A DNA stretch of 64,000 nt, taken from positions 128,001 through 192,000 of the forward strand of contig CAVOHZ010000010.1 in the NCBI GenBank assembly GCA_963695855.1. The letters run 5' to 3'. The notes below the pieces were generated by a model. The model searched no databases. It worked only from the letters and a program-made list of their open reading frames with translations, and was not told the origin of the DNA. Both the position numbers and the translations under genes were made by a program. The stretch comes from an uncultured Nitrososphaerales archaeon (GTDB taxonomy: Archaea; Thermoproteota; Nitrososphaeria; Nitrososphaerales; Nitrososphaeraceae). The stretch's first letter is position 1. Each line of letters opens with the position of its first letter. Shown here piece by piece: positions 1 to 64,000 of the stretch.

Positions 1-2
1 GA

Positions 3-449
3 ACGTCTAAACTAGATGTAGCATATAATAGAGAAAAAGATGCAGATGTAAAGGAAAGAATACTGCTTATTAGACGTATATTAGAAGACAAAAAGTACAT
101 AGAAGACGTAGCAAAAGAATTGCATAGATCCAGAGCATGGGCTTACAAGTGGTACAAAAGATATAACGAAAATGGATTAGATGGATTGAAAGATAAGGAA
201 AGAAGTGGTAGACCTCCAGATGTACCAAAAGAGATAATGGTAAAGATACAAAAAGAACTAACAGATAGTAATACAGGATGGGATTTCAGACAGGTAATGG
301 ATTTAATATACAACAGAACTGGAGTCAGATATCATGAGGTACATATTTATCGTCTATTACACAAATGGGGTTTCAAATCTAAAGTACCGCAGAAAAGGTT
401 TGTAAATACTGCCTCAGCAAAGGACAAAATGAAATTCAAAAAAGAGTAA
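3..449 (+). CDS. IS630 transposase ORF A (helix-turn-helix), 5'-truncated by window edge
   Basis: Frame open from base 3; WYKRY..GLDGLKDKERSGRP and IYRLLHKWGF..KVP motifs typical of IS630 N-terminal domains. Confidence 0.85.
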   Translation, partial: TSKLDVAYNREKDADVKERILLIRRILEDKKYIEDVAKELHRSRAWAYKWYKRYNENGLDGLKDKERSGRPPDVPKEIMVKIQKELTDSNTGWDFRQVMDLIYNRTGVRYHEVHIYRLLHKWGFKSKVPQKRFVNTASAKDKMKFKKE

Positions 450-985
450 AACAGATTCTAGCCAATTTAAAATCAGATTGGACTGTACTTGTACAGGATG
501 AATCCATCTTTGTATATGATTATCTGATAAGAAGAAAGAAATGGATTTCTGCAGGAAAAAGACCGATAGTTATAGTTACTGGTTCTCGTAAGAAAACTAT
601 TGTTTTTGGCAGTCTATCTTTCGATGGTAAACAGTTAGTCAAACAATATGATAAATTTAACAGCAATACATTTGTTGATTATCTAAAACATGTACAGAAA
701 AGATTTGGTAAATACATCATATTTGTTGATAGAGCTACACCTCACTGTTCAAACATTACAAGAAGATTTCTTGATACTAATAAGGATACCATCAGACTGG
801 AATATTTTCCTGTTGGTTCTCCTGAATTTAATGCAGTAGAAGAATGCTGGAGACAAGGTAAGTATTACATTCTATCTAATTACTACTCCAATTTCAAGAA
901 TCTCAAATATACAATAACAAGGTATTATAGAACCAAAAGATTCCAACTAGACATAACAAAATATCTCTTAAGGTCTACGAACTAA
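443..985 (+). CDS. IS630 transposase ORF B (DDE domain), -1 frame relative to ORF A
   Basis: Hand translation: VLVQDESIF...IIFVDRATPH...FPVGSPEFNAVEECW; AAAAAAG slippery site at 438-444. Confidence 0.85.
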   Translation, partial: RVKQILANLKSDWTVLVQDESIFVYDYLIRRKKWISAGKRPIVIVTGSRKKTIVFGSLSFDGKQLVKQYDKFNSNTFVDYLKHVQKRFGKYIIFVDRATPHCSNITRRFLDTNKDTIRLEYFPVGSPEFNAVEECWRQGKYYILSNYYSNFKNLKYTITRYYRTKRFQLDITKYLLRSTN

Positions 986-1054
986 TGTTATTGAGTATAG
1001 TAGCAATTTTAAATTTGTAAATTATTGATTGATTTGCTTTAATGTTTTTTTGGT

Positions 1055-1948
1055 TCAGATCTCTCTTAATGAAACGTCTCCAAAAAAAACTTTATCAACA
1101 ACAATATGACCTCCTTCGTTTCTTTCTATAACTAGAGAACCATCATCATCGATTTCTTTCGCAAAACCACAATATCTGATTTCACCCTTATCATATATAC
1201 ATATCCTCTTGCCTATAGTTTCACATAGACTTTTGTACTTTTCTATCAAAATGGACATATTTGCATTATAAAGGGATTCTTGGTCTTGTTCTATAGAAAA
1301 AAGATAAAACTCTATCTTTTCCAGAATGTCTTTTAATATTTTTAATTTGTCTAATTTTTGGTTATTTAGTTCATCTTTAAGTGAGGTTACATCAAGAGTT
1401 AGATGATTATTAGTTTTTTTTGTATTTTCATGTTCATATTTTCTTCTTTTTTGTAATTCGTTCCTAGTAGCAATACTATCGGTATTGACGTTTATTCCTA
1501 TTCCAATAACTAGATAATCTATTTTGGAATCTTTAATCCCGATGTCAAGTAGTATTCCCGCTACCTTTTTTGAATTAATCAAAATATCATTAGGCCATTT
1601 GATTTTAGCGTTTAAATTTGTGAGAGCGTTTATTGTTTCACATACAGATGTTGCCGATAGCATTTGAATCAGATTGGTAATTGAGGCAGGAATATTTGGT
1701 TTTATAAGCATTATAGAAAACCATAGCCCTCCAGTATTTGACACCCATTTTCTTTCTGCTCTTCCTTTTCCTGCTGTTTGTTCATCAGAAAGAATAACGA
1801 GGCCTTTTAAATGGCTATTACCTCTTTCTTTGGAATTATTGATCAGAGATAACGCCAGATCCTGTGTTGAAGATATTTTCTTGTACCTGTGTATCTCTCT
1901 TCCAATTAATCTATTCTTATGACATAGTTCCAGAATTTCATAACTCAA
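1055..1948 (-). CDS. birA: Biotin--[acetyl-CoA-carboxylase] ligase
   Basis: QTAGKGRAERKW, KWPNDILINSKKVAGIL and GIGINV motifs; no N-terminal HTH. Confidence 0.93.
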   Translation of the reverse strand: MSYEILELCHKNRLIGREIHRYKKISSTQDLALSLINNSKERGNSHLKGLVILSDEQTAGKGRAERKWVSNTGGLWFSIMLIKPNIPASITNLIQMLSATSVCETINALTNLNAKIKWPNDILINSKKVAGILLDIGIKDSKIDYLVIGIGINVNTDSIATRNELQKRRKYEHENTKKTNNHLTLDVTSLKDELNNQKLDKLKILKDILEKIEFYLFSIEQDQESLYNANMSILIEKYKSLCETIGKRICIYDKGEIRYCGFAKEIDDDGSLVIERNEGGHIVVDKVFFGDVSLREI

Positions 1949-2024
1949 AAGTTATTGGTTTAAAACATATAGTCATATATATTTAAGATCACTTAAAAAA
2001 TAAGAAAAAAATTTCTTATTCGAT

Positions 2025-4451
2025 TTAATTCTCGTCGTCTGGAATAAATGATTGTATGGGTGGCAGCAACAAATCTCGTGGAATAAATGATTGTATGGGT
2101 GGCAGCAACAAATCTCGCAAAGATAGTATTTCTGCTTCAGAATTTTCTTGTAGTTTTTCTTCCATTCCTATTCCTTTAGCCGTCTCGTTAGGATGTAACG
2201 GTAATTTGTCTTGAATTTCTTGCGATGGTGGTTCTATAGAAGTTGGTGAAATACCAAATGTATTTTTGTATTTCCAGTCAGATGGAAAAACTCCAAAATT
2301 TCTCAGGTTGTCTATCTCTTCCTTTAACAGAGCCCTACCCCATACTCCAACCTCATCTATTTGACCAACAAAGAAGTCAGATGATGATCTTGAATTTGCT
2401 CCGATTCTGAGTGGCTGGTTTCCCGTATTGTCAGGTGTTGATGTAGATGCCAAACTTGAAACCTGTACACCATCGATGTAGAGTTTTAGAACAGAACCAT
2501 CAAAAGTTACAACTCCATGATGCCACTGGTTATCATTAAATGTAGTTGGAGAGGTAACAAATTTGTTAGACCCACTTGTTGTTTCATATCCCCCAGTTGC
2601 GTTCTCTCTAGAGTTGAACCATAGTCCATAATTCTGGTTCTGGCCCGAACTGTCAGATCCTGAACCGCCTTTATTTACAATAAAGCCATCGTCTCCAAAA
2701 GTACTCGATGTCTTGAACCATGCTGCAACACTAAATTTCGTCAGTTTAAGTGCTGTCGAGCTGGGTTCATCTATGAAGTTTGAACCCGTTGCTGTAAAAA
2801 AGGGTTGGTAATGGTATCCAATTACCTGACAGTTCGGATCTGCTGCATCTTTAAATCCATCACGATCATCATCCAGTCCATTATTGCATATCTCTGGTAC
2901 CGCTGGACAGCTATTCACATCTTCTGCATCTTTAAATCCATCACGATCATCATCCAGTCCATTATTGCATATCTCTGGTACCGCTGGACAGCTATTCACA
3001 TCTTCTGCATCTTTAAATCCATCACGATCATCATCCAGTCCATTATTGCATATCTCTGGTACCGCTGGACAGCTATTCACATCTTCTGCATCTTTAAATC
3101 CATCACGATCATCATCCAGTCCATTATTGCATATCTCTGGTACCGCTGGACAGCTATTCACATCTTCTGCATCTTTAAATCCATCACGATCATCATCCAG
3201 TCCATTATTGCATATCTCTGGTACCGCTGGACAGCTATTCACATCTTCTGCATCTTTAAATCCATCACGATCATCATCCAGTACATTATTGCATATCTCT
3301 GGTACCGCTGGACAGCTATTCACATCTTCTGCATCTTTAAATCCATCACGATCATCATCCAGTCTATTATTGCATATCTCTGGTACCGCTGGACAGCTAT
3401 TCACATCTTCTGCATCTATCTTTCCGTCACCGTCATCATCCACGCCATTGTTACATATCTCTGTGGTGGGTACTGCAGTTTTTGTGATTGTGAATTGATC
3501 CATAACTGAATTATCGTTAGCTATGAATTTTCCAGTAAGGGTTTTGCCATTATTGGTTATCGCTACATTCAGATGCCCGAATTTGTCATCCTGTTGTGAC
3601 TTTATGAAGGATTTTGGTGATGACAGCTCATGAAAATTTATTCCACCAGTCCCTACAATCACATGAATCTCTCCTGGCGGATCGGTATACGTATTAGGAT
3701 TATTGTTGGTTACTATTGGATTAGATTTGCTATTTGGATTAAATTTGATTGGAAATGAACGCTGATAATCATGAACATGGCCTTCAAGAACTAGATCAAC
3801 ACCCTTGTCGTCAAAGAGAGCATGATATGTATCTCTTAAACTACTTAGACCTGAACAACCAGATGAAGAACAACTATTTGATGATGAATACATAGGTTTG
3901 TGGAAAAATACTACTATCCAATCTATGTCAGGATCAGAAGATGCATCAGCGAGGTCATTCGTGACAAATATATGTTGAGCAGAACCTGAGGAATAAGAAA
4001 TTTCTGTGGCCATGACGAGGAAATGAACATTTTGAAATTTGAAAGAATAATATTGATTTGTGAGCCCTCCAAAATGACTAAGATATGTGTTCAAATCTTC
4101 ATCTCCGGAATTTTCATGGTTTCCAATTGCGATGGCCATATTTTCATCGATGGGGTTTACCCTAGATATAAAACAGTTTGCACTGGACTGATATGAATAA
4201 TCCCCGAGTCCCAAGGTAAAATCAGATTCCTGATTTACAATTGAATTTACGGTTGCAACTGTATTTGAGTTACAACCCCAATCTCCAGCAGCAGCGAAGT
4301 TAAAATCTGGAATAGATGGTTGTGCTGCAGCACCGAGTAAGTACATAGAACCGTGAGATGCTCCGCCTAGACCAACAGAAATTGTAGAAGATATCAACAT
4401 GCCGAAAATTATCGAAATTAGATTTATAGAAATCCCATTATTTGTAGTCAT
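2025..4451 (-). CDS. Secreted metallophosphoesterase (purple acid phosphatase-like) with Cys/Asp repeats and C-terminal LamG domain
   Basis: GDWG, LGDYSY, GNHE and GHVHDYQR motifs; hydrophobic N-terminus; LamG-like WHHGVVTFDG..LYIDG..GQIDEVGVW. Confidence 0.85.
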   Translation of the reverse strand: MTTNNGISINLISIIFGMLISSTISVGLGGASHGSMYLLGAAAQPSIPDFNFAAAGDWGCNSNTVATVNSIVNQESDFTLGLGDYSYQSSANCFISRVNPIDENMAIAIGNHENSGDEDLNTYLSHFGGLTNQYYSFKFQNVHFLVMATEISYSSGSAQHIFVTNDLADASSDPDIDWIVVFFHKPMYSSSNSCSSSGCSGLSSLRDTYHALFDDKGVDLVLEGHVHDYQRSFPIKFNPNSKSNPIVTNNNPNTYTDPPGEIHVIVGTGGINFHELSSPKSFIKSQQDDKFGHLNVAITNNGKTLTGKFIANDNSVMDQFTITKTAVPTTEICNNGVDDDGDGKIDAEDVNSCPAVPEICNNRLDDDRDGFKDAEDVNSCPAVPEICNNVLDDDRDGFKDAEDVNSCPAVPEICNNGLDDDRDGFKDAEDVNSCPAVPEICNNGLDDDRDGFKDAEDVNSCPAVPEICNNGLDDDRDGFKDAEDVNSCPAVPEICNNGLDDDRDGFKDAEDVNSCPAVPEICNNGLDDDRDGFKDAADPNCQVIGYHYQPFFTATGSNFIDEPSSTALKLTKFSVAAWFKTSSTFGDDGFIVNKGGSGSDSSGQNQNYGLWFNSRENATGGYETTSGSNKFVTSPTTFNDNQWHHGVVTFDGSVLKLYIDGVQVSSLASTSTPDNTGNQPLRIGANSRSSSDFFVGQIDEVGVWGRALLKEEIDNLRNFGVFPSDWKYKNTFGISPTSIEPPSQEIQDKLPLHPNETAKGIGMEEKLQENSEAEILSLRDLLLPPIQSFIPRDLLLPPIQSFIPDDEN
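2040..2117. repeat. 39-bp tandem duplication at the C-terminus (RDLLLPPIQSFIP x2)
   Basis: Visible in both DNA and protein. Confidence 0.85.
2827..3461. repeat. 81-bp coding tandem repeat, 8 units (EICNNGLDDDRDGFKDAEDVNSCPAVP)
   Basis: TTATTGCATATCTC recurs at 2881, 2962, 3043, 3124, 3205, 3286, 3367, with a variant at 3448. Confidence 0.95.
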
Positions 4452-4699
4452 GAAGATAAAAATGATATATTCCTTATATCAGAATGCAAGGATTTCTAGC
4501 TAAGAATTAATTATGTTCAAGCTAATGAAAGATATACTACAATAGAATTAGATAACTAAATGAGTATTAAATATGTTATTTAAATTATATGCGATTTAAA
4601 AAAATAAATCGTTCTATTATAGTAAACCAGTTTTTATAGCCTTCATACCAATTTGATACGACCTTAAAAAAATATATTAGCCGTTATTATGTTCCAAGA

Positions 4700-5095
4700 T
4701 TAATATCTACATGGAAGGCTAATACTAGTTTGGAAGCTCTGTCCATTTCTATCCAATTTGCTATCATTATTACTATCATCAAAAAAATTCAAGTTATATC
4801 TTCCCGGAAGTAAATCATCAGCATAAGTTACCTCGTTAAATCCTCCTGTACTATTTGTCATGAAATAGCCGGTCAATACAGGTTTTAGATCTGCATTTAC
4901 GAATTCCCAAGATACGTTAACACCAGGAGAAAAACCATTAGCATTAAATACGACATTAAATCCCTCAGTAGGTCCACATGGCGGAGAAACTAGGACATAA
5001 GGTGTAGCAAACACACTACTAAGAAAACCTGAATTCATTGCTATGACCAATGTTGAAAATATTATGGTATTTTTCATTATATTCTGGTAATTCAC
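4700..5095 (-). CDS. Secreted hypothetical protein
   Basis: 131-aa ORF with signal-peptide-like N-terminus ending VFA. Confidence 0.65.
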   Translation of the reverse strand: MNYQNIMKNTIIFSTLVIAMNSGFLSSVFATPYVLVSPPCGPTEGFNVVFNANGFSPGVNVSWEFVNADLKPVLTGYFMTNSTGGFNEVTYADDLLPGRYNLNFFDDSNNDSKLDRNGQSFQTSISLPCRY

Positions 5096-5350
5096 ATCAA
5101 AAATACTGCATGCTATTTTATATAGTTATTTGAAATTTCTACTATGACATCTTTTTTAAAATTTTATAGTTGTGATTCCATGAAATGATATGATCAAAGA
5201 TGAAAAATGAAATGGTTCTAAGGATATTCTTTAATTAGGAAGGAAGCGAAAACCAGTATAAAATTTTTACTATATGATAGAACTACCATTGATGGTTTGA
5301 CCAGACCAGAATTATTAGTTTAAAATAATAGTATATTATTTTCTAATATT

Positions 5351-5552
5351 TAGTAATATAATTTATTTATATTTAGTAATATAATTTATTTATATTTAGT
5401 AATATAATTTATTTATATTTAGTAATATAATTTATTTATATTTAGTAATATAATTTATTTATATTTAGTAATATAATTTATTTATATTTAGTAATATAAT
5501 TTATTTATATTTAGTAATATAATTTATTTATATTTAGTAATATAATTTATTT
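5351..5552. repeat. Perfect 23-bp intergenic tandem repeat (TAGTAATATAATTTATTTATATT), about 8.8 copies
   Basis: Read directly; no spacers. Confidence 0.95.
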
Positions 5553-5838
5553 CAGTCTAACAATAATTAAAAATCCTCTATACGAAAAGACCTTCAACTA
5601 TATAAAATATATTGATGAATATAAGTCTAATTTCGTGAGATCATACAAATATGATCTATTGTTTTTTTCACCAGAAATAATAGCCATAAAAATACTTATT
5701 ATTTTTTATAATGAAAATATACACTTGAAAGCTCGTTATTTTCGTTCACTTATATTTTAGTATACATAATAGTACTAGAACGACATTTTCCAAAATGTCT
5801 GCAGATTCAGAACAATAGAAGCGTATGGTTCTATACAC

Positions 5839-6457
5839 ATGACGTGCAAATATCTTGCCAATAGAAAAATTAACCAGAAGGCTTCTGTTTATTTAATCTT
5901 AAGTTTAATTGTTGTATTAACTTTTGCCTTTGACAATGATGCTTTTGCTGTTGTTTATCACTACTCACCATCCTTTATCGCAGATGGTAAAACTGTATTA
6001 GATGTTACAAATACTCAAGATCTCCGACTAACATCTTTTACTGTTTCTACTTGGTTCAAGACAACAGCCAATTTTCCTAGTGAGGGAGTTATGGTAAACA
6101 AGGGCGGTCTTGGGTCTGAAAGTGCAGGTGGAAATCAGAACTATGGAATATGGTTCACCTCTTCTGAAAGATTGCAGGGAGGCTTTGAGACTACTGGTGA
6201 TTCAAACAAGTACATCTCGTCCCCGAACACCTACAATGATGGTCAATGGCACCACGGTGTAGTAACATTTGATGATGCAGGTAATATTGTTAGACTATTT
6301 GTTTGATGATGGTGTACAGATAGGAACACTATCTACCAGTTCCACTCCAGATAACACTGCAAGCCAGCTTCTGAGGATAGCAGGTAATGCCCAGTATCTG
6401 TTAGAAGACTTTTTTGTAGGTGAGCTAGATGAGATTGGTGTCTGGAACACGTGGTAA
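5839..6457 (+). pseudogene. Secreted LamG-domain protein, frameshifted near 6300
   Basis: ORFs 5839-6306 and 6269-6457 together match the LamG domain of the S8 protease at 10356-12449 (NIVRLFV|DG.QIGTLSTS.. PDN). Confidence 0.8.
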
Positions 6458-6559
6458 TTGAATCGATTTAATGTGAGAAAATAAATAACTTTTTTGCCCT
6501 CTGATAACACTTAAATAATAAAAAGAAAAGAATGGAAAGAAAGGAGATTTGATATTGGT

Positions 6560-8155
6560 GTGGATTATGGTTCATCTTCATCGTACTTATCGTTATCAGA
6601 CTTTTCCATCAAAAATCTTAAAGACATGAGAGAATTTAATTTACAAGTTATTGATTCTTCTAAAAATCAATTTGATATTTTTTCTAAAATTTATAATATT
6701 TACGACTCTTTATTTATTTTTGAATCTCTCACTGGACCAAGGGAACTGGCAGAAACATCCATTATTGGTTTCGACCCCTCATTCCTAATACAATGCAATA
6801 CACAGAATTTTATGATTGTAGACAACAGGAAACGGAAAATCATTAAAAAAATAAAGGTGACTGAACCACTAGAACAATTACGATCAATAATTCCAAAAAT
6901 TACAAGATCGCAAAAAAGTGAAAAAATAAAGAACTACAGGTATATGGGTGGAGCAGTGGGTTACGTCAGCTACGATGCTATTAGATTTTGGGAAAAATTG
7001 CCCAAACCCAAGAAAAAGATCTTGAATTTTCCTCTACTTGAATTTGGAATTTTTCCAGATGGAATATTATATGATCATTTAGAAAAACAGGCATATTACT
7101 TTTCCGCAGGAGATCAAAGACAATCAAGAATAGATGAGATTAATAAAATTATCAGTGATAAAAATATTGATAAATATAAAGAAGACAAGGATATCGAAGA
7201 TTCTGAACAATTTGTAAAATGCTCGATCCCAAAAAGAAATATTTCAAAAAGAGAATTCGTCAGAATGGTCAAAAAGGCCCAACGATATATCTATGATGGA
7301 GATATTTTTCAGGTCGTTTTATCAAAGAATTTTAAATTTGAGATAGAAGGAAATCTATTGAACGTATATTCAAGGTTAAGGGATCTAAATCCTTCTCCTT
7401 ATATGTATCTATTTAAGATTGACAAAAGATGTATAATAGGCTCCAGTCCGGAAATGCTTTTAAGAGTTACCGGTGATATCATAGAGACTTTTCCGATAGC
7501 AGGTACTAGACCAGTGATAAAAGATGACGAAGTTGCCAACAAGAAAATGGCTGAAGATCTTTTGAAGGATGAGAAAGAGCTAGCGGAACACACGATGCTG
7601 GTAGATCTTGCGAGAAATGATGTTGGAAGGGTTTCGACTTTTGGTACTGTAAAGGTAAAATCATTAATGCATATAAAAAAATTCAGCCACGTACAACATA
7701 TTGTATCACATGTAACGGGGAAATTAGACAAAAAATATGATGTCTTTGATGCATTAAAAGCAGTTTTTCCAGCGGGAACGGTTTCAGGAGCCCCCAAAAT
7801 TCGTGCAATGGAGATCATCAATGAATTAGAGCCAGAAAGAAGAGAACCTTATGCAGGTGCACTAGGATATTTCTCATTCAATGGTTCATGTGATTTTGCA
7901 ATTACGATAAGGAGCATATTTGTAAATAGGAACAAGGGCTACGTTCAGTCCGGCGCAGGAATCGTCATGGATTCTATACCAGAAAATGAATGGGATGAAA
8001 CAGAGAGAAAAGCAGATGCAATGATCTCTGTTTTGAGGAGTATAAATTATCAAAAGAAATACATACCACACAAAACACACAGAAGAGACGAAATTCAACA
8101 AGAAGGATCAGGCAGCAAAAAGATTGGTTATGGCGAGAATCAATTTGCGGCATAA
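6560..8155 (+). CDS. trpE: Anthranilate synthase component I family protein (TrpE/PabB)
   Basis: GDIFQVVLS, NPSPYMY, GSSPEML, PIAGTRP, EHTMLVDLARND and PAGTVSGAPKIRAM motifs. Confidence 0.88.
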   Translation: MDYGSSSSYLSLSDFSIKNLKDMREFNLQVIDSSKNQFDIFSKIYNIYDSLFIFESLTGPRELAETSIIGFDPSFLIQCNTQNFMIVDNRKRKIIKKIKVTEPLEQLRSIIPKITRSQKSEKIKNYRYMGGAVGYVSYDAIRFWEKLPKPKKKILNFPLLEFGIFPDGILYDHLEKQAYYFSAGDQRQSRIDEINKIISDKNIDKYKEDKDIEDSEQFVKCSIPKRNISKREFVRMVKKAQRYIYDGDIFQVVLSKNFKFEIEGNLLNVYSRLRDLNPSPYMYLFKIDKRCIIGSSPEMLLRVTGDIIETFPIAGTRPVIKDDEVANKKMAEDLLKDEKELAEHTMLVDLARNDVGRVSTFGTVKVKSLMHIKKFSHVQHIVSHVTGKLDKKYDVFDALKAVFPAGTVSGAPKIRAMEIINELEPERREPYAGALGYFSFNGSCDFAITIRSIFVNRNKGYVQSGAGIVMDSIPENEWDETERKADAMISVLRSINYQKKYIPHKTHRRDEIQQEGSGSKKIGYGENQFAA

Positions 8156-8527
8156 CATATTCGTGAAGTTATTTGAAGTCTCAAAATTATTTACAGGATA
8201 TGAAAAGAAGGATTAGAACTATCTTGGTCTTGTACTGTTAGTAAACAGTATAAAGTAAACAGTATAATTGTTTACATGAAGTTAATTTTGGGATAAGCTC
8301 GAATTATTTTGTGTATTATTTAGTTTATGTTGTAATTGAGTCACATCACTTCACCTGTTTACACCCAAGCTACAAATGCTAGATAATTTCATTCCATTAG
8401 TATAATTTGTTTGAATATCCTTGGCTGGTTTGACATTTGACTTGTGGACTTGTAACATAAATATTATTTCATCTTTCATCTAAAAGATATTGTAAGACAA
8501 TGACTGGGTTATAGTATTGAAAAAATA

Positions 8528-8633
8528 TTTCAATTAGTTTTCATATCCATTTCAAATGTATTTCAAAACGCTTTCAAATGATTATTTTTTAGCTTTCATA
8601 TAATTTTCAAATTTCTTTCAAATGCTTTTCAAA
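8528..8633. repeat. Phased array of TTTCAWW motifs with 11-bp period
   Basis: TTTCA begins at 8528, 8539, 8550, 8561, 8572, 8594, 8605, 8616 and 8627. Confidence 0.85.
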
Positions 8634-8999
8634 CACCCTATTTTGTGCTCATATAGGTGTATCACTATGCCAGTATCAGAACAAATTGATTTAAGCTAAC
8701 TATAATTTTTTTAAATTACTAGATTAAATTGACTAATATGAACAAAATTAATACCCCCTTTCCCATTAGAAATTTGTATGGATATATAATAATTTTTATG
8801 TTACATTCTGAAAAAAGTCATTGATATGTTTATTGGAATAATTTATCTAAAAAATATTAAAATTTAATGCAAATCATTTTGAATATCAGAATAAAACAGC
8901 TTCTAAAATTAAATTTATTTGGATAGTAAATGTTTTAAATAAATTCTTCTTCTTTTTTCAAGTGAGACGTGTTCCGGATTCAATAATATCAGACATTAT

Positions 9000-9701
9000 T
9001 ACAAAATATTTAGAAGGACCTTCGACTGCTGAAATCAGCAAATTGTTGGGTGTGAGTGTCGGAACTGTATCTGCAGTTACAACTGAGGCAGCGAAACAAG
9101 ACGAATATTTTAAATATAGCTAGAGATAGCAAAAAAGTTTTATACCAAGAAATTAATATTTTCTGATGTAATTTCGGGAATACGACTTTACCACAAGATA
9201 AAAGACGTTGATTTAAGTTGCTCATTCTTTGAGGATTTTTTAGAATCTACAAACTTAGAAAGTTATAGATTAGAAATTGAACAAGATAAATTTCTAACCA
9301 AAATAACTAAAATCTTACAATTTGAAAAACAATACAAGATAAATCTGGTAGATATTCCAGATCATATTAGAAATAGAAAGGAAGAGATTTATAGGATCAA
9401 TGCTGAAATTTCTCGCATTGATCAATCCCTTCATTCCAGATATTCTGTCAAGGAAGCAGAAATGCAAGAGTATAAAAGAGAAAAACCAGGTTTATCAAGA
9501 GCACGATATTTTCCTAGTATAGCTCTTCCAACCCATATGGATTGGTTGATTATTACTGATTATTTATTTAAGAAAGCCAGTAGAAAGAGCAAAATCAAAA
9601 TTGAACCAAATATTTTGTATAAAAAACTGAACCATATCTATAAAAATCCTGATAAACATATAGATATTATTAAACAAATTTTGGAGGTTCCAACTGATTA
9701 G
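9000..9701 (+). pseudogene. Degraded HTH/coiled-coil protein gene
   Basis: EISKLLGVSVGTVSAV HTH-like fragment near 9031, followed by broken frames ending in ORF 9462-9701. Confidence 0.5.
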
Positions 9702-9996
9702 CAAAGAATATCATTATGTGGTTTTTCTGATGTTGTTAGGTTAAAAGACATGCAAACAAAAACATAATTTCATTAAGCTATTTCTAGTTATAATTCTGTG
9801 AGATTTGTTGTACTTCAAATAATCACACTGTATTTCCAATATCAGATTGATTTCTGAATGTGGAGTTGTTGATCGCTTTTCTCTGTAGCCAGATCCACGT
9901 TACATCTATTATACCAAAAAAGATAAGATTAGATCACTTGCGCAATTGCACCGAGTCTATATCTCATTCTTCAAATCCATAATCCAGTCACTTTAG

Positions 9997-10185
9997 GCTA
10001 GACATTATTCACTATCCTGTAGTTCACAAGACAGGATAGAATGTCTAAAATATAGACATGTGCTTTCTGTCTGTATGTTGTTGTATTTTGATTTTGTGGC
10101 CATAATACCGATCTTGATTATATACATGGTATGCTCAAGTATCACTAGCTGACAGAACGATTATTTTTGTTATACTCTTTTTCTA
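9997..10185 (-). pseudogene. Transposase C-terminal remnant (IS5-family-like)
   Basis: Fragments EYNKN / VILEHT / LDILSCLVNYRIVN in shifted frames resemble, from memory, the C-terminus of archaeal IS5-type transposases. Confidence 0.45.
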
Positions 10186-10355
10186 TTAGATTCCACGAAA
10201 ATCATTGATATGTTTATAATAAAAATTGAATGGGTTGTGAATACAAATTCTGTAAAGATAAACACAGATGTTGTTACTATCCGTTATTTTATTTCTATTT
10301 TTTTTCCTTGTCCTTTGAACTGACAAGATTATTTCGCTTCGACATACAATTCAAT

Positions 10356-12449
10356 TTAAGGACCAAAGGAGTTGTTGTATACAATTCCAATTGATGGAAA
10401 TAAGCCGTTATTCATCAAACTGGTAATTTCTGCATTGGTGAGAGCCCTGTTCCAGACACCAACCTGATCCAGTTGACCTACAAAAGCGTCTTGTCCGAGA
10501 GACTGGGCATTTTCTGCTATCCTCAATGGCTGCGTTCCCATGTTGTCTGGATTGGTTGAAGTAGATAGTGTTCCTATCTGTGCACCATCAACAAATAGCC
10601 TAACAATATTATTTGCATTATCAAATGTTACCACTGCATGATGCCATTTGCCATCATTGTAAGTACTCGTGGATGTTATCCATTTGTTTGAACCGCCTGT
10701 AGTCTCAAAGCCTCCGACCAATCTCTCAGATGAGTCTAACCATATTCCATAGTTAAGGTTATTACCTGCACTTTCCGGTCCAAGACCTCCCTTGTTCACC
10801 TCCATCCCTTTTCCAACGAAGTTGGCTGTTGTTTTGAACCAAGTTGCAACAGTAAACGATGATAAATGAAGTTTCTGAGTATCAGGAACATCTATTCTAT
10901 CTGACCCTGTTGTGGTAAAGAATGGTTCGTAGTGATATCCAATAGCCTGCTGACAATCTGAATCTGCTGCATCTTTAGACCCATCACGGTCGTCATCCAG
11001 TCCATTATTGCATATCTCCTGTACTGCGGGACAATCCGTATCTTCTGCATCTATCTTTCCATCACCATCGTTATCTTTTGCGTCGTTACATACTTCTGGA
11101 TTAGAGGTAACAGAAGAATCAATATTTCTCACATATAGCAATCCTTCTGCAGAAGTGTCTTTATCACCAGTAAAGTATCCTCTACCTTGTCCATCACATA
11201 AGGTAGCTGGATTTGTTCCCAAATTCTTAATTGTATTTAATACAACGGAAGGAGACGTGCCTGGATGTGATGAAAGGTAAAGTGCAACAGATCCAGTTAC
11301 ATGTGGTGTAGCCATACTTGTTCCACTGAGAGTTGCATAGCTGGATTTATAGGTAGAATAGATATTTACACCTGGAGCTGCCATATCTACTACATTTCCA
11401 TAGTTACTAAATGATGCGAACGAATCATCTTTACCATAGTTTGAAGAACCTCCCAATCCACCGCATTTGCCATCTGTATCTACAATTGCTGAAACTGCAA
11501 TAACATTGGGATGATTTGCAGGTGAAAATGAAGAAGCATTTTTGCCGTCATTTCCTGCCGCAACCACAAATGTAACACCAGCGTTGACTGCTGCATTAAT
11601 AGCCGTATTCAATGCAGATGATGTACATTGACAACCCAGGCTCAGATTAACGACTTCGATTTGATCCGCGTTTGCAGTAACATAATCTATTGCTGAAATA
11701 AGAGATGATATTGAACCGGATCCGCTGTCATCTAGAACCTTCAAATTCCATAATCGTGCTCCAGGTGCTACCCCTACAACTCCAACAGTGTTATCCTTTG
11801 CAGCTGCAGTTCCAGCTACATGAGTTCCATGACCATTTCCATCGGTGGCAAGATATGAGGTTCCGCTGAAGTCCTTATTTATAAAAATATTCAAATCCTG
11901 GTGATTGTATATTCCAGTATCAAGTATTGCTATATCTACATTGACACTTCCAGACCCATCCCCAGATCTGGTGAAACTTTGATCTGCATCAATTCTGTTT
12001 ATACCCGTTGGTAATGTTTGAGCAAATGATTGAATCTTTTGATCCTGCTCTACGTACTTTACATTCGGATCTGCTCTTATTTTATCAAGCTCTGATTGGG
12101 TATTAATTTTAACGACTGATGCTTTAATGGAATTTTGAAAAATATTTAAAATATCAAGATCTTTAAAAGTGCTTTTTTCTATTTTTTTTACTAGCTGATT
12201 TATTAGGTAATTGGGGTTCTTGACATCGTCCTTGAAAACTACAATGTACTGGTTTGGAATTTTGGGGTCGCTAAACGTGTCTACTTGTTGTTTTACTATG
12301 TTGTCATCGTTTACAGCAGAAGGTAATGATAATAATGATGATGACGTTTGTCCATAGATTTCGTTCGAAATGGACGGAAGTGAAAAACAAGATGCAAAAT
12401 AAATCACCGATATCATAGAATATACTGCAAGAGTATTTACTTTTTTCAA
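10356..12449 (-). CDS. Secreted S8 (subtilisin-like) serine peptidase with I9 propeptide, Cys/Asp repeats and LamG domain
   Basis: Catalytic ILDTG, HGTHVAG and GTSMATPHV; YIVVFK..VKYVEQD propeptide; C-terminal LamG. Confidence 0.92.
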   Translation of the reverse strand: MKKVNTLAVYSMISVIYFASCFSLPSISNEIYGQTSSSLLSLPSAVNDDNIVKQQVDTFSDPKIPNQYIVVFKDDVKNPNYLINQLVKKIEKSTFKDLDILNIFQNSIKASVVKINTQSELDKIRADPNVKYVEQDQKIQSFAQTLPTGINRIDADQSFTRSGDGSGSVNVDIAILDTGIYNHQDLNIFINKDFSGTSYLATDGNGHGTHVAGTAAAKDNTVGVVGVAPGARLWNLKVLDDSGSGSISSLISAIDYVTANADQIEVVNLSLGCQCTSSALNTAINAAVNAGVTFVVAAGNDGKNASSFSPANHPNVIAVSAIVDTDGKCGGLGGSSNYGKDDSFASFSNYGNVVDMAAPGVNIYSTYKSSYATLSGTSMATPHVTGSVALYLSSHPGTSPSVVLNTIKNLGTNPATLCDGQGRGYFTGDKDTSAEGLLYVRNIDSSVTSNPEVCNDAKDNDGDGKIDAEDTDCPAVQEICNNGLDDDRDGSKDAADSDCQQAIGYHYEPFFTTTGSDRIDVPDTQKLHLSSFTVATWFKTTANFVGKGMEVNKGGLGPESAGNNLNYGIWLDSSERLVGGFETTGGSNKWITSTSTYNDGKWHHAVVTFDNANNIVRLFVDGAQIGTLSTSTNPDNMGTQPLRIAENAQSLGQDAFVGQLDQVGVWNRALTNAEITSLMNNGLFPSIGIVYNNSFGP

Positions 12450-12725
12450 TATTTATTTGACTAAACTATAAATATATTAGCAATTCTCATATTTATTAGA
12501 AAAAATTTGTTATATTCTTTTTTTTATATAATATTATATAATTTAGTATTTTTTACTTTTAATATAACGTATATAGATGACTAGAACTCTTGAATGGTAT
12601 GTACGCTAGATTCATCATCACTAGAAAATATTATATTTAATATGTTTATTCTTCTGGCTCTGTAGGTGAAATGTTCGACAGAGCTAACATTCAAGAAGAA
12701 AGCCACTACCAATACTCTTGCAAAT

Positions 12726-13754
12726 ATGTATGCGGCATTAGATTTAGGACAGAAAAACATTCAGGCAGTATTGAAAAATAAAGATGGTAAGATTATAAAG
12801 GAAAATAAAATACAGCGTAATACCAAAACAATACTAGAATTTCTTGATAATAGTAACAAGAATCATAATAATATTGATATTGTAATGGAGTCTGGTTACA
12901 ACTATCAATATCTATATGATCTTTTACAAGATGAAGGTTATAATGTAAAAGTAGCACATCCACTAATGGTCAAGGCAATAGCATATGCTAAAGTCAAGAC
13001 AGATAAAGTAGATGCTAGAATATTAGCAGATCTACTAAGAATGGATATGATACCAGAATGTTATATACCTAATAAAGATATAAGAAATTTACGAGATCTA
13101 GTTAGACGCAGATACTATTTTGTCAGTATTCGAACAATGTTCAAAAACAAAGCACATGTTGAGATGAGTAAAAGATGGTTAGATGCTAATGTGACTAATA
13201 ATATAACAACAACAATGATTAAAAATGATCCATTTTCTAAAAAAGGAAAATGTCATTTACGTTCACTGGGAATACATGCATTAGATGATTGCCTTGATAC
13301 CATAGATTTTCTAGATAGAAAAATAAAAGAGTTGGATACAGAAATAAAGAAATTGGCAATAGAAGATAAATACTCTAAACATCTTATGACAATTCCAGGT
13401 ATATCTTACTATGCAGCTCTTCTAATATCAAGCGAGATAGCAGATATTAACAGGTTTCCAGACTATGAACATCTGTGTTCTTATGCTAGATTAGTACCTG
13501 GTACATATCAATCTGGAAATACATCATTCTCAAAAACAGACAAAAAACAAGGGAGCAAAATGCTAAACTGGATTATGGTACAGTGTACTCATACACATGT
13601 ACGTTATTGCCAATCATCGATAACAGTACATTACAACAAGATAAAGAATAGAAAGAGAAATAACAAAATTGCTATAATTGCAGCAGCAAGAAAATTAATG
13701 CGTGTGATATATGTTATGCTAAAGGAAGATCGTCCCTTTAGACTGGATGAATAA
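12726..13754 (+). CDS. IS110-family transposase/recombinase
   Basis: DEDD residues in ALDLG, VMESG and KTDKVDA; TIPGI; YQSG catalytic Ser; AAARKL. ATG at 12726 preferred over GTG at 12666. Confidence 0.95.
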   Translation: MYAALDLGQKNIQAVLKNKDGKIIKENKIQRNTKTILEFLDNSNKNHNNIDIVMESGYNYQYLYDLLQDEGYNVKVAHPLMVKAIAYAKVKTDKVDARILADLLRMDMIPECYIPNKDIRNLRDLVRRRYYFVSIRTMFKNKAHVEMSKRWLDANVTNNITTTMIKNDPFSKKGKCHLRSLGIHALDDCLDTIDFLDRKIKELDTEIKKLAIEDKYSKHLMTIPGISYYAALLISSEIADINRFPDYEHLCSYARLVPGTYQSGNTSFSKTDKKQGSKMLNWIMVQCTHTHVRYCQSSITVHYNKIKNRKRNNKIAIIAAARKLMRVIYVMLKEDRPFRLDE

Positions 13755-13766
13755 TAATATAGTATA

Positions 13767-13900
13767 GGACCTCTTGGTTTCTTGCATCGTCATATTGTTA
13801 TTATTATATGATAAGTATGATGGATGCCATCTGTAGGTTAGGTCTGGCTACTACTAGCGCAAAGCCACGGTGCACTATTGGTGCGTATGGGAGAATGCTA
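13767..13900 (+). ncRNA. Predicted bridge RNA (seekRNA) of the IS110 element
   Basis: Two stem/internal-loop/hairpin units; loop sequences TGGTTTCT, TCTGTAGGT and ATGGGAGAA match target and donor junctions. RNA ends approximate. Confidence 0.82.
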
Positions 13901-13986
13901 TTATTCATCAGTTAATCATATTAGGAACGAGTATTATATGAACATGGGAGAAACCATCATAGCTAGCAACATTCTACAGTTAATTA

Positions 13987-14988
13987 TTGAACAAACAACA
14001 ATCAAAATATGTTAGATTAGCAGATCAACTATTACGTATTCTCAAACATTGCAGAATTCCATTATATTTGCATAGAAAGAGCAACCACATTTACACAGTA
14101 TGGCAACACATAGTACTTGTTACAATAAGACAGTATGAAGGTAAGAGTTATCGAATGTTTACAGACTGGCTTGTTGAAGCATACTATTTGAGATTGTTTT
14201 TACAACTATCCAAAATACCACATTATACAACCTTACAAAAATTCACTGATAGAATCAACATCATGAAGCTTGGAAAGATAATCTCATCATTTATCCTCTT
14301 TACAGGTACAAGACACATATTTGCTGGAATAGATGCAACTGGATTCAAAATAACATATGCGTCAGAATATTATACGAATAGAGCCAAATTGAGAAGGAAG
14401 AAATATGCTAAATTATCTATTGGTGCAGATGTTCTAAAACAGATAATCTGCAAGGTCAAGGTAAGACGAGCTCCAACAACAAGACATGACAATATGGATT
14501 TCAAACCTATTGTAACAAAAATATCAAAAATAAAACCATTATCGGTAGTTGTAGCGGATAAAGCATATGATAGCGAAGATAACCATGTACTTGTAAGAGA
14601 GAAACTACATGGATTCAGCATCATGCCTCCAAGATATGAACAAGTACCAGTATGGAAAACTCGTGGTAAATATAGAAAGGAGATGAAACGTGGATACAAC
14701 AAGATTCTATACAATCAAAGAAACAAGGATGAAACTATGGTATCTGTCATAAAAAGACTATTTGGGGAACATATCACATCCAAACTTGTGAGAATGCAAA
14801 ATAGAGAATTGACATTCAGATGTATAGCATACAATACTCACAGAATGGTGAAGTTGGTTGTTATAGTAATGGTTTCTACACAGCGATTCTTCTACAAATT
14901 CACATATATTCAGGAACTGATATTGATGTGCTTGAAGCAAACTCTCGTACTACGTCTTCAGTTTCTCTGTATGGTAAATGAAAGTTAA
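13987..14988 (+). CDS. IS5-family-like DDE transposase (frame reads through the right TIR)
   Basis: GIDATGF, VADKAYDSE and YNQRNKDETMVSVIKRLFG (Y-x2-R-x3-E-x6-K). Confidence 0.88.
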   Translation: MNKQQSKYVRLADQLLRILKHCRIPLYLHRKSNHIYTVWQHIVLVTIRQYEGKSYRMFTDWLVEAYYLRLFLQLSKIPHYTTLQKFTDRINIMKLGKIISSFILFTGTRHIFAGIDATGFKITYASEYYTNRAKLRRKKYAKLSIGADVLKQIICKVKVRRAPTTRHDNMDFKPIVTKISKIKPLSVVVADKAYDSEDNHVLVREKLHGFSIMPPRYEQVPVWKTRGKYRKEMKRGYNKILYNQRNKDETMVSVIKRLFGEHITSKLVRMQNRELTFRCIAYNTHRMVKLVVIVMVSTQRFFYKFTYIQELILMCLKQTLVLRLQFLCMVNES

Positions 14989-15557
14989 AACTCATATAAT
15001 TAAGTAACTTGATCGTTGATTCTGGATATACGAACATTCCATCTTTTCGCCTTCATTCATATTTACAAGTTCTGTATTCCAGTTATCGATAACAAAAAAA
15101 TCAAGTAACATCTCTGCTGTCTTTATCAGAGATTCATTACCAGAGATTCATTATATTTCGTTCAGCTAGTCACATAATATACTAGAATACGTTAGTTAAA
15201 CGTATTAGGAATGACAATTTGCACGGAGCAAGAGATCCACTAGTTATAAAATTGATTGAAAATACTTTATAATAAGCACAAAGTATGGGAGATATATTTG
15301 TATAACAATCATCTAAAAAATTCATAAATTCAAAAGTTAGCATTTAAATTGCAAGAGACAAGATTATATGTCTATCATCATATAAAATGTACCTAATTAC
15401 TAAAATACTTGAAAACACAACATAATATAATATTGGTCCAAATTAAAAAATATTATATATTTTTGTAACTATTATTGGTTCTGAAAATTGAGATAGTAAA
15501 AATTCGTCTAATAATCCTTCCTATCTCTGATATACTTTAAATTAAAATAATAAGATA

Positions 15558-16025
15558 ATGAACTTTTTCAAAAACAGTCCAATGCTTTTTGCTACTGTAA
15601 TGGTAGCGGCAAGTGTTTTGGCTCTAATGACACCATCAGTTACGACAAATGCGCATGCTGTACCCTATGGGACAAATGCGCATGCTGTATCCTATGGCAG
15701 CGATTTCAACGATCAATATAGCTATGGATATGGAGATAAATCTCGATATAACGATGATAAATATAGCTATGACGATCCAAGAGATAAAAGTGTAAGTGTC
15801 CAAGAAATAAAATGTCAAAACAAAAATGTCAATGTGAATGGAATAGATATCACTGAAATACCTCACGATACTACAACAACAGATGAATTACAAGCAAATG
15901 AACAAGGTCCAAATGGAGGACAAAATGGTAACGATTTTGACAAGATAAACTTTGACAGGAACTTGGTGAATATCTGTCTAAACGTGAATGTTAATAATCA
16001 AGAAGAAGGACCACCACCAGCTTAG
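15558..16025 (+). CDS. Secreted hypothetical protein, two-Cys Asn-rich family
   Basis: Signal peptide; duplicated TNAHAV(P/S)YG; KCQNKNVNVNG...NICLNVNVNN. Confidence 0.75.
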   Translation: MNFFKNSPMLFATVMVAASVLALMTPSVTTNAHAVPYGTNAHAVSYGSDFNDQYSYGYGDKSRYNDDKYSYDDPRDKSVSVQEIKCQNKNVNVNGIDITEIPHDTTTTDELQANEQGPNGGQNGNDFDKINFDRNLVNICLNVNVNNQEEGPPPA

Positions 16026-16282
16026 TGGGCCTATGTAAGTATCAGTAATGATGTTTACATTCAATCATTTTTTTTTTGGTGAGCAAAATACATGTTTTCA
16101 AATTTGTCTTTTATACTATCTATAGTTTTAATTCTGTAAACTAATTTTGGAAATAAAAGGATAGACGTGAAGTAAAAAAATATTTTTTGCTAAAATATCA
16201 AATAAGGGTCTAAAAGAAAGGTTAATAATATATAAAATAAATTTACTTTCAATTTCCTTCTGCCACTTTTTTTCATTGATCT

Positions 16283-17626
16283 CTACCAAGTAATTTCTTT
16301 AGGCGGTTTTGAAAACCTGTTCTTTGTATTGAGATGATACTCCACAGCGATGGAAGGGTCCTTCTGTCTTCCTGTCAAAATCCCAACAACAACATCGTCT
16401 ATTTTGATTATCTCCTGCTCTCTTAACTTTTTTATTCCCGCAGGTACTGCACCAGAAGCCAATTCACAATCAAATCCATTTAAACCAACAAGAGACATGC
16501 CATCCATCATCTCGTTATCTTCAACCTGAATAACCAATCCCTTGGTAAACCATAAAGCTCTCAATCCTTTTACAATATTTAGTGGTTTTCCAATCTGTAT
16601 TGCCGTTGCCCTCGTCTTTGGCAGGATATTCTTTCTTTTTTTATCCTCGTAGTATCTTTCTACTAAGGACGTATCTGGTCTGCCATCATTCCATTCCAAT
16701 TTCGTGTCTTCAAAAAGTCCATTAAACAATTCATAAAGAGTATTAGCCCCTTTCGCATTTACCACTGCAATACGGGGAATCTTTTTTATCCATCCCCATT
16801 CATACAACTCCATTAATGCTTTGCCGCAGCTAGATGTATTTCCCAGTGCACCTCCAGGATATACTATCCAGTCAGGAGGGTTCCAGTTCAGGTGTTCTAG
16901 CGCTCTGAAAATTATTGTCTTTTGTCCCTCGATTCTAAATGGATTTACAGAATTTACGGTATAACCATCAGTGGTCTTTGAATATTCCAGAGACGCCTGT
17001 AATGCGTCATCGAAATTTCCATCAACCTGAATAACCTGTGCTCCAAATTGAAATGCCTGTCCTAATTTTCCAGGAGCGATCTCACCTCGAGGGATAAAGA
17101 CATCGCATTCCATGTTCTCGTTAGACGCGTACATTGCGGCAGACGCGGAAGTATTTCCGGTAGAGGCACATATCAACTTAGAAACTTTAAGCATTTTCGC
17201 ATGAGTAACAGCTGCAGACATTCCATTGTCCTTAAATGAACCGCTTGGATTGTATCCCTCTGGCTGTAAAAATAAACCTTCATGAGGTAAATCTACAAAA
17301 TCAGCGACCTTGGACATGTTGTAAGGCTTTGAAAGTCTCCCTTCGGCACCATCCAAAGATACTAGAACCTCAGAACATTGAACGATGTCCTCGGTACCTA
17401 TTCCGGGAAAATTTAAAAGCTCCCTAAATCGCCATACACCACTCTCATTATAGATATTTCCATTTGGATTTCTTCTCTCATAGAACTTCTCCACAAGATC
17501 TTGTTTTGCGACTTTTTCATAAATAATGTCCAGAAATGAACCACAGGAACACTGATAAATATTACTAATCATATCGTATGTTAAACCACAGGAAGGATTG
17601 ATACATTTTTTTGAGACTTTACCCAT
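16283..17626 (-). CDS. thrC: Threonine synthase
   Basis: NPSGSFKDNG PLP-lysine motif, CASTGNTSAS, NSVNPFRIEGQKT, N-terminal Zn ribbon. Confidence 0.93.
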   Translation of the reverse strand: MGKVSKKCINPSCGLTYDMISNIYQCSCGSFLDIIYEKVAKQDLVEKFYERRNPNGNIYNESGVWRFRELLNFPGIGTEDIVQCSEVLVSLDGAEGRLSKPYNMSKVADFVDLPHEGLFLQPEGYNPSGSFKDNGMSAAVTHAKMLKVSKLICASTGNTSASAAMYASNENMECDVFIPRGEIAPGKLGQAFQFGAQVIQVDGNFDDALQASLEYSKTTDGYTVNSVNPFRIEGQKTIIFRALEHLNWNPPDWIVYPGGALGNTSSCGKALMELYEWGWIKKIPRIAVVNAKGANTLYELFNGLFEDTKLEWNDGRPDTSLVERYYEDKKRKNILPKTRATAIQIGKPLNIVKGLRALWFTKGLVIQVEDNEMMDGMSLVGLNGFDCELASGAVPAGIKKLREQEIIKIDDVVVGILTGRQKDPSIAVEYHLNTKNRFSKPPKEITW

Positions 17627-17874
17627 CCGAATGTTTCAACATTTGTCTTATTTATAATATTAATGGATTAAACGGAAACCACAACTGCAATTCTATTTAT
17701 TAGAGCCAGAATTAAAAAATTATGCCACAAGATATTCAAAAAAGATTTCTTAAATAAGATATCTAACTTTGTTCTAATTCGCAAACATTTTTCGTTCAAA
17801 TATTTATAAAGTTAATTTACTTTATAAGAAGGAATTTGTGAATTAACAAAAAAAATAACAACACTCCGTACCTT

Positions 17875-18141
17875 CTATCTTTTAGTCCTTTTCTCGTACA
17901 TCTTGAGAATTTGTTGGATCGTTCCATCCATGTCCTCTTCTAGAACCTGAGGAGTTACTGATATTTTCAGCAAGCTATTAATGGTCGTTGAAATTTCCGA
18001 GCTCACCTCATCAAAACTATCCATATCGCTATAACTTTCTTGATATAATCTTCTCAGTTTCATTGCATTTAACTGAGTCTGATCATTTAACGCAATGACA
18101 TATTCTCTATTATTGACAGTGATATTCTTTTCTTCATTCAT
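17875..18141 (-). CDS. Small hypothetical protein
   Basis: Clean 88-aa ORF with plausible composition. Confidence 0.7.
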   Translation of the reverse strand: MNEEKNITVNNREYVIALNDQTQLNAMKLRRLYQESYSDMDSFDEVSSEISTTINSLLKISVTPQVLEEDMDGTIQQILKMYEKRTKR

Positions 18142-18356
18142 AAGATCATAGCCTATTCCAAGTATTTAAAAAACTTTCTATTAGAATAACACTCTTTTTT
18201 AAAGGATTAGTACATTCTATCCTAAGATAGTATCTGTTAAAACCCTTGAAGGATTTTATTTTTCGATCTTTGTTGTTAAATATCTAACTACAATCTAAAT
18301 ACCAAAAGTAAAAACTAAAATAAATTAATAAATGAATAAACAATATTATTGCCTGT

Positions 18357-19346
18357 TTGTCAACTGATGACGATAAAATTTGTATCAAACTTTACTCGTT
18401 ATTAAGAGAAATTATAAAGGATATCTCCTCTGAAGGTTTGTTACTGTCCGGAGGAGCAGATAGTAGCATCATTGCAAGCGTCCAAAAACCCAAATATGCT
18501 TTCACTGTGAGTTTAGAAGGAAAGGGTTCTGATCTAATATATGCAAGTCAAATAGCTGAAAAATACGGATCAAAACACATTCAAGTAAAAATTGCATATA
18601 AAGAGTTAGCTAAAATCGAAGAGAAAATAATTCAACTTTTTGAAACCTTTGATCCAATATTTGTAAGGAATTCTAGTGTGATTTTTGCTGGTATACAGAA
18701 AGCGTCTCAATTTGGAATTTCTACTATTTTGACCGGTGATGGAGGAGATGAATTATTTGCAGGGTACAATTATCTGAAAAGGTATTACAACGACCCTAAA
18801 AAATTGGATATGGAACTGAAAAGGCTCTGGGATATAATGCATTTTCCATCTAAAAAAATAGGTAGTTACTTCAAGATCAACGTCGAGACGCCATTTCTCA
18901 ATGAAACATTTATTGATTTCGCAAAATCGTTAGATGTCCGTTTCAAGGTTAATGAATACAACGGTAAGGTTTGGGGCAAATATATCCTAAGGAAATGCCT
19001 TGATAAATACACTGCAATGAAAACCCATTCATGGAGAGAGAAGGAAGCACAAGAAGAGGGTTCAGGTTTTTCCTTAATAGGCGAGTACTTTAATAAGGTT
19101 TTTAATGACGAGGAATTTGAATCAGAAAGCAAAAGGATAAAAGAAAAGGATAATGTAAAAATTAGAGATAAGGAACATCTATTTTATTATAACACATATC
19201 GAAAATATTATGCAGTTCCACAAGAATCCAAATGTAATAGAAGGTGTCCAGAATGTAATGGTTGTTTTCAGTGGTCTGGGAGATTTTGCAGGTTATGTGG
19301 AGCCTTCCCTGTAGACCCTATTGTACAGAAAAGCAGCAGTATGTAA
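18357..19346 (+). CDS. Asparagine synthase C-terminal-domain protein with C-terminal Zn finger
   Basis: LLSGGADSS, LTGDGGDELFAGY, GKYILR, CPEC..CRLCG; no glutaminase domain. Confidence 0.85.
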   Translation: MSTDDDKICIKLYSLLREIIKDISSEGLLLSGGADSSIIASVQKPKYAFTVSLEGKGSDLIYASQIAEKYGSKHIQVKIAYKELAKIEEKIIQLFETFDPIFVRNSSVIFAGIQKASQFGISTILTGDGGDELFAGYNYLKRYYNDPKKLDMELKRLWDIMHFPSKKIGSYFKINVETPFLNETFIDFAKSLDVRFKVNEYNGKVWGKYILRKCLDKYTAMKTHSWREKEAQEEGSGFSLIGEYFNKVFNDEEFESESKRIKEKDNVKIRDKEHLFYYNTYRKYYAVPQESKCNRRCPECNGCFQWSGRFCRLCGAFPVDPIVQKSSSM

Positions 19347-19542
19347 TACATTAAATTCAAAATTCGTAAAACGGTCAAGACACAAGTTAGCAAAACAATA
19401 TAGAGATGCATCAATTTTCTTTTAATCTTTACAAACAGAACTATTAAAGATCGGGTAATTAACTATTAATTTGGTCTAAAGATTTTCACTTTATCAATTT
19501 TAAACAGATTATTCTTTAAACAAATGGTGATTAGAGACTAGA

Positions 19543-20223
19543 ATGGAATTTAATAGGAAATGGATAAAACCACCAACTAATGATAGTATTACATCAAATG
19601 TAGCAAATAAGATTCTTGACAATAAATTTGTAGAAAATATAAAGCCGCAAGCACCTCTTAAACCTAAAATTGAGGAAGCGCAAAAGAAATTACAACTTCA
19701 AATTACAAAGTTAGAGGGTATTTCACATAAAATGCAAGATAAAGATCAGCTTATTTTTAAACGAATTGTTTATGCTATGCAAAACCATGACAGCCAATAT
19801 GCAAAGGTATTATCTAACGAATTATCGCAAATTAGAAAAATGAACAAGATGGTTAGTTCTGCAAAACTTGCAATGGAACAAATCCAATTAAGATTGAATA
19901 CAATTACTGAATTAGGAGATGTTGTTATAACATTAAGTCCCGCAATGTCGGTCATAAAAGGAATCCAAGGAGGACTATCCTCGATGATGCCAGAAGCTGA
20001 CCAATCATTTGGACAAATATCTGATCTGTTAGCCGGTATTATGACTGAATCTGGACAAATACCAAATGCAGAGATAACAGGACTAGGCGGAATTACAGAA
20101 GATTCAATGAAAATATTAGAAGAAGCGAGTATCGTGGTAGAACAGAACATGAAAGAAAAATTCCCAGACTTTCCTACCAACCAAGAAGTCGATTCACAAA
20201 GCTCGGAAGCTTCAATGTATTAG
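19543..20223 (+). CDS. cdvB: ESCRT-III/Snf7-family cell division protein (CdvB paralog)
   Basis: ELSQIRKM..LAMEQIQLRLNTITELGDVVITLSPAM..MMPEA; C-terminal ILEEA..KFPD. Confidence 0.88.
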   Translation: MEFNRKWIKPPTNDSITSNVANKILDNKFVENIKPQAPLKPKIEEAQKKLQLQITKLEGISHKMQDKDQLIFKRIVYAMQNHDSQYAKVLSNELSQIRKMNKMVSSAKLAMEQIQLRLNTITELGDVVITLSPAMSVIKGIQGGLSSMMPEADQSFGQISDLLAGIMTESGQIPNAEITGLGGITEDSMKILEEASIVVEQNMKEKFPDFPTNQEVDSQSSEASMY

Positions 20224-20286
20224 TTCCTCAATATAACGTCATAAAAATAAGAGAAATAAACCAGATTTCCGGCATTAAAGAAATAA

Positions 20287-20607
20287 TCAAGACTCGGCAA
20301 CTTTTTTTATCTCTTTTTTTATCCTTGAAATAGTAGGATAGCTATATCCCTTCTCTCTATAACTTTTTATCATTTTCTTCCAATTTTCCAATCTCCAATA
20401 TGCCTGTTCCTTACTAAGCATATTTGTCTCTTTTTTTATCAAACTTTTTCTACCAGGAAAAAGATATCCTCCATTTTCCGCACTATGTCTCTTGTATGCA
20501 AATCGGAGACCAAGCAAAACAATATCGGTAGGAAGCGATTTTAGGTAAAACAAAAATTCATTATAATCTTTCTCTTTAATTTCTAGTTCTAGTGCTAATT
20601 TTTTCAA
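20287..20607 (-). CDS. Hypothetical basic protein next to the biotin cluster
   Basis: 106-aa ORF; C-terminal KGYSYPTISRIKK is HTH-like. Confidence 0.7.
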   Translation of the reverse strand: MKKLALELEIKEKDYNEFLFYLKSLPTDIVLLGLRFAYKRHSAENGGYLFPGRKSLIKKETNMLSKEQAYWRLENWKKMIKSYREKGYSYPTISRIKKEIKKVAES

Positions 20608-20640
20608 TAAATAGAAATGAAACCTTTTCTGTTTAAATCT

Positions 20641-20660
20641 TTCTAAACTCGAGTTTAGAA
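20641..20660. promoter_or_regulatory. Perfect 20-bp palindrome TTCTAAACTCGAGTTTAGAA (copy 1)
   Basis: Lies 34 bp upstream of ORF 20287-20607; related copies at 21057 and 25775. Function inferred. Confidence 0.55.
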
Positions 20661-21056
20661 ATATGCAATATTTTGGGCCTGAACTATATAAAATCAGTTG
20701 TTAGTCCAAGCAAAAGGTCTTTCTGACTTTGATATGAAATTTTTTTGGATGATAAATATTTCGTGTACTATGTACCTTCTTCTTCTTGAAATAAAAGAAT
20801 CTCCCAAGCAATAAGCGGTCCTAAATCATGGACACATTGACCGGACAAAGCGTCCTTAAGGAATACAAAAGAGATAAAGTAAAGATGACTATTTTAATGG
20901 TCAACTTTTGTTAAAGAAAATTTACTAATAGCTTTGAATAATAATTTAAAATATAATGTAAAACATTGTAATGTAAAACATTGTATAAAGTCAAAACAAG
21001 TCTATTGTGTTGTTCTATATTGTCAAGTCATAACTTTTACATCAGATAAAAGTATG

Positions 21057-21084
21057 ATATTTCAAAACTCGAGTTTAGAAATAT
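21057..21084. promoter_or_regulatory. 28-bp palindrome ATATTTCAAAACTCGAGTTTAGAAATAT (copy 2)
   Basis: One internal mismatch; just downstream of bioF. Confidence 0.55.
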
Positions 21085-21140
21085 AGGTATGTAGTGCAAC
21101 TTTTATTTAGATCTAATGTGTCTTATAAACTAGTGATATA

Positions 21141-22315
21141 TCATATTATTTTATATTTTTTGCCCAATGTTTCTAGACATGTTAATACATATTCTAATTT
21201 ATTTTTTTCTATATGTCGATTAAGAGATATTCTTAGGCGAGATTCACCGAACTTTACAGTAGGATACCTTATGGCTTGTACAAGATCCCTTGTTTAAATA
21301 GATCATCAGAAAATCTGACAGCTAGTTTCTCATTGCCAATTATTATTGGCACGATCTGACTGGAACTCGATCCTGTGTTGAATCCTAATTTCTTTAATTC
21401 TCTCAAGAACCAATGTATTTTAGTAAAGAAATCGACTTGCAAAACGGGATTTTTCTTAAGGATCGAAATGGCGTTAATTGCAGAGACGCACAAGTGTCCA
21501 GGGATCGCCGAAGTATAGATAAACTGCCTAGATCGATTTACAAGGAGATTTCTTATCATATTAGAAGATGCGACGTAACCGCCGAAACATCCCAGTCCTT
21601 TGCTAAGACTACTGATATGAATATCTACGTCTTTTTCCACACCAAAGTACTCAGGAATTCCTCCCCAATTCCCTTGCTTACCAAAGACGAAATCGCCATG
21701 TGCATCATCGACAACAAGAATCACATCGTATCGTTTGGATAGTTCTACAAGATGGTCCAGTTTTGCTAAATCGCCATCCATGCTGAAAACACCCTCTGTA
21801 ATTACGATGCTTTTACCTTTTGTTTTTTTTAGTTTTCCTTGAAGGTCATCAGGATCATTGTGATTGAAAATAAAAACATTCTTGTTTGTTTTTGATATTT
21901 TACAGGCATCTATTATACTTGCATGGTTCAGTTCATCACTAAATATTTTATGCTCTCCTGTAGCAATTGCAGAAATTGCTCCAAGATTTGCCATATATCC
22001 TGTAGGATATACTAAAGCAGACTCCGAGCCTCGATGTAAAGCAAGAATTTCTTCAAGTTCGACAATAGCAATATCATTTCCTGATAAGAGGCGTGAACTA
22101 CAAGGAGAAATCTGCTTTAAAGACCCTTTCGTTTTTTCAACTATAATTTTATTTTGTGATAACCCAAGATAGTCATTAGAACATAGATTAATTACCTTCT
22201 TTCCGTTGATGTAAAAATCATTTTCTCTTACTTGTGTTGTTAATAGTCTTCGATATATGTTGTTCCTTTTAAAATCTTCCAGTTGAGCCTTAACATGCTC
22301 ATACTTTGAGGCCAA
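21141..22315 (-). CDS. bioF: 8-amino-7-oxononanoate synthase (apparent 1-bp frameshift near 21282)
   Basis: SNDYLGL, DELNHASIID, EGVFSMDGD, DDAHG, SLSKGLG; conserved C-terminus VQAIRYPTV..RLRISL continues in another frame to TGA at 21141. Confidence 0.9.
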
Positions 22316-23270
22316 TTTCTTTTATCATTTGAATATCTTTATTGTGTCTGTTTCCGCCTGTAGTAAGATATCCACCAGTAATTATACCATTAGCTCCTGC
22401 CTGAAGAACAAATTTTCCATTGTCCTCAAAATGAAATTCCCTTCCTCCGGCAATTTTCAAGATAGTCTTTGGCATGATAAATCTCCAAACAGCAATGGTC
22501 CTTATTACTTCCTCATTAGATATTGGATTTTGAATTCCCAGCGGCGTTCCCTCTCGCGCAATCAACACATTTACCGGAACCTCATCAGGTTCAAGTTCAG
22601 CAAGCGCAAAGGCCAATTCAAGCCTTTGTCTTGGCGTTTCACCCATTCCAATGATCCCGCCACAGCAGAGTTCAAGTCCAGCGTCTTTCACTATTTTAGC
22701 TGTATTTACTCGGTCCTCATAATCATGGCTCCTACATATTTGTGAAAAATAGCTTTTTGATGTCTCTAAATTATGGTTATATCTCTTTACCCCCAAAGAT
22801 TTGAGTATACTGGCTCGTTGAGGAGTCATAAATCCCAGGGATGTATTTACTTCAATTCCAACCCTATTCTTAATTTCTGTTATTGACTTGCAAATGTGTT
22901 GAAAATCTTTTTCGGGAGGAGATCGATAGGCACAAACAAGACAGAAACTATTGGAACCCTCATCTTTCGCATCTTGTGCTTTTTCTACCAAAGTCTCCGT
23001 TGGTAACAGGGTATATTTTGATATTCCAGTATCGTAAAATGATGATTGTGCACAGAACGAGCAATCTTCTGGACAATTACCCGATTTTGCATTTACTAAG
23101 GATTCGACATCTACCCGGTCACCATTAAATTGCCTGGTAATCTCGTTGGCACATCTTGCCAGAGTCATCATATCTCTTGTATTCAATAATGATTCTGCAT
23201 CTTCAAATGTCATTTGGCCACCATTCAGAACCTTGTTCATAACTTCCTCAGGTGATCTCGAATCTCTCAT
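22299..23270 (-). CDS. bioB: Biotin synthase
   Basis: Radical-SAM CPEDCSFCAQS, YNHNLETS, CCGGIIGMGE, TGGYLTT; start may be 23270 or 23321. Confidence 0.95.
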   Translation of the reverse strand: MRDSRSPEEVMNKVLNGGQMTFEDAESLLNTRDMMTLARCANEITRQFNGDRVDVESLVNAKSGNCPEDCSFCAQSSFYDTGISKYTLLPTETLVEKAQDAKDEGSNSFCLVCAYRSPPEKDFQHICKSITEIKNRVGIEVNTSLGFMTPQRASILKSLGVKRYNHNLETSKSYFSQICRSHDYEDRVNTAKIVKDAGLELCCGGIIGMGETPRQRLELAFALAELEPDEVPVNVLIAREGTPLGIQNPISNEEVIRTIAVWRFIMPKTILKIAGGREFHFEDNGKFVLQAGANGIITGGYLTTGGNRHNKDIQMIKEIGLKV

Positions 23271-23676
23271 AACATGATAATTTTTAAATCCTATAATTAA
23301 TTCTTGTTCTCCATAGACCAAAATACATGATGAATTTGGTAGGAACCTGAATATCTATCAACTACATCAGAATATTGCGCAAAAAGATCTCAAAAATGCA
23401 TACTTGTTATGCTTTTTTAGGGGGTAAAATGATATAAAATGGCAGATTATCAATAGATGAATAAATGTGCGTTTTTCGTTATTTTCGGTCATCCAAAAAA
23501 ATGCTCAAAAAAGGACCCTTTTATGATACGTCTGAAAAATAGTATCTTTTTTTTACCTTTAAAATGGTTCCAATTAATGATTAAAATCGTTTAAAAAATA
23601 TTACCTTTTTTATACTGTTTGTCTTGTTTTTTTAACATTTGAATATAGATATCATTTTTAATGTTTATTTCGGTAT

Positions 23677-24309
23677 ATGCGAAAATATGCTATAGCATAT
23701 CTTAGGGTAAGTACTGAAGAACAGACTGTACAGAATCAAAAGATTGCAATTACCAAATGGGCTAGCGATCATGATTATCAGATGTTGTATTTTTTTGAAG
23801 ATCCTGCAGTAAGTGGAAAAACACCTGCCACTTCTAGAAAGGGTTTTCAAGATTTGATGGAATTTGTAAGGGTATCAAAAGTGGATGCGGTTTTGGTCTA
23901 CGAGCTGTCGAGGGTAGGAAGGACTTTTTGGGATACACTCGACGCAATAAAGGTTATCGAAGAACATAGTCCGCTGATATCCTGTTCGCCTAGAGAGTCA
24001 TTTTTGCAGACCACAGAACCAAGCATCAGAAAACTGATGATAAGTATCCTAACATGGGTTGCTGAAAGAGAAAGAGAGATGCTTGTTCAACGTACAAAGG
24101 ATGGGATGAATAGAGCAAGAATTGCTGGAAAGGAAATCGGAAGACCGGAAAAGGTTATTGACAAAAACAACCTGATTACCCTATTAGCTGAAAATATTTC
24201 AAGAGCAAAAATCGCAAGGGAACTGGGTATATCAAAGGCTACTCTTTACAAGGAGTTTAGGAGGTTAAATATACATTATAATGATTCTAAAACTATCTTT
24301 CGTCAATAG
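23677..24309 (+). CDS. Serine recombinase (resolvase/invertase family) with C-terminal HTH
   Basis: YLRVSTEEQ (catalytic Ser), ELSRVGR, AEREREMLVQRTKDG, GRP, IARELGISKATLY. Confidence 0.93.
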   Translation: MRKYAIAYLRVSTEEQTVQNQKIAITKWASDHDYQMLYFFEDPAVSGKTPATSRKGFQDLMEFVRVSKVDAVLVYELSRVGRTFWDTLDAIKVIEEHSPLISCSPRESFLQTTEPSIRKLMISILTWVAEREREMLVQRTKDGMNRARIAGKEIGRPEKVIDKNNLITLLAENISRAKIARELGISKATLYKEFRRLNIHYNDSKTIFRQ

Positions 24310-25719
24310 GTTTTATTATATCAAGCAGAGTATCAATCAGAACATCTAGTTGGTTTCTTGGCATAGCAAGAGGGGGAATCAGTGTAACAATATTTCCAAG
24401 AGATCTAAGGAAAACTCCTCGCTTCATTGATTCTCTCATTATATAGTTACTAAGATCAAGACCATCAATATAAGACAGTGGTTGTTTTTTTCTCTTTTCT
24501 TGGGGCATTTTATTTTCTCTTGTTAATTCTAACCCTACTAAAAGACCTTTATGTCTAATTTTATGGACAGATTTATAAACTTCAAATTCTTTCAATCTTT
24601 TTTTAATATGCTTACTATTGTCTCTTATCTTTTGAATTAGATTACTTTTCTCATACATTTCCAAATTCGCAATACAAGCTGCACATCCAGCGGGATGACC
24701 AGTGTATGTATGTCCGTGGAATAATTGTTTATTTTCATCATATTCACTTAGAAATTCTTTATAAATTTCATCTGTGGTCAATGTCACTGCAATAGGGAAA
24801 TATCCTCCATTCAACGCCTTTCCATAGCAGACAATATCAGGCTTGGAAGATTGTGCGAGATATTCTATCATATTACCTAACCTGCCAAACCCTGTGGCAA
24901 TTTCATCTAAGATAAGTAGAACATCATATTTTTTACATAGATCGGAGACTCTTTTTTGGTATGTGTTAGGATAAATGGATACTCCGCCTGCTATTTGTGC
25001 CCCACTTTCCATCACAAGTCCAGCTATATTTTTTGAATTTTCTTTAAGTATGTGTTCTGTTTTTTCTATACATATATCAACTATCTCTGAATCTGTCAGA
25101 TCGTTGTCTAAATCATTTTCAAATGATGACGGCGCAGGAGTTCTAAAAGTTTTAATTAGTAATGATTTATAGGGATTGAAATATCTATCTACGTAACCCA
25201 TAGACATGGTCGCGATTGTATCTCCATGATAACCATTCTCTAATGAAAGAAATCTGTTCTTTTTTGGAAATTCTTTATTTTTCCAATACTGAACTCCCAT
25301 CTTCAATGCTACTTCCATAGCCGTCGAACCGTTATCGGAATAAAAGATTTTGTCCATCCCCTTGGTCAATTTTAAAAGTTTAGCAGCAAGTACTATTGAG
25401 GGTTTATTACCTAATCCAAATAGAGTAGAATGAGGAAGTTCCTGAAACTGTCTTCTGATTGCTTCAATAACAGGGTTTGAATCATACCCCCATACGCTGC
25501 ACCACATATTCGCAATTCCATCAAGGTACTTTTTTCCATTCTCACTGACAAGATAAAATCCATCTCCATGAGTTATTACTACATTATCTTGCTTGTTCCA
25601 AATTCGCATCTGAGTATAAGGATGCCAAACGTATGTCTTATCAAGATAAACTAATGATTTGTTAATATCTGTATCATTTATTTTTGGATTTTTTTTGTAA
25701 CTTCCTTTTTTTTATCCAT
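24293..25719 (-). CDS. bioA: Adenosylmethionine-8-amino-7-oxononanoate aminotransferase (ATG 25719 out of frame by one base in an A8 run)
   Basis: VWHPYTQM lies upstream of the called ORF; SDNGSTAMEVALK, YHGDT, DEIATGFGR, GKAL, HGHTYTG. Confidence 0.93.
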
Positions 25720-25774
25720 TCCTCTTTCAAATGTTAGTTGAGATAACTAATAAAATTTATTAATATATATAATA

Positions 25775-25802
25775 ATATATCTAAATTCGAGTTTTGAAAC
25801 AT
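25775..25802. promoter_or_regulatory. 28-bp palindrome (copy 3), upstream of bioA
   Basis: Reverse complement ATGTTTCAAAACTCGAATTTAGATATAT differs from copy 2 at 3 positions. Confidence 0.5.
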
Positions 25803-25810
25803 ACAAGATG

Positions 25811-26008
25811 TCAATGGTTAACTTTGATATTAATTTCATCCTTTTTTGTTGGTTTTTTCTTGATATCCTTCTTCTTCTTTATCCAATCATTTATCGCTTC
25901 TACGATTGATTCTTGGATCGCTCCACGATATAATCCTTTTTTTGATGCTATTATCTTTCTGAATTTTTCATTTAATGTATCTTCTAGTTCAAAAGTAATC
26001 TTTACCAT
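25811..26008 (-). CDS. Small ribbon-helix-helix (CopG-like) DNA-binding protein
   Basis: MVKITFELEDTLNEKFR..SIVEAINDWI strand-helix-helix pattern; ATG at 26008. Confidence 0.7.
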   Translation of the reverse strand: MVKITFELEDTLNEKFRKIIASKKGLYRGAIQESIVEAINDWIKKKKDIKKKPTKKDEINIKVNH

Positions 26009-26558
26009 ATTACCATATATCGGTATTCCCTTATTTATGGTTTCCTGTCTTACCGTATACATGGTTTCCCATAATACCGGTTGCATATTAAGAATTTCAG
26101 CAAAAATATATCTAAAAATTTGAATTGGTAAATCATAATAGAAATATCAGATCCTGGCACAGAAACCAAAAAAACTGGAAAAATCAGACGTCAAACAAAT
26201 AGAAAATGGATCAAAAAATTGAGTTTTAGGAGAGATCTACCTACAAATGTGGAGACCCATTGACGGAGAAAGAATATCTAAAGCTAATCAAATTGGAATA
26301 ACAGAGTACAAATAGTACATATGTCTTTTTTCTATTACAAAATATGCCTCAGTTTTAGCTTTATTTATAATAATATATTAATTAAACACTTGGATACACC
26401 AATGTTTTCTCTTCACACGATTGTAAACCATGCTTTATTATCATCTATTTAAAAAAGATATGCTAGCATTAAATTGAATAAAAAAGGAATCATGAATTAG
26501 GACAGAGTATTACAGGATAGAATTAAATATATAATTTGAGATTGGATAAAGGAACTAC

Positions 26559-27617
26559 ATGAACCAAAACAAAGTAAATGAACTGTCAGAGCGAATTCTA
26601 AATGAAACTAATTCTGCAATGACTTGTCTAAATTTGTATATTGGTTACAAACTAGATCTTTTCAAAATTCTAGCTGAAGCTGGTGCGATATCTTCTGCAG
26701 AATTTATAGCCAAAACTAACCTATCGAAACGTTATATGCAGGAATGGCTAGAGTGTATGACTGTACAGGGTTACATAGAATTTGATTCTGCAACAGGAAA
26801 TTTTACCTTGCCTCCTGAGCATCAAGCTGTTTTATGTGATCGTTGTAATGAAGCATATACAATCCCCTTTGTGTGCTGGATACCAAGTTTTTCTTTAGTA
26901 CTGGAAAAATTGATAGAAGCATTTCGGACTGGTGAAGGCATCCCTTATTCAGATTATGGACAGGATCTAATTGAAGCACAAGGAGAGGGAAATAGACCCA
27001 TGTTTATCAATAATATTACGAAATGGATAGCCGCCATGCCTGACTTGAAGGAAAAATTCGAAACAATCGGAGGTAAAGTAGCTGATGTAGGATGTGGTGA
27101 TGGATGGGCAAGTATTGCATTAGCAAAAGCGTTTCCCTTAACAAAGATAGATGCAATTGATGTAGATGAGATGTCTGTACAAAATACCAGCGAAAACATA
27201 GAAAAGAACAATCTTTCAGATCGGATAACAGTCTATAATATGCCGATTGAGAAAATGTCTCATAAAGACCAGTACGATCTAGTCATGTCCTTTGAAACAA
27301 TTCACGACATGGCTTATCCAGTAGAAGCTCTAAGCCAAATGCGAAAAATGGTATTTCCCAACGGTTCGGTTCTTATTGCTGACGTAAAAATGAATGAAAA
27401 TCTAATCGATAAAAAGGATTTTCCCGGAAGGCTGTATTATAATTTTAGCGTTCTTCTTTGTCTCCCTCAATCTCTGGTTTACCCCGATAGCATGGGTACT
27501 GGAGCAGCTATGATCCCTTCAACCTTCCAAAGATATGTAAAAGAAGGAGGTTTTTCAAAAACAGAAATTCTATCTGTCGATCATTTTCTGTGGCGATTTT
27601 ATCGTTTGAAACCTTAA
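26559..27617 (+). CDS. Class I SAM-dependent methyltransferase with N-terminal winged helix
   Basis: VADVGCGDG motif I, YDLV..ETIHDMAYP, RYMQEWL. Confidence 0.88.
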   Translation: MNQNKVNELSERILNETNSAMTCLNLYIGYKLDLFKILAEAGAISSAEFIAKTNLSKRYMQEWLECMTVQGYIEFDSATGNFTLPPEHQAVLCDRCNEAYTIPFVCWIPSFSLVLEKLIEAFRTGEGIPYSDYGQDLIEAQGEGNRPMFINNITKWIAAMPDLKEKFETIGGKVADVGCGDGWASIALAKAFPLTKIDAIDVDEMSVQNTSENIEKNNLSDRITVYNMPIEKMSHKDQYDLVMSFETIHDMAYPVEALSQMRKMVFPNGSVLIADVKMNENLIDKKDFPGRLYYNFSVLLCLPQSLVYPDSMGTGAAMIPSTFQRYVKEGGFSKTEILSVDHFLWRFYRLKP

Positions 27618-27747
27618 TTAATTGTAATTATATTTCCTAGTCAAATTTTTATATCTCATTCAATAGATAAGACTAATAATAACAGAAATAGGCCAATTTT
27701 TTGTTATTATTACCCGTTGTTTATTTATAATTCAAATCAAAAAAAAA

Positions 27748-28191
27748 TTATTTTTGAGGTAGTACTGTCATTTTTCCTTTTATGTTTAACGGATCAGTAC
27801 TAGAATAGAAAGGATAATCTCCAGGTGATAGATTAAATGATAGAATATTCGGAAAACGATCCAGGCATAATCATCTTTGTGTCGAATATTTTACCTGCCA
27901 TTTGGTCATCTGGACTTGCACCATTTGTAAACGAATGATCTTTAGTTGAATTATTCAAGACCAATACCTCCTCCCCCTGCTTGATTGTAAATTCAGATGG
28001 CTTAAAGAATACATTTCCGCTTTTATCTTCATTGATATGGAGAACTAAAGCGATCGGAGTAGCATCTGGGCTTGTGTCAGGCATATGTATCTGACCATCT
28101 ATAGACTGGACTGCAAATGAATTTACGCTAAAGGTTAACAAGGCTAAAAGAACTGACAAAAGTATGGTGTTTGATATTATTTTTTAGTCAT
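27748..28191 (-). pseudogene. Cupredoxin-fold secreted protein with two apparent frameshifts
   Basis: FKPSEFTIKQGEEV..N...DHSFT; C-terminus PGDYPFYSSTDPLNIKGKMTV is in a shifted frame; ATG 28191 is off-frame by one base in an A6 run. Confidence 0.7.
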
Positions 28192-29201
28192 TTTCTTATT
28201 AACAATATATCATTTGATACCAATATTTCATTTTTTTCTTTTTTATCTTGATTTTACTGTTATAATAATAAAATAAAATATTATTTTATTATATTTTTCT
28301 TTTTTTTGATTTAGATTAATTAATTCATTAACTAATCTAATACACTAGCAATATTTGTTAATCATTATGGGTAAATAGCGATCATAGGTAAAGACCGATC
28401 CAGTTTTCTATCAAAAAAGCAACATTTAATGATGTACCAACTATTTACCACGACATGTAGAAGTGAAAAGACAGTGCAACTCCCATAACACCAAAAACAA
28501 CCATAAAAAATCTTCTGAAGAAAATTATTATTAAGCTTAATGATTTCTCTTTTTTTCTTTGTTCTTATTCTTATTCTTCCTTTTCTTTTTCACACTTTAT
28601 AGAAACACACATTTCCTTATCTATAGAATAACTATCAAGCAAACTTCCTGCATAGAATAATAAATCATCGTCCTCAAATGATTTATCTACATACTACAAC
28701 ACTATAGATTATCCCTGTTCCTAGGGTCTTGATCACATCATCTTTTTCATAGTTTCTTTTGAACCACATAATTCTTCTCCTTGTTCGCTTTCCACAGAAT
28801 TTCATTTCAGAAAGTCAAGGAGGTGTTAATCATAGACTCTGCTTTTTTTACTATTTCCGAGTTTACTTGATAAAGGTATCATAACTGTATTTTTTCCCTC
28901 TGAAACATATACTTTTTATTGTTTTTCACAGCAAATAGCATTAAGTACACTTTTGTATGTGTTATAAAAATTCATGGATAAATCTAGCGAGCGATAATTC
29001 TAAAAAATATGGCAACCAAAGTCGAATTAAAATCAAAATACAAGTTGCTCTATCGAAATAGTATCACAAACCGTTGCAAATATACTAAGGATCTATCAAA
29101 TGAGACAATTATAGTAATCATCTGTGAAAACAACAACGAAAATGACATCCATTATGCATCGTGAATCTTGCAGTGGTCGTAATTTTTTAAAAGATTTAAA
29201 G

Positions 29202-30236
29202 ATGCAAGAACAACATAACAGTATGAAAATTCAGGGTTACGCAGCAAAGAGACCGCATGATAAACTAGAATATTTTGAATATGATGTAGGTAACGTCAAA
29301 CCTGATGAGATCGAGATTGACATCGAATATTGTGGTATTTGCCACAGTGACTTGAGCATGATTAATAATGATTGGGGATTAACTGAATATCCTATAGTTC
29401 CAGGACATGAAATTATTGGAAAGGTTTCAGAAATTGGCAATATGGTAGAACATCTAAAAGTCGGACAATATGTTGGAATAGGTTGGAGAGCACGTTCATG
29501 TCTAGTTTGTGATCAATGTTTGAGTGGTCATCACAACAGGTGTTTAAGGGGTGAAGATGTTATTGTTGGCAGGCATGGTGGGTATGCTGATAAAGTACGT
29601 TGTCAGGGAATATGGGCTTTTAGTTTACCTCCAAATATAGATCTTAAAAGTGCTGGACCCCTATTTTGTGGAGGAATTACGGTATTCAATCCGATTATTC
29701 AAAACAAGATAAAGTCCACAGACCATGTTGCGGTGGTTGGAATAGGTGGGTTGGGACATATAGCCATAAAATTTCTTGATGCGTGGGGATGCGAGGTTAC
29801 AGCCTTCTCAACCAATCCAGACAAAGAGAAAGAAACACGACAGTACGGTGCAGATCATTTCGTAAACTCTAAAGAATCTGGTTCTTTGGAATCGATAGCA
29901 AATCGTTTTGACATGGTTTTAGTTACAACGAATGTCAACCTTGATTGGGAAGGTTATATTAATACACTTAAACCAGGAGGCAAGTTGCATATCGTTGGAG
30001 CTACACCTTCCATTCAAACATCTGTTTTCCCATTAATTTCTGGTGAAAAATCAATAGGCGGTTCTCCTATCGGAAGCCCAGCTACTATTAAAATGATGCT
30101 AGACTTTTGTAATCGTCACAAAATCATTCCTGTAATTGAAGAGTTTCCATTATCACATGTCAATGAAGCACTCGATCACCTGCGAGCTGGTAAGGCAAGG
30201 TACCGGGCAGTATTAAAAAATGATTTTACCAGATAG
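29202..30236 (+). CDS. Zn-dependent NAD(P)-linked alcohol dehydrogenase (CAD/Ahr-like)
   Basis: CGICHSD, GHEIIG, structural CLVCDQC..C, GIGGLG; start uncertain (29124-29223). Confidence 0.92.
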   Translation: MQEQHNSMKIQGYAAKRPHDKLEYFEYDVGNVKPDEIEIDIEYCGICHSDLSMINNDWGLTEYPIVPGHEIIGKVSEIGNMVEHLKVGQYVGIGWRARSCLVCDQCLSGHHNRCLRGEDVIVGRHGGYADKVRCQGIWAFSLPPNIDLKSAGPLFCGGITVFNPIIQNKIKSTDHVAVVGIGGLGHIAIKFLDAWGCEVTAFSTNPDKEKETRQYGADHFVNSKESGSLESIANRFDMVLVTTNVNLDWEGYINTLKPGGKLHIVGATPSIQTSVFPLISGEKSIGGSPIGSPATIKMMLDFCNRHKIIPVIEEFPLSHVNEALDHLRAGKARYRAVLKNDFTR

Positions 30237-30882
30237 AAATTATTATGAAAAAATCTTGTAATATTATATATTTATATTACCAAAATTGCGGATTTTGTGT
30301 AACTATTTGTAGTACGGAGTGAATCAAACCTCTATCTTTTAACGCTGGGTAAGAGGTTTGAACTTTGTTTCGTTCTTTTTTCTTTAAGGCATTAAAGGAA
30401 TAAAATTAAAAATATATAGATTCTTTGGTTAATTAACGACCGTGTAAAAATTCATAGGTCCAGATATATTTCATGGTAAATATGAAATTTAGAAATTTAC
30501 AATATCCCCGATTTCAGTCTCCGTCTGTAAAAATTTCGGTCGTGGCTAATTACGCAATAATTTGAATGAGAATAGACACATCATGTCTCTTCTTGGAAGC
30601 AAAAAACTATATTCATTTTTAATGTAGTGGGGTCTAGGTTATATAATAATTAACCACATAAACTCCTCAAATTAATAAATCCGTGGACAAATGTGTATTC
30701 ATTTATGCATCCAAATATTGTAATATTCTTTTCTTATATCAAAATGTTATCTTTTTTAAAAATTGTTTTACCAAACTTTGAATTATCAATAAGACAATAT
30801 GAAGCTAATATTTTACTAAATTATACCATCGGAAATTATTAATTTAATATTACTCATCTTGATGACATATGAAATTGTTTGG

Positions 30883-31515
30883 TTATTTTAGTTCAGTATC
30901 TGCAACATAATAAAGTTTTTCCTCATCACAATCAACGATGAACACCAGTTTATCGGTATTCTCACCTTCACCATTCTCAAGCTGGGCTTCTGTAATATCA
31001 TTGGGAATGGTTGCAGTTTCAATACCTTCTTCTTGTGGAGAAGAATTGCTGTAAAATTCCTTCTGTTCTCCTTTTAATTCAAGAGTTTGAATTGCACCAG
31101 TAGATGAAAGACTTTGAACTAACATTTCAGGAGAGCCTCTTAAAAATAATCCTTGAACACTATCAGGGAAACCGCATGGTGATTTATATGAAATCTTGAT
31201 TGCTTCGCCTCTTGATATAGGCACTTTATCGTTAGTAACATCATTATTTTCAGAGACTTTAACACCCTCTTCCATTATAAAAGTTGGATAAATCTCAAAA
31301 TTAGATCCGTCTGCCTTTGTTATACTAATAGGAGAGACATTATCGAATTCCATGGCATAAGTGGTTTCTAAATAAAAAAATGACAGGACTGAAAGAGAAA
31401 AAAGCAAAGCCAAAGATAGAAAATTTGAGTTAAAACGTCGCATCATCATAATTATCATCATAGTATAATCAAATATAGATAGATAAGTCTTTCCGAGAAT
31501 TAAATATATTAGCAA
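30883..31515 (-). CDS. Secreted hypothetical protein
   Basis: Hydrophobic leader ending TYA, acidic body; start probably downstream of 31515. Confidence 0.6.
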   Translation of the reverse strand: MLIYLILGKTYLSIFDYTMMIIMMMRRFNSNFLSLALLFSLSVLSFFYLETTYAMEFDNVSPISITKADGSNFEIYPTFIMEEGVKVSENNDVTNDKVPISRGEAIKISYKSPCGFPDSVQGLFLRGSPEMLVQSLSSTGAIQTLELKGEQKEFYSNSSPQEEGIETATIPNDITEAQLENGEGENTDKLVFIVDCDEEKLYYVADTELK

Positions 31516-31607
31516 AATAATATTTAGAAAACAAAAAATGCTTTTTTTCTTATATTTGAACCAAAGTTTTCTTTATTTTTAAAAAAAAATAAACTATGAA
31601 ATTTGGA

Positions 31608-31739
31608 TTATTTGTCATTATTATTGGGATCGTCACTTCTAAAATCTTCATCTTCGTCGTCATCCATTTCTTCTTCAAAGTCCTCTAGGTCGTCTGTGTC
31701 ATCACTGATTTCCTCTCCATTTTGATTTTTGTGACTCAT
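31608..31739 (-). CDS. Putative 43-aa highly acidic small protein
   Basis: MSHKNQNGEEISDDTDDLEDFEEEMDDDEDEDFRSDDPNNNDK; below ORF-track cutoff. Confidence 0.45.
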   Translation of the reverse strand: MSHKNQNGEEISDDTDDLEDFEEEMDDDEDEDFRSDDPNNNDK

Positions 31740-32042
31740 GACTCAAATTGGTGATTAGTTTTTTAAAATGTTTTCATCATTAAATAATATTATCTAGAAA
31801 TTGAGCTATCGAAAATGGAGAAATTTGCTGCGGGGTTCTGGATATTGCCTTTAGAGGTAAAGGACCTTTTGAAATGGCGATGTCATGAGATCATTTCTTG
31901 GAAATCTAGTTTAAAAACAGTAATTACTTTTTTTACTTTTCTTCTTTTATCCCTTTTTTGTATTATTATTCAAATTTTCAATCTTTTGTTATATCTCTAA
32001 CATTCGTAACATTATTTTCAAATTATATGGCTAATTTTGATT

Positions 32043-34397
32043 TCATTTTGTTGGAAGCTCATTTCTAGATTTTAGAACATTTAAAGCAGAACCAGCATAA
32101 AACCACGTTATCTGGTGCTTGTTGTATGAATGTTTAAGTTTTATTATTTCTTCTTCCATTCCTCTTTTTCGGTCTTTCATCTCTTTGATATCTTTATGAA
32201 TAATTTTACACTCAACTGCCTTTCCGGGTTCTAATTTATCCAAACCAATAATGCTTATTCTGTCATCCTCGCCTATCTTTTCGTAGTCTAAACTGTTTTC
32301 AAATGTCAATGCCAAAATTCCTTGCTTTTTCAGGTTCGTTTCATGAATTCTGGCAAAACTTTTTGAAATAACTGCAACACATCCCAGATAACGAGGAGTC
32401 ATAGCTGCTTGTTCCCTGCTACTCCCTTCACCATAATTATTATCCCCGATAATGACCCATCCTATTCTTTGTTTTTTATATTCACGTGCGATATGGGGAT
32501 AGGATTCCATCTTTGCATTTAGAATATTTTTTCCTATTCCTACCTGATCATCATGAAAGAAATTAACTGCCCCAAGCAACAAATTATCACTGAGTCGATC
32601 AAGATGTCCTCGATATCGCAACCATGGGCCTGCAGGAGAAATATGATCGGTTGTACATTTACCCTTTACCTTTGCAAGAACAGGTATATTTTCAAAATCT
32701 TTTCCATTCCATTCTGAAAATGGTTCTAATTTTTGGAGCCTATCACTTTTTTCATCTATTATCACCTGCACTCTATCAGGGTTCAGCGAGGGAGGAGTAT
32801 AGATGTCTTTAACACGAACAAAACCAAAAGCCGGTACTTCAGGAGCAATTTTCGGTGGTCTTAATTTAATTTTCTGGCCATCTTTCCCGCTTATTTCATC
32901 TGTTAATGGATTGAATGATAAACTACCACCTAGAGCAAGAGCAGTGACAATTTCTGGACTCGCAATAAAATTCATAGTTTCTCTTGTACCATCATTACGT
33001 CCTGGGAAGTTTCTATTATACGAGGTTACAATTGTATTAGGTTCTCCCTTTTTTAACTCTGGTCTACTCCATTGACCTATGCAGGGACCACATGCATTTG
33101 CCAGAACTGTTGCCCCAATCCTTTGAAGAGATTCCATCTGGCCATCTCTATCAATGGTAGCTCTTATCATTTCGGATCCCGGTGTTACCAATAAGGAGGT
33201 TTTTACTTGCAGACCGTTTTTATAAGCCTGTTCTGCCACATTCGATGCCCTTGACATATCTTCATAGGACGAATTCGTACATGACCCGATAAGTGCTACA
33301 GAAATATCATCAATATAGTTATTTTTCAGAACATCTTCCTTCATATGGGAGATCGGTCTAGCCAAATCAGGTGTGTGAGGTCCGACGATATGAGGTTCAA
33401 GACCAGTAAGATCTAGTCTAATTACGTTATCAAAATATTTCTCGGGTTCTTTTGCAATTTCAGGGTCCTGTATCAAAAGATCTCTGTTTGTGTTTGCCAA
33501 GTCTGCAATCTCCCCCCTACTTGTTGCCCTTAAATATGTCTCCATTCTTACATCATATTCAAACACCGAACAAGTAGCGCCTATCTCAGCACCCATATTT
33601 GTTATCGTCGCTTTTCCAGTACAACTAATAGATTTTGCACCCGGTCCAAAATATTCAATAATAGCATTTGTTCCTCCTGATACAGTCAGTTTAGATGCAA
33701 CAAAAAGAATAATATCTTTTGGGGCGGTCCAGCCGTTTAACTCTCCAGTTAGGTAGACACCGATCCTTTTGGGATAAAGAACTTCCCAAGGCATTCCAGC
33801 CATTGTTTCTGCAGCATCCAATCCACCTACACCCACCGCCAACATACCCAATCCACCTGCATTTGGTGTATGAGAATCAGTACCGATCATCAATCCTCCC
33901 GGGAAGGCATAGTTTTCCAATACTACCTGATGAATAATTCCTGCTCCGGGTTTCCAAAATCCAACGCCAAATTTACTTGAAGCAGATTCTAAAAATTTGT
34001 AAACTTCATCATTTTCATATAAAGCAGTCTTTGTGTCTAAAATACCATTAATTCTTGCTTGAATGAGATGATCACAATGAACTGTCGTTGGTACAGTAGT
34101 TTTCTTTAAACCAGACTGCATAAATTGTAAAAGTGTCATTTGACCAGTTACGTCTTGTAAAGCAACACGATCGGGACGTAAGAGAACATAGCTCTTGCCC
34201 ATTACGAGATTTTTATTTTCATCATCACCTACAATATCATCGAGGTGACCAATCAAGATCTTTTCACTGAGTGAAAGTGGCTGATTTTTTTGTATTTTTT
34301 CTTTATACATAGAGATATTTTTTCTAGATTTTTCGTATATTCTTTTAACCATCTCGGCAGTAGTTTCTACATGATTGTCTGCAATTTTGCCATTCAT
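32043..34397 (-). CDS. acn: Aconitate hydratase
   Basis: DRVALQD, HCDHLI, GTDSHTPN, IGSCTNSSYED, NACGPCIGQW, TTDHISPAG, GSSREQAA. Confidence 0.95.
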   Translation of the reverse strand: MNGKIADNHVETTAEMVKRIYEKSRKNISMYKEKIQKNQPLSLSEKILIGHLDDIVGDDENKNLVMGKSYVLLRPDRVALQDVTGQMTLLQFMQSGLKKTTVPTTVHCDHLIQARINGILDTKTALYENDEVYKFLESASSKFGVGFWKPGAGIIHQVVLENYAFPGGLMIGTDSHTPNAGGLGMLAVGVGGLDAAETMAGMPWEVLYPKRIGVYLTGELNGWTAPKDIILFVASKLTVSGGTNAIIEYFGPGAKSISCTGKATITNMGAEIGATCSVFEYDVRMETYLRATSRGEIADLANTNRDLLIQDPEIAKEPEKYFDNVIRLDLTGLEPHIVGPHTPDLARPISHMKEDVLKNNYIDDISVALIGSCTNSSYEDMSRASNVAEQAYKNGLQVKTSLLVTPGSEMIRATIDRDGQMESLQRIGATVLANACGPCIGQWSRPELKKGEPNTIVTSYNRNFPGRNDGTRETMNFIASPEIVTALALGGSLSFNPLTDEISGKDGQKIKLRPPKIAPEVPAFGFVRVKDIYTPPSLNPDRVQVIIDEKSDRLQKLEPFSEWNGKDFENIPVLAKVKGKCTTDHISPAGPWLRYRGHLDRLSDNLLLGAVNFFHDDQVGIGKNILNAKMESYPHIAREYKKQRIGWVIIGDNNYGEGSSREQAAMTPRYLGCVAVISKSFARIHETNLKKQGILALTFENSLDYEKIGEDDRISIIGLDKLEPGKAVECKIIHKDIKEMKDRKRGMEEEIIKLKHSYNKHQITWFYAGSALNVLKSRNELPTK

Positions 34398-34566
34398 ATC
34401 TTTATATCATATATTAAATGAACTGGGATATATAGAATATCCATATAACATGGAACTCGTTTAAGCTAAAAAATTAGATAATTTCTTTACATTTAATATT
34501 CCAGAATTCTCATCCAAAAGAAAATTGTATTAATAGATCATACTGATTATATAATATTTCAATAGC

Positions 34567-35092
34567 ATGTGCCACCATTCTAAAAAAGATTCGAAAGACA
34601 TAGGTAAAATTTTAGGTTTTCTGGAACCTGAGAAACATGTTATATTAGTTGCAAAGGGATCAGAAACACTATTTTTAACGGATAGACGTCTATTGATCAG
34701 ATAAAATTCAGTTTTAAGGAAAAAATAATTAAGGCTATTTATGAAAAATTGTCAATGCACAATTAAAAAAAGGAATTATATCATCAAAAATATTAATATC
34801 CACATCTGAACATGCTATTAAGATTAGATCTTTAAAGCATGAATTAGTGTAAGGTATTTTAGAACATATTAATGAAATTTTAAGCCAGTCAAGATCTAGT
34901 AATGATCATAATAATAAAGAAATAAAATATTTACCAGAAAAACTAGATATAGATTCAGATTCAAAAAAGTGTAAAAAAATATTGACCTCCATATTGGATG
35001 AATTAGAAAGATTATCAAAATTAAGGAACGATGGAGTACTTACTGAAGACGAATTTCAATTGATAAAAAAAGATATATTAAACAAAATTTGA
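34567..35092 (+). pseudogene. Degraded PH-like/SHOCT-domain protein gene
   Basis: LFLTDRRLLI then stops; C-terminal DELERLSKLRNDGVLTEDEFQLIKKDIL is SHOCT-like. Confidence 0.65.
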
Positions 35093-35188
35093 AGATAATT
35101 ATAGCTTTTTTATAAATATAGATTACAAAGGAACTTTTTTAAAAATTAATCTGTAAATTGTTATTAATTAGCGATTTAAATATTTTAT

Positions 35189-35902
35189 ATGAGAGATAAA
35201 GGTGTATTTATTATAGGAACCGATACAGAAATAGGAAAAACCACAATAGCTGCAGGATTAGGAAATTTATTAATCAAAAATGGATTTAGAGTCGGAGTGA
35301 TGAAGCCATTTGCTGCTGACTCCAAGCAATATTCAAAAGAATTTCTATCGAGGGACACAAAAATATTGAAAGAAGCTACTAAAAGCCAAGAACATAATGA
35401 TATCATAAATCCATTTTTTTATAACATCCCTAGTGCTCCATATTTAGTATCAAAAATTCAGAAAAATTGCAAAGAAATAGATCCAAAAAAAATTCTAGAT
35501 ATATTTCATGAACTTGCAAAAAAAAATGAATTCGTTATAGTCGAGGGAATGGGTGGTTTGATGGTTCCTTTGACAAAGAATCTGTATATTGCAGATGTTG
35601 TTAAGATGTTAAATATTCCCGTTATTTTGATAATGTCTAATAAAATTGGAACTATAAATCATATAGTGATGACCTCTTTTATGTGTAGACATTATAAGTT
35701 AAATGTTATAGGTATAATAGTTAATAATCTATTTAATTTTAAAGAAAGAAAATTTAGAATGGTTAACGCAGTATTACCTGAAACGGTCAAAGAACTGACC
35801 GGATATCCAATTCTGGCGGTTATTCCTTACATAAAAAGTCCTAATAAAGATAAAATAACCAAAATCTTAAAAAATACAAATATGGATAAACTATTTTTTT
35901 AA
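35189..35902 (+). CDS. bioD: Dethiobiotin synthase
   Basis: GTDTEIGKT P-loop, MKP, VEGMGGLMVP, GTINH. Confidence 0.94.
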   Translation: MRDKGVFIIGTDTEIGKTTIAAGLGNLLIKNGFRVGVMKPFAADSKQYSKEFLSRDTKILKEATKSQEHNDIINPFFYNIPSAPYLVSKIQKNCKEIDPKKILDIFHELAKKNEFVIVEGMGGLMVPLTKNLYIADVVKMLNIPVILIMSNKIGTINHIVMTSFMCRHYKLNVIGIIVNNLFNFKERKFRMVNAVLPETVKELTGYPILAVIPYIKSPNKDKITKILKNTNMDKLFF

Positions 35903-36577
35903 GATTGCCTAAATTTCTTTACTTGAATCTGAATTATTATTTTGTGTTTTACCCATAATTCTTTATCCACATGAAAATAAAGAAAATAGCAATTTTTACT
36001 GTTTTTATCTTGACAATTTTTATTAATAAAGGCGAAATCAAATACGTTATATTATTTGTAAGTGATCAGTGTTTTCTTGAAGATATCTTTGTCAATGTAG
36101 AACCTGAAAAATACAATTGTATTGCTTAGAAGATGTACTTTTAAGATGCTCTTTTGCTCCTATAGACAATTGTAGCTCTGAGTTATAGTCATATCGGTAA
36201 ATCCAGATCTATTTATTTATGGTTTAAAGTTATGTTCAACAATTTATTCTATTTTTGAAAATCAACGTATTAGTAAAAAAGAAAATTATTATTTTTCAAT
36301 TGTTGTAAAATTTCTTTTGTTCACATTTTTATTTATTGATATGTATAAATTAGAAGATGCAGGTGGGGTGAAAGTTTTTCTAATTCATATATTTTACTAT
36401 GGAAAATTACACTATAATAAATAAAATTCAATATAAATCAATCAGACAATAATCAAAAAATTGTATATGATATTTTTTTAAAAAAAATTGGAACCCAACT
36501 AACTTAATTTAGTTTAAAGATACAATTAGTTGAGTAATTAAAAAAAAATGGTATTGTTTGGTTCCTAGTTTATAGTA

Positions 36578-38149
36578 CTAGGGATAGGGAATTGGCAATA
36601 TGAATGGTACTTGTGATGTCGGATTTATTGGTGACTCAGTAGAAGGACGTTGTTCATTAGCAGAACTTAATATTCTAGTATCTTGTTGTTGTTGTTCTTG
36701 TTGTTGTTTTAATTGTTGTTGTTCTTGTTGTTGTTTTAATTGTTGTTGTTGCTTTAGTTTTTGTTGTAGGTGTAATTGTTTAAATTGTTGTTGTTCTTGT
36801 TGTTGTTTCAATTGTTGTTGTTGTTTTAGTTTTTGTTGTAGGTGTAATTGTTTAAATTGTTGTTGTTCTTGTTGTTGTTTTACAGGTTGTTCTTGTTGTT
36901 TTTGTTGCATTATTGCACTACCAGAATTCAATAGTCTAGTATCTTTTTGTTGTTGTTGTTGTTCTTGTTGTTGTTTCAATTGTTGTTGTTGTTTTAGTTT
37001 TTGTTGTAGGTGTAATTGTTTAAATTGTTGTTGTTCTTGTTGTTGTTTTACAGGTTGTTCTTGTTGTTTTTGTTGCATTATTGCACTACCAGAATTCAAT
37101 AGTCTAGTATCTTTTTGTTGTTGTTGTTCTTGTTGTTGTTTTACAGGTTGTTCTTGTTGTTTTTGTTGCATTATTGCACTACCAGAATTCAATAGTCTAG
37201 TATCTTTTTGTTGTTGTTGTTCTTGTTGTTGTTTTACAGGTTGTTCTTGTTGTTTTTGTTGCATTATTGCACTACCAGAATTCAATAGTCTAGTATCTTT
37301 TTGTTGTTGTTGTTGTTCTTGTTGTTGTTTTAATTGTTGTTGTTGTTTTATTTTTTCTTGTAGTTGTTGTAGAGGTTGTTCTTGTTGTTGTTTTAATTGT
37401 TGTTGTTGTTTTATTTTTTCTTGTAGTTGTTGTAGAGGTTGTTCTTGTTGTTGTTGCATTACTGCTGAAGTACTATCTGTAGATTTTATATCAGATTGAC
37501 TTACTTCTTTTGCATCATTAGTTACATCAGCACTGTCATTGCCAAGTACTTCTGTTGTATTAATATTGTCATTTGTGAAAGTCTCTGAATCAGTATCGTG
37601 GGATGGACTAAGATAGTGGTTCTCATTATTACATTTAACTATTATTTTTGTGTCTGATCCTAAATAGTATACTTGAGTATTTCCAGGATTGCTATTGAAT
37701 TCTTCAGATGAAATTAATTGCGTAGCCTCATCATTAGCCTTTTTTAAAGCTAATGCATTATCTAAAATAGGTTTAATGGTATCAATATCTTCTATTCCAT
37801 CAGCATTGATATTTCGATTGTTGCAGTTTACTATTTTTACTATTTTTACCTTTTTAATTGGTTTATCGTAATCTTCTTCATATTTTGTGTATGAACCATA
37901 TTTGTCTGATTCTTCCATGTAATCATCATATTTCTCTTTATCTTTTCCTTCATGTTTTTTATAATCTATACTAGAATCATAGCCATAATCATCATATCGT
38001 TTTTCTTTGTATTTTCCATCATCTCTTTCCTGATACTTATCCTTTTCTTCCTTGGCATCTGCGTCAATAACTGATATTGATGCTGTCGTAATAGTGCCAG
38101 TCAATAAGATCGCTATTAAAAGTACGGTAGTAAACGTCGACTTTTGCAT
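36578..38149 (-). CDS. Secreted Gln-rich protein, two-Cys Asn-rich family
   Basis: Signal peptide (MQKSTF..ADA), Y/D/K-rich segment, NCNNRNINADG...VKCNNEN, long poly-Q repeats. Confidence 0.8.
   Translation of the reverse strand: MQKSTFTTVLLIAILLTGTITTASISVIDADAKEEKDKYQERDDGKYKEKRYDDYGYDSSIDYKKHEGKDKEKYDDYMEESDKYGSYTKYEEDYDKPIKKVKIVKIVNCNNRNINADGIEDIDTIKPILDNALALKKANDEATQLISSEEFNSNPGNTQVYYLGSDTKIIVKCNNENHYLSPSHDTDSETFTNDNINTTEVLGNDSADVTNDAKEVSQSDIKSTDSTSAVMQQQQEQPLQQLQEKIKQQQQLKQQQEQPLQQLQEKIKQQQQLKQQQEQQQQQKDTRLLNSGSAIMQQKQQEQPVKQQQEQQQQKDTRLLNSGSAIMQQKQQEQPVKQQQEQQQQKDTRLLNSGSAIMQQKQQEQPVKQQQEQQQFKQLHLQQKLKQQQQLKQQQEQQQQQKDTRLLNSGSAIMQQKQQEQPVKQQQEQQQFKQLHLQQKLKQQQQLKQQQEQQQFKQLHLQQKLKQQQQLKQQQEQQQLKQQQEQQQQDTRILSSANEQRPSTESPINPTSQVPFILPIPYP
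36670..37460. repeat. Gln-coding composite tandem repeats
   Basis: (TTG)n tracts with recurring KDTRLLNSGSAIMQQKQQEQPVK and FKQLHLQQKLK units. Confidence 0.9.
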
Positions 38150-39343
38150 ATTGACAGTAGGATTATCACATTTATTTAGAGTGTGCATCATTGTAATATT
38201 ATTTTACTCTATTTCTTGCCATCAGTTAATTGTTATTATTTATTGTTTCAAGATTATGATGAATAACAATCTTTATTTTAAAGCATAATTTTTAAAATAA
38301 TACTGTTAGAAAGGTTTTTTTGGCCCTGTTAACTTAAGGATTAAAGTAGTTCTACATTCTACTTTTCTATTATGTTCTGTGCTCAATTTTTCATAGGTTT
38401 TTCGATTTATTTAATTAACTTTCCTTAAATCAACATCCATGAAAATCTATCTGTATGCTGGTTATCTTTTTTATCCTGTTTAGCCATATTTTGTTGCGTT
38501 TTTCTATCTATTAAGCATTGTTAACAATAGCCTCCGCTATATATGGCATCCTTGTTCTCTGATGTAGTCGTATTGTTGTTTTTGTTGTCTAATTATCTTT
38601 CTTTTTCTTGAGATCCAATCTTGTTCAGTCTCTCCAGTTTCTGTTCATATCTAGTCCTGTTCATGTATCTATACGATTGGTGTCTTGTTAGCATGTACCA
38701 TATTATAACAAGCACCTCCTTTGCTGTTGCAACTATTGCTTTCCCATGTCCCTTTCTCTGTTTGATTCTTTCATAGAATGTTCTCATGTGACGGTCATGT
38801 CTTACTGCGGATAATGAACACTGTACCAGTATCCATCTCAATAGTGGTGATCCCTGTTTGGTTATTCTACCTGTTTTTGTTTTTCCAGATGATTCTCTTG
38901 TTGATGGAGATAATCCTGCATAACTAACAAGTTTCCATGGTGTTGCAAATCTTTTGATATCCACTATTTCTGTTGATATCAGCATTGCAGAAAATACGTC
39001 TATTCCTGTCATGCTGAGAAGTATCTTTACATCTTGACTATCCTTCCATGCGTATTTTGCTATCTCTTTTGATACTATTTCTATCTGGTTATCTATCGAT
39101 TCTATGGATGTTAGTGTTGTATTCAGTATTATCCTGTCTATTGGTGAAACTGAGAGTGATTTTAGCCACTCAGTTCCCGATCTACCGAATATGTCTGTCA
39201 GCTCTGTTCTGTACTCATATTTGTCTAAAATAGCATGTACCTTGTTTGCAAGTTTTGTCTTGGTTCTAGACAAGACTATTCTATGTCTGACCAGACTTCT
39301 TTTTTCTCTGAATTCCTTTCTTTACAGGTACATATGACTCGTA

Positions 39344-40373
39344 TGCTCTGTTGCATGATTCATTAATTTATTGATAATAATTCTGTGGTTGTAGTCTTTT
39401 ATGTTGTGGATATAAACAAATTGTATAATGATGCTTTCAACATTATCTCTTTTACCATGTTTGGATATTTAACAGCAGATACATATTCACCAAACATTCT
39501 CTTCATAGAGGAAAAGACAGATTCTACAACCCATCTCTTGCCATAGCTAACGCTATCCTTCCATTTATTAAAATCAGTTTTCTGTTCTACTACTCCAAGA
39601 TTTCTTTTATAGTGATTGTCATTTCTGATTCTAGCATTCTTTCTTACCTTTATTGCTGGTTTAATATTGTTGAATGAAAGAAATTGGAATATCTTGTTGT
39701 TATCGTATGAACCATCTGCTATCACAGTATTTACATCGATATTCTGTTTTCTGACTATATCATGTACGAGTATAGGTAATACTTTTGAATCATGTACTTT
39801 TTCTGTAGTAACGTTTAGAGATAGAATCTTTGCTTTCTTCTCATTCTTTTTTCTACCGCTTATATCTACTGCTACATGAATCTTGAGGTATCCTTTTCTT
39901 TTCTACTTTTACAGTGCCACTTCTTATGACGCATCCACTCTCCTCTATTTGTTACCTTTATTCCTGTAGAATCAATTGCTATAATAACATCATTACCTCC
40001 TAATTTGTTGTTGTTAACATGAATATCAAGTTTGTTTATTCTTCTATCTATTGTACTATAATCGGGAATTGATGGGATTTTATTTTCAGCATGAGCTCTT
40101 ACTATACCTTCAGTCTGCCTGAATGGAAGATGAAAATACACTCTTGCATATCCAAGTAATAAGAGAAATGAGTTGGGATAGTGATGTGGTTCTCCAACTT
40201 TACCTTTGTTCATTTCTTTCAATTCATTATCCCAATTATCTATAATATCAAATCCAAGCATAATTTCTCCACGCTTAACAAGAGATTGATTATATTGTCT
40301 CCAGTTTAACACATAATATGAATATAACAGGTTAGCTAAATAGATTAGCAGTAGTGAATCATGCAACAAACTA
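39344..40373 (-). mobile_element. IS5-family (IS903-like) insertion sequence
   Basis: TIR core TGTTGCATGATTC / GAATCATGCAACA; target duplication GACTCGTA at 39336-39343 and 40374-40381. Confidence 0.9.
39399..40312 (-). pseudogene. IS5/IS903-like transposase, frameshift near 39900
   Basis: WRQYNQSLVKRGE, AIDSTGIKVTNRGEW, IADGSYD and YGKRWVVESVFSSMKR in two frames. Confidence 0.88.
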
Positions 40374-40749
40374 GACTCGTATACCAATCAATCCAGTTCT
40401 CAGCAGATCAGATAGTATACATGCGTCAAGTTTATCTGATTTTATCTTTGCTTGTGCTATTATCTTTGTTCTGTATGGATTTGCTAGTACTGTATCTATT
40501 CCATTATCTTCCAGCGTATCATGTATTCTCATCCACATGTTTCCTGTAGATTCCAGTACTGCATTACATTTTTTTGTTCCATGATTGTGTATCCTTTCAA
40601 TCAGTTCTAATATTCCATCAGAATTGTTACCAAAGAAGAATTCATTCAGTGTCTTGCCTTTATCATCTTTTAGTGCTGCCCTGCATTTTCTCTTTCCAAC
40701 ATCTATTCCAAGATGATTCAATTATTTTTATTCACCTTCTTTTTTTATT

Positions 40750-40874
40750 TGTTGGCTAACAGGTGGCAAACATCCATCCACCCTCGAAGGGTACTATGAT
40801 AGCCACTTCACAGATACGGTTCAGTCAGAGCCTCACTCTCATACGGAGTATGTTAATTTTGAACCTAGCCAACA
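40750..40874 (-). ncRNA. Predicted bridge RNA of the second IS110 element (upstream of transposase)
   Basis: 9-bp closing stem TGTTGGCTA/TAGCCAACA encloses two stem/internal-loop/hairpin units whose loops match the element junctions. Confidence 0.85.
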
Positions 40875-41695
40875 TACAGTAATGAAACAGACTAAAAGAT
40901 TTTCATATCGTCAGAGCCCTAGAAAGACTAGTAAATTAATTTTTATATAAATAATTATTTCTCTTAATAAAATAAATTTGACTAGATGGCTATAACGGCC
41001 AACATATGCATGGATAATATAATGATATAGATTTTGAAAGATATCAAAGGTAGAAATAGTCTCAGATTATATGGTATATTTAATGGATAAAGGATGTGTA
41101 CTTTGTATTTTTAAACTGTGATCTTTTACTAACTTTGCAAAATTTATTTATTTATGAGAAGTGATCATAATATACAGTTCAAAAAAGGGTTTTGATAAAA
41201 ATTGATTAGAATCCAAGATTATTACTATTTTGAAATCAATTCATTATTATCTCATCATTCATAGTTAATATAATGAAAAAGAACAGGATAACATGATCTT
41301 TCTGGATATAATGTATATATAATATTTATATATCGAACCAAAAAATTTGTATAAATATTATTGTTAGAACAAAAAGATGAGATTACAGCAAGACAAATAT
41401 CCTCTATGACTACTAGATCACTTTTAAAAATTGAGATACATTACATCATATTTATTTTTCTCTATCCTTATTGTGTACCCATTTTGACGTAATAAATATT
41501 GTTTTAATGTGTGTACGCTATGTAATTTGAATACCAGAAAGTATAAGACAATAAATTTTTCAACCTATTCCAAAATTAGTAGCTTAATAAATAATTACTA
41601 CTAACTTGATAATAAAACTATGGAATATAAAAAAAGAAAAAAGAAAGATCCCTTCATAGTTCAATAATATTCTTTAGCCTACAGCCATTCCCGTC

Positions 41696-42415
41696 TAGAT
41701 TTTAAGTATTTTAGCTTTTAATAAACTAAGGAGAGCCTCTGCAACTTGATCTTGTTCTTCAGCATCTAAATTTTGCAATACATCGTTAATTGTTTTAATC
41801 GTTTCTATTAGCGTGGCAGGACCATCAGCTTTAACTACATCAATAATATTACATATATCACCTAGGGAAAAACTTTCAATTATATATATCTGTAAAGTCT
41901 AGCAAAACTCCACCAACTCGTATAAATGAGTCTGGTAAACTACCGGTGGATGTGATAAGCTGTTCCTCCAAATCTGCACTTAGTTTTTCAAGGCAGGCTT
42001 CACAACCTAATACTTCTTCTGGTTGCGGTGCTAAAGTTCTTTCATTTTGTTCTGGTTGTTTTACTCAATATTTCACAGGATCATTAAAGTTTGTACATAT
42101 AACTGTAAGCTGATCATCATCTGAAACCCAATTATTTCCTCCATCATTTTGGACATTATTTGATTCAGTTAGCTTTAATAGATCATTAGTTACCTCTGGT
42201 ATTATATCATCATTTAATATTTCAATATTGAAATTTCCGATATTACACTCATTTTTCTCCACTATCACTTTTTCTTTGTAATTGTCCATTCCATATTCTT
42301 GTTGTGCTTGCGATTCCATCATAAAAGATAGAGAAGATACAACAAATATTCCCGCAACTAAGACGGTTGACAAAAATACTGAACTATATTTTCTAATTAC
42401 GGATTTTTTCATCAT
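41696..42415 (-). pseudogene. Secreted two-Cys Asn-rich family protein, broken after codon 116
   Basis: SVFLSTVLVAG leader, ECNIGNFNI..VICTNFND; coding-like sequence (LGCEACLEKL.., DICNIID..) continues in other frames. Confidence 0.65.
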
Positions 42416-42767
42416 TTAACTTTACCAATATAAAGTATATCTAGAATACGAATGATTGATAGAGAGAGATAAAGTATTACATTTTAATTTGTAAAAAGGA
42501 TAGAAGAATGTAGAATAATATTTTGAAATATCTTTAGATAACATTATACTCTGGAATTCACTAATTTTTTACTGTATAATTCAATTCAGATCATTTTCAA
42601 ATCCGTTAACTTCACTCATCTAAAAGTTAAACATCAAACAAATATTTAGCTGTAAAAAAATCTATTAGTATTAAAAAAATAAAAAAAAGTTAAGTTTTTT
42701 TTAAATTATTTAATTTTTAGGATGTTTGTTTGACTGGCACTGTTATTTACGTGGCATCAATCCTAGA

Positions 42768-43241
42768 CTAGTTTACGGATCCAGCGGTCACGGAATTTTC
42801 ATTTACGGATCCAACGGTCCCGAAATTTTCATTGTCGCCAAAGTTAATACATATATTTTCAATATCAAGTTCTAATCCACTGCCACCATTGCTCTCTATT
42901 CCTACATCATTACTCCCAATAGCAAATGATGCATCCATTTCTTCTCCTATTGAATTGATATTTTCATCACTTGATGCTGCTGAATTGGTATCTGCCTGTG
43001 TTAGCATAGAACTAAGTATTGAAGCCTCAAATTCTGAAAATTCGCCAATATTGTAATTGCTAACAGAACATTCGGCTTTATTGTATTTCCAACCTTGTTT
43101 CTCATACTTCATGTCTTTCTCATACTTCCTGTCTTCGTCTGCAAATGCAAGAGAGGGAGAAGCTATTGCAATAACTCCTGCCACTAATACAGCTGCTAAA
43201 AAAATTGAACTACTTTTGTGTAATTTGCTGTTGTTGTTCAT
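42768..43241 (-). CDS. Secreted two-Cys Asn-rich family protein
   Basis: MNNNSKLHKSSSIFLAAVLVAGVIAIASPSLAFA leader; ECSVSNYNI..NICINFGDNENF. Confidence 0.78.
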   Translation of the reverse strand: MNNNSKLHKSSSIFLAAVLVAGVIAIASPSLAFADEDRKYEKDMKYEKQGWKYNKAECSVSNYNIGEFSEFEASILSSMLTQADTNSAASSDENINSIGEEMDASFAIGSNDVGIESNGGSGLELDIENICINFGDNENFGTVGSVNENSVTAGSVN

Positions 43242-43827
43242 TGTTAGATAAGAATGAACATACATATATTTGAAATACGAATGATTAGTAACTACTTTTT
43301 GAAGCTATTTTTCTAATTGTTGATTTTTCATAAATAAATTTGATAAGATAATCAGAGAAATTTATCTTTATTTTATTTTTAACAATTAAAAGTATTTAAT
43401 AAAAACCTGTAGCCAGAAAATAAAAAAGGAAAACTAGTAGAATGTTAGATTACATTCATCTTATAATCATTAAAGCTTAGTTATTTTGGATATATATAAT
43501 ATCATTCTTTCATTTTTTAATCAACTTCTTTAGAAAATATAGTATATATTTTCTATCTTTGTTATAAGCAATTTAATAGAGTTGAGTTCAACAACAAAAA
43601 CATGTTTAGATATATATCAGAAACACAGAACTTTGTTTTGTTTAGACAAATTCAAAATAGAAATGTTGACAACTACCAACTTGAATGACAGTTTCATATA
43701 TTAGGAATGCAATATTTTTTTATTTATAAACCGTATATTGTAGAAATCTTTGTATAATTTCCGTAGCCATCCATATTTTACTTTGACCTATAACGATTAT
43801 TGACGCATTGGAAATATCTTAAAATTT

Positions 43828-44195
43828 GGCCCTGTTAAGTTATGGATAAAGTAATAGATATGTTCTACTTTTTTTATATTATGTTCTGTGCTCAATTTCA
43901 GAAGAATTTTGCCTTGTTGCACAAGTCATTTAGATAATCATTTATCTCTGTCTTGCAATACTAATTGATAATTATGTAATGACTATACTCTGGAACCAAT
44001 TATACAACGATACCTTCAGCATTACCTCCCTTACTATATTTTCAAATCTAATATAATAGTAGTAACATATTCTCCAAACATTCTCTTGATACAAGAGAAG
44101 ATAGTTTCTACAATCCATCTCTAGCGATAGCTAACGTTATCCTTCCATTGTTGTAGAACAGTTTTCTGTGATTGTACAGCCTTGTTTCTGAGATA
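43828..44195. mobile_element. IS6-MITE left end abutting an IS903-like transposase C-terminal remnant
   Basis: 43828-43898 resembles 38322-38388; TIR-like GCCTTGTTGCA at 43911; minus-strand WKDNVSY..RWIVETIFSCIKRMFGEYV. Confidence 0.7.
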
Positions 44196-44403
44196 GCTAA
44201 GTTTAATAAGATTCACAAAATAAGCTCTATGTTTCATATGATTAGATATCTATAATAATTAGTTCATTTACGATCCATATCTTCTTAACTATATATATCA
44301 AATTAAAGTAGTATAACAGAATGCTAATGTATGAATATAATAATTCAATAAAATTTAAAATTCTTATCGAGTAGATCATATTATAATGTATAATTTAATC
44401 TAT

Positions 44404-44925
44404 TTAATTTGGCAAATATCGAGCTGCCACATATACTGGAATATGAATAGTAAATTTATCTAATTCTGAATCATAAATTGTATAAGTAGAGCTTAAATCA
44501 ATATCATCATAATTTAGATTAAATATTTGATTATTTACCTTGACATTCTTTGCTTGCATAATAGGAAAGTCTATTCTTAACTTATTTTTACCATTTTCAT
44601 AAATGTTCTCTAATTCTGTCTTTACTTTTATATCCGTTGCAAATATCTGAAAACCTAGTAAATTATATTCTAAAACAGGAATTAAATATTCTACTGGCTG
44701 ATTCGTATTTAATACCATATTCTTGATAGTATCGTTCGGAAAGATTTGATTGGAATTGATATCTATCATAAATTCCAAATTGCTAGTTGTTAATTTATTT
44801 TTTAAATTGTTGAGTATATTATCAAAAATGTTAGTATCAGTATTGAAGTATTGGGCATGTACGATAGATGTATTATTTGTACCCATTATTAATACAAATA
44901 AAAAAATTAAAATTATAATCTTCAT
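44404..44925 (-). CDS. Secreted hypothetical protein
   Basis: Signal peptide ending VHA; 173 aa. Confidence 0.65.
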   Translation of the reverse strand: MKIIILIFLFVLIMGTNNTSIVHAQYFNTDTNIFDNILNNLKNKLTTSNLEFMIDINSNQIFPNDTIKNMVLNTNQPVEYLIPVLEYNLLGFQIFATDIKVKTELENIYENGKNKLRIDFPIMQAKNVKVNNQIFNLNYDDIDLSSTYTIYDSELDKFTIHIPVYVAARYLPN

Positions 44926-45038
44926 ATATAATTGAGATGATGTTTTAATTTCTTATATATTCTTTTGATTTTTACCAGATGATAATTTTTGTTCAAAAAT
45001 CGAGTATTATAATAATCAATTACCTCGATATCTTCTAA

Positions 45039-45771
45039 GGTTCTTTTAAGTTAAGCAGCAAAAGCTATAGATAGGCATGTTCTCTTTATGGTATGAAAGT
45101 TAGATTTGAAAGAAAACAGAACAGAAGGTCCACTTTTATCACAGTGTATTTTCTTTATATCTATGCTTTCTTTATACTTGATCTAAGTTTAAGAAATATT
45201 TCCAAGGCATTAGTGATGTTTAGAGATGAGAAGAGAAGTTATGCTTCTGTTTGGAACTGGATTCAAAGGTTTTGATCCTCAGATCTATAAAAGAAAAACA
45301 GTGCCTGCTTTTATAATAGACGAATCACTTATTCAATCAGGTAAGCAGTATTTCTGGCTATGGATATATGTATCCAACCAATTCACAGTTCAGTGCTTAG
45401 AATATACATTCAAAGGGAAGAAATATTTGATGATTGCTGAAAAATTTATTGGATCTACTGTATGAAACCATGGAAAACATATTGTATACACAGAGATGGA
45501 GGTACATGACATGATGAAGCTTGTAATGTCTTGAGATTAAAACATTATTTAGATTCTGCGTTAGAGAAAAGTTATATGGAAATACTCAATCGGTAATTTA
45601 AGGACAGAATAGAGAGTTTTGATGACTAGTATCCACTTATGCAAGAGGAATGTAATCTATTACAGGTACATAACGAGATACAATACTTTGTATCCATGTG
45701 TAATGATACAATAACAAATAATAATGATTTTGAGTTAGAGGAAGTAAATATTGCCTTAAATTAACAGAGCT
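45039..45771 (+). mobile_element. Degraded IS6-family element
   Basis: Ends GGTTCTTTTAAGTTAAG ... CCTTAAATTAACAGAGCT; fragments RSYASVWNWIQRF, FIIDESLIQSGKQYFWLW, DGGT, FKDRIESFDD. Confidence 0.8.
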
Positions 45772-46101
45772 TAAAATTTAGATAAGATATTAAAATATAA
45801 GGAATAATAACAATAACTGTGAATGTTCTTTTTTTCATTCAAACTTGTTTTACATATTAGAAACATATTAGCAATATTATTTCCATAAATTAACATAAAC
45901 GTCATACCATTGATACTCTAAATTGGAATTAAATTTTTGATATATTATGAAAGAAATATGTAACATACTAGATTTATATAGAATCGATAAAGCAAGTGTA
46001 TTAAAAATTCGACAATAAGTAAGACTGGTTCAAGAAGATAATAACACTAAAATTATATTTAAAAATAAAAAGGAGGGAAAAATTGAGTCTTCATTTATAG
46101 T

Positions 46102-46722
46102 TTAGTCTTCTTCGCCTACGAATCCACCGAAGGTGTTATCAGCCCAGTTGATGCATATATTTTTGATGTGAATGCTTAATCCACCATCAGATAACGAACC
46201 TAACAACTGTGGTGAAGTTAGTTCTGAAGGTAAATCTAGTTGTTGAGCTGCTGCTGCACCAGGACCTTTCTGTATTTCCTTGGAATTGAATTTATTAATA
46301 TTGAAATTGTTGGCATCACACTTAAAGCCGTCATAATGTGAACTACCATCTCTCTTCTTTTCTTTGTATGGATCATAGGAGTGTTCCTTTTCTTTGTATC
46401 CATCATAGGAGTGTTCCTTTTCTTTGTATGGATCATAGGAGTGTTCCTTTTCTTTGTATCCATCATAGGAGTGTTCCTTTTCTTTGTATGGATCATAGGA
46501 GTGTTCCTTTTCTTTGTATCCATCATAGGAGTGTTCCTTTTCTTTGTATGGATCATAGGAGTGTCTCTTTTCTTTGTAGCCATCATAAGACTTGTATTCT
46601 TTTTCGTATTTTTCAGATTCTGCAAATGCAATAGAGGGAGAAGCTATTGCGATAACTCCTGCCACTAATACAGCTGCCAAAAAGATTGAACTACTTTTGT
46701 GTAATTTGCTGTTGTTGTTCAT
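46102..46722 (-). CDS. Secreted two-Cys Asn-rich family protein with KEKEHSYD(P/G)Y repeats
   Basis: Leader nearly identical to 42768-43241; KCDANNFNIN..NICINWADNTF. Confidence 0.8.
   Translation of the reverse strand: MNNNSKLHKSSSIFLAAVLVAGVIAIASPSIAFAESEKYEKEYKSYDGYKEKRHSYDPYKEKEHSYDGYKEKEHSYDPYKEKEHSYDGYKEKEHSYDPYKEKEHSYDGYKEKEHSYDPYKEKKRDGSSHYDGFKCDANNFNINKFNSKEIQKGPGAAAAQQLDLPSELTSPQLLGSLSDGGLSIHIKNICINWADNTFGGFVGEED
46358..46590. repeat. 30-bp coding repeat with alternating variants (60-bp higher-order unit)
   Basis: TTTCTTTGTATGGATCATAGGAGTGTTCCT alternates with TTTCTTTGTATCCATCATAGGAGTGTTCCT. Confidence 0.9.
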
Positions 46723-47028
46723 TGTTAGATAAGAATGAACATACATATATTTGAAATACGAATGATTAGTAACTACTTTTTGAAGCTATTTTTCTAATTG
46801 TTGATTTTTCATAAATAAATTTGATAAGATAAAAAGAAAAAATTTTATTTGTTGAGGAGTAGTGAGAACAAACAGAAAAAGATTATAAAAGTATATTATA
46901 AAGAAATTAGAGAGATAAAACAACTAGTACATAGATGCTAGAAAAGAGACATATATACATATTATGACTACAAATTCCCATCAACAACAGTAAGAGTAAC
47001 AATAACAAGCATGACTACTATTACTACC

Positions 47029-47211
47029 ACTACCAACACGACCACTACCAACACGACTACTACCAACACGACTACTACCAACACGACTACTACCAACACG
47101 ACTACTACCAACACGACTACTACCAACACGACTACTACCAACACGACTACTACCAACACGACTACTACCAACACGACTACTACCAACACGACTACTACCA
47201 ACACGACTACG
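47029..47211. repeat. 15-bp tandem repeat (ACCAACACGACTACT) x12
   Basis: Read directly; encodes (NTTTT)n on the + strand. Confidence 0.92.
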
Positions 47212-47464
47212 AGACTCCATTCACATTTTGTATATACAACAAAAATGGAGACAGCTATGGAATTAAAAAATAATACAAGAATTTGCAGTTAGATCTGAAT
47301 ATATTATTGTTTTGATAGAAATAAAATCTCCACAATAGTTGCAGGGAATTTGTGATTATAAATTAACAGTAAAAGTGATTAAACAATGGTAATATTGGCA
47401 TGATGGTATTAAATTAAATTATATGTCTGTCCATGACTTAGTCTAGAACTTTTCTGTTATATTG

Positions 47465-48697
47465 CTATTTATTATGTGAAGAGAATATTCTTGCTGCTGT
47501 ACTTATCATGAAATTCAATGAGGTTGATATCTGAGATATTGCGTCCTGTTCATATGCTAAACCAGACAGTCCTTTTCCCTTATTTCTTATTGCTGTAATA
47601 TAATTATCTATTAAAAAATCTTCTACATACTCGCATAAGGTTCCTTTAATAATTACACCATTCATTATTCCCATGCATTTTGTTCCCAAAGATAGTATGC
47701 TACCGTGTTGTTGATATTCAAATTCTACCGTTGATTCATCTCCGCCTTCAATTCTAATAATATTTTTAGCTACATTTCTCGCTTGTCTTACGGCAAATTG
47801 TGCAAGTTGGGGAGACACAAGAATATCATTGAGAGGAAAAGCCGAAATATCTCCCACTGCAAACGCATAATCATATCCTTCAATTTGTGAATATTTGTTT
47901 ACGATAATTCTATCGGATCGTGTCTTTTTTATTTCAGGTATTATCTTTATATCCCGTCCTTTTATTCCAGCTGTCCAAACAGAGACTGCAGAATCTACCT
48001 TTGTGTCATCTTTTAGGATAACGTAAGAGGTGCCTACTTCTTTTATTGGATTGTTAGTTACTATCCTGATTCCTCTTGTTATTAAGAAATTTTTAATTTC
48101 TGAAATGAGTTTGAGATCCCATCCTGGAAGGATATCTTTTTGTGCTTCAATTACTGTGACCTTGAATGAAGATATATATTCATCGGTCAGGGCACCTGCT
48201 AGACTGATTCCAGTTGCGCCTGCCCCACAGATAACAATATTTGATTGCGATGGGATCTCCTCTAATTTTTTACGCAAGGTTATAGCATCATCAAGTGACC
48301 TAAAAGAAAAAGCATTTTCCTGCGCACCTTTGATATTAAAATAAGCATTTGAAGATCCCAGAGCAATTATGATATAATCAAATTTGTATTCCTGCTTTCT
48401 TGAATTTTTTGGATTGTCACTCAGGGTTGTAATTACTTTATTATCAAGATTTATACTTGTTACACATTCATTGATAAAGGATATTTCGTTCTTCAATAAC
48501 TCGTTAATAGAAAAAGATATGTCCTCAGGTTTTTTAACACCCGCAGATACAAGATGTATTTGTTGTAGTAATTGATGATAAGGATTCTTATCAAAGACTG
48601 TGATGTCAAATTTCTTTTCTTCATTTCCACTAGCCAACAAATTGGCGGCTGAAAATAATCCTGCATATCCAGCTCCGGCAACCGCAACTTTTTTCAA
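47465..48697 (-). CDS. NAD(P)/FAD-dependent oxidoreductase (type II NADH dehydrogenase-like)
   Basis: VAGAGYAG, ALGS..F.IKGA, GAGATG, WTAG, FAVGD, PQLAQFAVRQA. Confidence 0.85.
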   Translation of the reverse strand: MKKVAVAGAGYAGLFSAANLLASGNEEKKFDITVFDKNPYHQLLQQIHLVSAGVKKPEDISFSINELLKNEISFINECVTSINLDNKVITTLSDNPKNSRKQEYKFDYIIIALGSSNAYFNIKGAQENAFSFRSLDDAITLRKKLEEIPSQSNIVICGAGATGISLAGALTDEYISSFKVTVIEAQKDILPGWDLKLISEIKNFLITRGIRIVTNNPIKEVGTSYVILKDDTKVDSAVSVWTAGIKGRDIKIIPEIKKTRSDRIIVNKYSQIEGYDYAFAVGDISAFPLNDILVSPQLAQFAVRQARNVAKNIIRIEGGDESTVEFEYQQHGSILSLGTKCMGIMNGVIIKGTLCEYVEDFLIDNYITAIRNKGKGLSGLAYEQDAISQISTSLNFMISTAARIFSSHNK

Positions 48698-49190
48698 TCA
48701 GATCACATAAAATTATGTATTTATTATATTCCTTTTTATAATTTCAGATGAATTATTAGTACTATATATTTTGAAAGAATGAGATCCAATATTACATAAC
48801 ACAGATCCAGGTAAATATGATTATTATTATCTCTATTCTTCTTTTTTTACGAGATAATAGTACCAATAATAGTTATTTGTTATCAAAATATTTCGTAAAA
48901 CTGTAATAAGAATATGAAGATCGACTAAAATAAATTCAGATTTTTAGCAAATTCAAATATATATTATTACGTTAAAAGTTACAAACTATAATAGCTGTTG
49001 TTGTATATCGTTTCTTGTACAACCATGAAATTCAACACTATCACATAAAATGTTTACAACGAAAAATCAACAAAATGAATTTTCTATTACTGTCCATCAA
49101 AACAAACCAGTTGTATATATAATTCAACAAAGATCTGAATTTATTTTAGTCGATCTATGATTTTTTTAAAAGATTGATTTGATTATACCC

Positions 49191-49925
49191 TTAAATATGT
49201 ATAAATTTGAAACTTTTATTATTTGTCTCTTTTAAGAAGCTATAAATGTCAATCAGAATGTTACTAAAATCTTTTATATGTAATTCTGATGAAAAAGTAC
49301 CATCCTTGTTTTTATTTGGACCAACATTTTGAAACGCATTAATATTACGACCTTTCTCGTTCAAGTTATTATTTACAGGATAAAGAATATTGTTTTTTTC
49401 TGAATCACTATTTCTATATAAAACATAATTTGAATATTTAGTCAGGATGGGTATAGTGGAAACTATCCATACATTATTAGTATGTGGTTGTATTCTCTCA
49501 ATATTTTTCAAATCTTCTAAAGATGAAGACGCTTTGTAAAATTTTATTATCACAGAGTTATTTGGTTTGCTTTTCAATATACGTAGATCTGGAATCACTA
49601 TATCGATCTCCTGATTCTTTAATAAGATTTTTCGTTGTGATGGAAATGTCGAAGCAGTGAGTAGAAAATGAAGCAATGCTTCGCATAGAACAATTAGTTG
49701 ACCTTCTTCCTTTTTTTTTGCCTCATTGTTTTTATTTTTATTTTTATGATTAAACTCAAGGTAATCAAAGTTTTTTACTTTGGAATATTTGAATTTGAAT
49801 ATTACAGTTTGCAGTATGTTTAATATGATTTTTTTTGAATTAAAAATCTCTTTGTTTAGCTCTATATGAACTTTCTCTTTTCCGATTTGGTCCAAAGTAT
49901 CATACAGCATTTCCTTGATATCCAT
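49191..49925 (-). CDS. Hypothetical protein
   Basis: 244-aa ORF (EALLHFLLT..PSQRK..IDIVIPD); function not recognised. Confidence 0.7.
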   Translation of the reverse strand: MDIKEMLYDTLDQIGKEKVHIELNKEIFNSKKIILNILQTVIFKFKYSKVKNFDYLEFNHKNKNKNNEAKKKEEGQLIVLCEALLHFLLTASTFPSQRKILLKNQEIDIVIPDLRILKSKPNNSVIIKFYKASSSLEDLKNIERIQPHTNNVWIVSTIPILTKYSNYVLYRNSDSEKNNILYPVNNNLNEKGRNINAFQNVGPNKNKDGTFSSELHIKDFSNILIDIYSFLKETNNKSFKFIHI

Positions 49926-49973
49926 AAAAGGATTTATTGATAAGTTTATTAAATATCTTGATCTAGAAAAAAT

Positions 49974-50393
49974 ATGAAGATAGCGGTAATATTATTATCT
50001 ATATCACTAGCTTTACTCATAGTATACGGCTTAGATACGCTTGTGGCTTCTTTGAAACAACCACCACCAGATGGGTCTCTAGCAACGGGATTTTTACCTA
50101 TGAGTTCGGCAGCTCGCGGAGCAATATTTGGCGCAGGAGCAGTAATTCTTTCTATAATCGGATTTGTAATCAGCAGAAAAGAACCCTCAAAAGAGATCTC
50201 TATCCTGTTGCTTGTCAACGGATTTCTTATCATCTTGGGATTGATAATGGTCGTGGCCACGAATACAGTTACAATTACTGCAGAGTCTATAAGAATAATT
50301 GGACCTACCATGTTGCTGGGGGGATTACTTATGGGACTAGGAGTAGCAAAGATTATTGTCGATAAGAGAAAAATGCAAATATCAAAATCATAA
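49974..50393 (+). CDS. Membrane protein (about 4 TM)
   Basis: Four hydrophobic segments. Confidence 0.75.
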   Translation: MKIAVILLSISLALLIVYGLDTLVASLKQPPPDGSLATGFLPMSSAARGAIFGAGAVILSIIGFVISRKEPSKEISILLLVNGFLIILGLIMVVATNTVTITAESIRIIGPTMLLGGLLMGLGVAKIIVDKRKMQISKS

Positions 50394-50648
50394 ATTTTTT
50401 TTTATAATTTTTTACGTTTAGGAAACAAATTTCATCGTATTATTTTGATATGCCTTTTCTTCCCAAGAACTATCACATGTCTTTTGATGTATTTAATTTG
50501 GTCTCTTAGAGATGAAGGAAATCTCTAGAGATGGTGCAATTTAGATCGTATATAGAAAGAAAATAATTAATTTTTCGACCAATACTATATTTAATTTAAT
50601 TTAATTTAATTGGAATCTTACCAAGAAGACGGATAAAGAGAGATGTTT

Positions 50649-51011
50649 TTAATCGAATACGATAGCATCTAGTGAGATCGCATCAGCCAATAAATCCTGA
50701 TGACGAGACGAAACGATATATCCGTTTTTGATCTCGTTTGGAGATATCCACCTATTTGAGGAGGAATAATGTCTTTCTTTTTTTACCTTGTTTTCGAGTT
50801 CTTCGACATCGAGTTCGATTTCTTCAATTTCCTGAGTATCTAGGTGTTTTGAGATTAACATTATTTTTCTTACAAGAACCCGCCTTCCAAATCTTATTGA
50901 ATGATCCCGTGCATTTTCGTCAATATCGAGTAACCTGATTTTCATTTGATATCTATTGAGAGCATCTCTGCTTGTCAATATTCTTTCGTCGACAAATCTA
51001 TCGTTACTCAA
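50649..51011 (-). CDS. Hypothetical protein
   Basis: Clean 120-aa ORF downstream of thiolase/DUF35. Confidence 0.72.
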   Translation of the reverse strand: MSNDRFVDERILTSRDALNRYQMKIRLLDIDENARDHSIRFGRRVLVRKIMLISKHLDTQEIEEIELDVEELENKVKKERHYSSSNRWISPNEIKNGYIVSSRHQDLLADAISLDAIVFD

Positions 51012-51087
51012 ATCAATATCATGATAACTTTCTTTGATATATTAATTAAACTGTACTACGTGTCATTTCTTCTCTCCTTTTTTAATA

Positions 51088-51595
51088 TTACTTTTTGGCT
51101 GGTTTGAATTCATAGAATATTTTATTACCAGAAAAACCACATTTTTTGATTTTTACATAAATGATTTGCGAATCTTGTGATTTTTTCCCAAATTCTGTCA
51201 TATTCGTCTTTTTAGTCAAATTTTTTCTGTATGGATCGTCGTACTTTTTTATATCAACTGAGCCTAAAAGTTTTACCCCGTTGAATTCAACTAATACAAT
51301 AGTATCTACATAAGTGACATCTTTGTTAGAATTTACTTTTTTCATTTTTTCTATATTCATATATGAATGAAAAATGTCAATCAATTTCCCTTTTTCATTT
51401 TCAAGATTTATTAGTTCTACTTTATTGAAACATTTGTTACAATAGTCAGCAGGGGGCCAGATATTTTTTTTGCAATAGCAACAGAATGGTAATACAAAAT
51501 TTCCTTTTTTTATATTGTCAATAAATTGTTCGTAATTTCCAGAATTTTGATCGATGTAACTTCAGGTCGTTGAAAGTAGTCTTCTCCACTTTCAT
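51088..51595 (-). CDS. Zn-ribbon/OB-fold (DUF35-like) protein; start region apparently frameshifted
   Basis: Frame of ORF 51088-51384 extends upstream through FCCYCKKNIWPPADYCNKC; adjacent to thiolase. Confidence 0.7.
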
Positions 51596-51620
51596 TTTAT
51601 CTCTCTTTTTTTTAATAGCC

Positions 51621-53018
51621 TCATTTTTCTAGGATCAAAACTGACGCAGATGTTCCTGCGGCTGCCAGATTATGAATGAGACCAAATTTAATATCAGACC
51701 TTATTTGCCTGCTAATATTTTTTTGTTTCTTCACTTTTGGGGTATTGGAAGTATAACTATTGTCTCTAAAATCAGATTCATGCATATGGATTCTATTGTT
51801 ATAACTAATGTCAATATCATCATCAATTTGTGCGGATAACTGTTTAAAAATTTCTACAGTCTGTGCTATTCCTGTTGCACCCAGAGCGTGACCACATCCA
51901 ATTATTCCACCGCTTGGATTAACATACATATTCGATTCTTGTTTTTCAACAAACTTGCCTCCCTGACCTTTAGCAGCAAATCCAAGATCTTCATATGCCA
52001 TGATTTCAAGAATAGAAAAGGCATCATGTAATTCAACTACATCAATATGGTTTGGGGTAATTTTTGCCATGTCATAAGCATTTTGTGCCGCAATTTTGGC
52101 AGGACTCGATCTAAAATTCTCTTCAACAGCATTACTAAAGCTAGCAGAAGTAGTTTGTTGTCCTATCCCCCTTATAGATACTGGAATAAGAGTTTTTTTA
52201 GCAACTTTATTCTCTCTAATTTTATTTGAATTTTGGGAACTATTACCGCCAAAAAATGAGTTTCCAGTTCCCTGAAGGTTATCATCAGAAAAAAGTTTTG
52301 ATGTAAAAAGAGGTATTTTTTCATCTGCGACAAGCAATATCGAGGACGCACCTTCACATATCGAACAACATTCTAGTAATCGTAAAGGCTCTACAAGCAT
52401 TCTTGAATTCATCACCTCACTGAGAGTAATATCTTTTCCTCTGTTGAATGCATTGCTATTATATTTTGCTTTTGAATAGTTATTAACTGAAATCATACAA
52501 ATTTGTTCCTCTTTTGTTCCATATTTTTTCATATGCATTCTTTTAAAAATAGCCCCCCAGTATACTGGTAATGCAAATTGTCCTCTGGAGAAATCGCTCT
52601 GTAAAATCCTACCAGGTGAATCGGCCATTTCTGCACCAATAACAAGAGCAGAATCACATAATCCTGAACAGATATATGAAAAGGCTGAGATAATGGCGTT
52701 TGTCCCAGAGTTACAGAGATTATCTAACCTATGCGATATTTTCGGTCTGATTCCAAGAATTTCAGCAATGATGCTAGAAAGGTATTGACTTGGATCGCAA
52801 GATGAAAAGATTACTGCATCTATAAGATTTCTAGGAAATCCGGTATTTTTTAAAAGTTTGATAGTAGGTTCTAGTGCAATCTGAATTATATTTTTATGTG
52901 TATTTGTTGTATTATTATCTACATCATAGTTATATTTCAAATTTTTGTTTTTAATGTATCCCTTGCTAGGTCTCCTGAACTCCGATGTTTCACCAGCCAG
53001 AATTGAAACTTTTCTCAC
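51621..53018 (-). CDS. Thiolase family protein (archaeal/SCP2-type)
   Basis: NLCNSG, ELHDAFS, NPSGG..GHALGATG. Confidence 0.88.
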   Translation of the reverse strand: MRKVSILAGETSEFRRPSKGYIKNKNLKYNYDVDNNTTNTHKNIIQIALEPTIKLLKNTGFPRNLIDAVIFSSCDPSQYLSSIIAEILGIRPKISHRLDNLCNSGTNAIISAFSYICSGLCDSALVIGAEMADSPGRILQSDFSRGQFALPVYWGAIFKRMHMKKYGTKEEQICMISVNNYSKAKYNSNAFNRGKDITLSEVMNSRMLVEPLRLLECCSICEGASSILLVADEKIPLFTSKLFSDDNLQGTGNSFFGGNSSQNSNKIRENKVAKKTLIPVSIRGIGQQTTSASFSNAVEENFRSSPAKIAAQNAYDMAKITPNHIDVVELHDAFSILEIMAYEDLGFAAKGQGGKFVEKQESNMYVNPSGGIIGCGHALGATGIAQTVEIFKQLSAQIDDDIDISYNNRIHMHESDFRDNSYTSNTPKVKKQKNISRQIRSDIKFGLIHNLAAAGTSASVLILEK

Positions 53019-53020
53019 TA

Positions 53021-54097
53021 CTAAAAAGTTGATAACAATTCCATAATTGAACTTTCTGGATCTTTTCCTACCGGATTAATCTGAATTATAGGCAAGGTAA
53101 TTCCAGTATCTACAAACATTTGCAGAGATTTTCTACATTCTTCTTTAGTTCCACATATCGTTAGCGATTCGAGCATCCTATCAGATACAAATTTGTGGAT
53201 ATTTTCAATTCCATTCTTCTTTTTGAATTCCTCTGTAATATTATTAACTTCATATTCATAGCCCGTCTTTAGTAGAAACCTATTATAGTACTTACCCACG
53301 GCCACATAGAAGGCAAGAGTTTTTGCAGCTCTTTCTCTTGCTTTGTCTGGTTCTTTATCAGATACAGCAGTTATGAAAGCACAGCAAATCTCGAAATTTC
53401 TTTTCTGATTTGACTCATCATCTTCTTTATCTTTATTATTTTTTATACCATCTTCTCCCATTTTTTCATCATAATTACCAACATTTTCTTTCCCAGAAAT
53501 GTTATTTAAAATACGGTCTACTCCCTTTTTTAATTCGTTCTTCGGTCTGAGATACAACAATACTCCATCTGAAAGTTCACAAGATAAGTCTATCATACCA
53601 TTATTTACAGCAGCAGTATAAATGGGGATATTTTCTCTTTGAGGTTTAAAGAGTATTTTAAAATCATTTATTCTAAAGTATTTTCCTTCAAATTTTGCTT
53701 TTGAACCCTTCATTATCATTCTGATACATTCAATATATTCTCTCATTTTTTCTAAAGGATTGTCAAATTTAATTCCATGCCAATTTTCTACCAATGCAGG
53801 TGTGCTCACACCAAGTCCTAGAATGGACCTGTTATTAGACAATATATCAAGAGTAGAAATAGCCATTGCCACTGTGGCAGGGGTCCTAGAATGGATGTTA
53901 ACTATTCCAGTACCTAGTTTTACTTTATTTGTGACCTGGGATAGCGCGCCCAACGATACAAAAGCCTCGCGACCCCAAGATTCTGGAACCCATAATGAAT
54001 GCACATTTGTTTTTTCTTCAACTTTCTTTGCAAAACATAATATGGATTTAACAGAGAGAAGTGTTCCAATATTATAACCGATTTTATCAATCAACAT
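53021..54097 (-). CDS. LLM-class flavin (probably F420)-dependent oxidoreductase
   Basis: LWVPESWGRE, KLGTGIVNIHSRTP, LGLG, SDG motifs. Confidence 0.88.
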   Translation of the reverse strand: MLIDKIGYNIGTLLSVKSILCFAKKVEEKTNVHSLWVPESWGREAFVSLGALSQVTNKVKLGTGIVNIHSRTPATVAMAISTLDILSNNRSILGLGVSTPALVENWHGIKFDNPLEKMREYIECIRMIMKGSKAKFEGKYFRINDFKILFKPQRENIPIYTAAVNNGMIDLSCELSDGVLLYLRPKNELKKGVDRILNNISGKENVGNYDEKMGEDGIKNNKDKEDDESNQKRNFEICCAFITAVSDKEPDKARERAAKTLAFYVAVGKYYNRFLLKTGYEYEVNNITEEFKKKNGIENIHKFVSDRMLESLTICGTKEECRKSLQMFVDTGITLPIIQINPVGKDPESSIMELLSTF

Positions 54098-54113
54098 AAA
54101 TAGATAAATTATC

Positions 54114-54800
54114 TTATATTGGATTATTATATAGCTCTTCCGCAGCCTCATCAATATCTTTATGGGAGTCAATAGATCTCCAAAATATATCGATAAACCG
54201 AATTCCTTTTAGTTTACCTTCCTTTGCCATAGTGGGTAAAGCAGTAGTTTCTATGTTTCCATTATCAGGTAAATATTGAAAAATTTCCTTTGTGAAATAA
54301 TATACTCCTGCATTTATCCACTTGTCAGGAATTTCCGGTTTTTCTTCAAATCCGATTACATCAGAAATTTCATTTATATTCACTACACCATAAGGACTTC
54401 TAAGGGGAACAAGAGCAATACTAGATTTATTTTCTTTACACAAACAATGTGGATCGAGATTTGTCAATATGTCTCCATTAGTCATAAAGAATCCATCATC
54501 AGTAGTACCGGTCAGCAAACTGGCAGTATTTTTTAGTGCTCCACCTGTTCCCAAAGGGGTATCTTCTACTACATAACCTATTTTGATCCCAAATTTGTTT
54601 CCACTACCTAGATAATCTATGATTGTTTCTTTGAGATATCCTAAACAAATAATTATTTCATCAATATTATGTTTTTTAAACCACATAATTTGCCATTCTA
54701 ATATAGGCTTATTAAGCACCTCTATCATCGGTTTAGGTCGGTCATTGGTCAGCGGTTTAAGTCGCTTTCCTAAACCTCCGGCTAGAATTACGGCCTTCAT
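54114..54800 (-). CDS. Sugar-phosphate nucleotidyltransferase
   Basis: ILAGGLGKRLKPLT..PKPM, PLGTGG, NGD, INAGVY. Confidence 0.9.
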   Translation of the reverse strand: MKAVILAGGLGKRLKPLTNDRPKPMIEVLNKPILEWQIMWFKKHNIDEIIICLGYLKETIIDYLGSGNKFGIKIGYVVEDTPLGTGGALKNTASLLTGTTDDGFFMTNGDILTNLDPHCLCKENKSSIALVPLRSPYGVVNINEISDVIGFEEKPEIPDKWINAGVYYFTKEIFQYLPDNGNIETTALPTMAKEGKLKGIRFIDIFWRSIDSHKDIDEAAEELYNNPI

Positions 54801-55176
54801 TGCAATACAATCTTTTGTAGATTATAAAAGATTAACTGATTAATTCTATTATAATATTCTCTATAAAATGATAAATATATCCCTTTTCGTATTGTTTTAT
54901 ATAAATTTTATAATATAATATAAAATTTTTTGCAAAAATAAACTAAAAAACCAATTAAAATTCAAAAAATAAAATAATAATATAATATGAACAAATTTGA
55001 TTAGACACATATATGTTATACTTTTTTTTAAAGATAAATAAAAACACACAATAAAGAAAATAAAATTATTGGGTTATTTTACGATTTTAAGACACTTTCG
55101 AAGTAAAAACTCACCCCAATGTAAAAAATATTGAATTATAAAATGGTTAATAAAATTCAAATTCAAAAAAATTAAA

Positions 55177-55280
55177 CGCCGCTGATCAGACTCGAACTGA
55201 TGACCCACTGGTTAACAGCCAGTTAAGCTCCGGAACGAGAAACGCATCGGATTTGCTCTACCATGCTGAGCTACAGCGGC
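55177..55280 (-). tRNA. tRNA-Asn(GUU) with a 30-nt intron at non-canonical position 27/28 (55223-55252)
   Basis: Acceptor GCCGCTG/CAGCGGC, D-stem GCTC/GAGC, anticodon arm ACTGG-CTGTTAA-CCAGT, T-arm ATCAG-TTCGAGT-CTGAT. Confidence 0.92.
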
Positions 55281-55532
55281 ATTCAAATATTTTTTTTTAT
55301 ATCAGAATAAAAATGTTTTCTTATTTGTTGATTTTATTACTTTTTGAATTCTCCTAAGATTACACAATATTGAAAAGTTGGATTAGAATACTAGAAAATC
55401 AAATATTTATTTTTTGATCAAATTCATACAACTTTTATCCATTTTTTACAGGTTTTAAATATAACAAAATTTTTGGTCCTGAATATATTTAAAAAGAGTA
55501 TATTAGAATTCTTTTGGAACCAAGACAGAAAT

Positions 55533-56087
55533 TTAGTCCATTCCTTCTTCTTTTGAATAAAGATATACTCCATCCAGAAAAACACGTAAATCTTTGTTCT
55601 TTATCTTGGTTGAAGATTCAATATTTGAGGCAGTCTGAGAGACATTTTCAAGGCTGGGTCCTTTAACAATAACATCTTCGCCATTTACAGTTACTTGGGT
55701 AGTTTCACCGACAATTCTTGACACCCTTGAAGATCTCTCGCCAAAATAATTATCAACTATTACTTGTTTATCCTTGACTTTGACAGTTATTGGAAAGTGT
55801 GAAAATACTATTTTTAGTTTGTAAGTAAACCCTACCTCAACACCCTTTATCATGCTTGAAATTATACTTCTTACTGTATTGGCCAATGCAAGATCTTTTT
55901 TTCTTTTGCCAGGTGGTTGAATCACTATTTTGTTATCCTCAAAGACTAAAGTAGTAGGAATTTTTGTAAAATCCTTGCTTAGTCTTCCTTTCTTCCCTTC
56001 AACTATTAATACATTTCCTTCTTTAGTGACTTTGATATCTTGAGGAATAATTATCTCAGCAGATGGTTTATTTTCACTAGTAGACAT
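55533..56087 (-). CDS. rpl6: 50S ribosomal protein L6
   Basis: FSHFPITV, KDLRVFLDGVY. Confidence 0.95.
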   Translation of the reverse strand: MSTSENKPSAEIIIPQDIKVTKEGNVLIVEGKKGRLSKDFTKIPTTLVFEDNKIVIQPPGKRKKDLALANTVRSIISSMIKGVEVGFTYKLKIVFSHFPITVKVKDKQVIVDNYFGERSSRVSRIVGETTQVTVNGEDVIVKGPSLENVSQTASNIESSTKIKNKDLRVFLDGVYLYSKEEGMD

Positions 56088-56469
56088 AACCTATCAAAAC
56101 ACCTCCCAACCCTTGAATTTGTGCATCATGATGGGACATGATTCCTTTGCTGGTAGACACAAGTAAAAGTCCAACGTTATATGCAGGTAAAAATTGTCTT
56201 TCCCAGTTTAGATATTCATCTTTTTTAAGATTATATCTGGGAGTTATTATGCCGCATTTGTTTATCTTAGCAAGCAACTGAATCCTAAATTTACCCATTC
56301 TATTGTCGTCGATTTGTTCAAACTCTCCAATAAATCGATACTTTTGTAATACGCGTAAAATCTCGCTAGCAAATTTTGAAGACGGAGAGACAAGACACTC
56401 TTTTTTTCTTCTTGTCTCATTGTTATATAGAGTGGTAAACAAATTCGAAACAACGTTTAATGCTGGCAT
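56077..56469 (-). CDS. rps8: 30S ribosomal protein S8
   Basis: INKCGIITPR, STSKGIMSH. Confidence 0.95.
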   Translation of the reverse strand: MPALNVVSNLFTTLYNNETRRKKECLVSPSSKFASEILRVLQKYRFIGEFEQIDDNRMGKFRIQLLAKINKCGIITPRYNLKKDEYLNWERQFLPAYNVGLLLVSTSKGIMSHHDAQIQGLGGVLIGYVY

Positions 56470-56578
56470 TTAGACGAATTCATCTCCAGTTAAGGATATT
56501 ACGTTATATTTCAGCATGTTCTTTTTATTTATAAATAGATTATTTCTTGAAATCATATCTAGATCATTATCACCAAAA

Positions 56579-56758
56579 TCATTCATATTTTTTGAAACCT
56601 ATACCATTAGCAACATCTCTGAAGCATTGCCTACACAACATGATATCATATTTTTGTATTAATCCATTATATGAACCACATTTTTTACACCATCTGTTTC
56701 CTTTTCCATGAGGAACCTTTTTTCTACCCGTTTCCGCATAATCACGAGGTTTTGGCAT
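56579..56758 (-). CDS. rps14: 30S ribosomal protein S14 (Zn-binding; not in ORF track)
   Basis: Hand translation MPKPRDY..WCKKCG..IQKYDIMLCRQCFRDVA..GFKKYE. Confidence 0.93.
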   Translation of the reverse strand: MPKPRDYAETGRKKVPHGKGNRWCKKCGSYNGLIQKYDIMLCRQCFRDVANGIGFKKYE

Positions 56759-56759
56759 C

Positions 56760-57332
56760 TTAAATTACTTCAACTCCAAATTTTTGTTGAAAGAATAATA
56801 GAGATTCTTGTGGAGTAATTCGGTGAAACTTACCTATCTTGTCTGGATTTCTTCTTTTACTTATTCTGTAACCAGGTCTTTTTAACGAGACACACACATC
56901 CATTCCAAAAATGCCAATATCGGGATTATATTTTGTACCTGGAATATCGATATGTTCTTTAATTCCTATGGAGATATTTCCGTTTGTATCAATTGATGAT
57001 CTCTTAATTGTATTTGATTTCGAAGAGAATATCCTTTTTATGAATTCTATAGCATTATCCTGTCTTAATGTAACCATGGTTCCGATTGGTTCTCCTTTAT
57101 GTATTCCAAAATCTCTAACAGATTTTTTTGCACCTCGAACACTGGGTTTTTGTCCAGTCAATTCTTCTAGGGCCATTTTAGCTCTTTCTATAGGATCACC
57201 AGACTTGCCTACCCCAATATTAATCACAACTTTCTCTATCTCAATCACTCTCATGTCGATCGTTTTTTTTGATTTTGAATTCGTAATATTCAGCTGTTCA
57301 CTATTTTCTTTATTATCTAATGTTTCAGTCAT
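56760..57332 (-). CDS. rpl5: 50S ribosomal protein L5
   Basis: KVVINIGVG, EHIDIPGTKY, GIFGMD. Confidence 0.95.
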   Translation of the reverse strand: MTETLDNKENSEQLNITNSKSKKTIDMRVIEIEKVVINIGVGKSGDPIERAKMALEELTGQKPSVRGAKKSVRDFGIHKGEPIGTMVTLRQDNAIEFIKRIFSSKSNTIKRSSIDTNGNISIGIKEHIDIPGTKYNPDIGIFGMDVCVSLKRPGYRISKRRNPDKIGKFHRITPQESLLFFQQKFGVEVI

Positions 57333-57342
57333 TTTTTTCCAC

Positions 57343-58065
57343 CTAACTCACCTTGATTCTAGGATTTTCATTCTCATTTCCAATAACCATAATCATGTCT
57401 ATCGGTATTTCCAAATTTTTCGATTCAAAAGATGCTATAACACGTTTTGGCAGTGAAAATGTTCCTTCTTTTATTTCTTGCACCCTTCCTATTTTTCCAG
57501 CGTTGTCGCCACGAGTAATCAATATTAGAGAATTATTGGATAATTTCAAGTGTTCAGCAATCTCGAGCTCGGGTGTCTTTAAAAGACATGAATCACCAAC
57601 TTGTAGCATATTCTCTGAAATTTTAGTCTTGCCATCATGAAAACCGTACTGGATCTTATTTCCCTTTACAATATTCTTTTGAATTATTTTTACTAGTTTG
57701 AAATGTTTTTCATCTTCATTGATCTCGATTGGATATAACAAGGAAGAATCCTTTGGAACCAATCTAAATACTTGTTTTAAGGGAATCAATTCTAATGTAT
57801 CCATCAATCCTACTGCAAAATTTGGATTATATCTTGGAACATTATCTATCCTTATTTTGCCATCATTGAGGATATTTTTTACTTCATTGCTATTTTGAAC
57901 TACTTTCAGTACATCCCTCAGTAAGACACTAAGGGCATAAGCATGATCTTTTGAATGCGTGCCGGGATGAATTTTTGGAATAAAACGTCCTTCTTTTCTT
58001 TTTATATCCCAAAACAAGGGAGCTGATTGTCTCTTGATGGTTGTTTGTCCCCCTTTCTTACCCAT
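57343..58065 (-). CDS. rps4e: 30S ribosomal protein S4e
   Basis: KRQSAP, PGTH, FHDGK, GDNAGKIG. Confidence 0.95.
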   Translation of the reverse strand: MGKKGGQTTIKRQSAPLFWDIKRKEGRFIPKIHPGTHSKDHAYALSVLLRDVLKVVQNSNEVKNILNDGKIRIDNVPRYNPNFAVGLMDTLELIPLKQVFRLVPKDSSLLYPIEINEDEKHFKLVKIIQKNIVKGNKIQYGFHDGKTKISENMLQVGDSCLLKTPELEIAEHLKLSNNSLILITRGDNAGKIGRVQEIKEGTFSLPKRVIASFESKNLEIPIDMIMVIGNENENPRIKVS

Positions 58066-58187
58066 GAATTATCTCAAACCTCCTAGAAATAATTTGTTAA
58101 CTTTATCTAATCTATTTATTCTCATTACTAGTATTTTTTCATTGATACAGTTATTACGTAAATGATACATAAGTGATCTCATTATAA

Positions 58188-58718
58188 TCATCGTTCTTTC
58201 TGATTGCCTCCTTTATTATCTTCTTCGATTTCAGGAGTCGTTAATTTTTTATCATTTACTTTTAGCAAACTTTTAACCCTTAAACCTTTCTTGAGCTTGT
58301 TCATACCTCGACTTCTGAATTTGCTAGATTTATCTTTAGATACTGATTGTCCTGCTCTATCTGAGGAAGATAATTTGGTATGTTTAATTTTCTTTATTAC
58401 GTTTTCTCTTTTTTTATCTTGCGTATTTAATGAAGTAATCATTACATTGGAAGAATGGATTTGTACTTTTACCTTTCCTCCCTTTGCTACTTCTTTCTGA
58501 ACGCCTTCGATTATCAAAGTACTCCTTTCTGTATTGACCTTTTCCACCTTTCCCTCAACATTTTTGTATTCTCCTCTCATTATCTTTACTGTATCTCCCT
58601 TTATTACCCGGGCATTTCTTTTTTCATATTCTTTCTTTAGATTTTCTGATAATTTGGAACGGATATTCGCAAAACGTCTGTGTTTTCTCAAAAGCATATT
58701 TGCGTTAATTTCTAACAT
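58188..58718 (-). CDS. rpl24: 50S ribosomal protein L24
   Basis: KGDTVKIMRGEY KOW motif, IHSSNVMIT. Confidence 0.93.
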   Translation of the reverse strand: MLEINANMLLRKHRRFANIRSKLSENLKKEYEKRNARVIKGDTVKIMRGEYKNVEGKVEKVNTERSTLIIEGVQKEVAKGGKVKVQIHSSNVMITSLNTQDKKRENVIKKIKHTKLSSSDRAGQSVSKDKSSKFRSRGMNKLKKGLRVKSLLKVNDKKLTTPEIEEDNKGGNQKER

Positions 58719-58750
58719 TTTTCATTTATCACCAAATCACTATAAAATAG

Positions 58751-59185
58751 CTAAATTATTACAGGTGCAAGATTTGCAATTCTTGGCCATTTCTCTGCCG
58801 CCTCAGCTGCTACAGGTCCTTTAATATCGGTTCCCTTGATCTCTCCTTCAGGAGTAACTAAAACTGCCGCGTTATCTTCAAAAGTAACTCGTAATCCATT
58901 CAATCGTCTTATTGGGTATTTCTGTCTAATTATAACTGCACCAAAGATCTGTTTCCTAAGTTGCGCTGGACCTTTTTTTACAGTTACAGTTACAAGGTCT
59001 CCTACAGCACAAGATGGTTGCCGTGAATGTCTTCCTTTATACCTTGTTACCTGAACTATCTTGAGGATTTTTGCTCCAGTATTGTCTGCACAGACAATTT
59101 GAGCAGAGACTGGTAATGCTTTTGTAACATATGGTCGGAATTCCGCTGCCCCCTTGGCAGAAACTGCTCTCGATTTAGATGCCAT
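58751..59185 (-). CDS. rpl14: 50S ribosomal protein L14
   Basis: ADNTGAK, FEDNAAV, IKGPVA. Confidence 0.95.
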   Translation of the reverse strand: MASKSRAVSAKGAAEFRPYVTKALPVSAQIVCADNTGAKILKIVQVTRYKGRHSRQPSCAVGDLVTVTVKKGPAQLRKQIFGAVIIRQKYPIRRLNGLRVTFEDNAAVLVTPEGEIKGTDIKGPVAAEAAEKWPRIANLAPVII

Positions 59186-59513
59186 CTTTGTTATTTTCAG
59201 CCTCCACAACAACAAAAGATATAGATTTTGAAATAGGTCTACACTCAGCTATCTTCACTTTTTCGCCTTCCTTGACACTAATGCAATCTGGGAGAAATGC
59301 ATGAACCTTAGATTTGCTTCTTTCATATCTTTTATATTTTGTAACCAACCTATTGTATTCTCTGGAAACTACAACCATTCTAGTGGCTTTGTTGCTTTCT
59401 ACTGTGCCTGTAAACAATCTTCCCCTTAAAGAAAGGGTACCATGAAATGGGCATAATTCATTTTGACATGTTTTTCTTGGAAGTCCAACCATAATACCAA
59501 TATTTCTAACCAT
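59175..59513 (-). CDS. rps17: 30S ribosomal protein S17
   Basis: CPFHG, KYKRYE, ECRPISK. Confidence 0.95.
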   Translation of the reverse strand: MVRNIGIMVGLPRKTCQNELCPFHGTLSLRGRLFTGTVESNKATRMVVVSREYNRLVTKYKRYERSKSKVHAFLPDCISVKEGEKVKIAECRPISKSISFVVVEAENNKDGI

Positions 59514-59521
59514 TCACACAA

Positions 59522-59794
59522 TCATCTCTTTATCTTTAAAATCCTATCTTCTGGTCTTCCTATCATATTATTACCACTTATAAAGCAAACGTTTGATGGT
59601 AAATAAACAGCGCATTTTTCTATTGTCTTTTTTGGAATTTTTTTAATTCCGTTTGATGTTCTTAATATTAACATATTCTTTGTTTCAAAAATAATACTGC
59701 CTAGTAAATTTTTCATATTATTTTGAGTGCTCAACAGGATTTTTATTTTTAAACCAACAAGCTCATGATAGACGAGATTTTCAATGGAAATCAT
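59522..59794 (-). CDS. rnp1: Ribonuclease P protein subunit Rpp29
   Basis: HELVGL, ETKNML, IPK, GRPEDR; conserved operon position. Confidence 0.9.
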   Translation of the reverse strand: MISIENLVYHELVGLKIKILLSTQNNMKNLLGSIIFETKNMLILRTSNGIKKIPKKTIEKCAVYLPSNVCFISGNNMIGRPEDRILKIKR

Positions 59795-59843
59795 ACGTTT
59801 GCTCGTCCATGTTCAATTGTATTTGTCTGAAAAAAGTGAATTT

Positions 59844-60050
59844 TCATTTATTATGGCTTCTCTCATTAATGAGTGTAAGTATTCTTGCAATATCCCTTCT
59901 GGCCCATCTAATACTGGAGCTTTCCTTTTTCAGTGTACCCTTTGCACCCTCTGACCTCAGTTTTGCAAGATCGACTTTAAATTCAAGTAACTTATCTTGA
60001 AGATCTTCATCGTTCATTTCTTTAAGAGTATTTAGTTTAATTCTGCCCAT
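59844..60050 (-). CDS. rpl29: 50S ribosomal protein L29
   Basis: RRDIARILT. Confidence 0.93.
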   Translation of the reverse strand: MGRIKLNTLKEMNDEDLQDKLLEFKVDLAKLRSEGAKGTLKKESSSIRWARRDIARILTLINERSHNK

Positions 60051-60059
60051 TTCTACGTT

Positions 60060-60998
60060 CTACGCTCCCACACCTTCACTTTTTTTTCTACGTGATTCTT
60101 GTAACGGATTTTGTTGTTGTTTGATTACTTCCTCGGTTTTATTTTCTCTTCTGGGAGCATCTCTCTGAGTATTATTATTCCCAGTATATTTTCCTTCATT
60201 TGAATAAGAGTCTTTTCTAGGTCTTGATCCAATCGATGGATTTATTTTCTCCTTTATCGGTGATTCGCTTCTAGTATTAGCACTTTTTTGACTGCTTGGG
60301 GTTAGTAAGGTTTTTTCCGTATTTTCTTTTTCTGGTGAAGCCACAGATGAAGATGAAGATGTTGCTGTACTCTCCGCTTCTTTGGTGGATTCGCTATCTT
60401 TTTTTGATTCAATATTTAACTGGAATTCAGATGGCATTTCATTCTTTAATGCAATTTTCAATTGTATTCCCATAAGTCCCATCTTCGTTAAAACGTTAGT
60501 CACTCCAACTTTTACAACTCGATCTGCGACATTTCCGCTTTTTGGAATTATTCCAGAAGTATGTTTTTCAAAATGAGCTCTTTCACTTCTAAGTTTTCCG
60601 GCTATAGTTACTTCTGTACCAAGGGCACCGGCGTTCATTACTGTATTTAAAGTCCACATAGCCGCTCTTCTAAAAGCAGTACCTCTCTCGATAAGCTGCG
60701 CAATTCTATTTGCCATTATTTTTGGATTTAACTCGGGAACCTCGATCTCCATTACAGAAACTTGTGGGTTACTTAATCCAAAATTTGATTCTAATTTTGC
60801 TGTAAGATCTTTGATACCGACACCCTTTCTTCCAATAACCAAGCCTGGTCTTGTTACATATAATGTAATTCTAGTTCCAATCGGTGTTTTTTGTATCTCT
60901 ACCCCGCCATAACCAGTTTCCTTCAATGTTTCTTTCAGGTAACTATCTAGTTCCATATTCTTGTAATTATTTATCATTACATTTTTTGCAGCGTTCAT
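60060..60998 (-). CDS. rps3: 30S ribosomal protein S3
   Basis: RPGLVIGRKG, AFRRA, GKLRSERA; long low-complexity C-tail. Confidence 0.95.
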   Translation of the reverse strand: MNAAKNVMINNYKNMELDSYLKETLKETGYGGVEIQKTPIGTRITLYVTRPGLVIGRKGVGIKDLTAKLESNFGLSNPQVSVMEIEVPELNPKIMANRIAQLIERGTAFRRAAMWTLNTVMNAGALGTEVTIAGKLRSERAHFEKHTSGIIPKSGNVADRVVKVGVTNVLTKMGLMGIQLKIALKNEMPSEFQLNIESKKDSESTKEAESTATSSSSSVASPEKENTEKTLLTPSSQKSANTRSESPIKEKINPSIGSRPRKDSYSNEGKYTGNNNTQRDAPRRENKTEEVIKQQQNPLQESRRKKSEGVGA

Positions 60999-61471
60999 TC
61001 TGTTACGGTCCTCTCCTGAGCAACCATTTCTACATGTACTAGCGTGTCGAATTTGGGACTAGCTCTTCCCATGGCTCTGGGAGTAAATCTTTTTAATTTG
61101 GTGCCTTTATGCACAACAATATTTACTATCCTTAGTCTATCTAGATCCATTCCCTTATACTCTGCATTGCTTTCCAAGTTATCTAAGAGTTTTAGGAATT
61201 CCTGACTAGCCTTGGACGGAAATCTTCCTGCACTAAAACCATCTTTTATGTTAGATCTATGAGCTACTTCATTATTGTATCGCCTAAAAGGAACCGCAAT
61301 TTCTTTATTTAAAACTGCCTCAAGAAAAATTCGCGCTTTTTCAATCGACATATTTTTTATTGCAACGGCAATTTCTCTTGCGTGTTTATGGGAAATATCC
61401 ATCTCCCTAAGGGCAGATCTTACTTGTCTTGTTTTGTCAAAATTTTTATATGCATAAATATAATGAGGCAT
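60995..61471 (-). CDS. rpl22: 50S ribosomal protein L22
   Basis: ISHKHAREI, GRFP, PRAMGRA. Confidence 0.95.
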   Translation of the reverse strand: MPHYIYAYKNFDKTRQVRSALREMDISHKHAREIAVAIKNMSIEKARIFLEAVLNKEIAVPFRRYNNEVAHRSNIKDGFSAGRFPSKASQEFLKLLDNLESNAEYKGMDLDRLRIVNIVVHKGTKLKRFTPRAMGRASPKFDTLVHVEMVAQERTVTE

Positions 61472-61500
61472 TTTTTATTATCACACTTTCCATAAATTAA

Positions 61501-61908
61501 TTATTTTAACGGTACGTATAAACTGGATCTTGACGATCCTACACCAGGTGAGCCATGTTGAACCCTTTTATTTGTAATAGAATATTCACCAAGATAGTGT
61601 CCTACCATTTCCGCTTTTATATTAATATCGAAAAACTCTTTTCCATTATGAACACTAATTGCAAGTCCAATCATATCTGGTAGTATAATCATGTCCCTGA
61701 CATGAGTTTTCAGTTTATTTTTTAAAGTGCCACTTCTAGCAAGCTTGATTTCAGATCTCAGTTTTCGTTTTTGGTCATTCATATACACACCAACTCGTTT
61801 GTTTAAGGAACGTCTTTGCCTCGCATTAAGCAAAGGCAACAGAGACTCTATAGATATGGACTTTAATTGTTCTTGATTATATCCTCGAAATTTAAATTCT
61901 CTAACCAA
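61501..61908 (-). CDS. rps19: 30S ribosomal protein S19
   Basis: KTHVRDMIILP, HNGKEF, GHYLGEY. Confidence 0.95.
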   Translation of the reverse strand: MVREFKFRGYNQEQLKSISIESLLPLLNARQRRSLNKRVGVYMNDQKRKLRSEIKLARSGTLKNKLKTHVRDMIILPDMIGLAISVHNGKEFFDINIKAEMVGHYLGEYSITNKRVQHGSPGVGSSRSSLYVPLK

Positions 61909-62023
61909 TCTTATACTGTACCTCTGGAGTCTTATTTTTAAATCTAACTGGAATTGTTCGACGCGATGATAGTAATTTAACTGGATTCGTTTTAGGATCC
62001 CATACTACTAAATTCAAGAAACT

Positions 62024-62374
62024 TTACACCAATCCCAGTTTTGTTGCAAGATCTCGTGCTGAATCTAGATCCTTGAACTTTGCAAAAGCTTTCTTCCCGT
62101 CTATGGTTCTTGCCGTGTTAACCTCTACAATATCTGCTTCATAAAGTTCTTTTAATTCTCGCTTTATAGAAATCTTATCTGCATTTTCATCCACTATAAA
62201 CGTCAATTTTTTTTCTTTTTCAATCAAATTAAATGACTTTTCGGTCATATATGGCGTGATGATAACAGGTTTTTCATGCAGTTCCCTGACACCATTTTCT
62301 GACTCGATAATCTTCTTACCTTTCTTCCTGGTTGCTATCCTTGAAGATTTCAAAGACAGAAGTTTCTTTTTCAT
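62024..62374 (-). CDS. rpl23: 50S ribosomal protein L23
   Basis: PYMTEKS, LTFIVD, VNT..GKKAF. Confidence 0.93.
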   Translation of the reverse strand: MKKKLLSLKSSRIATRKKGKKIIESENGVRELHEKPVIITPYMTEKSFNLIEKEKKLTFIVDENADKISIKRELKELYEADIVEVNTARTIDGKKAFAKFKDLDSARDLATKLGLV

Positions 62375-63177
62375 TTTTTTACCATCTCCATTAATACATT
62401 GCAAATTGATTTGATATTTTTTAATTCCTCTATAGCTTTTTCAGAAAATACAGTAAGCCTTATAGGTCGAGACCCCGGAGCTAGATCTAGGACGCTCACA
62501 TTCTTTACAGCCTTTATCGAAATCCCTGGAAGCGAATTATTTAACCGTCCAATCTTCTCTTCATCACTAACTAGAATTAAAGCGGACAATCCGGATCTCC
62601 TGTTGGAAGAGTACTTTCTATTGTTCTTGTTTCTTTTGATATGCGTCCTCATGAGATCTTCTTTTAATCCTATTTTTTCCAGAAACTTTTCTAGATCTTT
62701 AGATTTTAATAATGATTCTATTTCTCCAGAAACTACAATTGGTAAGGAGATGTCATCACCTAATAAATGCCCTCTCTGTTTTACAAGATCTCGATTTGAA
62801 GTCGCTGCAATTGCAGAGCATAACGCTAATTTTTTTTCTTTCTTGTTTATTTTCTTATAGATATTTTTCCAAGAAACAGGCGGATGAGCAACCCTTCCCT
62901 TTCTTACCCCAGCTACACCAGCAGCTTGGCCTGCCCTGGGAAAACCCTCACCTCTTGCCCTAGCGATTCTAGCAATTCCTAAACCGGTATTTCGTGATTC
63001 AGCACTCACCATCTGTCCAGCTCCTGGATATCTTCCCTGGATTTGAAAGGAATGAGAGTTTAAATGATTGTAAACTCTTTGAATTACTCTTGGTTTATAA
63101 GGAGTGGAGAAGACTGATGGAAGTTCAATATTCTCTTTTTCCTTTCCATCCATACCCAAAACTTTAACTGTATTCAT
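62371..63177 (-). CDS. rpl4: 50S ribosomal protein L4
   Basis: SAES..TG..ARIAR, GRVAHPP, LAPG. Confidence 0.95.
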   Translation of the reverse strand: MNTVKVLGMDGKEKENIELPSVFSTPYKPRVIQRVYNHLNSHSFQIQGRYPGAGQMVSAESRNTGLGIARIARARGEGFPRAGQAAGVAGVRKGRVAHPPVSWKNIYKKINKKEKKLALCSAIAATSNRDLVKQRGHLLGDDISLPIVVSGEIESLLKSKDLEKFLEKIGLKEDLMRTHIKRNKNNRKYSSNRRSGLSALILVSDEEKIGRLNNSLPGISIKAVKNVSVLDLAPGSRPIRLTVFSEKAIEELKNIKSICNVLMEMVKK

Positions 63178-64000
63178 CTAACAATTACCTCCAATACTTT
63201 TGGTTCAATAACCTTCTTTACCGGATTTCTTATGGGTTGTCTCATTTTAACTAATCTCTTCGGAACCCCTGGAACCGACCCTCTAACAACTATATAGTCA
63301 GATTTTACCAAACCAAAATGCTTGAAGCCGCCCTTTGGATTTATCCTAGCTAATGATGAATCTGATGACATTGTTGAACCCGCAACGTCAGTGGAAGAAA
63401 TAATCAATATTCTTTTGTTATATTCTGTTCTTTGGTGAAATCCCATTTGACCCTGTCTTGGTACAGAGTACATAACAACCGCAGGAGAAATGGGCCCCAG
63501 GGTTCCTAATGCCCTGACACTCTTTCTAGACTTGTGCTGTTTTCTTTTGACACCAAAACGAGTAATAGGTCCTTCAATACCTTTTCCTCGAGTAATTCCT
63601 AAAACGTCAATATATTGACCATTTTGAAATACGTCTGAAATTCTAAGCTCCTTACCGAGTATGCTTTTAAGATATTCATATTTGGATTTTACATCTTTAC
63701 CTGATACTCCTACTTCAAAAACAAATGGTTTTTTCTGAGAGAGATTCACTTTTTTTGGAGAAACAGAGACTATGGCAAGGACCGAAGATATTGAATCAAA
63801 AGAAGATTCTATATTTTTAAATAACTCTTCATTGTATTTGGTTTTAAATTTTCTTTCTAATTCTTTTGGTAATTCTTTAGAATAAGCATCAAAAAGTACC
63901 TTTTCACCATAGGCGTCTTTTTTGTAACAACGAATTGCAATAACAGTAATCGGAGGTGTGGCTATAACAGTAGATGAGTTTTCAAGTTGTTTGCCAAAAT
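63174..64000 (-). CDS. rpl3: 50S ribosomal protein L3 (5' part outside window)
   Basis: TRGKG.EG, GQMGFHQRTEYNK, GGFKHFG, GSVPG; L3-like sequence (VIATPP) continues to the window edge. Confidence 0.95.
   Translation of the reverse strand, partial: FGKQLENSSTVIATPPITVIAIRCYKKDAYGEKVLFDAYSKELPKELERKFKTKYNEELFKNIESSFDSISSVLAIVSVSPKKVNLSQKKPFVFEVGVSGKDVKSKYEYLKSILGKELRISDVFQNGQYIDVLGITRGKGIEGPITRFGVKRKQHKSRKSVRALGTLGPISPAVVMYSVPRQGQMGFHQRTEYNKRILIISSTDVAGSTMSSDSSLARINPKGGFKHFGLVKSDYIVVRGSVPGVPKRLVKMRQPIRNPVKKVIEPKVLEVIVR

Follow-up and report, generated by a model that had tools for sequence, protein, structure and literature searches.

Positions 12666–13950 (+ strand) of the window, the 64,000-nucleotide stretch of DNA that was analyzed, are occupied by what is in all likelihood (a probability of roughly 0.9) an active IS110-family insertion sequence with an IS1111-like layout, the DEDD/Ser recombinase of which is steered by a bridge (seek) RNA. 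Its borders, its core, its repeated independent insertion, the fold of the RNA and the covariation between guides and flanking DNA are established here; judging from the sequence, this RNA would be made, would bind the recombinase and would direct the reaction. The element, recently active and presumably RNA-guided, is a mobile element of the IS110/IS1111 kind in a soil archaeon and adds a member to a known family without founding a new one. The host is Nitrososphaeraceae-like, the nearest contigs being so named, which agrees with the archaeal origin given in a preliminary description of this DNA. A model of archaeal SSU rRNA matched at 1490.8 bits, but a control showed that bacteria match it too, so that the case for an archaeal host depends chiefly on these named contigs.

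Comparison with empty sites set the borders of the element, which measures 1285 bp and runs from GTGAAATG to CATGGGAG with the right-hand AG included. An AG core is present at both junctions, which read TCTGT-AG-GTGAAATGTTC at the left (12659–12676) and GAACATGGG-AG-AAACCA at the right (13940–13956), and the empty site is TCTGT-AG-AAACCA. Every string reported in the preliminary description was found at the coordinate given for it, its junctions are the same in all three copies in the genome, and three uninterrupted IS5 ends give the empty form. The left end comprises 60 nt (12666–12725, +) and contains AAAGCCAC, an 8-mer that recurs in the donor loop, while the right end comprises 196 nt. Reading the sequence gives a subterminal inverted repeat in which ATGTTC (12671–12676, +) pairs with GAACAT (13940–13945). 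Outside it lie terminal extensions of 7 nt at the left (AG plus GTGAA) and 3 nt at the right (GGG); positions 13940–13950 (+) thus read GAACAT-GGG-AG, the last two bases (13949–13950) being the right-hand AG core. In relatives the subterminal repeat is about 7 bp long with a one-base bulge (range 6–8).

The recombinase gene (12726–13754, +) encodes 342 amino acids plus a stop codon. Its product matches the Pfam domains PF01548 (DEDD_Tnp_IS110, E = 4.9e-24) and PF02371 (Transposase_20, E = 2.8e-18) and the NCBIfam equivalog NF033542 (218.3 bits against a cut-off of 140), which bears out its earlier assignment to the IS110 family; in NCBIfam this family already goes by the name "IS110 family RNA-guided transposase". 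As first described, the DEDD and Ser residues are intact: D6, E55, D93, D96 and S263-G264 align to the corresponding residues of IS621, the catalytic ones being named in the accessible part of PMC11208158. Among relatives D6, E55, D93 and S263 are invariant and D96 is found in 24 of 25. The protein had been called compact, but its size is ordinary beside the 343 positions of the NCBIfam model and the 328 residues of the IS621 chain. The same reading frame is already open from a GTG at the first base of the element, ahead of the ATG at 12726, and a start there would give 362 amino acids; all 31 distinct left ends have this GTG in frame, and in 27 of them the frame is open.

The element interrupts the left terminal repeat of an IS5-family element, 10 bp in from the outer edge of that repeat. 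The outer 10 nt of this repeat, GGCTCTGTAG, lie at 12656–12665 (+) and include the left target TCTGT (12659–12663) and the left AG core (12664–12665). The remainder of the IS5 element occupies 13951–14885 (+), beginning with the right target AAACCA (13951–13956), with a transposase ORF from 13987 and a right repeat that ends near 14885. That the target is an IS5-family terminal repeat, as proposed at the outset, is confirmed by a match to NF033579 (161 bits) and by 8-bp target duplications, which in this case read ATTCTTCT; the IS5 element measures ∼944 bp without its insert. Three copies of the IS110 element are present in the genome, all with intact ORFs and intact guides and 1285/1285 identical to one another. 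The IS5 elements that host them are only 86.2–89.4% identical to one another, have two types of right repeat, and in each composite carry their own 8-bp target duplication at the IS5 ends. Since the copies are 100% identical while their hosts are 86–89% alike, we conclude that the three insertions are independent and recent. The preliminary description would have been contradicted by copies at unrelated sites; all three lie at the same base of IS5 with the same left flank.

The target sequence is TCTGTAGAAACCA. Three uninterrupted IS5 ends in the genome read ggc(T/C)CTGTAG-AAACCATCATAGC (also given as AAACCATC), two of them being the exact 13-mer, and these two perfect targets are still empty. 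The right terminal repeat of IS5, TGTGTAGAAACC, is one mismatch away from the guide and unoccupied, and one-mismatch sites in IS5 right repeats are never occupied in this genome, which speaks for the preferred reading. Eight exact 11-mer sites (5 + AG + 4) outside IS5 are unoccupied as well, which counts against it. A metagenomic relative, 95% identical (L059), is inserted in the same target. Among the 90 loci L049–L138 only L060 adjoins an IS5 gene; at L049 a deletion fuses the two genes, and L050 has a weak IS5 match only, which is not beside its IS110 gene. Other loci in this set target short sites, for example CTTGAC-AG-AACC. The genome also holds decayed fragments of related elements (L004, L005/L013 and L006). 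The present element exemplifies one mobile element specifically splitting the terminal repeat of another.

The predicted bridge (seek) RNA is about 170 nt long (13741–13911) and would begin within the final codons of the gene and stop some 40 nt short of the right end. A covariance analysis of the 3′ non-coding region, proposed in the preliminary description, was carried out on alignments A2 and A3, which contain 41 of the 43 available sequences (L069, with a long insert, and L128, which is truncated, were omitted). In these 41 sequences the region adopts a two-loop fold of 23 pairs with 99.0% of cells paired and compensatory change in 10 pairs (63 cells), accompanied by the guide/flank covariation described below. 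None of 500 shuffles reaches these values, and slid controls are 23–48% paired. The basal stem P1 (helix 1: 8 pairs, 4 compensatory, 99.1% of cells paired) joins CTGGATGAATAAT at 13743–13755 (+), which overlaps the last codons and the stop, to ATTATTCATCAG at 13900–13911 (+). The outer stem of the target loop, GGACCT/AGGTCT (helix 2, 13767–13772/13840–13845, +), has 4 pairs, 3 of them compensatory, with 99.4% of cells paired. It encloses the target-loop hairpin (helix 3, 13784–13827, +), which is expanded and AT-rich in this copy and has 4 pairs, 2 compensatory; in the relic L004 this hairpin shows changes from G-C to G-U and from G-U to A-U, and one break. The donor-loop hairpin TGCAC...GTGCG (helix 5, 13871–13885, +) has 5 pairs, one of which occurs as four types (UA 26, GC 9, AU 4, CG 2). 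The outer stem of the donor loop (helix 4), reported earlier as TAGC (13855) and GCTA (13897) and present as GC/GC in relatives, shows no compensatory change across the 41 sequences, and covariation in the family thus lends it no support. A pairing of CC (in GCCAC) with GG (in GGGAG) suggested by RNAalifold was rejected because both strands are guide strands and invariant.

A covariance model built on this fold matches the window at 13745–13910. In this genome its only matches were the three copies and one relic; of 150 other family genomes searched, 8 contained held-out elements that it recognized. The fold of the single sequence 13750–13952 gave no thermodynamic signal (z = −0.06 on the + strand and −1.24 on the − strand), and an Rfam scan of 12400–14200 returned nothing at the gathering score, with four chance-level matches (E of 6 or more).

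The two strands of the target loop follow the DNA on either side of the element. On its 5′ side the right target guide TGGTTT plus CT, TGGTTTCT (13775–13782, +), is complementary to AG-AAACCA, with CT complementing the AG core and the pairing being to the top strand. On its 3′ side (13830–13838, +) stand the left target guide TCTGT, the AG core and the handshake GT, together TCTGTAGGT. This GT equals the first 2 nt of the element, and both are invariant across the family. We scored the right side on 42 non-identical guide/flank pairs, drawn from 56 parsed loci with >50% protein identity after rows without a parsed guide or flank and duplicates were dropped, and the left side on 32 pairs; relatives below 50% identity (L050–L058, L124–L137) were left out of the guide analysis. 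Counting from the core, Watson-Crick matches of the right guide number 40, 40, 40, 38, 29 and 20 of 42, and identities of the left guide 31, 30, 31, 30 and 26 of 32, followed by a sharp stop after 5 nt (4, 5 and 2 of 32 beyond). The totals are 207/252 on the right, where permutation gave a mean of 123.7 (the highest of 10000 permutations being 150), and 148/160 on the left, where it gave a mean of 69 (highest 99), although these permutation figures overstate independence because the relatives are kin. The probability of finding the guide words by chance in a 196-nt stretch, from genome-wide word frequencies, is 0.0012, 0.0055 and 0.0014. A chance origin of the guide matches is excluded.

The target-loop assignment made in the preliminary description therefore holds at the level of the family, its 3′ strand carrying 5 nt + AG + GT and its 5′ strand being complementary to AG and the right target. 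Its 6-nt right guide is reliable over 4–5 nt, but the sixth position matches in only 20/42. Held-out elements obey the same rule, namely L143 (6/6), L151/L153 (5/6, 4/5) and L155 (6/6, 5/5). The misfits are L079, with 2/5 in its left flank, and L145, with 4/6; in L144 and L154 the right flank bears no relation to the element's own guide, probably because the ends are chimeric. Elements whose proteins are ∼57–58% identical have the RNA scaffold in common but differ in their guides and in their sites.

In the donor loop the 3′ strand (13887–13895, +) consists of the guide ATGGG, the AG core and AA, together ATGGGAGAA, with AA as the handshake to the right target. In 45 of 47 rows, counted without dereplication, the guide (ATGGG or ATAGG) is identical to the final 5 nt at the right end of its element. 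For the handshake, 43 dereplicated rows were scored. Its first nucleotide fits in 32/43 against 25.1 in permutations, a value reached in 7 of 10000 and driven largely by one clade; the second fits in 11/43, which is at chance in the family. The AA handshake reported earlier thus fits this copy, in which the handshake positions of both loops agree, but its second nucleotide does not generalize. The 5′ donor strand AAAGCCAC (13861–13868, +) is nearly invariant in the 41 sequences; its CAC (13866–13868) pairs with GTG at the left end of the element, the core is unpaired, and GG comes after CAC. In most relatives CCAC can pair with GTGG, and this copy pairs only CAC (3 nt), just as had been described for it. 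Covariation of AAAGCCAC between left end and donor loop was considered and is unsupported, as one-sided changes (in the left ends of L063 and L078, and GAAGCCAC in several donor loops) are uncompensated.

We propose that the 5′ strand of the target loop (TGGTTT-CT) would pair with the top strand of AG-AAACCA and its 3′ strand (TCTGT-AG) with the bottom strand of TCTGT-AG. Of the donor-loop strands, the 3′ one (ATGGG-AG) would pair at the right end of the element, on the bottom strand, and CAC of the 5′ one would pair with the GTG of the left end. A circular donor junction, CATGGG-AG-GTGAAA, would then be joined to TCTGT-AG-AAACCA by recombination at the AG core. The two-nucleotide handshakes, GT in the target loop and AA in the donor loop, would match the other partner, as in IS621.

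A common insertion site would say nothing of IS110 targeting if the IS5 transposase had moved a composite IS5::IS110 unit, and it is true that all three IS110 copies lie inside IS5 elements and that every composite is bounded at its IS5 ends by an 8-bp duplication of its own. A composite would be expected to show equal identity throughout, whereas the IS110 parts are 1285/1285 identical and the IS5 parts 86.2–89.4% with two right-repeat types; relatives with other guides, moreover, occupy other sites. We give this explanation almost no credence. The element might instead be a dead relic whose guide matches are historical. Decayed relatives in the genome and the two empty 13-mer targets are compatible with immobility, but three identical copies with intact ORFs and guides and conserved catalytic residues make this unlikely.

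The protein itself might also pick the site, in the manner of Piv-like invertases or classical site-specific recombinases, leaving the 3′ RNA a structural or regulatory role, for example as the mRNA 3′ end. Such a recombinase could read the subterminal inverted repeat, and the near-invariant 5′ donor guide, which pairs with only 3–4 nt, would suit this explanation. It does not account for loop positions that covary with the flanks at exactly 5 + 2 and 2 + 4–5 positions while the scaffold is constant, nor for proteins ∼57–58% identical that combine one scaffold with different guides and sites, and we regard it as very improbable. Guidance by the bridge RNA is the reading that we retain.

Candidate outward TATA-like boxes lie at 13917–13939 (+), CATATTA at 13917–13923 and TATTATAT at 13932–13939. 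Counted from the right end, columns −30 to −23 of 39 GC-rich relatives have an AT fraction of 0.54–0.97, and those from −30 to −25 do not fall below 0.67; AT-rich columns are scarce in the positions flanking this stretch. A tentative possibility, which we hold to be doubtful, is that an archaeal TATA-like box stands ∼27 nt before the crossover; transcription would therefore start at the first base after the core, and a leaderless GTG-start recombinase mRNA would be made only or mainly from the circle. If so, the first base of the circularized element would be the G of the in-frame recombinase GTG, the arrangement would be an archaeal counterpart of the split −35/−10 junction promoter of bacteria, and in the integrated element transcription from this promoter would run outward into the gene for the IS5 transposase. 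A scan for sigma-70 promoters and terminators, uninformative for an archaeon, returned no terminators and 12 promoter-like sites where 10.7 were expected. A search within the gene for a conserved promoter ahead of the RNA revealed only codon-periodic AT content.

These data provide a fully annotated bridge/seekRNA for an IS110-family clade in ammonia-oxidizing archaea and their relatives, comprising the scaffold, exact guide lengths (5 + AG left, AG + 4–5 right) and a working covariance model, and they record natural retargeting across about 20 different guide sets. They should help in annotating archaeal genomes and supply orthologues for the engineering of recombinases. No description of a bridge RNA of an archaeal element was found in the literature searched, whose coverage is incomplete and without supplements. 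The known working of bridge/seekRNA systems is unchanged. The family is already RNA-guided in its NCBI label, and archaeal homologues (n = 662) are catalogued in the accessible part of Vaysset et al. 2024.

Among known systems the element recalls IS4321/IS5075 in having its target in the terminal repeat of another mobile element. Partridge and Hall are said to have described these in 2003 as targeting Tn21 terminal repeats. It belongs to the same protein family as IS621 and ISCro4, its only relatives with solved structures (PDB 8wt6 and 9t56; profile E-values 1e-15 and 3e-17). To judge from the accessible parts of the papers on these bridge recombinases of the IS110 group (Durrant et al. 2024, PMC11208160; Hiraizumi et al. 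2024, PMC11208158), it shares with them the DEDD and Ser-Gly catalytic residues (PMC11208158), and a predicted two-loop RNA, left and right guides, a 2-nt core and, in this copy, handshake positions that fit the non-cognate partner (PMC11208160, PMC11208158). Unlike theirs, its RNA lies at the 3′ rather than the 5′ end with the guide order reversed, its core is AG rather than CT, its 5′ donor guide is minimal and leaves the core unpaired, and its basal stem takes in the last codons of the gene. The closer likeness in layout is to the IS1111 seekRNA elements ISEc11, ISPa11 and ISKpn4, for which the accessible part of Siddiquee et al. 2024 (PMC11187229) describes a DEDD recombinase with a long non-coding region downstream, a guide complementary to the top strand 5′ of a bottom-strand guide, no target duplication beyond the core, and subterminal inverted repeats, usually of 11–13 bp, with extensions of 7 and 3 bp. 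The element agrees in each of these features, including the asymmetric 7 + 3 bp extensions if AG is counted on the left, except that its subterminal repeat, ATGTTC/GAACAT, is only 6 bp. It differs from the IS1111 examples also in its archaeal host and in that its outward promoter, if real, would be a TATA box contained wholly in the right end, whereas the −35/−10 pair of IS1111 elements is split over the junction.

We examined the recombinase of the insertion in the window (G000:C10:128001-192000), part of a genome of 3.55 Mb and ~31% G+C, whose nearest named relatives are metagenome-assembled genomes of Nitrososphaeraceae and Nitrososphaerales. The ORF at 12726-13754 (+) codes for P0001, a 342-aa protein that carries the Pfam domains DEDD_Tnp_IS110 (E = 4.9e-24) and Transposase_20 (E = 2.8e-18) and scores 218.3 bits against NCBIfam NF033542, 'IS110 family RNA-guided transposase' (cut-off 140). 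D6, E55, D93 and S263 are invariant among 25 aligned homologues and D96 is almost so. A profile of this alignment matches the solved recombinases IS621 (E = 1e-15) and ISCro4 (E = 3e-17), and in the profile alignment the D, E, D..D and S-G positions of the P0001 family stand opposite IS621's own. The preliminary description had called the DEDD and Ser residues intact, which is borne out by D6, E55, D93, D96 and S263 falling opposite D11, E60, D102, D105 and S241, the catalytic residues of IS621 according to an extract of PMC11208158.

A DNA search found three full copies of the IS110 element in the genome. All three have the left junction GGCTCTGT-AG|GTGAAATG... and the right junction ...CATGGG-AG|AAACCATCATAGC, while the flanks beyond GGC on the upstream side are dissimilar. 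Comparison of the occupied junctions with three uninterrupted sites of the form ggc[T/C]CTGTAG|AAACCATCATAGCTAGCAAC therefore defines an element of 1285 bp (12666-13950, +) with one AG on each side and an empty site TCTGT-AG-AAACCA. The proposed AG core at both junctions is thus common to all copies and confirmed by the uninterrupted sites, and the other copies lie in matching, not unrelated, sites. The target had been taken to be an IS5-family terminal repeat, and this also held: the host element is ~945 bp long with terminal inverted repeats, its 8-bp target duplications differ copy by copy, and its transposase scores 161 bits against NF033579 (IS5 family). In the window, the transposase frame (13987-14988, +) does not meet a stop until ~100 nt beyond its element's right terminal repeat, whose end is near 14885; the earliest start codon in this frame is a TTG located 37 nt into the element. 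Just upstream of the IS110 element, a 697-aa ORF (10356-12449, -) contains GTHVAGT and SGTSMATPHV, which we take to be subtilisin-like motifs.

Could the IS110 element have hitch-hiked with IS5? This explanation fails, as the three IS110 copies are identical at 1285/1285 positions while their IS5 hosts share only 86.2-89.4% mutual identity and have two right-repeat types. For the same reason the IS110 element must have inserted separately and recently into three diverged IS5 copies. The exact 13-mer empty site occurs twice in the genome versus 0.13 expected, both times in an IS5 left repeat, and the left end of a third IS5 differs from the target at a single base (CCTGT). In a genome-wide site count, no insertion was seen in the one-mismatch versions in IS5 right repeats (TGTGT-AG-AAACC or TCTGT-AG-AATCC), and none of eight exact 11-mers (5 + AG + 4) outside IS5 is occupied. 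Either right-half positions 5-6 matter for this copy or the sampling is small.

Every string quoted in the preliminary description was found where it had been placed. The element's 3' region gave no thermodynamic fold signal as a single sequence (z = -0.06) and no Rfam match, and relatives were therefore gathered. A protein search returned 722 homologues of P0001 at E <= 1e-30, many of them 55-95% identical, and a metagenome scan using the homologue alignment yielded 80 loci, of which about 55 with >50% identity were parsed. The region 3' of the stop codon is alignable over its full length among relatives and contains a three-part scaffold. In its basal stem the final codons of the gene (CTGGATGG) pair with CCATCCAG, which lies ~130 nt further 3'; next comes a first stem, inside which are an internal loop and a hairpin; the third part is a second hairpin flanked 5' by AAAGCCAC-RR and 3' by GCG-R-AT[R]GG-AG-NN-TGC. 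In a 41-sequence alignment, 99.0% of the cells of 23 named pairs are paired, with two-sided changes in 10 pairs (63 cells); 0 of 500 shuffles reached the observed pairing and covariation values, and sliding the partners by 1-3 columns left 23-48% paired. In the basal stem, for example, 12 sequences have the last Asp codon changed synonymously from GAT to GAC and, on the partner strand, CCGTCC in place of CCATCC. The donor loop as originally drawn stands in its hairpin and 3' donor guide but not in its outer TAGC/GCTA stem (GC/GC in relatives), for which no covariation was found among the 41 sequences. The RNA is predicted to be produced and to be bound by the recombinase.

On its 3' strand the first loop repeats, just before AG-GT, the five bases left of the element. 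Outward from the core this left guide agrees in 31, 30, 31, 30 and 26 of 32, then in 4, 5 and 2 of 32. The 5' strand carries, ahead of CT, bases complementary to those of the right flank, with matches at 40, 40, 40, 38, 29, 20 and 9 of 42, then 14/40. Totals are 148/160 for the left guide (permuted mean 69, sd 6.3, max 99) and 207/252 for six positions of the right guide (permuted 123.7, sd 6.8, max 150), figures that are not probabilities because the relatives are kin. Distinct guides number 21 on the left and 17 on the right; in one misfit, locus L079, the left flank matches its guide at just 2/5.

The element's final five bases recur in the second loop in 45/47 cases, as ATGGG in 30 and ATAGG in 15, with two misfits. 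Relatives have an almost unchanged 5' donor strand, and in most of them CCAC can pair with GTGG; in this copy pairing with GTG is limited to CAC and leaves the core unpaired, in line with the 5' donor guide having been described as limited to CAC. The handshake rule of IS621, in an extract of PMC11208158, is that a loop pairs with the other partner and not its own. Both loops obey it in this copy. In the first loop the core is always followed by GT, with which every element begins. In the second loop the first base after the core agrees with the right flank in 32/43 (permuted mean 25.1, reached by 7 of 10000 permutations, mostly one clade), and the second in 11/43, i.e. chance. The proposed 2-nt handshakes thus fit in this copy, but the second donor-loop base finds no support among relatives. 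The 8-mer AAAGCCAC has two occurrences in the same orientation: at 12702-12709 in the left end, where it falls in codons K-A-T of the open GTG frame, and at 13861-13868, within the donor loop's 5' strand. Both sites are kept across the family, and a pairing role for them is not supported because one-sided changes go uncompensated among relatives.

As had been suggested, the RNA was turned into a covariance model (131 positions, 21 pairs), which served as a held-out test and finds new loci. In this genome the model has four matches, the three copies and one relic (C3:39453-39619), and it matches 9 of 151 family genomes, this one counted, in 4 of 18 genera. Among the new loci, guide fit is 6/6 at L143, 6/6 and 5/5 at L155, 5/6 right and 4/5 left at both L151 and L153, and 4/6 at L145. 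The right flanks of L144 and L154 are unrelated to their own guides. We believe that these two are probably chimeras, since their right end is common to a neighbouring element type. L144, L154 and L155, which are related elements, are clustered in a single closed genome (G053:C1:713000-743000). There the element types seem to have swapped right ends and flanks, so that the guides of L144 and L154 misfit the right flank.

In 39 GC-rich relatives A/T makes up 54-97% at the positions between -30 and -23, counted from the right end, and at least 67% between -30 and -25; few of the columns to either side are AT-rich. Given the spacing of archaeal TATA boxes from the start site, such a box would suit a start just after the core. 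Base 1 of the element opens a GTG that is in frame with the ATG in 31/31 distinct left ends, whose lengths (48, 51, 54 and 60 nt) are each divisible by three; the frame is open in 27/31, the four exceptions being one clade with a TGA. Because of this box spacing and the in-frame GTG at the first base, it is possible that a circle junction would put a leaderless GTG start behind a candidate TATA-like box. In the integrated element the box is directed into the IS5 gene, and two candidates make it ambiguous in this AT-rich copy: CATATTA (-34 to -28) and TATTATAT (-19 to -12). A search for a promoter of the bridge RNA itself found none.

Relics of related elements lie at G000:C3:39402-39742 (-) (L004), G000:C2:54946-55285 (L005/L013) and G000:C8:330970-331161 (L006). 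The first retains the entire RNA region at 94% identity, adjoining AG-AAACCT, and L013 retains the left end, adjoining CTCAGT-AG. On a Nitrososphaeraceae MAG contig (L049, ~3720-3725), a 72%-identical IS110 gene with the left flank CTTTTT-AG, not CTCTGT-AG, stops at residue 240 and continues immediately with an IS5 transposase homologue from its residue 107, a deletion having spanned the RNA region together with the left end of IS5. At 38668-39339 (-) (G000:C10:166668-167339) lies the decayed remnant of a further IS110-family gene, ~35% identical to P0001 residues 110-339 and with one internal TAA. Outside the window, a different IS110-family element, with 37% identity to P0001, is present as two identical copies in inverted orientation (G000:C10:287355-289230 and 289420-291300); it has ~290 nt of non-coding sequence upstream of the gene and a short stretch downstream. 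This is the IS110-group layout, and therefore both layouts are present in this genome.

The element described here resembles IS1111-type elements in that its RNA lies 3' of the recombinase gene and its ends are unequal, the left short (60 nt) and the right long (196 nt); unlike them, it has a subterminal repeat of just 6 bp versus the usual 11-13. IS1111 relatives that target the terminal repeat of another transposon were reportedly described by Partridge and Hall in 2003. Two further likenesses to the IS1111 type, as set out in an extract of PMC11187229, are the guide complementary to the top strand lying 5' of the bottom-strand one and terminal extensions of 7 and 3 bp around the subterminal repeat. 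In layout the element is IS1111-type, and it may belong to the IS1111 group. Archaeal IS110 homologues (n = 662) are catalogued in an extract of Vaysset et al. 2024. Since the layout, transposon-repeat targeting and archaeal homologues are all already known, the element is a further, well-resolved example of the known IS110/IS1111 kind.

Follow-up and report, generated by a model that had tools for sequence, protein, structure and literature searches.

IS1111-type elements with probable RNA guides fitted to the inverted-repeat ends of resident insertion sequences in an ammonia-oxidising archaeon

The window analysed here, a 64,000-nt stretch in which the coordinates of elements 1 and 2 are given, carries two IS1111-type elements, each with a DEDD transposase and a predicted guide RNA. 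Comparison of the sequences makes it very probable that the guides are programmed to the outermost inverted-repeat bases of resident DDE-transposase elements. We observe the insertion positions, the independence of the events, and guides that are complementary to their flanks and covary with them. Targeting of inverted repeats by guided elements is already known in bacteria; the new aspects are the host, an ammonia-oxidising archaeon, and the use of IS5 and IS6 ends.

An IS5-family element hosts element 1 (lineage A; 12664-13950, + strand) in its left inverted repeat, at the site GGCTCTGT-AG-AAACCAT. The core AG is present at 12664-12665 and at 13949-13950. The left target half is the outer 8 nt of the host's left inverted repeat (GGCTCTGT, 12656-12663, +) and the right flank is AAACCAT (13951-13957). 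The host body with its right inverted repeat occupies 13951-14885 (+; PF01609; NF033579 at 161 bits, cut-off 140), and its frame (13987-14988) extends beyond the end of the IS. The rebuilt empty site, GGCTCTGTAGAAACCAT, is the intact left end of vacant IS5-family copies in the genome (C2:69020 and C3:379971) and also mirrors the right end of element 1's own host. The host's 8-bp target duplication, ATTCTTCT, is found at 12648-12655 (+) and 14886-14893. Everything from the tip through element 1 to the end of the IS5 body is enclosed by this duplication, and the IS5 element was therefore in place before element 1 arrived. The 362-aa transposase of element 1 (12666-13754, +) has a GTG start directly 3' of the core, and matches PF01548 (E 4.9e-24), PF02371 (E 2.8e-18), NF033542 (218 bits, cut-off 140) and the IS621 chain 8wt6 (E 4e-13). 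The region downstream of the gene (13755-13948, +) probably encodes the guide RNA, as judged from guide matches, fold and covariation of the 5-nt left guide in relatives. Its 5' target guide TGGTTT-CT (13775-13782, +), 3' target guide TCTGT-AG-GT (13830-13838, +) and 3' donor guide ATGGG-AG-AA (13887-13895, +) are all exact (8/8, 9/9 and 9/9).

Element 2 (lineage B; 38434-40913, − strand; core TG at 40913-40912 and 38435-38434) has entered a 119-bp MITE with IS6-type ends, in whose inverted repeat it occupies the site GGCTC-TG-TTGATTTAAGG. The left target half, GGCTC (40918-40914, −), is the outer 5 nt of the MITE inverted repeat. The right half, TTGATTTAAGG, is at 38433-38423 (−) within the rest of the MITE (38322-38433, −), whose other inverted repeat ends at 38322; there are related 117-bp MITE copies. 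The putative guide RNA (40722-40911, −), recognised from guide matches and fold, is upstream of the gene. The 5' target guide AATTAA-CA (40858-40851, −) matches at 7/8 positions, and the 3' target guide GGCTC-TG-AC (40832-40824, −) and the 3' donor guide ATGGA-TG-TT (40777-40769, −) at 9/9 each. Thus both empty sites rebuilt in the preliminary description of this DNA are present in the sequence, and the geometry that it saw in common between the two RNAs holds. The transposase is split into an N-terminal part (40371-40721, −) and a C-terminal part (38593-39273, −), with PF01548 and PF02371 matched across the two halves and NF033542 at 140.4 bits (cut-off 140). A 1029-bp IS5-family element (39345-40373, −; PF13737, PF01609; NF033579) with a 9-bp duplication, ATACGAGTC, at 40374-40382 and 39336-39344, has inserted into the gene, and this copy of element 2 is dead because of that insertion. 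The interruption is absent from the preliminary description. A vacant site for element 2 had been proposed as well, and it is real: AGCTC-TG-TTAATTT (45758-45771, −) terminates an IS6-like copy, now decayed, that reaches ~45170 and in 617 aligned positions is 79.6% identical to another IS6-like copy.

Both transposases combine an N-terminal DEDD RuvC-like domain with a C-terminal Transposase_20 domain, as is typical of the IS110 family, and both domains align to IS621. The two elements had been called unrelated. Their transposases are ~34% identical over ~220 aligned residues, and both have IS1111-type ends. As all four IS110-family lineages of the genome are of IS1111 type in their anatomy, that description was an overstatement, and elements 1 and 2 are distant relatives. 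The features of the type that Siddiquee et al. 2024 (PMC11187229) set out are sub-terminal repeats extended by 7 nt and 3 nt, and a guide order with the top-strand complement first. All four lineages have sub-terminal repeats that lie ~7 nt from the left end, counting one core copy, and 3 nt from the right end. The left and right ends are AGGTGAA-ATGTTC and GAACAT-GGG in lineage A, TGACGAT-ATGAAAATCT and AGATTTTCAT-GGA in B, TGAATAC-ATGTAAAAGTC and GACTTTTACAT-AGA in C, and TAACTAT-ATGTGAAG and CTTCACAT-GGA in D. Against the 11-13 nt given in PMC11187229, the repeats are short in lineages A (6 nt) and D (8 nt).

The lineages resemble the seekRNA elements ISEc11, ISKpn4, ISPst6 and ISPa11 of the IS1111 family in the DEDD transposase, the 7-nt/3-nt extended sub-terminal repeats, a top-strand complement that precedes the bottom-strand match, and guides reprogrammed naturally among relatives (PMC11187229). 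The long non-coding region follows the transposase gene in lineages A and D, whereas the guides are upstream of it in B and C. The latter placement differs from that of the usual seekRNA elements. Rare exceptions of this sort are listed in the text of PMC11187229, which names only ISMtsp17 in the IS1111 cluster with an upstream guide RNA, and ISHvo10 and ISAcp5 as having a long non-coding region on either side. IS621 (IS110 group) likewise has a recombinase of this fold (8wt6), and its bridge RNA has one loop for the target and another for the donor, a 2-nt core, and 2-nt "handshake" positions that match the other partner (PMC11208158). In IS621 the bottom-strand guide stands ahead of the top-strand guide, and the handshake comes after the latter. 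All four archaeal lineages have the opposite order, with the handshake after the bottom-strand guide, so none of the four (0/4) shows the IS621-type arrangement of left, then right target guide and a handshake after the right.

The four lineages comprise 16 transposase loci and 7 transposase-less "mini" copies. The preliminary description had staked its case on whether most IS110 insertions fall outside IS ends. Genome-wide they do not: both junctions could be read in 19 insertions, and for 17 of these the rebuilt site is a recognisable IS or MITE end (A 3/3, B 11/12, C 2/2, D 1/2), always at a fixed position and orientation within the inverted repeat, and vacant copies of the targeted repeats are present too. 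Elements 1 and 2 thus do sit in the ends of other mobile elements, as had been proposed, and two further lineages do the same. The targets were assigned to the IS5 family by NF033579 and to IS6 by PF13610 (38.5 bits, cut-off 27). The three full copies of lineage A are all in IS5 left inverted repeats and have entered at an identical base, within GGCTCTGT-AG-AAACCAT. The target of lineage B is GGCTC-TG-TTAAnTT in IS6-family elements and their MITEs; its 12 copies, 5 full and 7 reduced to transposase-less derivatives of 330 bp that still carry the guide, are all at GGnnC-TG-TT[AG]A.... In 11/12 an IS6-type end forms the right flank; ten of these run on as repeated IS6-family or MITE sequence, and in one just 17 nt of the repeat are left before another IS cuts it off. 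Lineage C uses GCCTTGT-TG-CACAACT of a second IS5-family element of ~980 bp, and its two copies fill both inverted repeats of one such element. Lineage D uses AAAGA[GT]C-TA-TAGCTGTG, ~25 nt inside a 723-bp IS6-family element; the rebuilt site of its copy D_1354k matches vacant IS6 copies. Exact genomic matches to the guide-defined targets are in IS or MITE ends in 28 of 28 cases (A 2, B 9, C 17), the contexts of the nine for lineage B having been judged by eye. Many perfect sites, including 17 for lineage C, are empty, and targeting is thus far from saturating. Three copies deviate. The mini-B copy at C3:465565 has a unique right flank with a partial match to its own guide, the right flank of the lineage D copy at C3:298806 differs from the vacant IS6 site, and an old lineage A fragment (C3:39402-39742) adjoins AAACCTTCC and not an IS5 body.

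Could the element and its host IS have moved together as a composite, the shared junctions being copies of one event? The three lineage A copies do have the same junctions on both sides. They are, however, 99.5-99.9% identical to one another, while their IS5 hosts are 86-89% alike, and each rebuilt host is flanked by its own 8-9 bp duplication (ATTCTTCT, ATTCTATAC and GAAGGACG). Two of the occupied IS5 copies moreover have vacant near-twins, with 97.6% and 98.5% identity. The insertions were hence separate events, and the composite is scarcely credible. Equally hard to credit is the reverse order, with IS5 and IS6 elements inserting beside the ends of IS110-type elements. DDE elements certainly enter IS110-type elements, as in element 2 and in a lineage D copy interrupted by a 906-bp IS, but the host duplications are located outside the displaced inverted-repeat tip and not at the IS110-type junction, and the joined flanks give an inverted repeat identical to that of vacant copies. 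We regard it as very improbable that homologous recombination or gene conversion, and not guided transposition, carried the insert from one IS copy to the next. The hosts are repeated DNA and could offer homology on the inner side, yet the outer side has merely 5-8 nt in common, some lineage B hosts (MITEs and two IS6 types) have nothing in common but the inverted repeat, their bodies being unrelated, and guide and flank variants change together.

The predicted RNAs of elements 1 and 2 have one layout, a scheme that all four lineages use. A 5' segment complements the top strand of the core and right flank; it is followed by 1 base, a hairpin and 2 bases, and then by a 3' segment that reads, in turn, as the left flank's last 5 nt, the 2-nt core and the element's first 2 nt. 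The element's own ends are matched in like fashion by a second loop. The offsets of top-strand complement and bottom-strand match are 20/75 in lineage A, 53/79 in B, 58/94 in C and 144/168 in a relative of D, and the guide words of B and C are exact or near-exact. The preliminary description had also pointed to RGT in place of the core in the 5' donor guide; both RNAs of the window have it (GGT and AGT) ahead of the donor hairpin, but relatives have AAT, ACT or AGT, and the feature is not conserved. For 13 lineage B sequences RNAalifold gave a fold of 28 pairs in which the guides lie in two internal loops; compensatory changes occur in 4 of the pairs. The Rfam search of the window gave no family that matches the guide RNAs, its single match being a tRNA.

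The guide segments covary with the target sequence at the flanks and also with the ends of the element itself. For this analysis we used 17 lineage B elements, 12 from this genome and 5 from five other genomes of the genus, in which the IS-end insertion pattern is also present. The right-flank word equals the guide exactly in 12/17 (shuffled mean 5.5, P ~5e-4) and the left-flank word in 14/17 (shuffled mean 8.2, P ~2e-4), these P values being optimistic since the shuffling pools genomes and related copies; 5/17 right-flank and 3/17 left-flank words are inexact. The left-flank variants GGTCC, GGTGC and GGCTG are each paired with the same variant in the guide. The donor guides follow the right end of the element, with ATGGA beside CATGGA and ATAGA beside CATAGA. 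Six lineage A relatives from other Nitrososphaerota MAGs (best-segment identity 56-63%) retain this geometry, their guides being GGAAC, TTGAC or TTAAC, and their flanks agree with the guides at 5/5 positions in two cases and at 4/5 in four. In none of the six is an IS5 or IS6 transposase within 2.5 kb. A lineage D relative in a sister genome has both guides altered to fit another site, which is inside an IS5 transposase gene and not in an inverted repeat. The proposal of an archaeal lineage that uses IS ends therefore stands for this genome and genus, and does not extend to the whole lineage. The covariation lends support to RNA guidance, as first suggested. It is very improbable that the protein recognises the IS end, or the resident transposase bound there, with the RNA matches incidental. 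All targets do have a GGCTCTGT-like or G..TGT-like tip. Against direct recognition, the covariation extends to both target sides and to the donor ends, relatives with altered guides are at unrelated sites, and the RNA requirement has been demonstrated experimentally for family members (PMC11187229 and PMC11208160).

The bacterial IS4321/IS5075, which Partridge and Hall in 2003 reportedly found to target the inverted repeats of Tn3-family transposons, had been named as the known analogue. They are of IS1111 type, with sub-terminal repeats, and enter another element's inverted repeat at a single position and orientation; a host can have its two ends filled, as in lineage C. Unlike them, the present elements have an archaeal host, IS5-family, IS6-family and MITE targets, and four lineages. 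This analogue holds as a precedent, but the precedents go further. IS1111 of Coxiella burnetii, the type element of the group, inserts into QMITE2, likewise a multi-copy MITE used as a landing site; its target is a REP-like palindrome inside the MITE (PMC5896051), whereas the archaeal targets are the outermost 5-8 nt of the inverted repeat (~25 nt for lineage D).

If the element behaves as IS621, ISEc11 and their relatives do, it would be excised as a circle, with the guide RNA presumably expressed, and the recombinase would exchange strands between circle junction and target at the 2-nt core, leaving a core copy at both junctions. Multi-copy IS ends may serve as harmless landing sites, and occupation may disable the end. 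We consider it close to an even prospect, if slightly short of one, that the targeting is real but neutral, with IS ends used as abundant, dispensable sequence, no relevant effect on the mobility of the host IS and hence no "parasitism". Consistent with neutrality, most perfect sites are empty, the three occupied IS5 copies all retain full-length frames (~299 aa), the lineage A relatives elsewhere use non-IS sites, and bacterial relatives use REP, attC and MITE sites (PMC11187229 and PMC5896051). On immobilisation itself the retained frames argue in neither direction. On the other hand, an insert 5-8 nt from the tip splits the terminal bases from the inverted repeat and, from the way DDE transposases use their ends, should disable that end; the convergence of four lineages on IS ends, and of one relative on an IS5 transposase gene, suggests more than abundance. 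Were occupied ends truly disabled, one class of mobile element would limit another; if excision also restored the end, the multiplication of IS5 and IS6 would be under a brake that can be released.

We offer as speculation, and think it rather unlikely as a whole, that the RNA-guided IS1111-type elements and the DDE elements form a transposon-against-transposon network in the genus, with four lineages each re-aimed at IS5 and IS6 ends (one of them, in a sister genome, at the transposase gene), 5-nt guides (GGCTC, GGTCC, GGTGC, GGCTG) tracking repeat variants, 330-bp derivatives spreading as RNA-guided MITEs, and DDE elements breaking guided ones. The four lineages in one genome and their relatives are a natural data set for guide reprogramming in IS1111-type elements, with single-base changes in guide and target, donor-guide changes, and transposase-less copies that still have a guide. 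For annotation, nested guided insertions account for many of the IS ends labelled "truncated", and of the short orphan repeats, in these IS-rich genomes.

In the first element (lineage A; 12664-13950, plus strand), Pfam recognises an IS110-family transposase (12666-13754, +), with an IS5-type DDE frame next downstream (13987-14988, +). The flank GGCTCTGT (12656-12663, +) and the dinucleotide AG lie immediately 5' of its GTG start codon. At the right junction AG precedes AAACCAT (13949-13957), and the far end of the IS5 host, about 930 bp downstream, is the mirror image ATGGTTTCTACACAGC. Three full copies of this element exist in the genome (99.5-99.9% identity), each preceded by GGCTCTGT-AG and followed by AG-AAACCAT; vacant IS5 copies hold the uninterrupted GGCTCTGTAGAAACCAT. 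The IS5 bodies behind the three copies share only 86-89% pairwise identity, and a different duplication flanks each rebuilt host (ATTCTTCT, ATTCTATAC and GAAGGACG). The divergence of the hosts and their separate duplications indicate that the IS5 elements landed first and that element 1 entered each of them later. The lineage A insertions were thus independent events and not copies of a single event. Three alternatives were rejected: composite movement, on the disparity between diverged hosts and near-identical inserts and on the separate duplications; the reverse order of insertion, as the duplications lie outside the displaced inverted-repeat tip; and gene conversion, given the mere 5-8 nt shared on the outer side. 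Three of the five perfect IS5 left ends are occupied, and the six right ends are all one base off the guide-defined 13-mer, with none occupied. In a public MAG record (L046), the gene end and guide RNA occur again just beyond an A-type right end, an arrangement that looks like a tandem partial duplication.

The IS110-family gene of the second element (lineage B; 38434-40913, minus strand) is recognised by Pfam in two pieces, 40371-40721 and 38593-39273 (both -), split by two IS5-type DDE frames. Its left end is preceded by GGCTC-TG (40918-40912, -) and its right end is followed by TG-TTGATTTAAGG (38435-38423, -), within a 119-bp MITE whose matching inverted repeat closes at 38322. The insertion proposed in the preliminary description stands; what had been missed is a 1029-bp IS5-family element at 39345-40373 (-), with a 9-bp duplication, that interrupts the transposase gene. 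Thus, DDE elements also disrupt guided elements. A lineage D copy on contig 3 (C3:299297-300202) is similarly interrupted, in its case by a 906-bp IS. The vacant near-perfect site noted at 45758-45771 proved real: read as 45771-45758, it has a single mismatch, at the first base, and its AGCTC is the same as that of an occupied site elsewhere.

Across the assembly (3.55 Mb, 11 contigs), tblastn located 16 IS110-family loci in four lineages: three full copies and three fragments of A, five copies of B, two full copies and one partial copy of C, and, for D, one copy and one interrupted by another IS. Two lineage C copies face each other across a single ~980-bp IS5-family element, each end of which contains the C site, GCCTTGT-TG-CACAACT. 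A core placed directly before TTGAATAC was rejected, the rebuilt site being unlike the vacant copies; with the junction moved 3 nt to obey the 7/3 end rule, the rebuilt site is identical to the ends of the 980-bp element. Lineage D is inserted ~25 nt inside a 723-bp IS6-family element. The first rebuild of its empty site matched no contiguous vacant copy by BLAST, and a pattern search with the left half recovered vacant IS6 copies having the expected right half. The vacant site AAAGA[GT]C-TA-TAGCTGTG is restored from one D copy but not from the second; to fit this site, the 5' guide has to be offset by 2 nt within a TATA run. Overall, 19 insertions can be read at both junctions, and 17 of them, when taken out, restore a recognisable IS or MITE end. 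The refuting outcome named in the preliminary description, a majority of insertions outside IS ends, is thus not observed. The claim of IS-end insertion, made originally for the two elements, is hereby confirmed and extended genome-wide to four lineages. That a single genome has four lineages, each on its own IS end, will be of note to specialists.

In addition to its full-length members, among them intact copies at C8:48400 and C10:929325, lineage B comprises seven gene-less copies of 319-353 bp, which retain the RNA of the left end together with the right end (C3:465565, C3:37669, C8:114012, C8:~187950, C10:1354508, C10:1407618 and C10:1746449; complete guide RNA and both ends in each), and a 45-bp stub. 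The search with the B end motif returned mostly chance matches; those kept had the guide scaffold or a TG-TTAA flank. All 12 copies are located at GGnnC-TG-TT[AG]A. On the right they adjoin 117-119-bp MITEs or ~720-bp elements encoding a 221-222-aa protein, which scores 38.5 bits (cut-off 27) for the IS6 domain PF13610 and has NF033587 as its best match; beside one copy another IS truncates the repeat after 17 nt, and the right flank of one gene-less copy is unique. Such guide-carrying copies without a transposase are also of specialist interest. At C10:1354501-1356300 and C3:37270-37680, one IS6-type end holds both a gene-less B copy, 5 nt from the tip, and a lineage D copy, ~25 nt from it. 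A high-copy IS starting AGCCTATCCCAAAAATAGATAGG, found at 23 places in the genome (for example, C8:376316 and C10:1356335) and almost always with TTAG or TAAG 5' of it, truncates the IS6-type end beside one lineage B copy.

Lineages A, B and C have a common RNA layout, with the non-coding stretch downstream of the gene in A and upstream in B and C. In the target loop, the first word is complementary to the core and right flank, and the second consists of the left flank, the core and the two initial bases of the element; the donor word joins the last five element bases to the core and the two bases that open the right flank. The target loop of lineage A reads TGGTTT-CT, 1 nt, hairpin, 2 nt, TCTGT-AG-GT, and its donor loop ends ATGGG-AG-AA; for lineage B these are AATTAA-CA, then GGCTC-TG-AC, with the donor loop ending ATGGA-TG-TT, and the target loop of lineage C has GTTGTG-CG, then CTTGT-TG-AA. 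The minimum-energy fold of the lineage B RNA predicts an outer stem around two stems, with the guide words in internal loops, and RNAalifold on 13 B sequences gave 28 pairs, four with compensatory changes. Rfam yielded no RNA family for the non-coding regions at 13755-13948 in element 1 and 40722-40911 in element 2. The RGT noted in the 5' donor guide of both elements was rejected as a conserved feature on comparison with relatives. Exact matches to the guide words were confined to IS or MITE ends in 28 of 28 cases (A, 2; B, 9; C, 17), the contexts of the B matches being assigned by eye from sequence recurring among copies. Ten one-mismatch lineage A sites lie outside ISs and none is occupied. 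The exclusive location of perfect sites at IS ends fits the 'safe harbour' of the preliminary description; the host ISs may also be immobilised, and perhaps reversibly so, as that description infers. Occupied IS5 copies showed no sign of greater decay than vacant ones (frames of 298-299 aa versus 253-299 aa).

The guides vary along with their sites. Within the genome, the lineage B guide takes three forms, AAAATTAACA, AAACTTAACA and AAAGTTAACA, and in 9 of 12 copies position 5 of the right flank (T, G or C) agrees with the copy's own guide. One gene-less copy has GGTCC in both left flank and guide, where the other copies have GGCTC, and the donor loop follows the right end (ATAGA with CATAGA, ATGGA with CATGGA). 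Five of the seven gene-less copies carry the right-flank guide variant AAAGTTAACA, absent from the full-length copies of the genome, four of them together with the distinct donor-guide variant ATAGA. Another five genomes of the genus each added one lineage B element to the sample. These five brought the flank variants GGTGC, GGCTG and GGTCC, with flank and guide identical in all except L017 (flank GGCTC, guide GGCTG). Among the resulting 17 elements, exact agreement was found on the right in 12 (shuffled mean 5.5; P about 5e-4) and on the left in 14 (shuffled mean 8.2; P about 2e-4), P values that are optimistic because related copies and genomes were pooled. A distant B-like element from another family of the order has the site GGTTC-TG-TAAAGTC and the guide GGTTC. 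The layout is also kept in six lineage A relatives from other MAGs (best-segment identity 56-63%), whose left guides are GGAAC, TTGAC or TTAAC; these match the flank at 5/5 bases in two and 4/5 in four, and the donor words track their own right ends.

The targets of relatives are mixed. C-like elements in two other genomes (L008 and L024) adjoin the same kind of IS5 end, and the flank of a third (L009) was unrecognised. In two further genomes, A-like left ends are preceded by GGGCTTTTT-AG and TCTCTGT-AG, the former on a contig that also has an IS5-type frame; none of the six distant A relatives had an IS5 or IS6 transposase within 2.5 kb. The D relative of the sister genome G010 (L003) has guides TGACCA-TA and TAAGC-TA-AC, changed to fit GCGTTAGC-TA-TGGTCAGA, and is placed not in an inverted repeat, but inside an IS5-family transposase gene (codons SVSY|GQKRW), at a motif that is conserved. 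This mixture makes IS-end aiming look like repeated re-aiming within the low-GC genus, and not an old trait of each lineage.

IS4321 and IS5075 reportedly aim at the inverted repeat of another transposon, and the lineages here are an archaeal addition to this known IS-end-targeting type. The transposases match IS110-family models and align to IS621. For IS1111-type elements, Siddiquee et al. (2024, PMC11187229) describe sub-terminal repeats with 7-nt and 3-nt extensions, guides with the top-strand complement before the bottom-strand match, and a non-coding region that is usually downstream, with rare upstream members. Against that description, the end rule and guide order fit in all four lineages, and B and C fall in the rare upstream class; a guide in that position in an IS1111-type element is a further point for specialists. 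Durrant et al. (2024) place the RNA of IS1111 elements at the right end. In IS621, as set out by Hiraizumi et al. (2024, PMC11208158), the bottom-strand guide comes first and the handshake after the other guide, an order opposite to that of the lineages here. These elements very probably work by the known seekRNA or bridge RNA mechanism in its IS1111 form. IS1111 itself targets a MITE, according to Wachter et al. (2018, PMC5896051). One survey counts 662 archaeal IS110 homologues, and the one Nitrososphaera paper found to name IS110 (PMC3379541) reports just a fosmid-borne transposase, with no target. A literature search for archaeal IS110-family elements aimed at IS ends found none; supplements may contain cases, possibly among the target logos of ~300 ISfinder entries (Siddiquee et al.) or in Supplementary Table 5 (Durrant et al.).

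Other features of the window were recorded. Biotin-synthesis-related frames lie between the two elements (21269-25609 and 35189-35902), comprising a radical-SAM protein with a BATS domain, class I/II and class III aminotransferases and a dethiobiotin-synthetase-like AAA_26 protein. The stretch 36001-40000 has a strong strand bias (GC skew +0.24, AT skew -0.33) and includes a 537-aa frame at 36578-38191 (-). A tRNA match at 55177-55280 (-) spans 104 nt against a 71-position model and, given this excess length, is probably a tRNA gene with an intron.

Follow-up and report, generated by a model that had tools for sequence, protein, structure and literature searches.

A probable bridge RNA in a decayed IS110-family element nested in an IS6-type terminal repeat of a soil archaeon

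Does a decayed insertion sequence that lies in the end of another mobile element still carry the RNA that guided it there? The question is raised by a locus in a soil ammonia-oxidising archaeon, where a broken copy of an IS110-type element, common in the Nitrososphaeraceae genus of its host, lies in the stretch of 64,000 nt that was analysed as a whole (the window). Covariance models predict bridge RNAs across most of the IS110 family. Experimental demonstrations, as described in PMC11208160 and PMC11208158, come from bacterial IS110 elements. Our search for IS110 bridge RNAs in Nitrososphaerales found none in the papers that it covered. The family may already be listed, either in PMC11208160 (Supplementary Table 5) or in the cluster database that belongs to preprint 10.64898/2026.10.21.760802. 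Here, we conclude that the left end of the element very probably (at about 0.9) encodes a genuine bridge RNA of an IS110-family element in an archaeon, which would act by the known mechanism and not by a new one.

The decayed copy occupies window positions 38434-40911 on the minus strand, a span of 2,478 bp that runs from the right-donor end to the left-donor end plus the core dinucleotide and includes a nested IS5-like element (table 1). Its boundaries were set by comparison between copies, and uninterrupted copies of the same IS110-type element measure 1,425-1,445 bp. Read on the minus strand, the left junction consists of GGCTC (40918-40914), TG (40913-40912) and ACGATATG (40911-40904), and the right junction of CATGGA (38441-38436), TG (38435-38434) and TTGATTT (38433-38427), exactly where an earlier note on this DNA had placed GGCTC-TG and CATGGA-TG-TTGATTT. 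Insertion duplicates the TG core alone, on both sides, and the flanks of the copies form one family of sites. The left end measures 190 nt and the right end of the window copy about 159 nt; both are undamaged, as are the 10-bp subterminal inverted repeats, which nearly all copies keep. Another inverted pair, with CCTGTTAGCC as its left-end and GGCTAAACAGG as its right-end member, lacks compensatory variation, and a pairing of the right-end GGCTAAACAGG with the RNA 3′ arm CCUGUUAGCC was dropped as a helix because relatives carry one-sided uncompensated changes (judged by eye). The lack of terminal inverted repeats, the lack of target duplication beyond the core and the site-specific insertion all place the element in the IS110 family.

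The transposase gene agrees with this placement. It is interrupted at three places relative to an intact copy, in keeping with the earlier description of it as broken: by a 4-nt insertion near 40390-40393, by the 1,029-bp IS5-like insertion, and by another 4-nt insertion near 39320-39323 in the C-terminal part. The window fragments nevertheless hold the DEDD N-terminal domain and the Transposase_20 domain with catalytic Ser that mark the IS110 family, as does an intact paralogue, which scores 223 bits against NCBIfam NF033542 ‘IS110 family RNA-guided transposase’ (cutoff 140). The paralogue also aligns to IS621 (8wt6) with E = 5.8e-9; the GID, ES/ATG, D..D and ES motifs line up and the D, E, D..D and ES positions are kept, motifs being matched by the alignment and not by published residue numbers.

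Table 1. Features of the locus, in window coordinates.
Feature	Position	Strand	Remarks
Rest of 119-bp miniature element	38322..38433	-	TTGATTT 38433-38427; other terminal repeat 38322-38338
Right end	38434..38448	-	repeat arm AGATTTTCAT 38448-38439; left-donor CATGGA 38441-38436; core TG 38435-38434
Transposase C-terminal part (Transposase_20 domain with conserved Ser)	38593..39335	-	PF02371, E = 3.9e-22
Nested IS5-like element (DDE_Tnp_1), 1,029 bp	39345..40373	-	9-bp duplication ATACGAGTC at 40374-40382 and 39336-39344
Transposase N-terminal fragment (DEDD / RuvC-like domain), TTG start	40371..40721	-	PF01548, E = 1e-18
[quoted passage not shown]
Donor loop, 3′ side AUGGAUGUU (AUGGA-UG-UU)	40769..40777	-	identical to right end, core and first two bases of right flank
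Donor loop, 5′ side UAUC	40798..40801	-	complementary to GATA, element bases 3-6
Target loop, 3′ side GGCUCUGAC (GGCUC-UG-AC)	40824..40832	-	identical to left flank, core and first two element bases
Target loop, 5′ side AAAUUAACA (AAAUUAA-CA)	40851..40859	-	reverse complement of core TG and right flank
Subterminal inverted repeat, left arm ATGAAAATCT	40897..40906	-	complementary to 38439-38448 over all 10 bp
Core dinucleotide TG, left copy	40912..40913	-	TG flanks 49/52 tabulated elements (left junction)
Left target half GGCTC	40914..40918	-	outermost part of the IS6-type terminal repeat that the insertion interrupts in the 119-bp miniature element; matching guide 40828-40832
Degenerate IS6-like copy, 732 bp	45039..45770	+	right terminal repeat 45754-45770 with exact 9-nt match to loop-1 5′ guide

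The predicted RNA core is 124 nt long, lies in the left end and has the same sense as the transposase. The stem of loop 1 pairs GGUUCA (40865-40860) with UGAACC (40823-40818), that of loop 2 pairs GUGGC (40806-40802) with GCCAC (40767-40763), and both stem/internal-loop modules reappear, enclosed by the closing stem, when the 190-nt left end is folded by minimum free energy. This fold has an energy of -45.4 kcal/mol, equalled by 11 of 200 shuffles, and with z at only -1.7 folding energy is not used as evidence. The structure is conserved among relatives: in a consensus of 29 sequences, 97.6% of cells are paired over 26 pairs and compensatory change is seen in eight of the 26, a result that none of 500 shuffles reached, while slid registers pair only 26-43%. 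The closing stem (helix 1) has zero compensatory changes among the 29. The covariation check that the earlier note had suggested has thus yielded a conserved fold. The alignment (A1) omits two degenerate bridge RNA copies, L010 and L069, and about 30 weaker matches to model R1 lie outside the data set. Read from the opposite strand, the invariant U-G pairs would become A-C, and the RNA strand is therefore the transposase-sense one. The impression that the window RNA is intact holds as well, since its 197-nt region is 100% identical to the nearest copy, C8:374874, with all stems undisrupted. Rfam 15 returned no relevant family at gathering score over the 64-kb window (one tRNA only), and over 40650-40950 with E up to 10 its best matches were unrelated (E = 0.87 and 5.4); it may lack any bridge RNA model. 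As Rfam offers no matching family, assignment of the RNA family rests on anatomy. At a guess, AAAATCTTTTAG, which resembles a BRE/TATA motif and precedes the closing stem by about 25 nt, is a candidate promoter.

Each loop contains segments that match the junctions. The stem and both guides that had been proposed for loop 1 were found again, at 40851-40859 and 40824-40832. The 5′ guide of this target loop has one rU:dG wobble to its own site and an exact 9-nt match at 45758, in an IS6 end that had been put forward as an exact site; the claim is right for the 9-nt guide and fails for the full GGCTCTGTTAATTT, which agrees at 13 of 14 positions (A, not G, before GCTC). In loop 2, the exact match of AUGGA-UG-UU was likewise upheld (38432-38440 against 40769-40777), and of UAUCAU (40801-40796), formerly read as a donor guide, UAUC is retained and the final AU dropped, having no guide behaviour across relatives. 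Within the 64-kb window, GGCTCTGAC has exactly two copies, 40824-40832 and 40910-40918, with about 0.10 expected and two found in none of 100 shuffles; ATGGATGTT has five, including 38432-38440 and 40769-40777, with 0.92 expected; and GCTCTGTTAATTT has one exact copy, 45758-45770 on the minus strand, at the end of the degenerate IS6-like copy.

The test of these guides lies in natural variation. We tabulated 52 distinct elements from the source genome, the rest of its genus and archaea that are less closely related, and limited the table to copies in which the left-end motif and the two RNA anchors are preserved. Guides match the left flank at 234 of 260 positions (177 when permuted), the right flank at 219 of 259 (193), the right end at 181 of 185 (169) and the left end at 203 of 208 (160), values that in each case none of 20,000 permutations reached; because related copies share ancestry, such counts overstate independence. 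Wrong-partner controls match at eight of 185 and 16 of 260 positions. When only unique guide/flank combinations are counted, the left-end test holds (reached by 20 of 20,000 permutations) and the right-end test is weak (31/35, reached by 1,141 of 20,000). Guides and ends change together: UAUC is replaced by UAUA, UGUC or UCCU where the left end reads TATA, GACA or AGGA, and the right-end guide varies as AUAGA/CATAGA and ACGGG/CACGGG. Eight left-guide variants (GGTGC, GGCTG, GGTCC, GGCCC, AGTTG, AGTTC, GGGTT and GTTAA) and several right-guide variants each adjoin their matching flank, the loop-1 guide being AAAAUUAACA in the window copy and AAACUUAACA or AAAGUUAACA in other copies. Matches to the flanks are not always perfect, and the right flank agrees at seven of seven positions in only 16 of 37 elements; among short elements it is exact in six of 14, and seven of the 14 match six of seven positions. 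The handshake dinucleotides, said earlier to match the recombined products, are borne out in loop 2, where UU or UA follows a flanking TT or TA at 72 of 74 positions (61.5 permuted; 0/20,000). In 48 of the 52 elements the AC of loop 1 equals the two bases with which the element opens, and its 100 of 104 positions against a permuted mean of 100.1 leave no variation that would permit a test.

What the target module specifies is the 14-bp site GGCTC-TG-TTAATTT. In IS6-family elements of 723 bp, and in the 119-bp miniature elements derived from them, this site makes up the outer 14 bp of the terminal inverted repeat; the IS110-type family therefore inhabits the ends of another family. The window copy is nested inside one such IS6-derived miniature element, whose two pieces (7 + 112 = 119 bp) are identical at 96 of 123 aligned columns to the 119-bp element C3:364342. 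Uninterrupted IS6-type repeats read GGCTCTGTTAA.TTAAG, and the genome contains 67 uninterrupted GG..CTGTTAA.TTAAG sites; with these sites empty, GGCTC must be part of the target and not of the element. Three exact free target sites are present in the genome. Members of the IS6 family have a DDE transposase of the IS6/IS240 type, are some 0.7-0.9 kb long, end in short terminal inverted repeats and duplicate 8 bp of their target, and the elements here fit this description. They measure 720-734 bp and their 8-bp flanks are identical in five of eight; the intact 723-bp elements have 8-bp duplications and a protein that matches PF13610 at 38.5 bits (cutoff 27). Against NCBIfam NF033587 this protein gives E = 3.3e-29 over model positions 1-200 of 202, its 102 bits lying below the curated cutoff of 125.

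Taken with what is described for IS621, these observations suggest how the RNA would work. A closing stem holds two modules, each a stem, internal loop and hairpin, one for the target and one for the donor. The 5′ side of the target module would pair with the transposase-sense strand over the core and right flank (7+2 nt) and its 3′ side with the opposite strand over the left flank and core (5+2 nt), two extra bases (AC) matching the incoming element end. The donor module would specify the joined ends CATGGA-TG-ACGATA, through AUGGA-UG plus UU on its 3′ side and UAUC on its 5′ side. Homology with IS621 suggests that the DEDD/Ser recombinase, as an RNA-bound tetramer, would pair the circular element with its target and that strands would be exchanged across the TG core. 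The analysis itself shows the anatomy, the conserved structure, the covariation of guides with flanks and ends, the identity of the target and the breaks in the gene; that the RNA is transcribed and processed, the chemistry of recombination and any activity of the window RNA today with the two intact recombinases are what we infer.

IS621, an IS110-group element of E. coli, is among the closest known systems. In the accounts of PMC11208160 and PMC11208158, IS621 too has a DEDD + Ser recombinase with both Pfam domains and an RNA in the left end, upstream of the transposase and in the same sense; its RNA has two modules, the guides of each loop bind opposite DNA strands with a 2-nt overlap at the core, a further two bases beyond the 3′ end of the 3′-side guide match the non-cognate partner (the handshake position), and insertion is into a repeated genomic sequence. 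The core of IS621 is described as CT and its target as the REP sequence, in contrast to the TG core and IS6-type terminal repeat here. Other differences from IS621, as those accounts present it, are the guide lengths (7+2 and 5+2 for the archaeal target, and a 5′ donor guide of only 4 nt that leaves the core uncovered), the closing stem that encloses both archaeal modules, and the archaeal host. The 5′-half guide binds the right flank on the transposase-sense strand, so that the archaeal loop halves appear to be swapped relative to gene direction when compared with IS621 as described. Elements of the IS110 group are characterized in PMC11208160 by a long left end, a short right end and a subterminal repeat of 2-3 bp. 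The archaeal right end of about 159 nt and repeat of 10 bp depart from this pattern, which is a trait of the subgroup and does not define the family. The 10 bp do fall within the 7-17 bp given for the IS1111 group. Certain bacterial IS1111-group elements of the IS110 family reportedly have subterminal inverted repeats of that length and the RNA in the right end, and are said to prefer a site that lies in another transposable element, within its terminal inverted repeat; the archaeal family has the same habit, with the RNA in the left end, an archaeal host and IS6-type prey.

A search for an intact copy, which the earlier note had called for, found two intact transposase genes in the same genome, at C10:929324 and C8:48399, with a 356-aa ORF (C10:929531-930598 in the former). 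Their junctions are GGCTC-TG / TG-TTAAGTTAAGG and AGCTC-TG / TG-TTAAGTTAAGG; they have thus entered the same kind of site, and not the unrelated sites that the note had named as evidence against its proposal. Loop 1 of both reads AAACUUAACA, so that the single guide base in which they depart from the window copy matches the single flank base that departs. The intact recombinases are 85-88% identical in protein to the fragments of the window copy. As two intact genes exist in one genome with it, the window RNA could possibly act in trans with their products, and function of a bridge RNA in trans is reported as demonstrated for IS621 (PMC11208160).

Whether the window RNA is in use today is another matter, and here there is a rival view: the family uses bridge RNAs, but the window copy would be dead, its RNA neither transcribed nor loaded, and the matches a record of past insertion. 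Such a fossil is a serious possibility, if one that we lean slightly against. The transposase is broken three times, and the nearest copy, C8:374874, which shares the RNA region identically over 197 nt, is frameshifted too; the strong promoter of IS621 is said to arise only on the excised circle (PMC11208158), and the window copy has no assignable promoter. The search for runs with the exact window sequence as RNA found no run above 0.14 of sampled words. In four libraries recorded as RNA, all aligning pieces are contigs of relatives, from under 90% to 99% likeness; those on 40652-40878, at 88-95% likeness and from soil or plant-associated RNA libraries (in library X10, two short contigs on 40652-40810 and 40795-40878), are of a kind that cannot reveal a transcript, its strand or its ends, and stretches without coverage carry no meaning. 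In X12 and X17, contigs run from 39337/39341 straight to 40387 without the IS5-like insertion; they are also 4 nt shorter at 39316, in line with the second 4-nt insertion. Against a fossil stand the perfect identity of the 197-nt left end to that of C8:374874, the undisrupted stems, the intact ends and 10-bp repeats, the two intact recombinase genes, the three exact free target sites, and transposase-less relatives with RNAs of their own that appear recently mobile.

Two other views deny that there is a guide at all. The repeated 9-mers could be DNA-level signals, protein-binding sites or remnants of end duplication, and the internal copies are indeed exact direct repeats of the junctions, as end-like repeats would be, while the inverted pair CCTGTTAGCC/GGCTAAACAGG shows no compensatory variation. 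We consider this very improbable: the segments lie in internal loops of helices that are preserved by compensatory changes and by strand-specific G-U pairs, one guide per loop is a reverse complement and not a repeat, and RNA guidance has been shown experimentally in this protein family. Chance resemblance in AT-rich DNA deserves still less credence. Short A/T-rich words like AAATTAACA are frequent at 31% G+C, and the 13-mer target, with two mismatches allowed, has six matches in the window where 3.9 are expected, no excess over chance, but no shuffle of 100 gave two copies of GGCTCTGAC and no permutation of 20,000 reached the guide-flank matches of the 52 elements; tested in these ways, chance does not hold. 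The reading of the locus as an IS110-family element with a genuine bridge RNA is the one we retain.

The family also includes relatives of about 335 bp that have no transposase and keep the ends and a complete two-loop bridge RNA of their own, with a donor loop that matches their own ends. Seven occur in the source genome and more in at least five other genomes of the genus. Their donor loops and ends read AUAGA/CATAGA and UAUA/TATA, as against AUGGA/CATGGA and UAUC/GATA in full-length elements. Three copies are 99.7-100% identical, and to judge from their sequences these relatives appear to have been mobile recently. Head-to-tail junctions of the long form, a sign of circles or tandems, were absent from the assembly, and a 14-mer head-to-tail match of the short form at C1:81189, without element context, was taken as chance. 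Tentatively, and with slightly more doubt than trust, we read the 335-bp class as minimal RNA-guided mobile elements that supply their own guide in cis and borrow a recombinase in trans from full-length copies, with the swap of loop halves relative to IS621 shared across the family. Also among the closest known systems is MITEPpu9, which PMC12288879 (the only paper that we found joining IS110, MITE and bridge RNA) describes as a transposase-less derivative of the IS110-family element ISPpu9 of Pseudomonas putida, present in several copies and holding the ends and a small-RNA gene. According to that description, the sRNA of MITEPpu9 is Ssr9, whose place is downstream of tnp, and ISPpu9 has its bridge RNA upstream of tnp; the archaeal elements, by comparison, keep the complete two-loop bridge RNA.

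The locus thus offers a well-resolved archaeal lineage of bridge RNAs, whose programming rules are visible through natural variation alone, and one family of mobile elements that has specialised on IS6-type terminal repeats and tracks their variants. For engineering, it provides a compact recombinase of 356 aa and an RNA of 124 nt from a mesophilic soil archaeon, together with a natural target of 14 bp, and may provide a minimal cargo format of RNA plus ends. For annotation, it accounts for repeats of about 335 bp and nested insertions in Nitrososphaeraceae genomes. If our reading of the 335-bp elements is true, they would represent natural bridge recombination with the protein in trans and the RNA in cis, in an archaeon.

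The studied locus lies in a genome of 3.55 Mb and about 31% G+C (window at C10:128001-192000), whose closest public relatives are named Nitrososphaeraceae or Candidatus Nitrosocosmicus. Read on the minus strand, it consists of three mobile elements nested within each other, and around it, at 38-46 kb, lies a graveyard of such nested elements. In the outermost, miniature element, the first 7 bp (GGCTCTG) are separated from the other 112 bp; rejoining the halves restores a length of 119 bp, and an alignment with a 119-bp element at C3:364342 has 96 identical columns out of 123. The transposase gene of the IS110-family element is not alive, and the earlier note had recognized it as broken. It is interrupted by the IS5-like element, and it also carries two 4-nt insertions relative to an intact paralogue (near 40390-40393 and 39320-39323). 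Its fragments match PF01548 (1e-18) and PF02371 (3.9e-22). At the sequence level, no damage is seen in the RNA region, at either end or in the subterminal repeats. The IS5-like element contains two open reading frames (ORFs) in different frames (DDE_Tnp_1_5 and DDE_Tnp_1) and has many relatives of about 70% identity in the genome.

Locations of the elements and other features (window positions unless a contig is named)
Feature	Location	Strand	Remarks
Miniature element with IS6-type terminal repeats, 119 bp	40918-40912 + 38433-38322	-	outermost
IS110-family element, 2,478 bp	38434-40911	-	inside miniature element; full-length
IS5-like element, 1,029 bp	39345-40373	-	inside IS110 transposase gene; 9-bp duplication ATACGAGTC
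Copy of IS5-like element	C10:225112-227132		96-99% identical; itself interrupted
CCTGTTAGCC	40757-40766	-	3' arm of closing stem of RNA
GGCTAAACAGG	38471-38481	-	inverted partner of CCTGTTAGCC, about 40 nt inside right end
Full-length copy	C8:490534		decayed
Full-length copy	C8:374880		frameshifted; left end 100% identical to window copy over 197 nt
Full-length copies	C10:929324, C8:48399		each with intact 356-aa ORF
Short elements, same genome	C10:1354507, C10:1407617, C8:187905, C3:465564
Short elements, same genome	C10:1746459, C8:114019, C3:37676	-
Short elements, other genomes	L080, L101-L110
Second IS110-family element	12656-13968	+	identical copies at C10:267178, C10:1598725
ORF of second IS110-family element	12666-13754		362 aa
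IS6-type repeat GCCCTGTTAAGTT	43829-43841	+	adjoins IS5-like fragment (43972-44169)
Secreted-looking proteins	36578-38191, 42768-43265, 46102-46746	-	long low-complexity repeats
tRNA gene, 104 nt	55177-55280	-

The left end of the element encodes what is, with a probability of about 0.9, a genuine member of the bridge RNA family. The junctions, stems and loops lie exactly where the earlier note placed them, and its bridge RNA interpretation is supported, apart from activity in trans. The minimum free energy fold has a closing stem that encloses two modules, each made up of a stem, an internal loop and a hairpin, and the consensus fold of 29 sequences has the same layout. Across its 26 consensus pairs 97.6% of cells are paired, and in eight pairs both partners vary (for example A-U/G-C in 17 versus 12 sequences and C-G/U-A in 16 versus 12). 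None of 500 shuffles reached these values, and sliding the partners out of register lowers pairing to 26-43%. Two pairs are U-G in all or nearly all sequences (29/29 and 28/29); these would read A-C on the opposite strand, so the RNA has the sense of the transposase. The closing stem has no compensatory changes in the 29-sequence alignment, and single-sequence folding energy is unremarkable (z = -1.7). Relatives and short elements conserve GGCTAAACAGG, though they show no compensatory changes between it and CCTGTTAGCC; the pair CCTGTTAGCC/GGCTAAACAGG may act as a further subterminal repeat or be bound by protein.

The guides follow the DNA that they adjoin. In the window, the left-junction word GGCTCTGAC occurs only at that junction and in loop 1, the target-binding module (0.10 expected), while the right-junction word ATGGATGTT has five sites against 0.92 expected, among them its own junction and loop 2, the donor-binding module. 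Guides were permuted 20,000 times among 52 distinct elements (33 long, 19 short), and no permutation reached the observed matches between the 3' side of loop 1 and the five bases left of the TG core (234/260; mean 177), its 5' side and the seven bases to the right (219/259; mean 193), the 3' side of loop 2 and the right end (181/185; mean 169), its four-nucleotide 5' side and element bases 3-6 (203/208; mean 160), or the two loop-2 bases after the core and the first two flank bases (72/74; mean 61.5). For AC after the loop-1 core against the first two element bases, every permutation reached the observed 100/104 (mean 100.1). Wrong-partner controls gave 8/185 and 16/260. Permutation overstates independence because the copies are related; with unique combinations only, the target-side and left-end tests hold, but the right-end test fails (reached by 1,141/20,000). 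Variants found alike in guide and left flank are GGTGC, GGCTG, GGTCC, GGCCC, AGTTG, AGTTC, GGGTT and GTTAA. To the right of the core, AAA[A/C/G]UUAACA guides adjoin TTAA[T/G/C]TT flanks, and guide AAAGUGAACA adjoins TTCACTT. Loop 2 co-varies with the right end (AUAGA with CATAGA, ACGGG with CACGGG) and the left end (UAUA/TATA, UGUC/GACA, UCCU/AGGA). Mismatches are common in individual elements: the right flank is exact at 7/7 positions in 16 of 37, the left flank in 36 of 52. UAUCAU had been proposed as the donor guide; only its UAUC behaves like one.

The target is an IS6-type terminal repeat. The genome has 67 uninterrupted GG..CTGTTAA.TTAAG sites, which makes GGCTC target sequence rather than part of the element. 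These sites bound 119-bp elements and elements of 720-734 bp, the latter with identical 8-bp flanks in five of eight. The 219-aa ORF of the target element matches PF13610 above cutoff and the NCBIfam IS6 model over nearly its whole length (E = 3.3e-29), with a score under the curated cutoff. Repeat variants in the genome (GGTGC, GGCTG, GGCTC, GGCCC, GGTCC, GGTTC) largely coincide with guide variants of the family, and exact free sites number three for the guides of the window copy and six for those of the intact copies. The IS6-like end at 45758, to which the earlier note called the loop-1 segment AAAUUAA-CA exact, reads aGCTCTGTTAATTT and matches the guides at 13 of 14 positions. A subgroup of relatives in Nitrososphaeraceae metagenome-assembled genomes (L047, L055, L062-L064; 62-75% protein identity) occupies AGTTG-TG-TAAA..., a site 12 bp further into a related repeat starting GGCTCTGTTAAC; the left guide is now AGUUG and the loop-2 dinucleotide UA, a case of retargeting in nature.

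The intact paralogue aligns to the recombinases of IS621 (8wt6, 5.8e-9) and ISCro4 (9t56). As described in PMC11208160 and PMC11208158, the IS621 bridge RNA has two loops, and its 3'-half guides are followed on their 3' side by two 'handshake' bases that, once strands have been exchanged, pair with the non-cognate partner. The studied element is alike in that its 3'-half guides GGCUC-UG and AUGGA-UG carry trailing AC and UU, which match the non-cognate partner, not the cognate one, as had been claimed. From the published text on IS621 we infer one difference: the loop halves are swapped, the schemes align only with the DNA turned round, and gene and RNA are thus oriented oppositely relative to site polarity. 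Further differences are the TG core, a 4-nt 5' donor guide without pairing to the core, a closing stem around both modules, a 10-bp subterminal repeat (ATGAAAATCT / AGATTTTCAT) and a long right end of about 159 nt.

By blastn, the genome contains five full-length copies, seven elements of about 318-355 bp with both ends but no transposase, and a few fragments. A protein search of 41 genomes, one of them that of the window, gave transposase matches (E <= 1e-20) in 11; a scan of species-representative genomes gave 29 loci at 59-93% identity, one in a Bathyarchaeia record, and among 25 genomes of the genus 14 contain matches to a covariance model based on 29 RNA regions. Sequencing runs of RNA libraries yielded contigs of relatives only. 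The earlier note suggested that the RNA of the broken copy might act with a protein supplied in trans; two recombinase genes are intact elsewhere in the genome, their proteins are 85-88% identical to the window-copy fragments, and the IS621 bridge RNA works in trans according to PMC11208160. In the short elements, the left end, with its bridge RNA complete, is joined to the right end by an A-rich spacer. The 99.7-100% identity of three of them at different loci suggests that they were mobilized recently by protein supplied in trans. Their donor loop (AUAGA, UAUA) fits their own ends (CATAGA, ACTATA), not those of full-length elements, and is exact in 12 of the 14 short elements with both ends found.

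Elsewhere in the window, the second IS110-family element is unrelated, its ORF being 36% identical to that of the studied element, and is probably the 'first' bridge RNA of the earlier note. It has a short left end and an IS1111-like right end of about 214 nt; the block common to its three copies starts GGCTCTG, followed by the inverted repeat GCTCTGT...ACAGAGC, and the element may insert into the same IS6-type repeat. The secreted-looking proteins have Q-rich QQQEQ.. and YDGYKEKEHS repeat units, and in two of them the N-terminal signal-like segment, MYVHSYLTMNNNSKLHKSSSIFLAAVLVAGVIAIASPS, is identical. The match of the tRNA gene to the tRNA model spans all 71 model positions (46.8 bits); the gene probably has an intron, as would suit an archaeal genome.

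IS4321 and IS5075 reportedly target the terminal repeat of another transposon. Bridge RNA predictions are reported for 85.7% of the IS110-group elements catalogued (PMC11208160), and 662 archaeal IS110 recombinases have been counted (preprint 10.1101/2024.06.21.599552). PMC12288879 describes a transposase-less IS110 derivative of ISPpu9 carrying an sRNA, which resembles the short elements in lacking a transposase and keeping an RNA, but that RNA is different. Literature searches, with supplements outside their scope, returned no paper on short RNA-carrying elements, swapped loop halves or a long subterminal repeat. Since predicted bridge RNAs, archaeal recombinases and terminal-repeat targeting were known before, the kind of system is known; this archaeal member of it is new and unusually well documented, and its short RNA-carrying elements, swapped loop halves and long subterminal repeat are the parts that specialists might find new.
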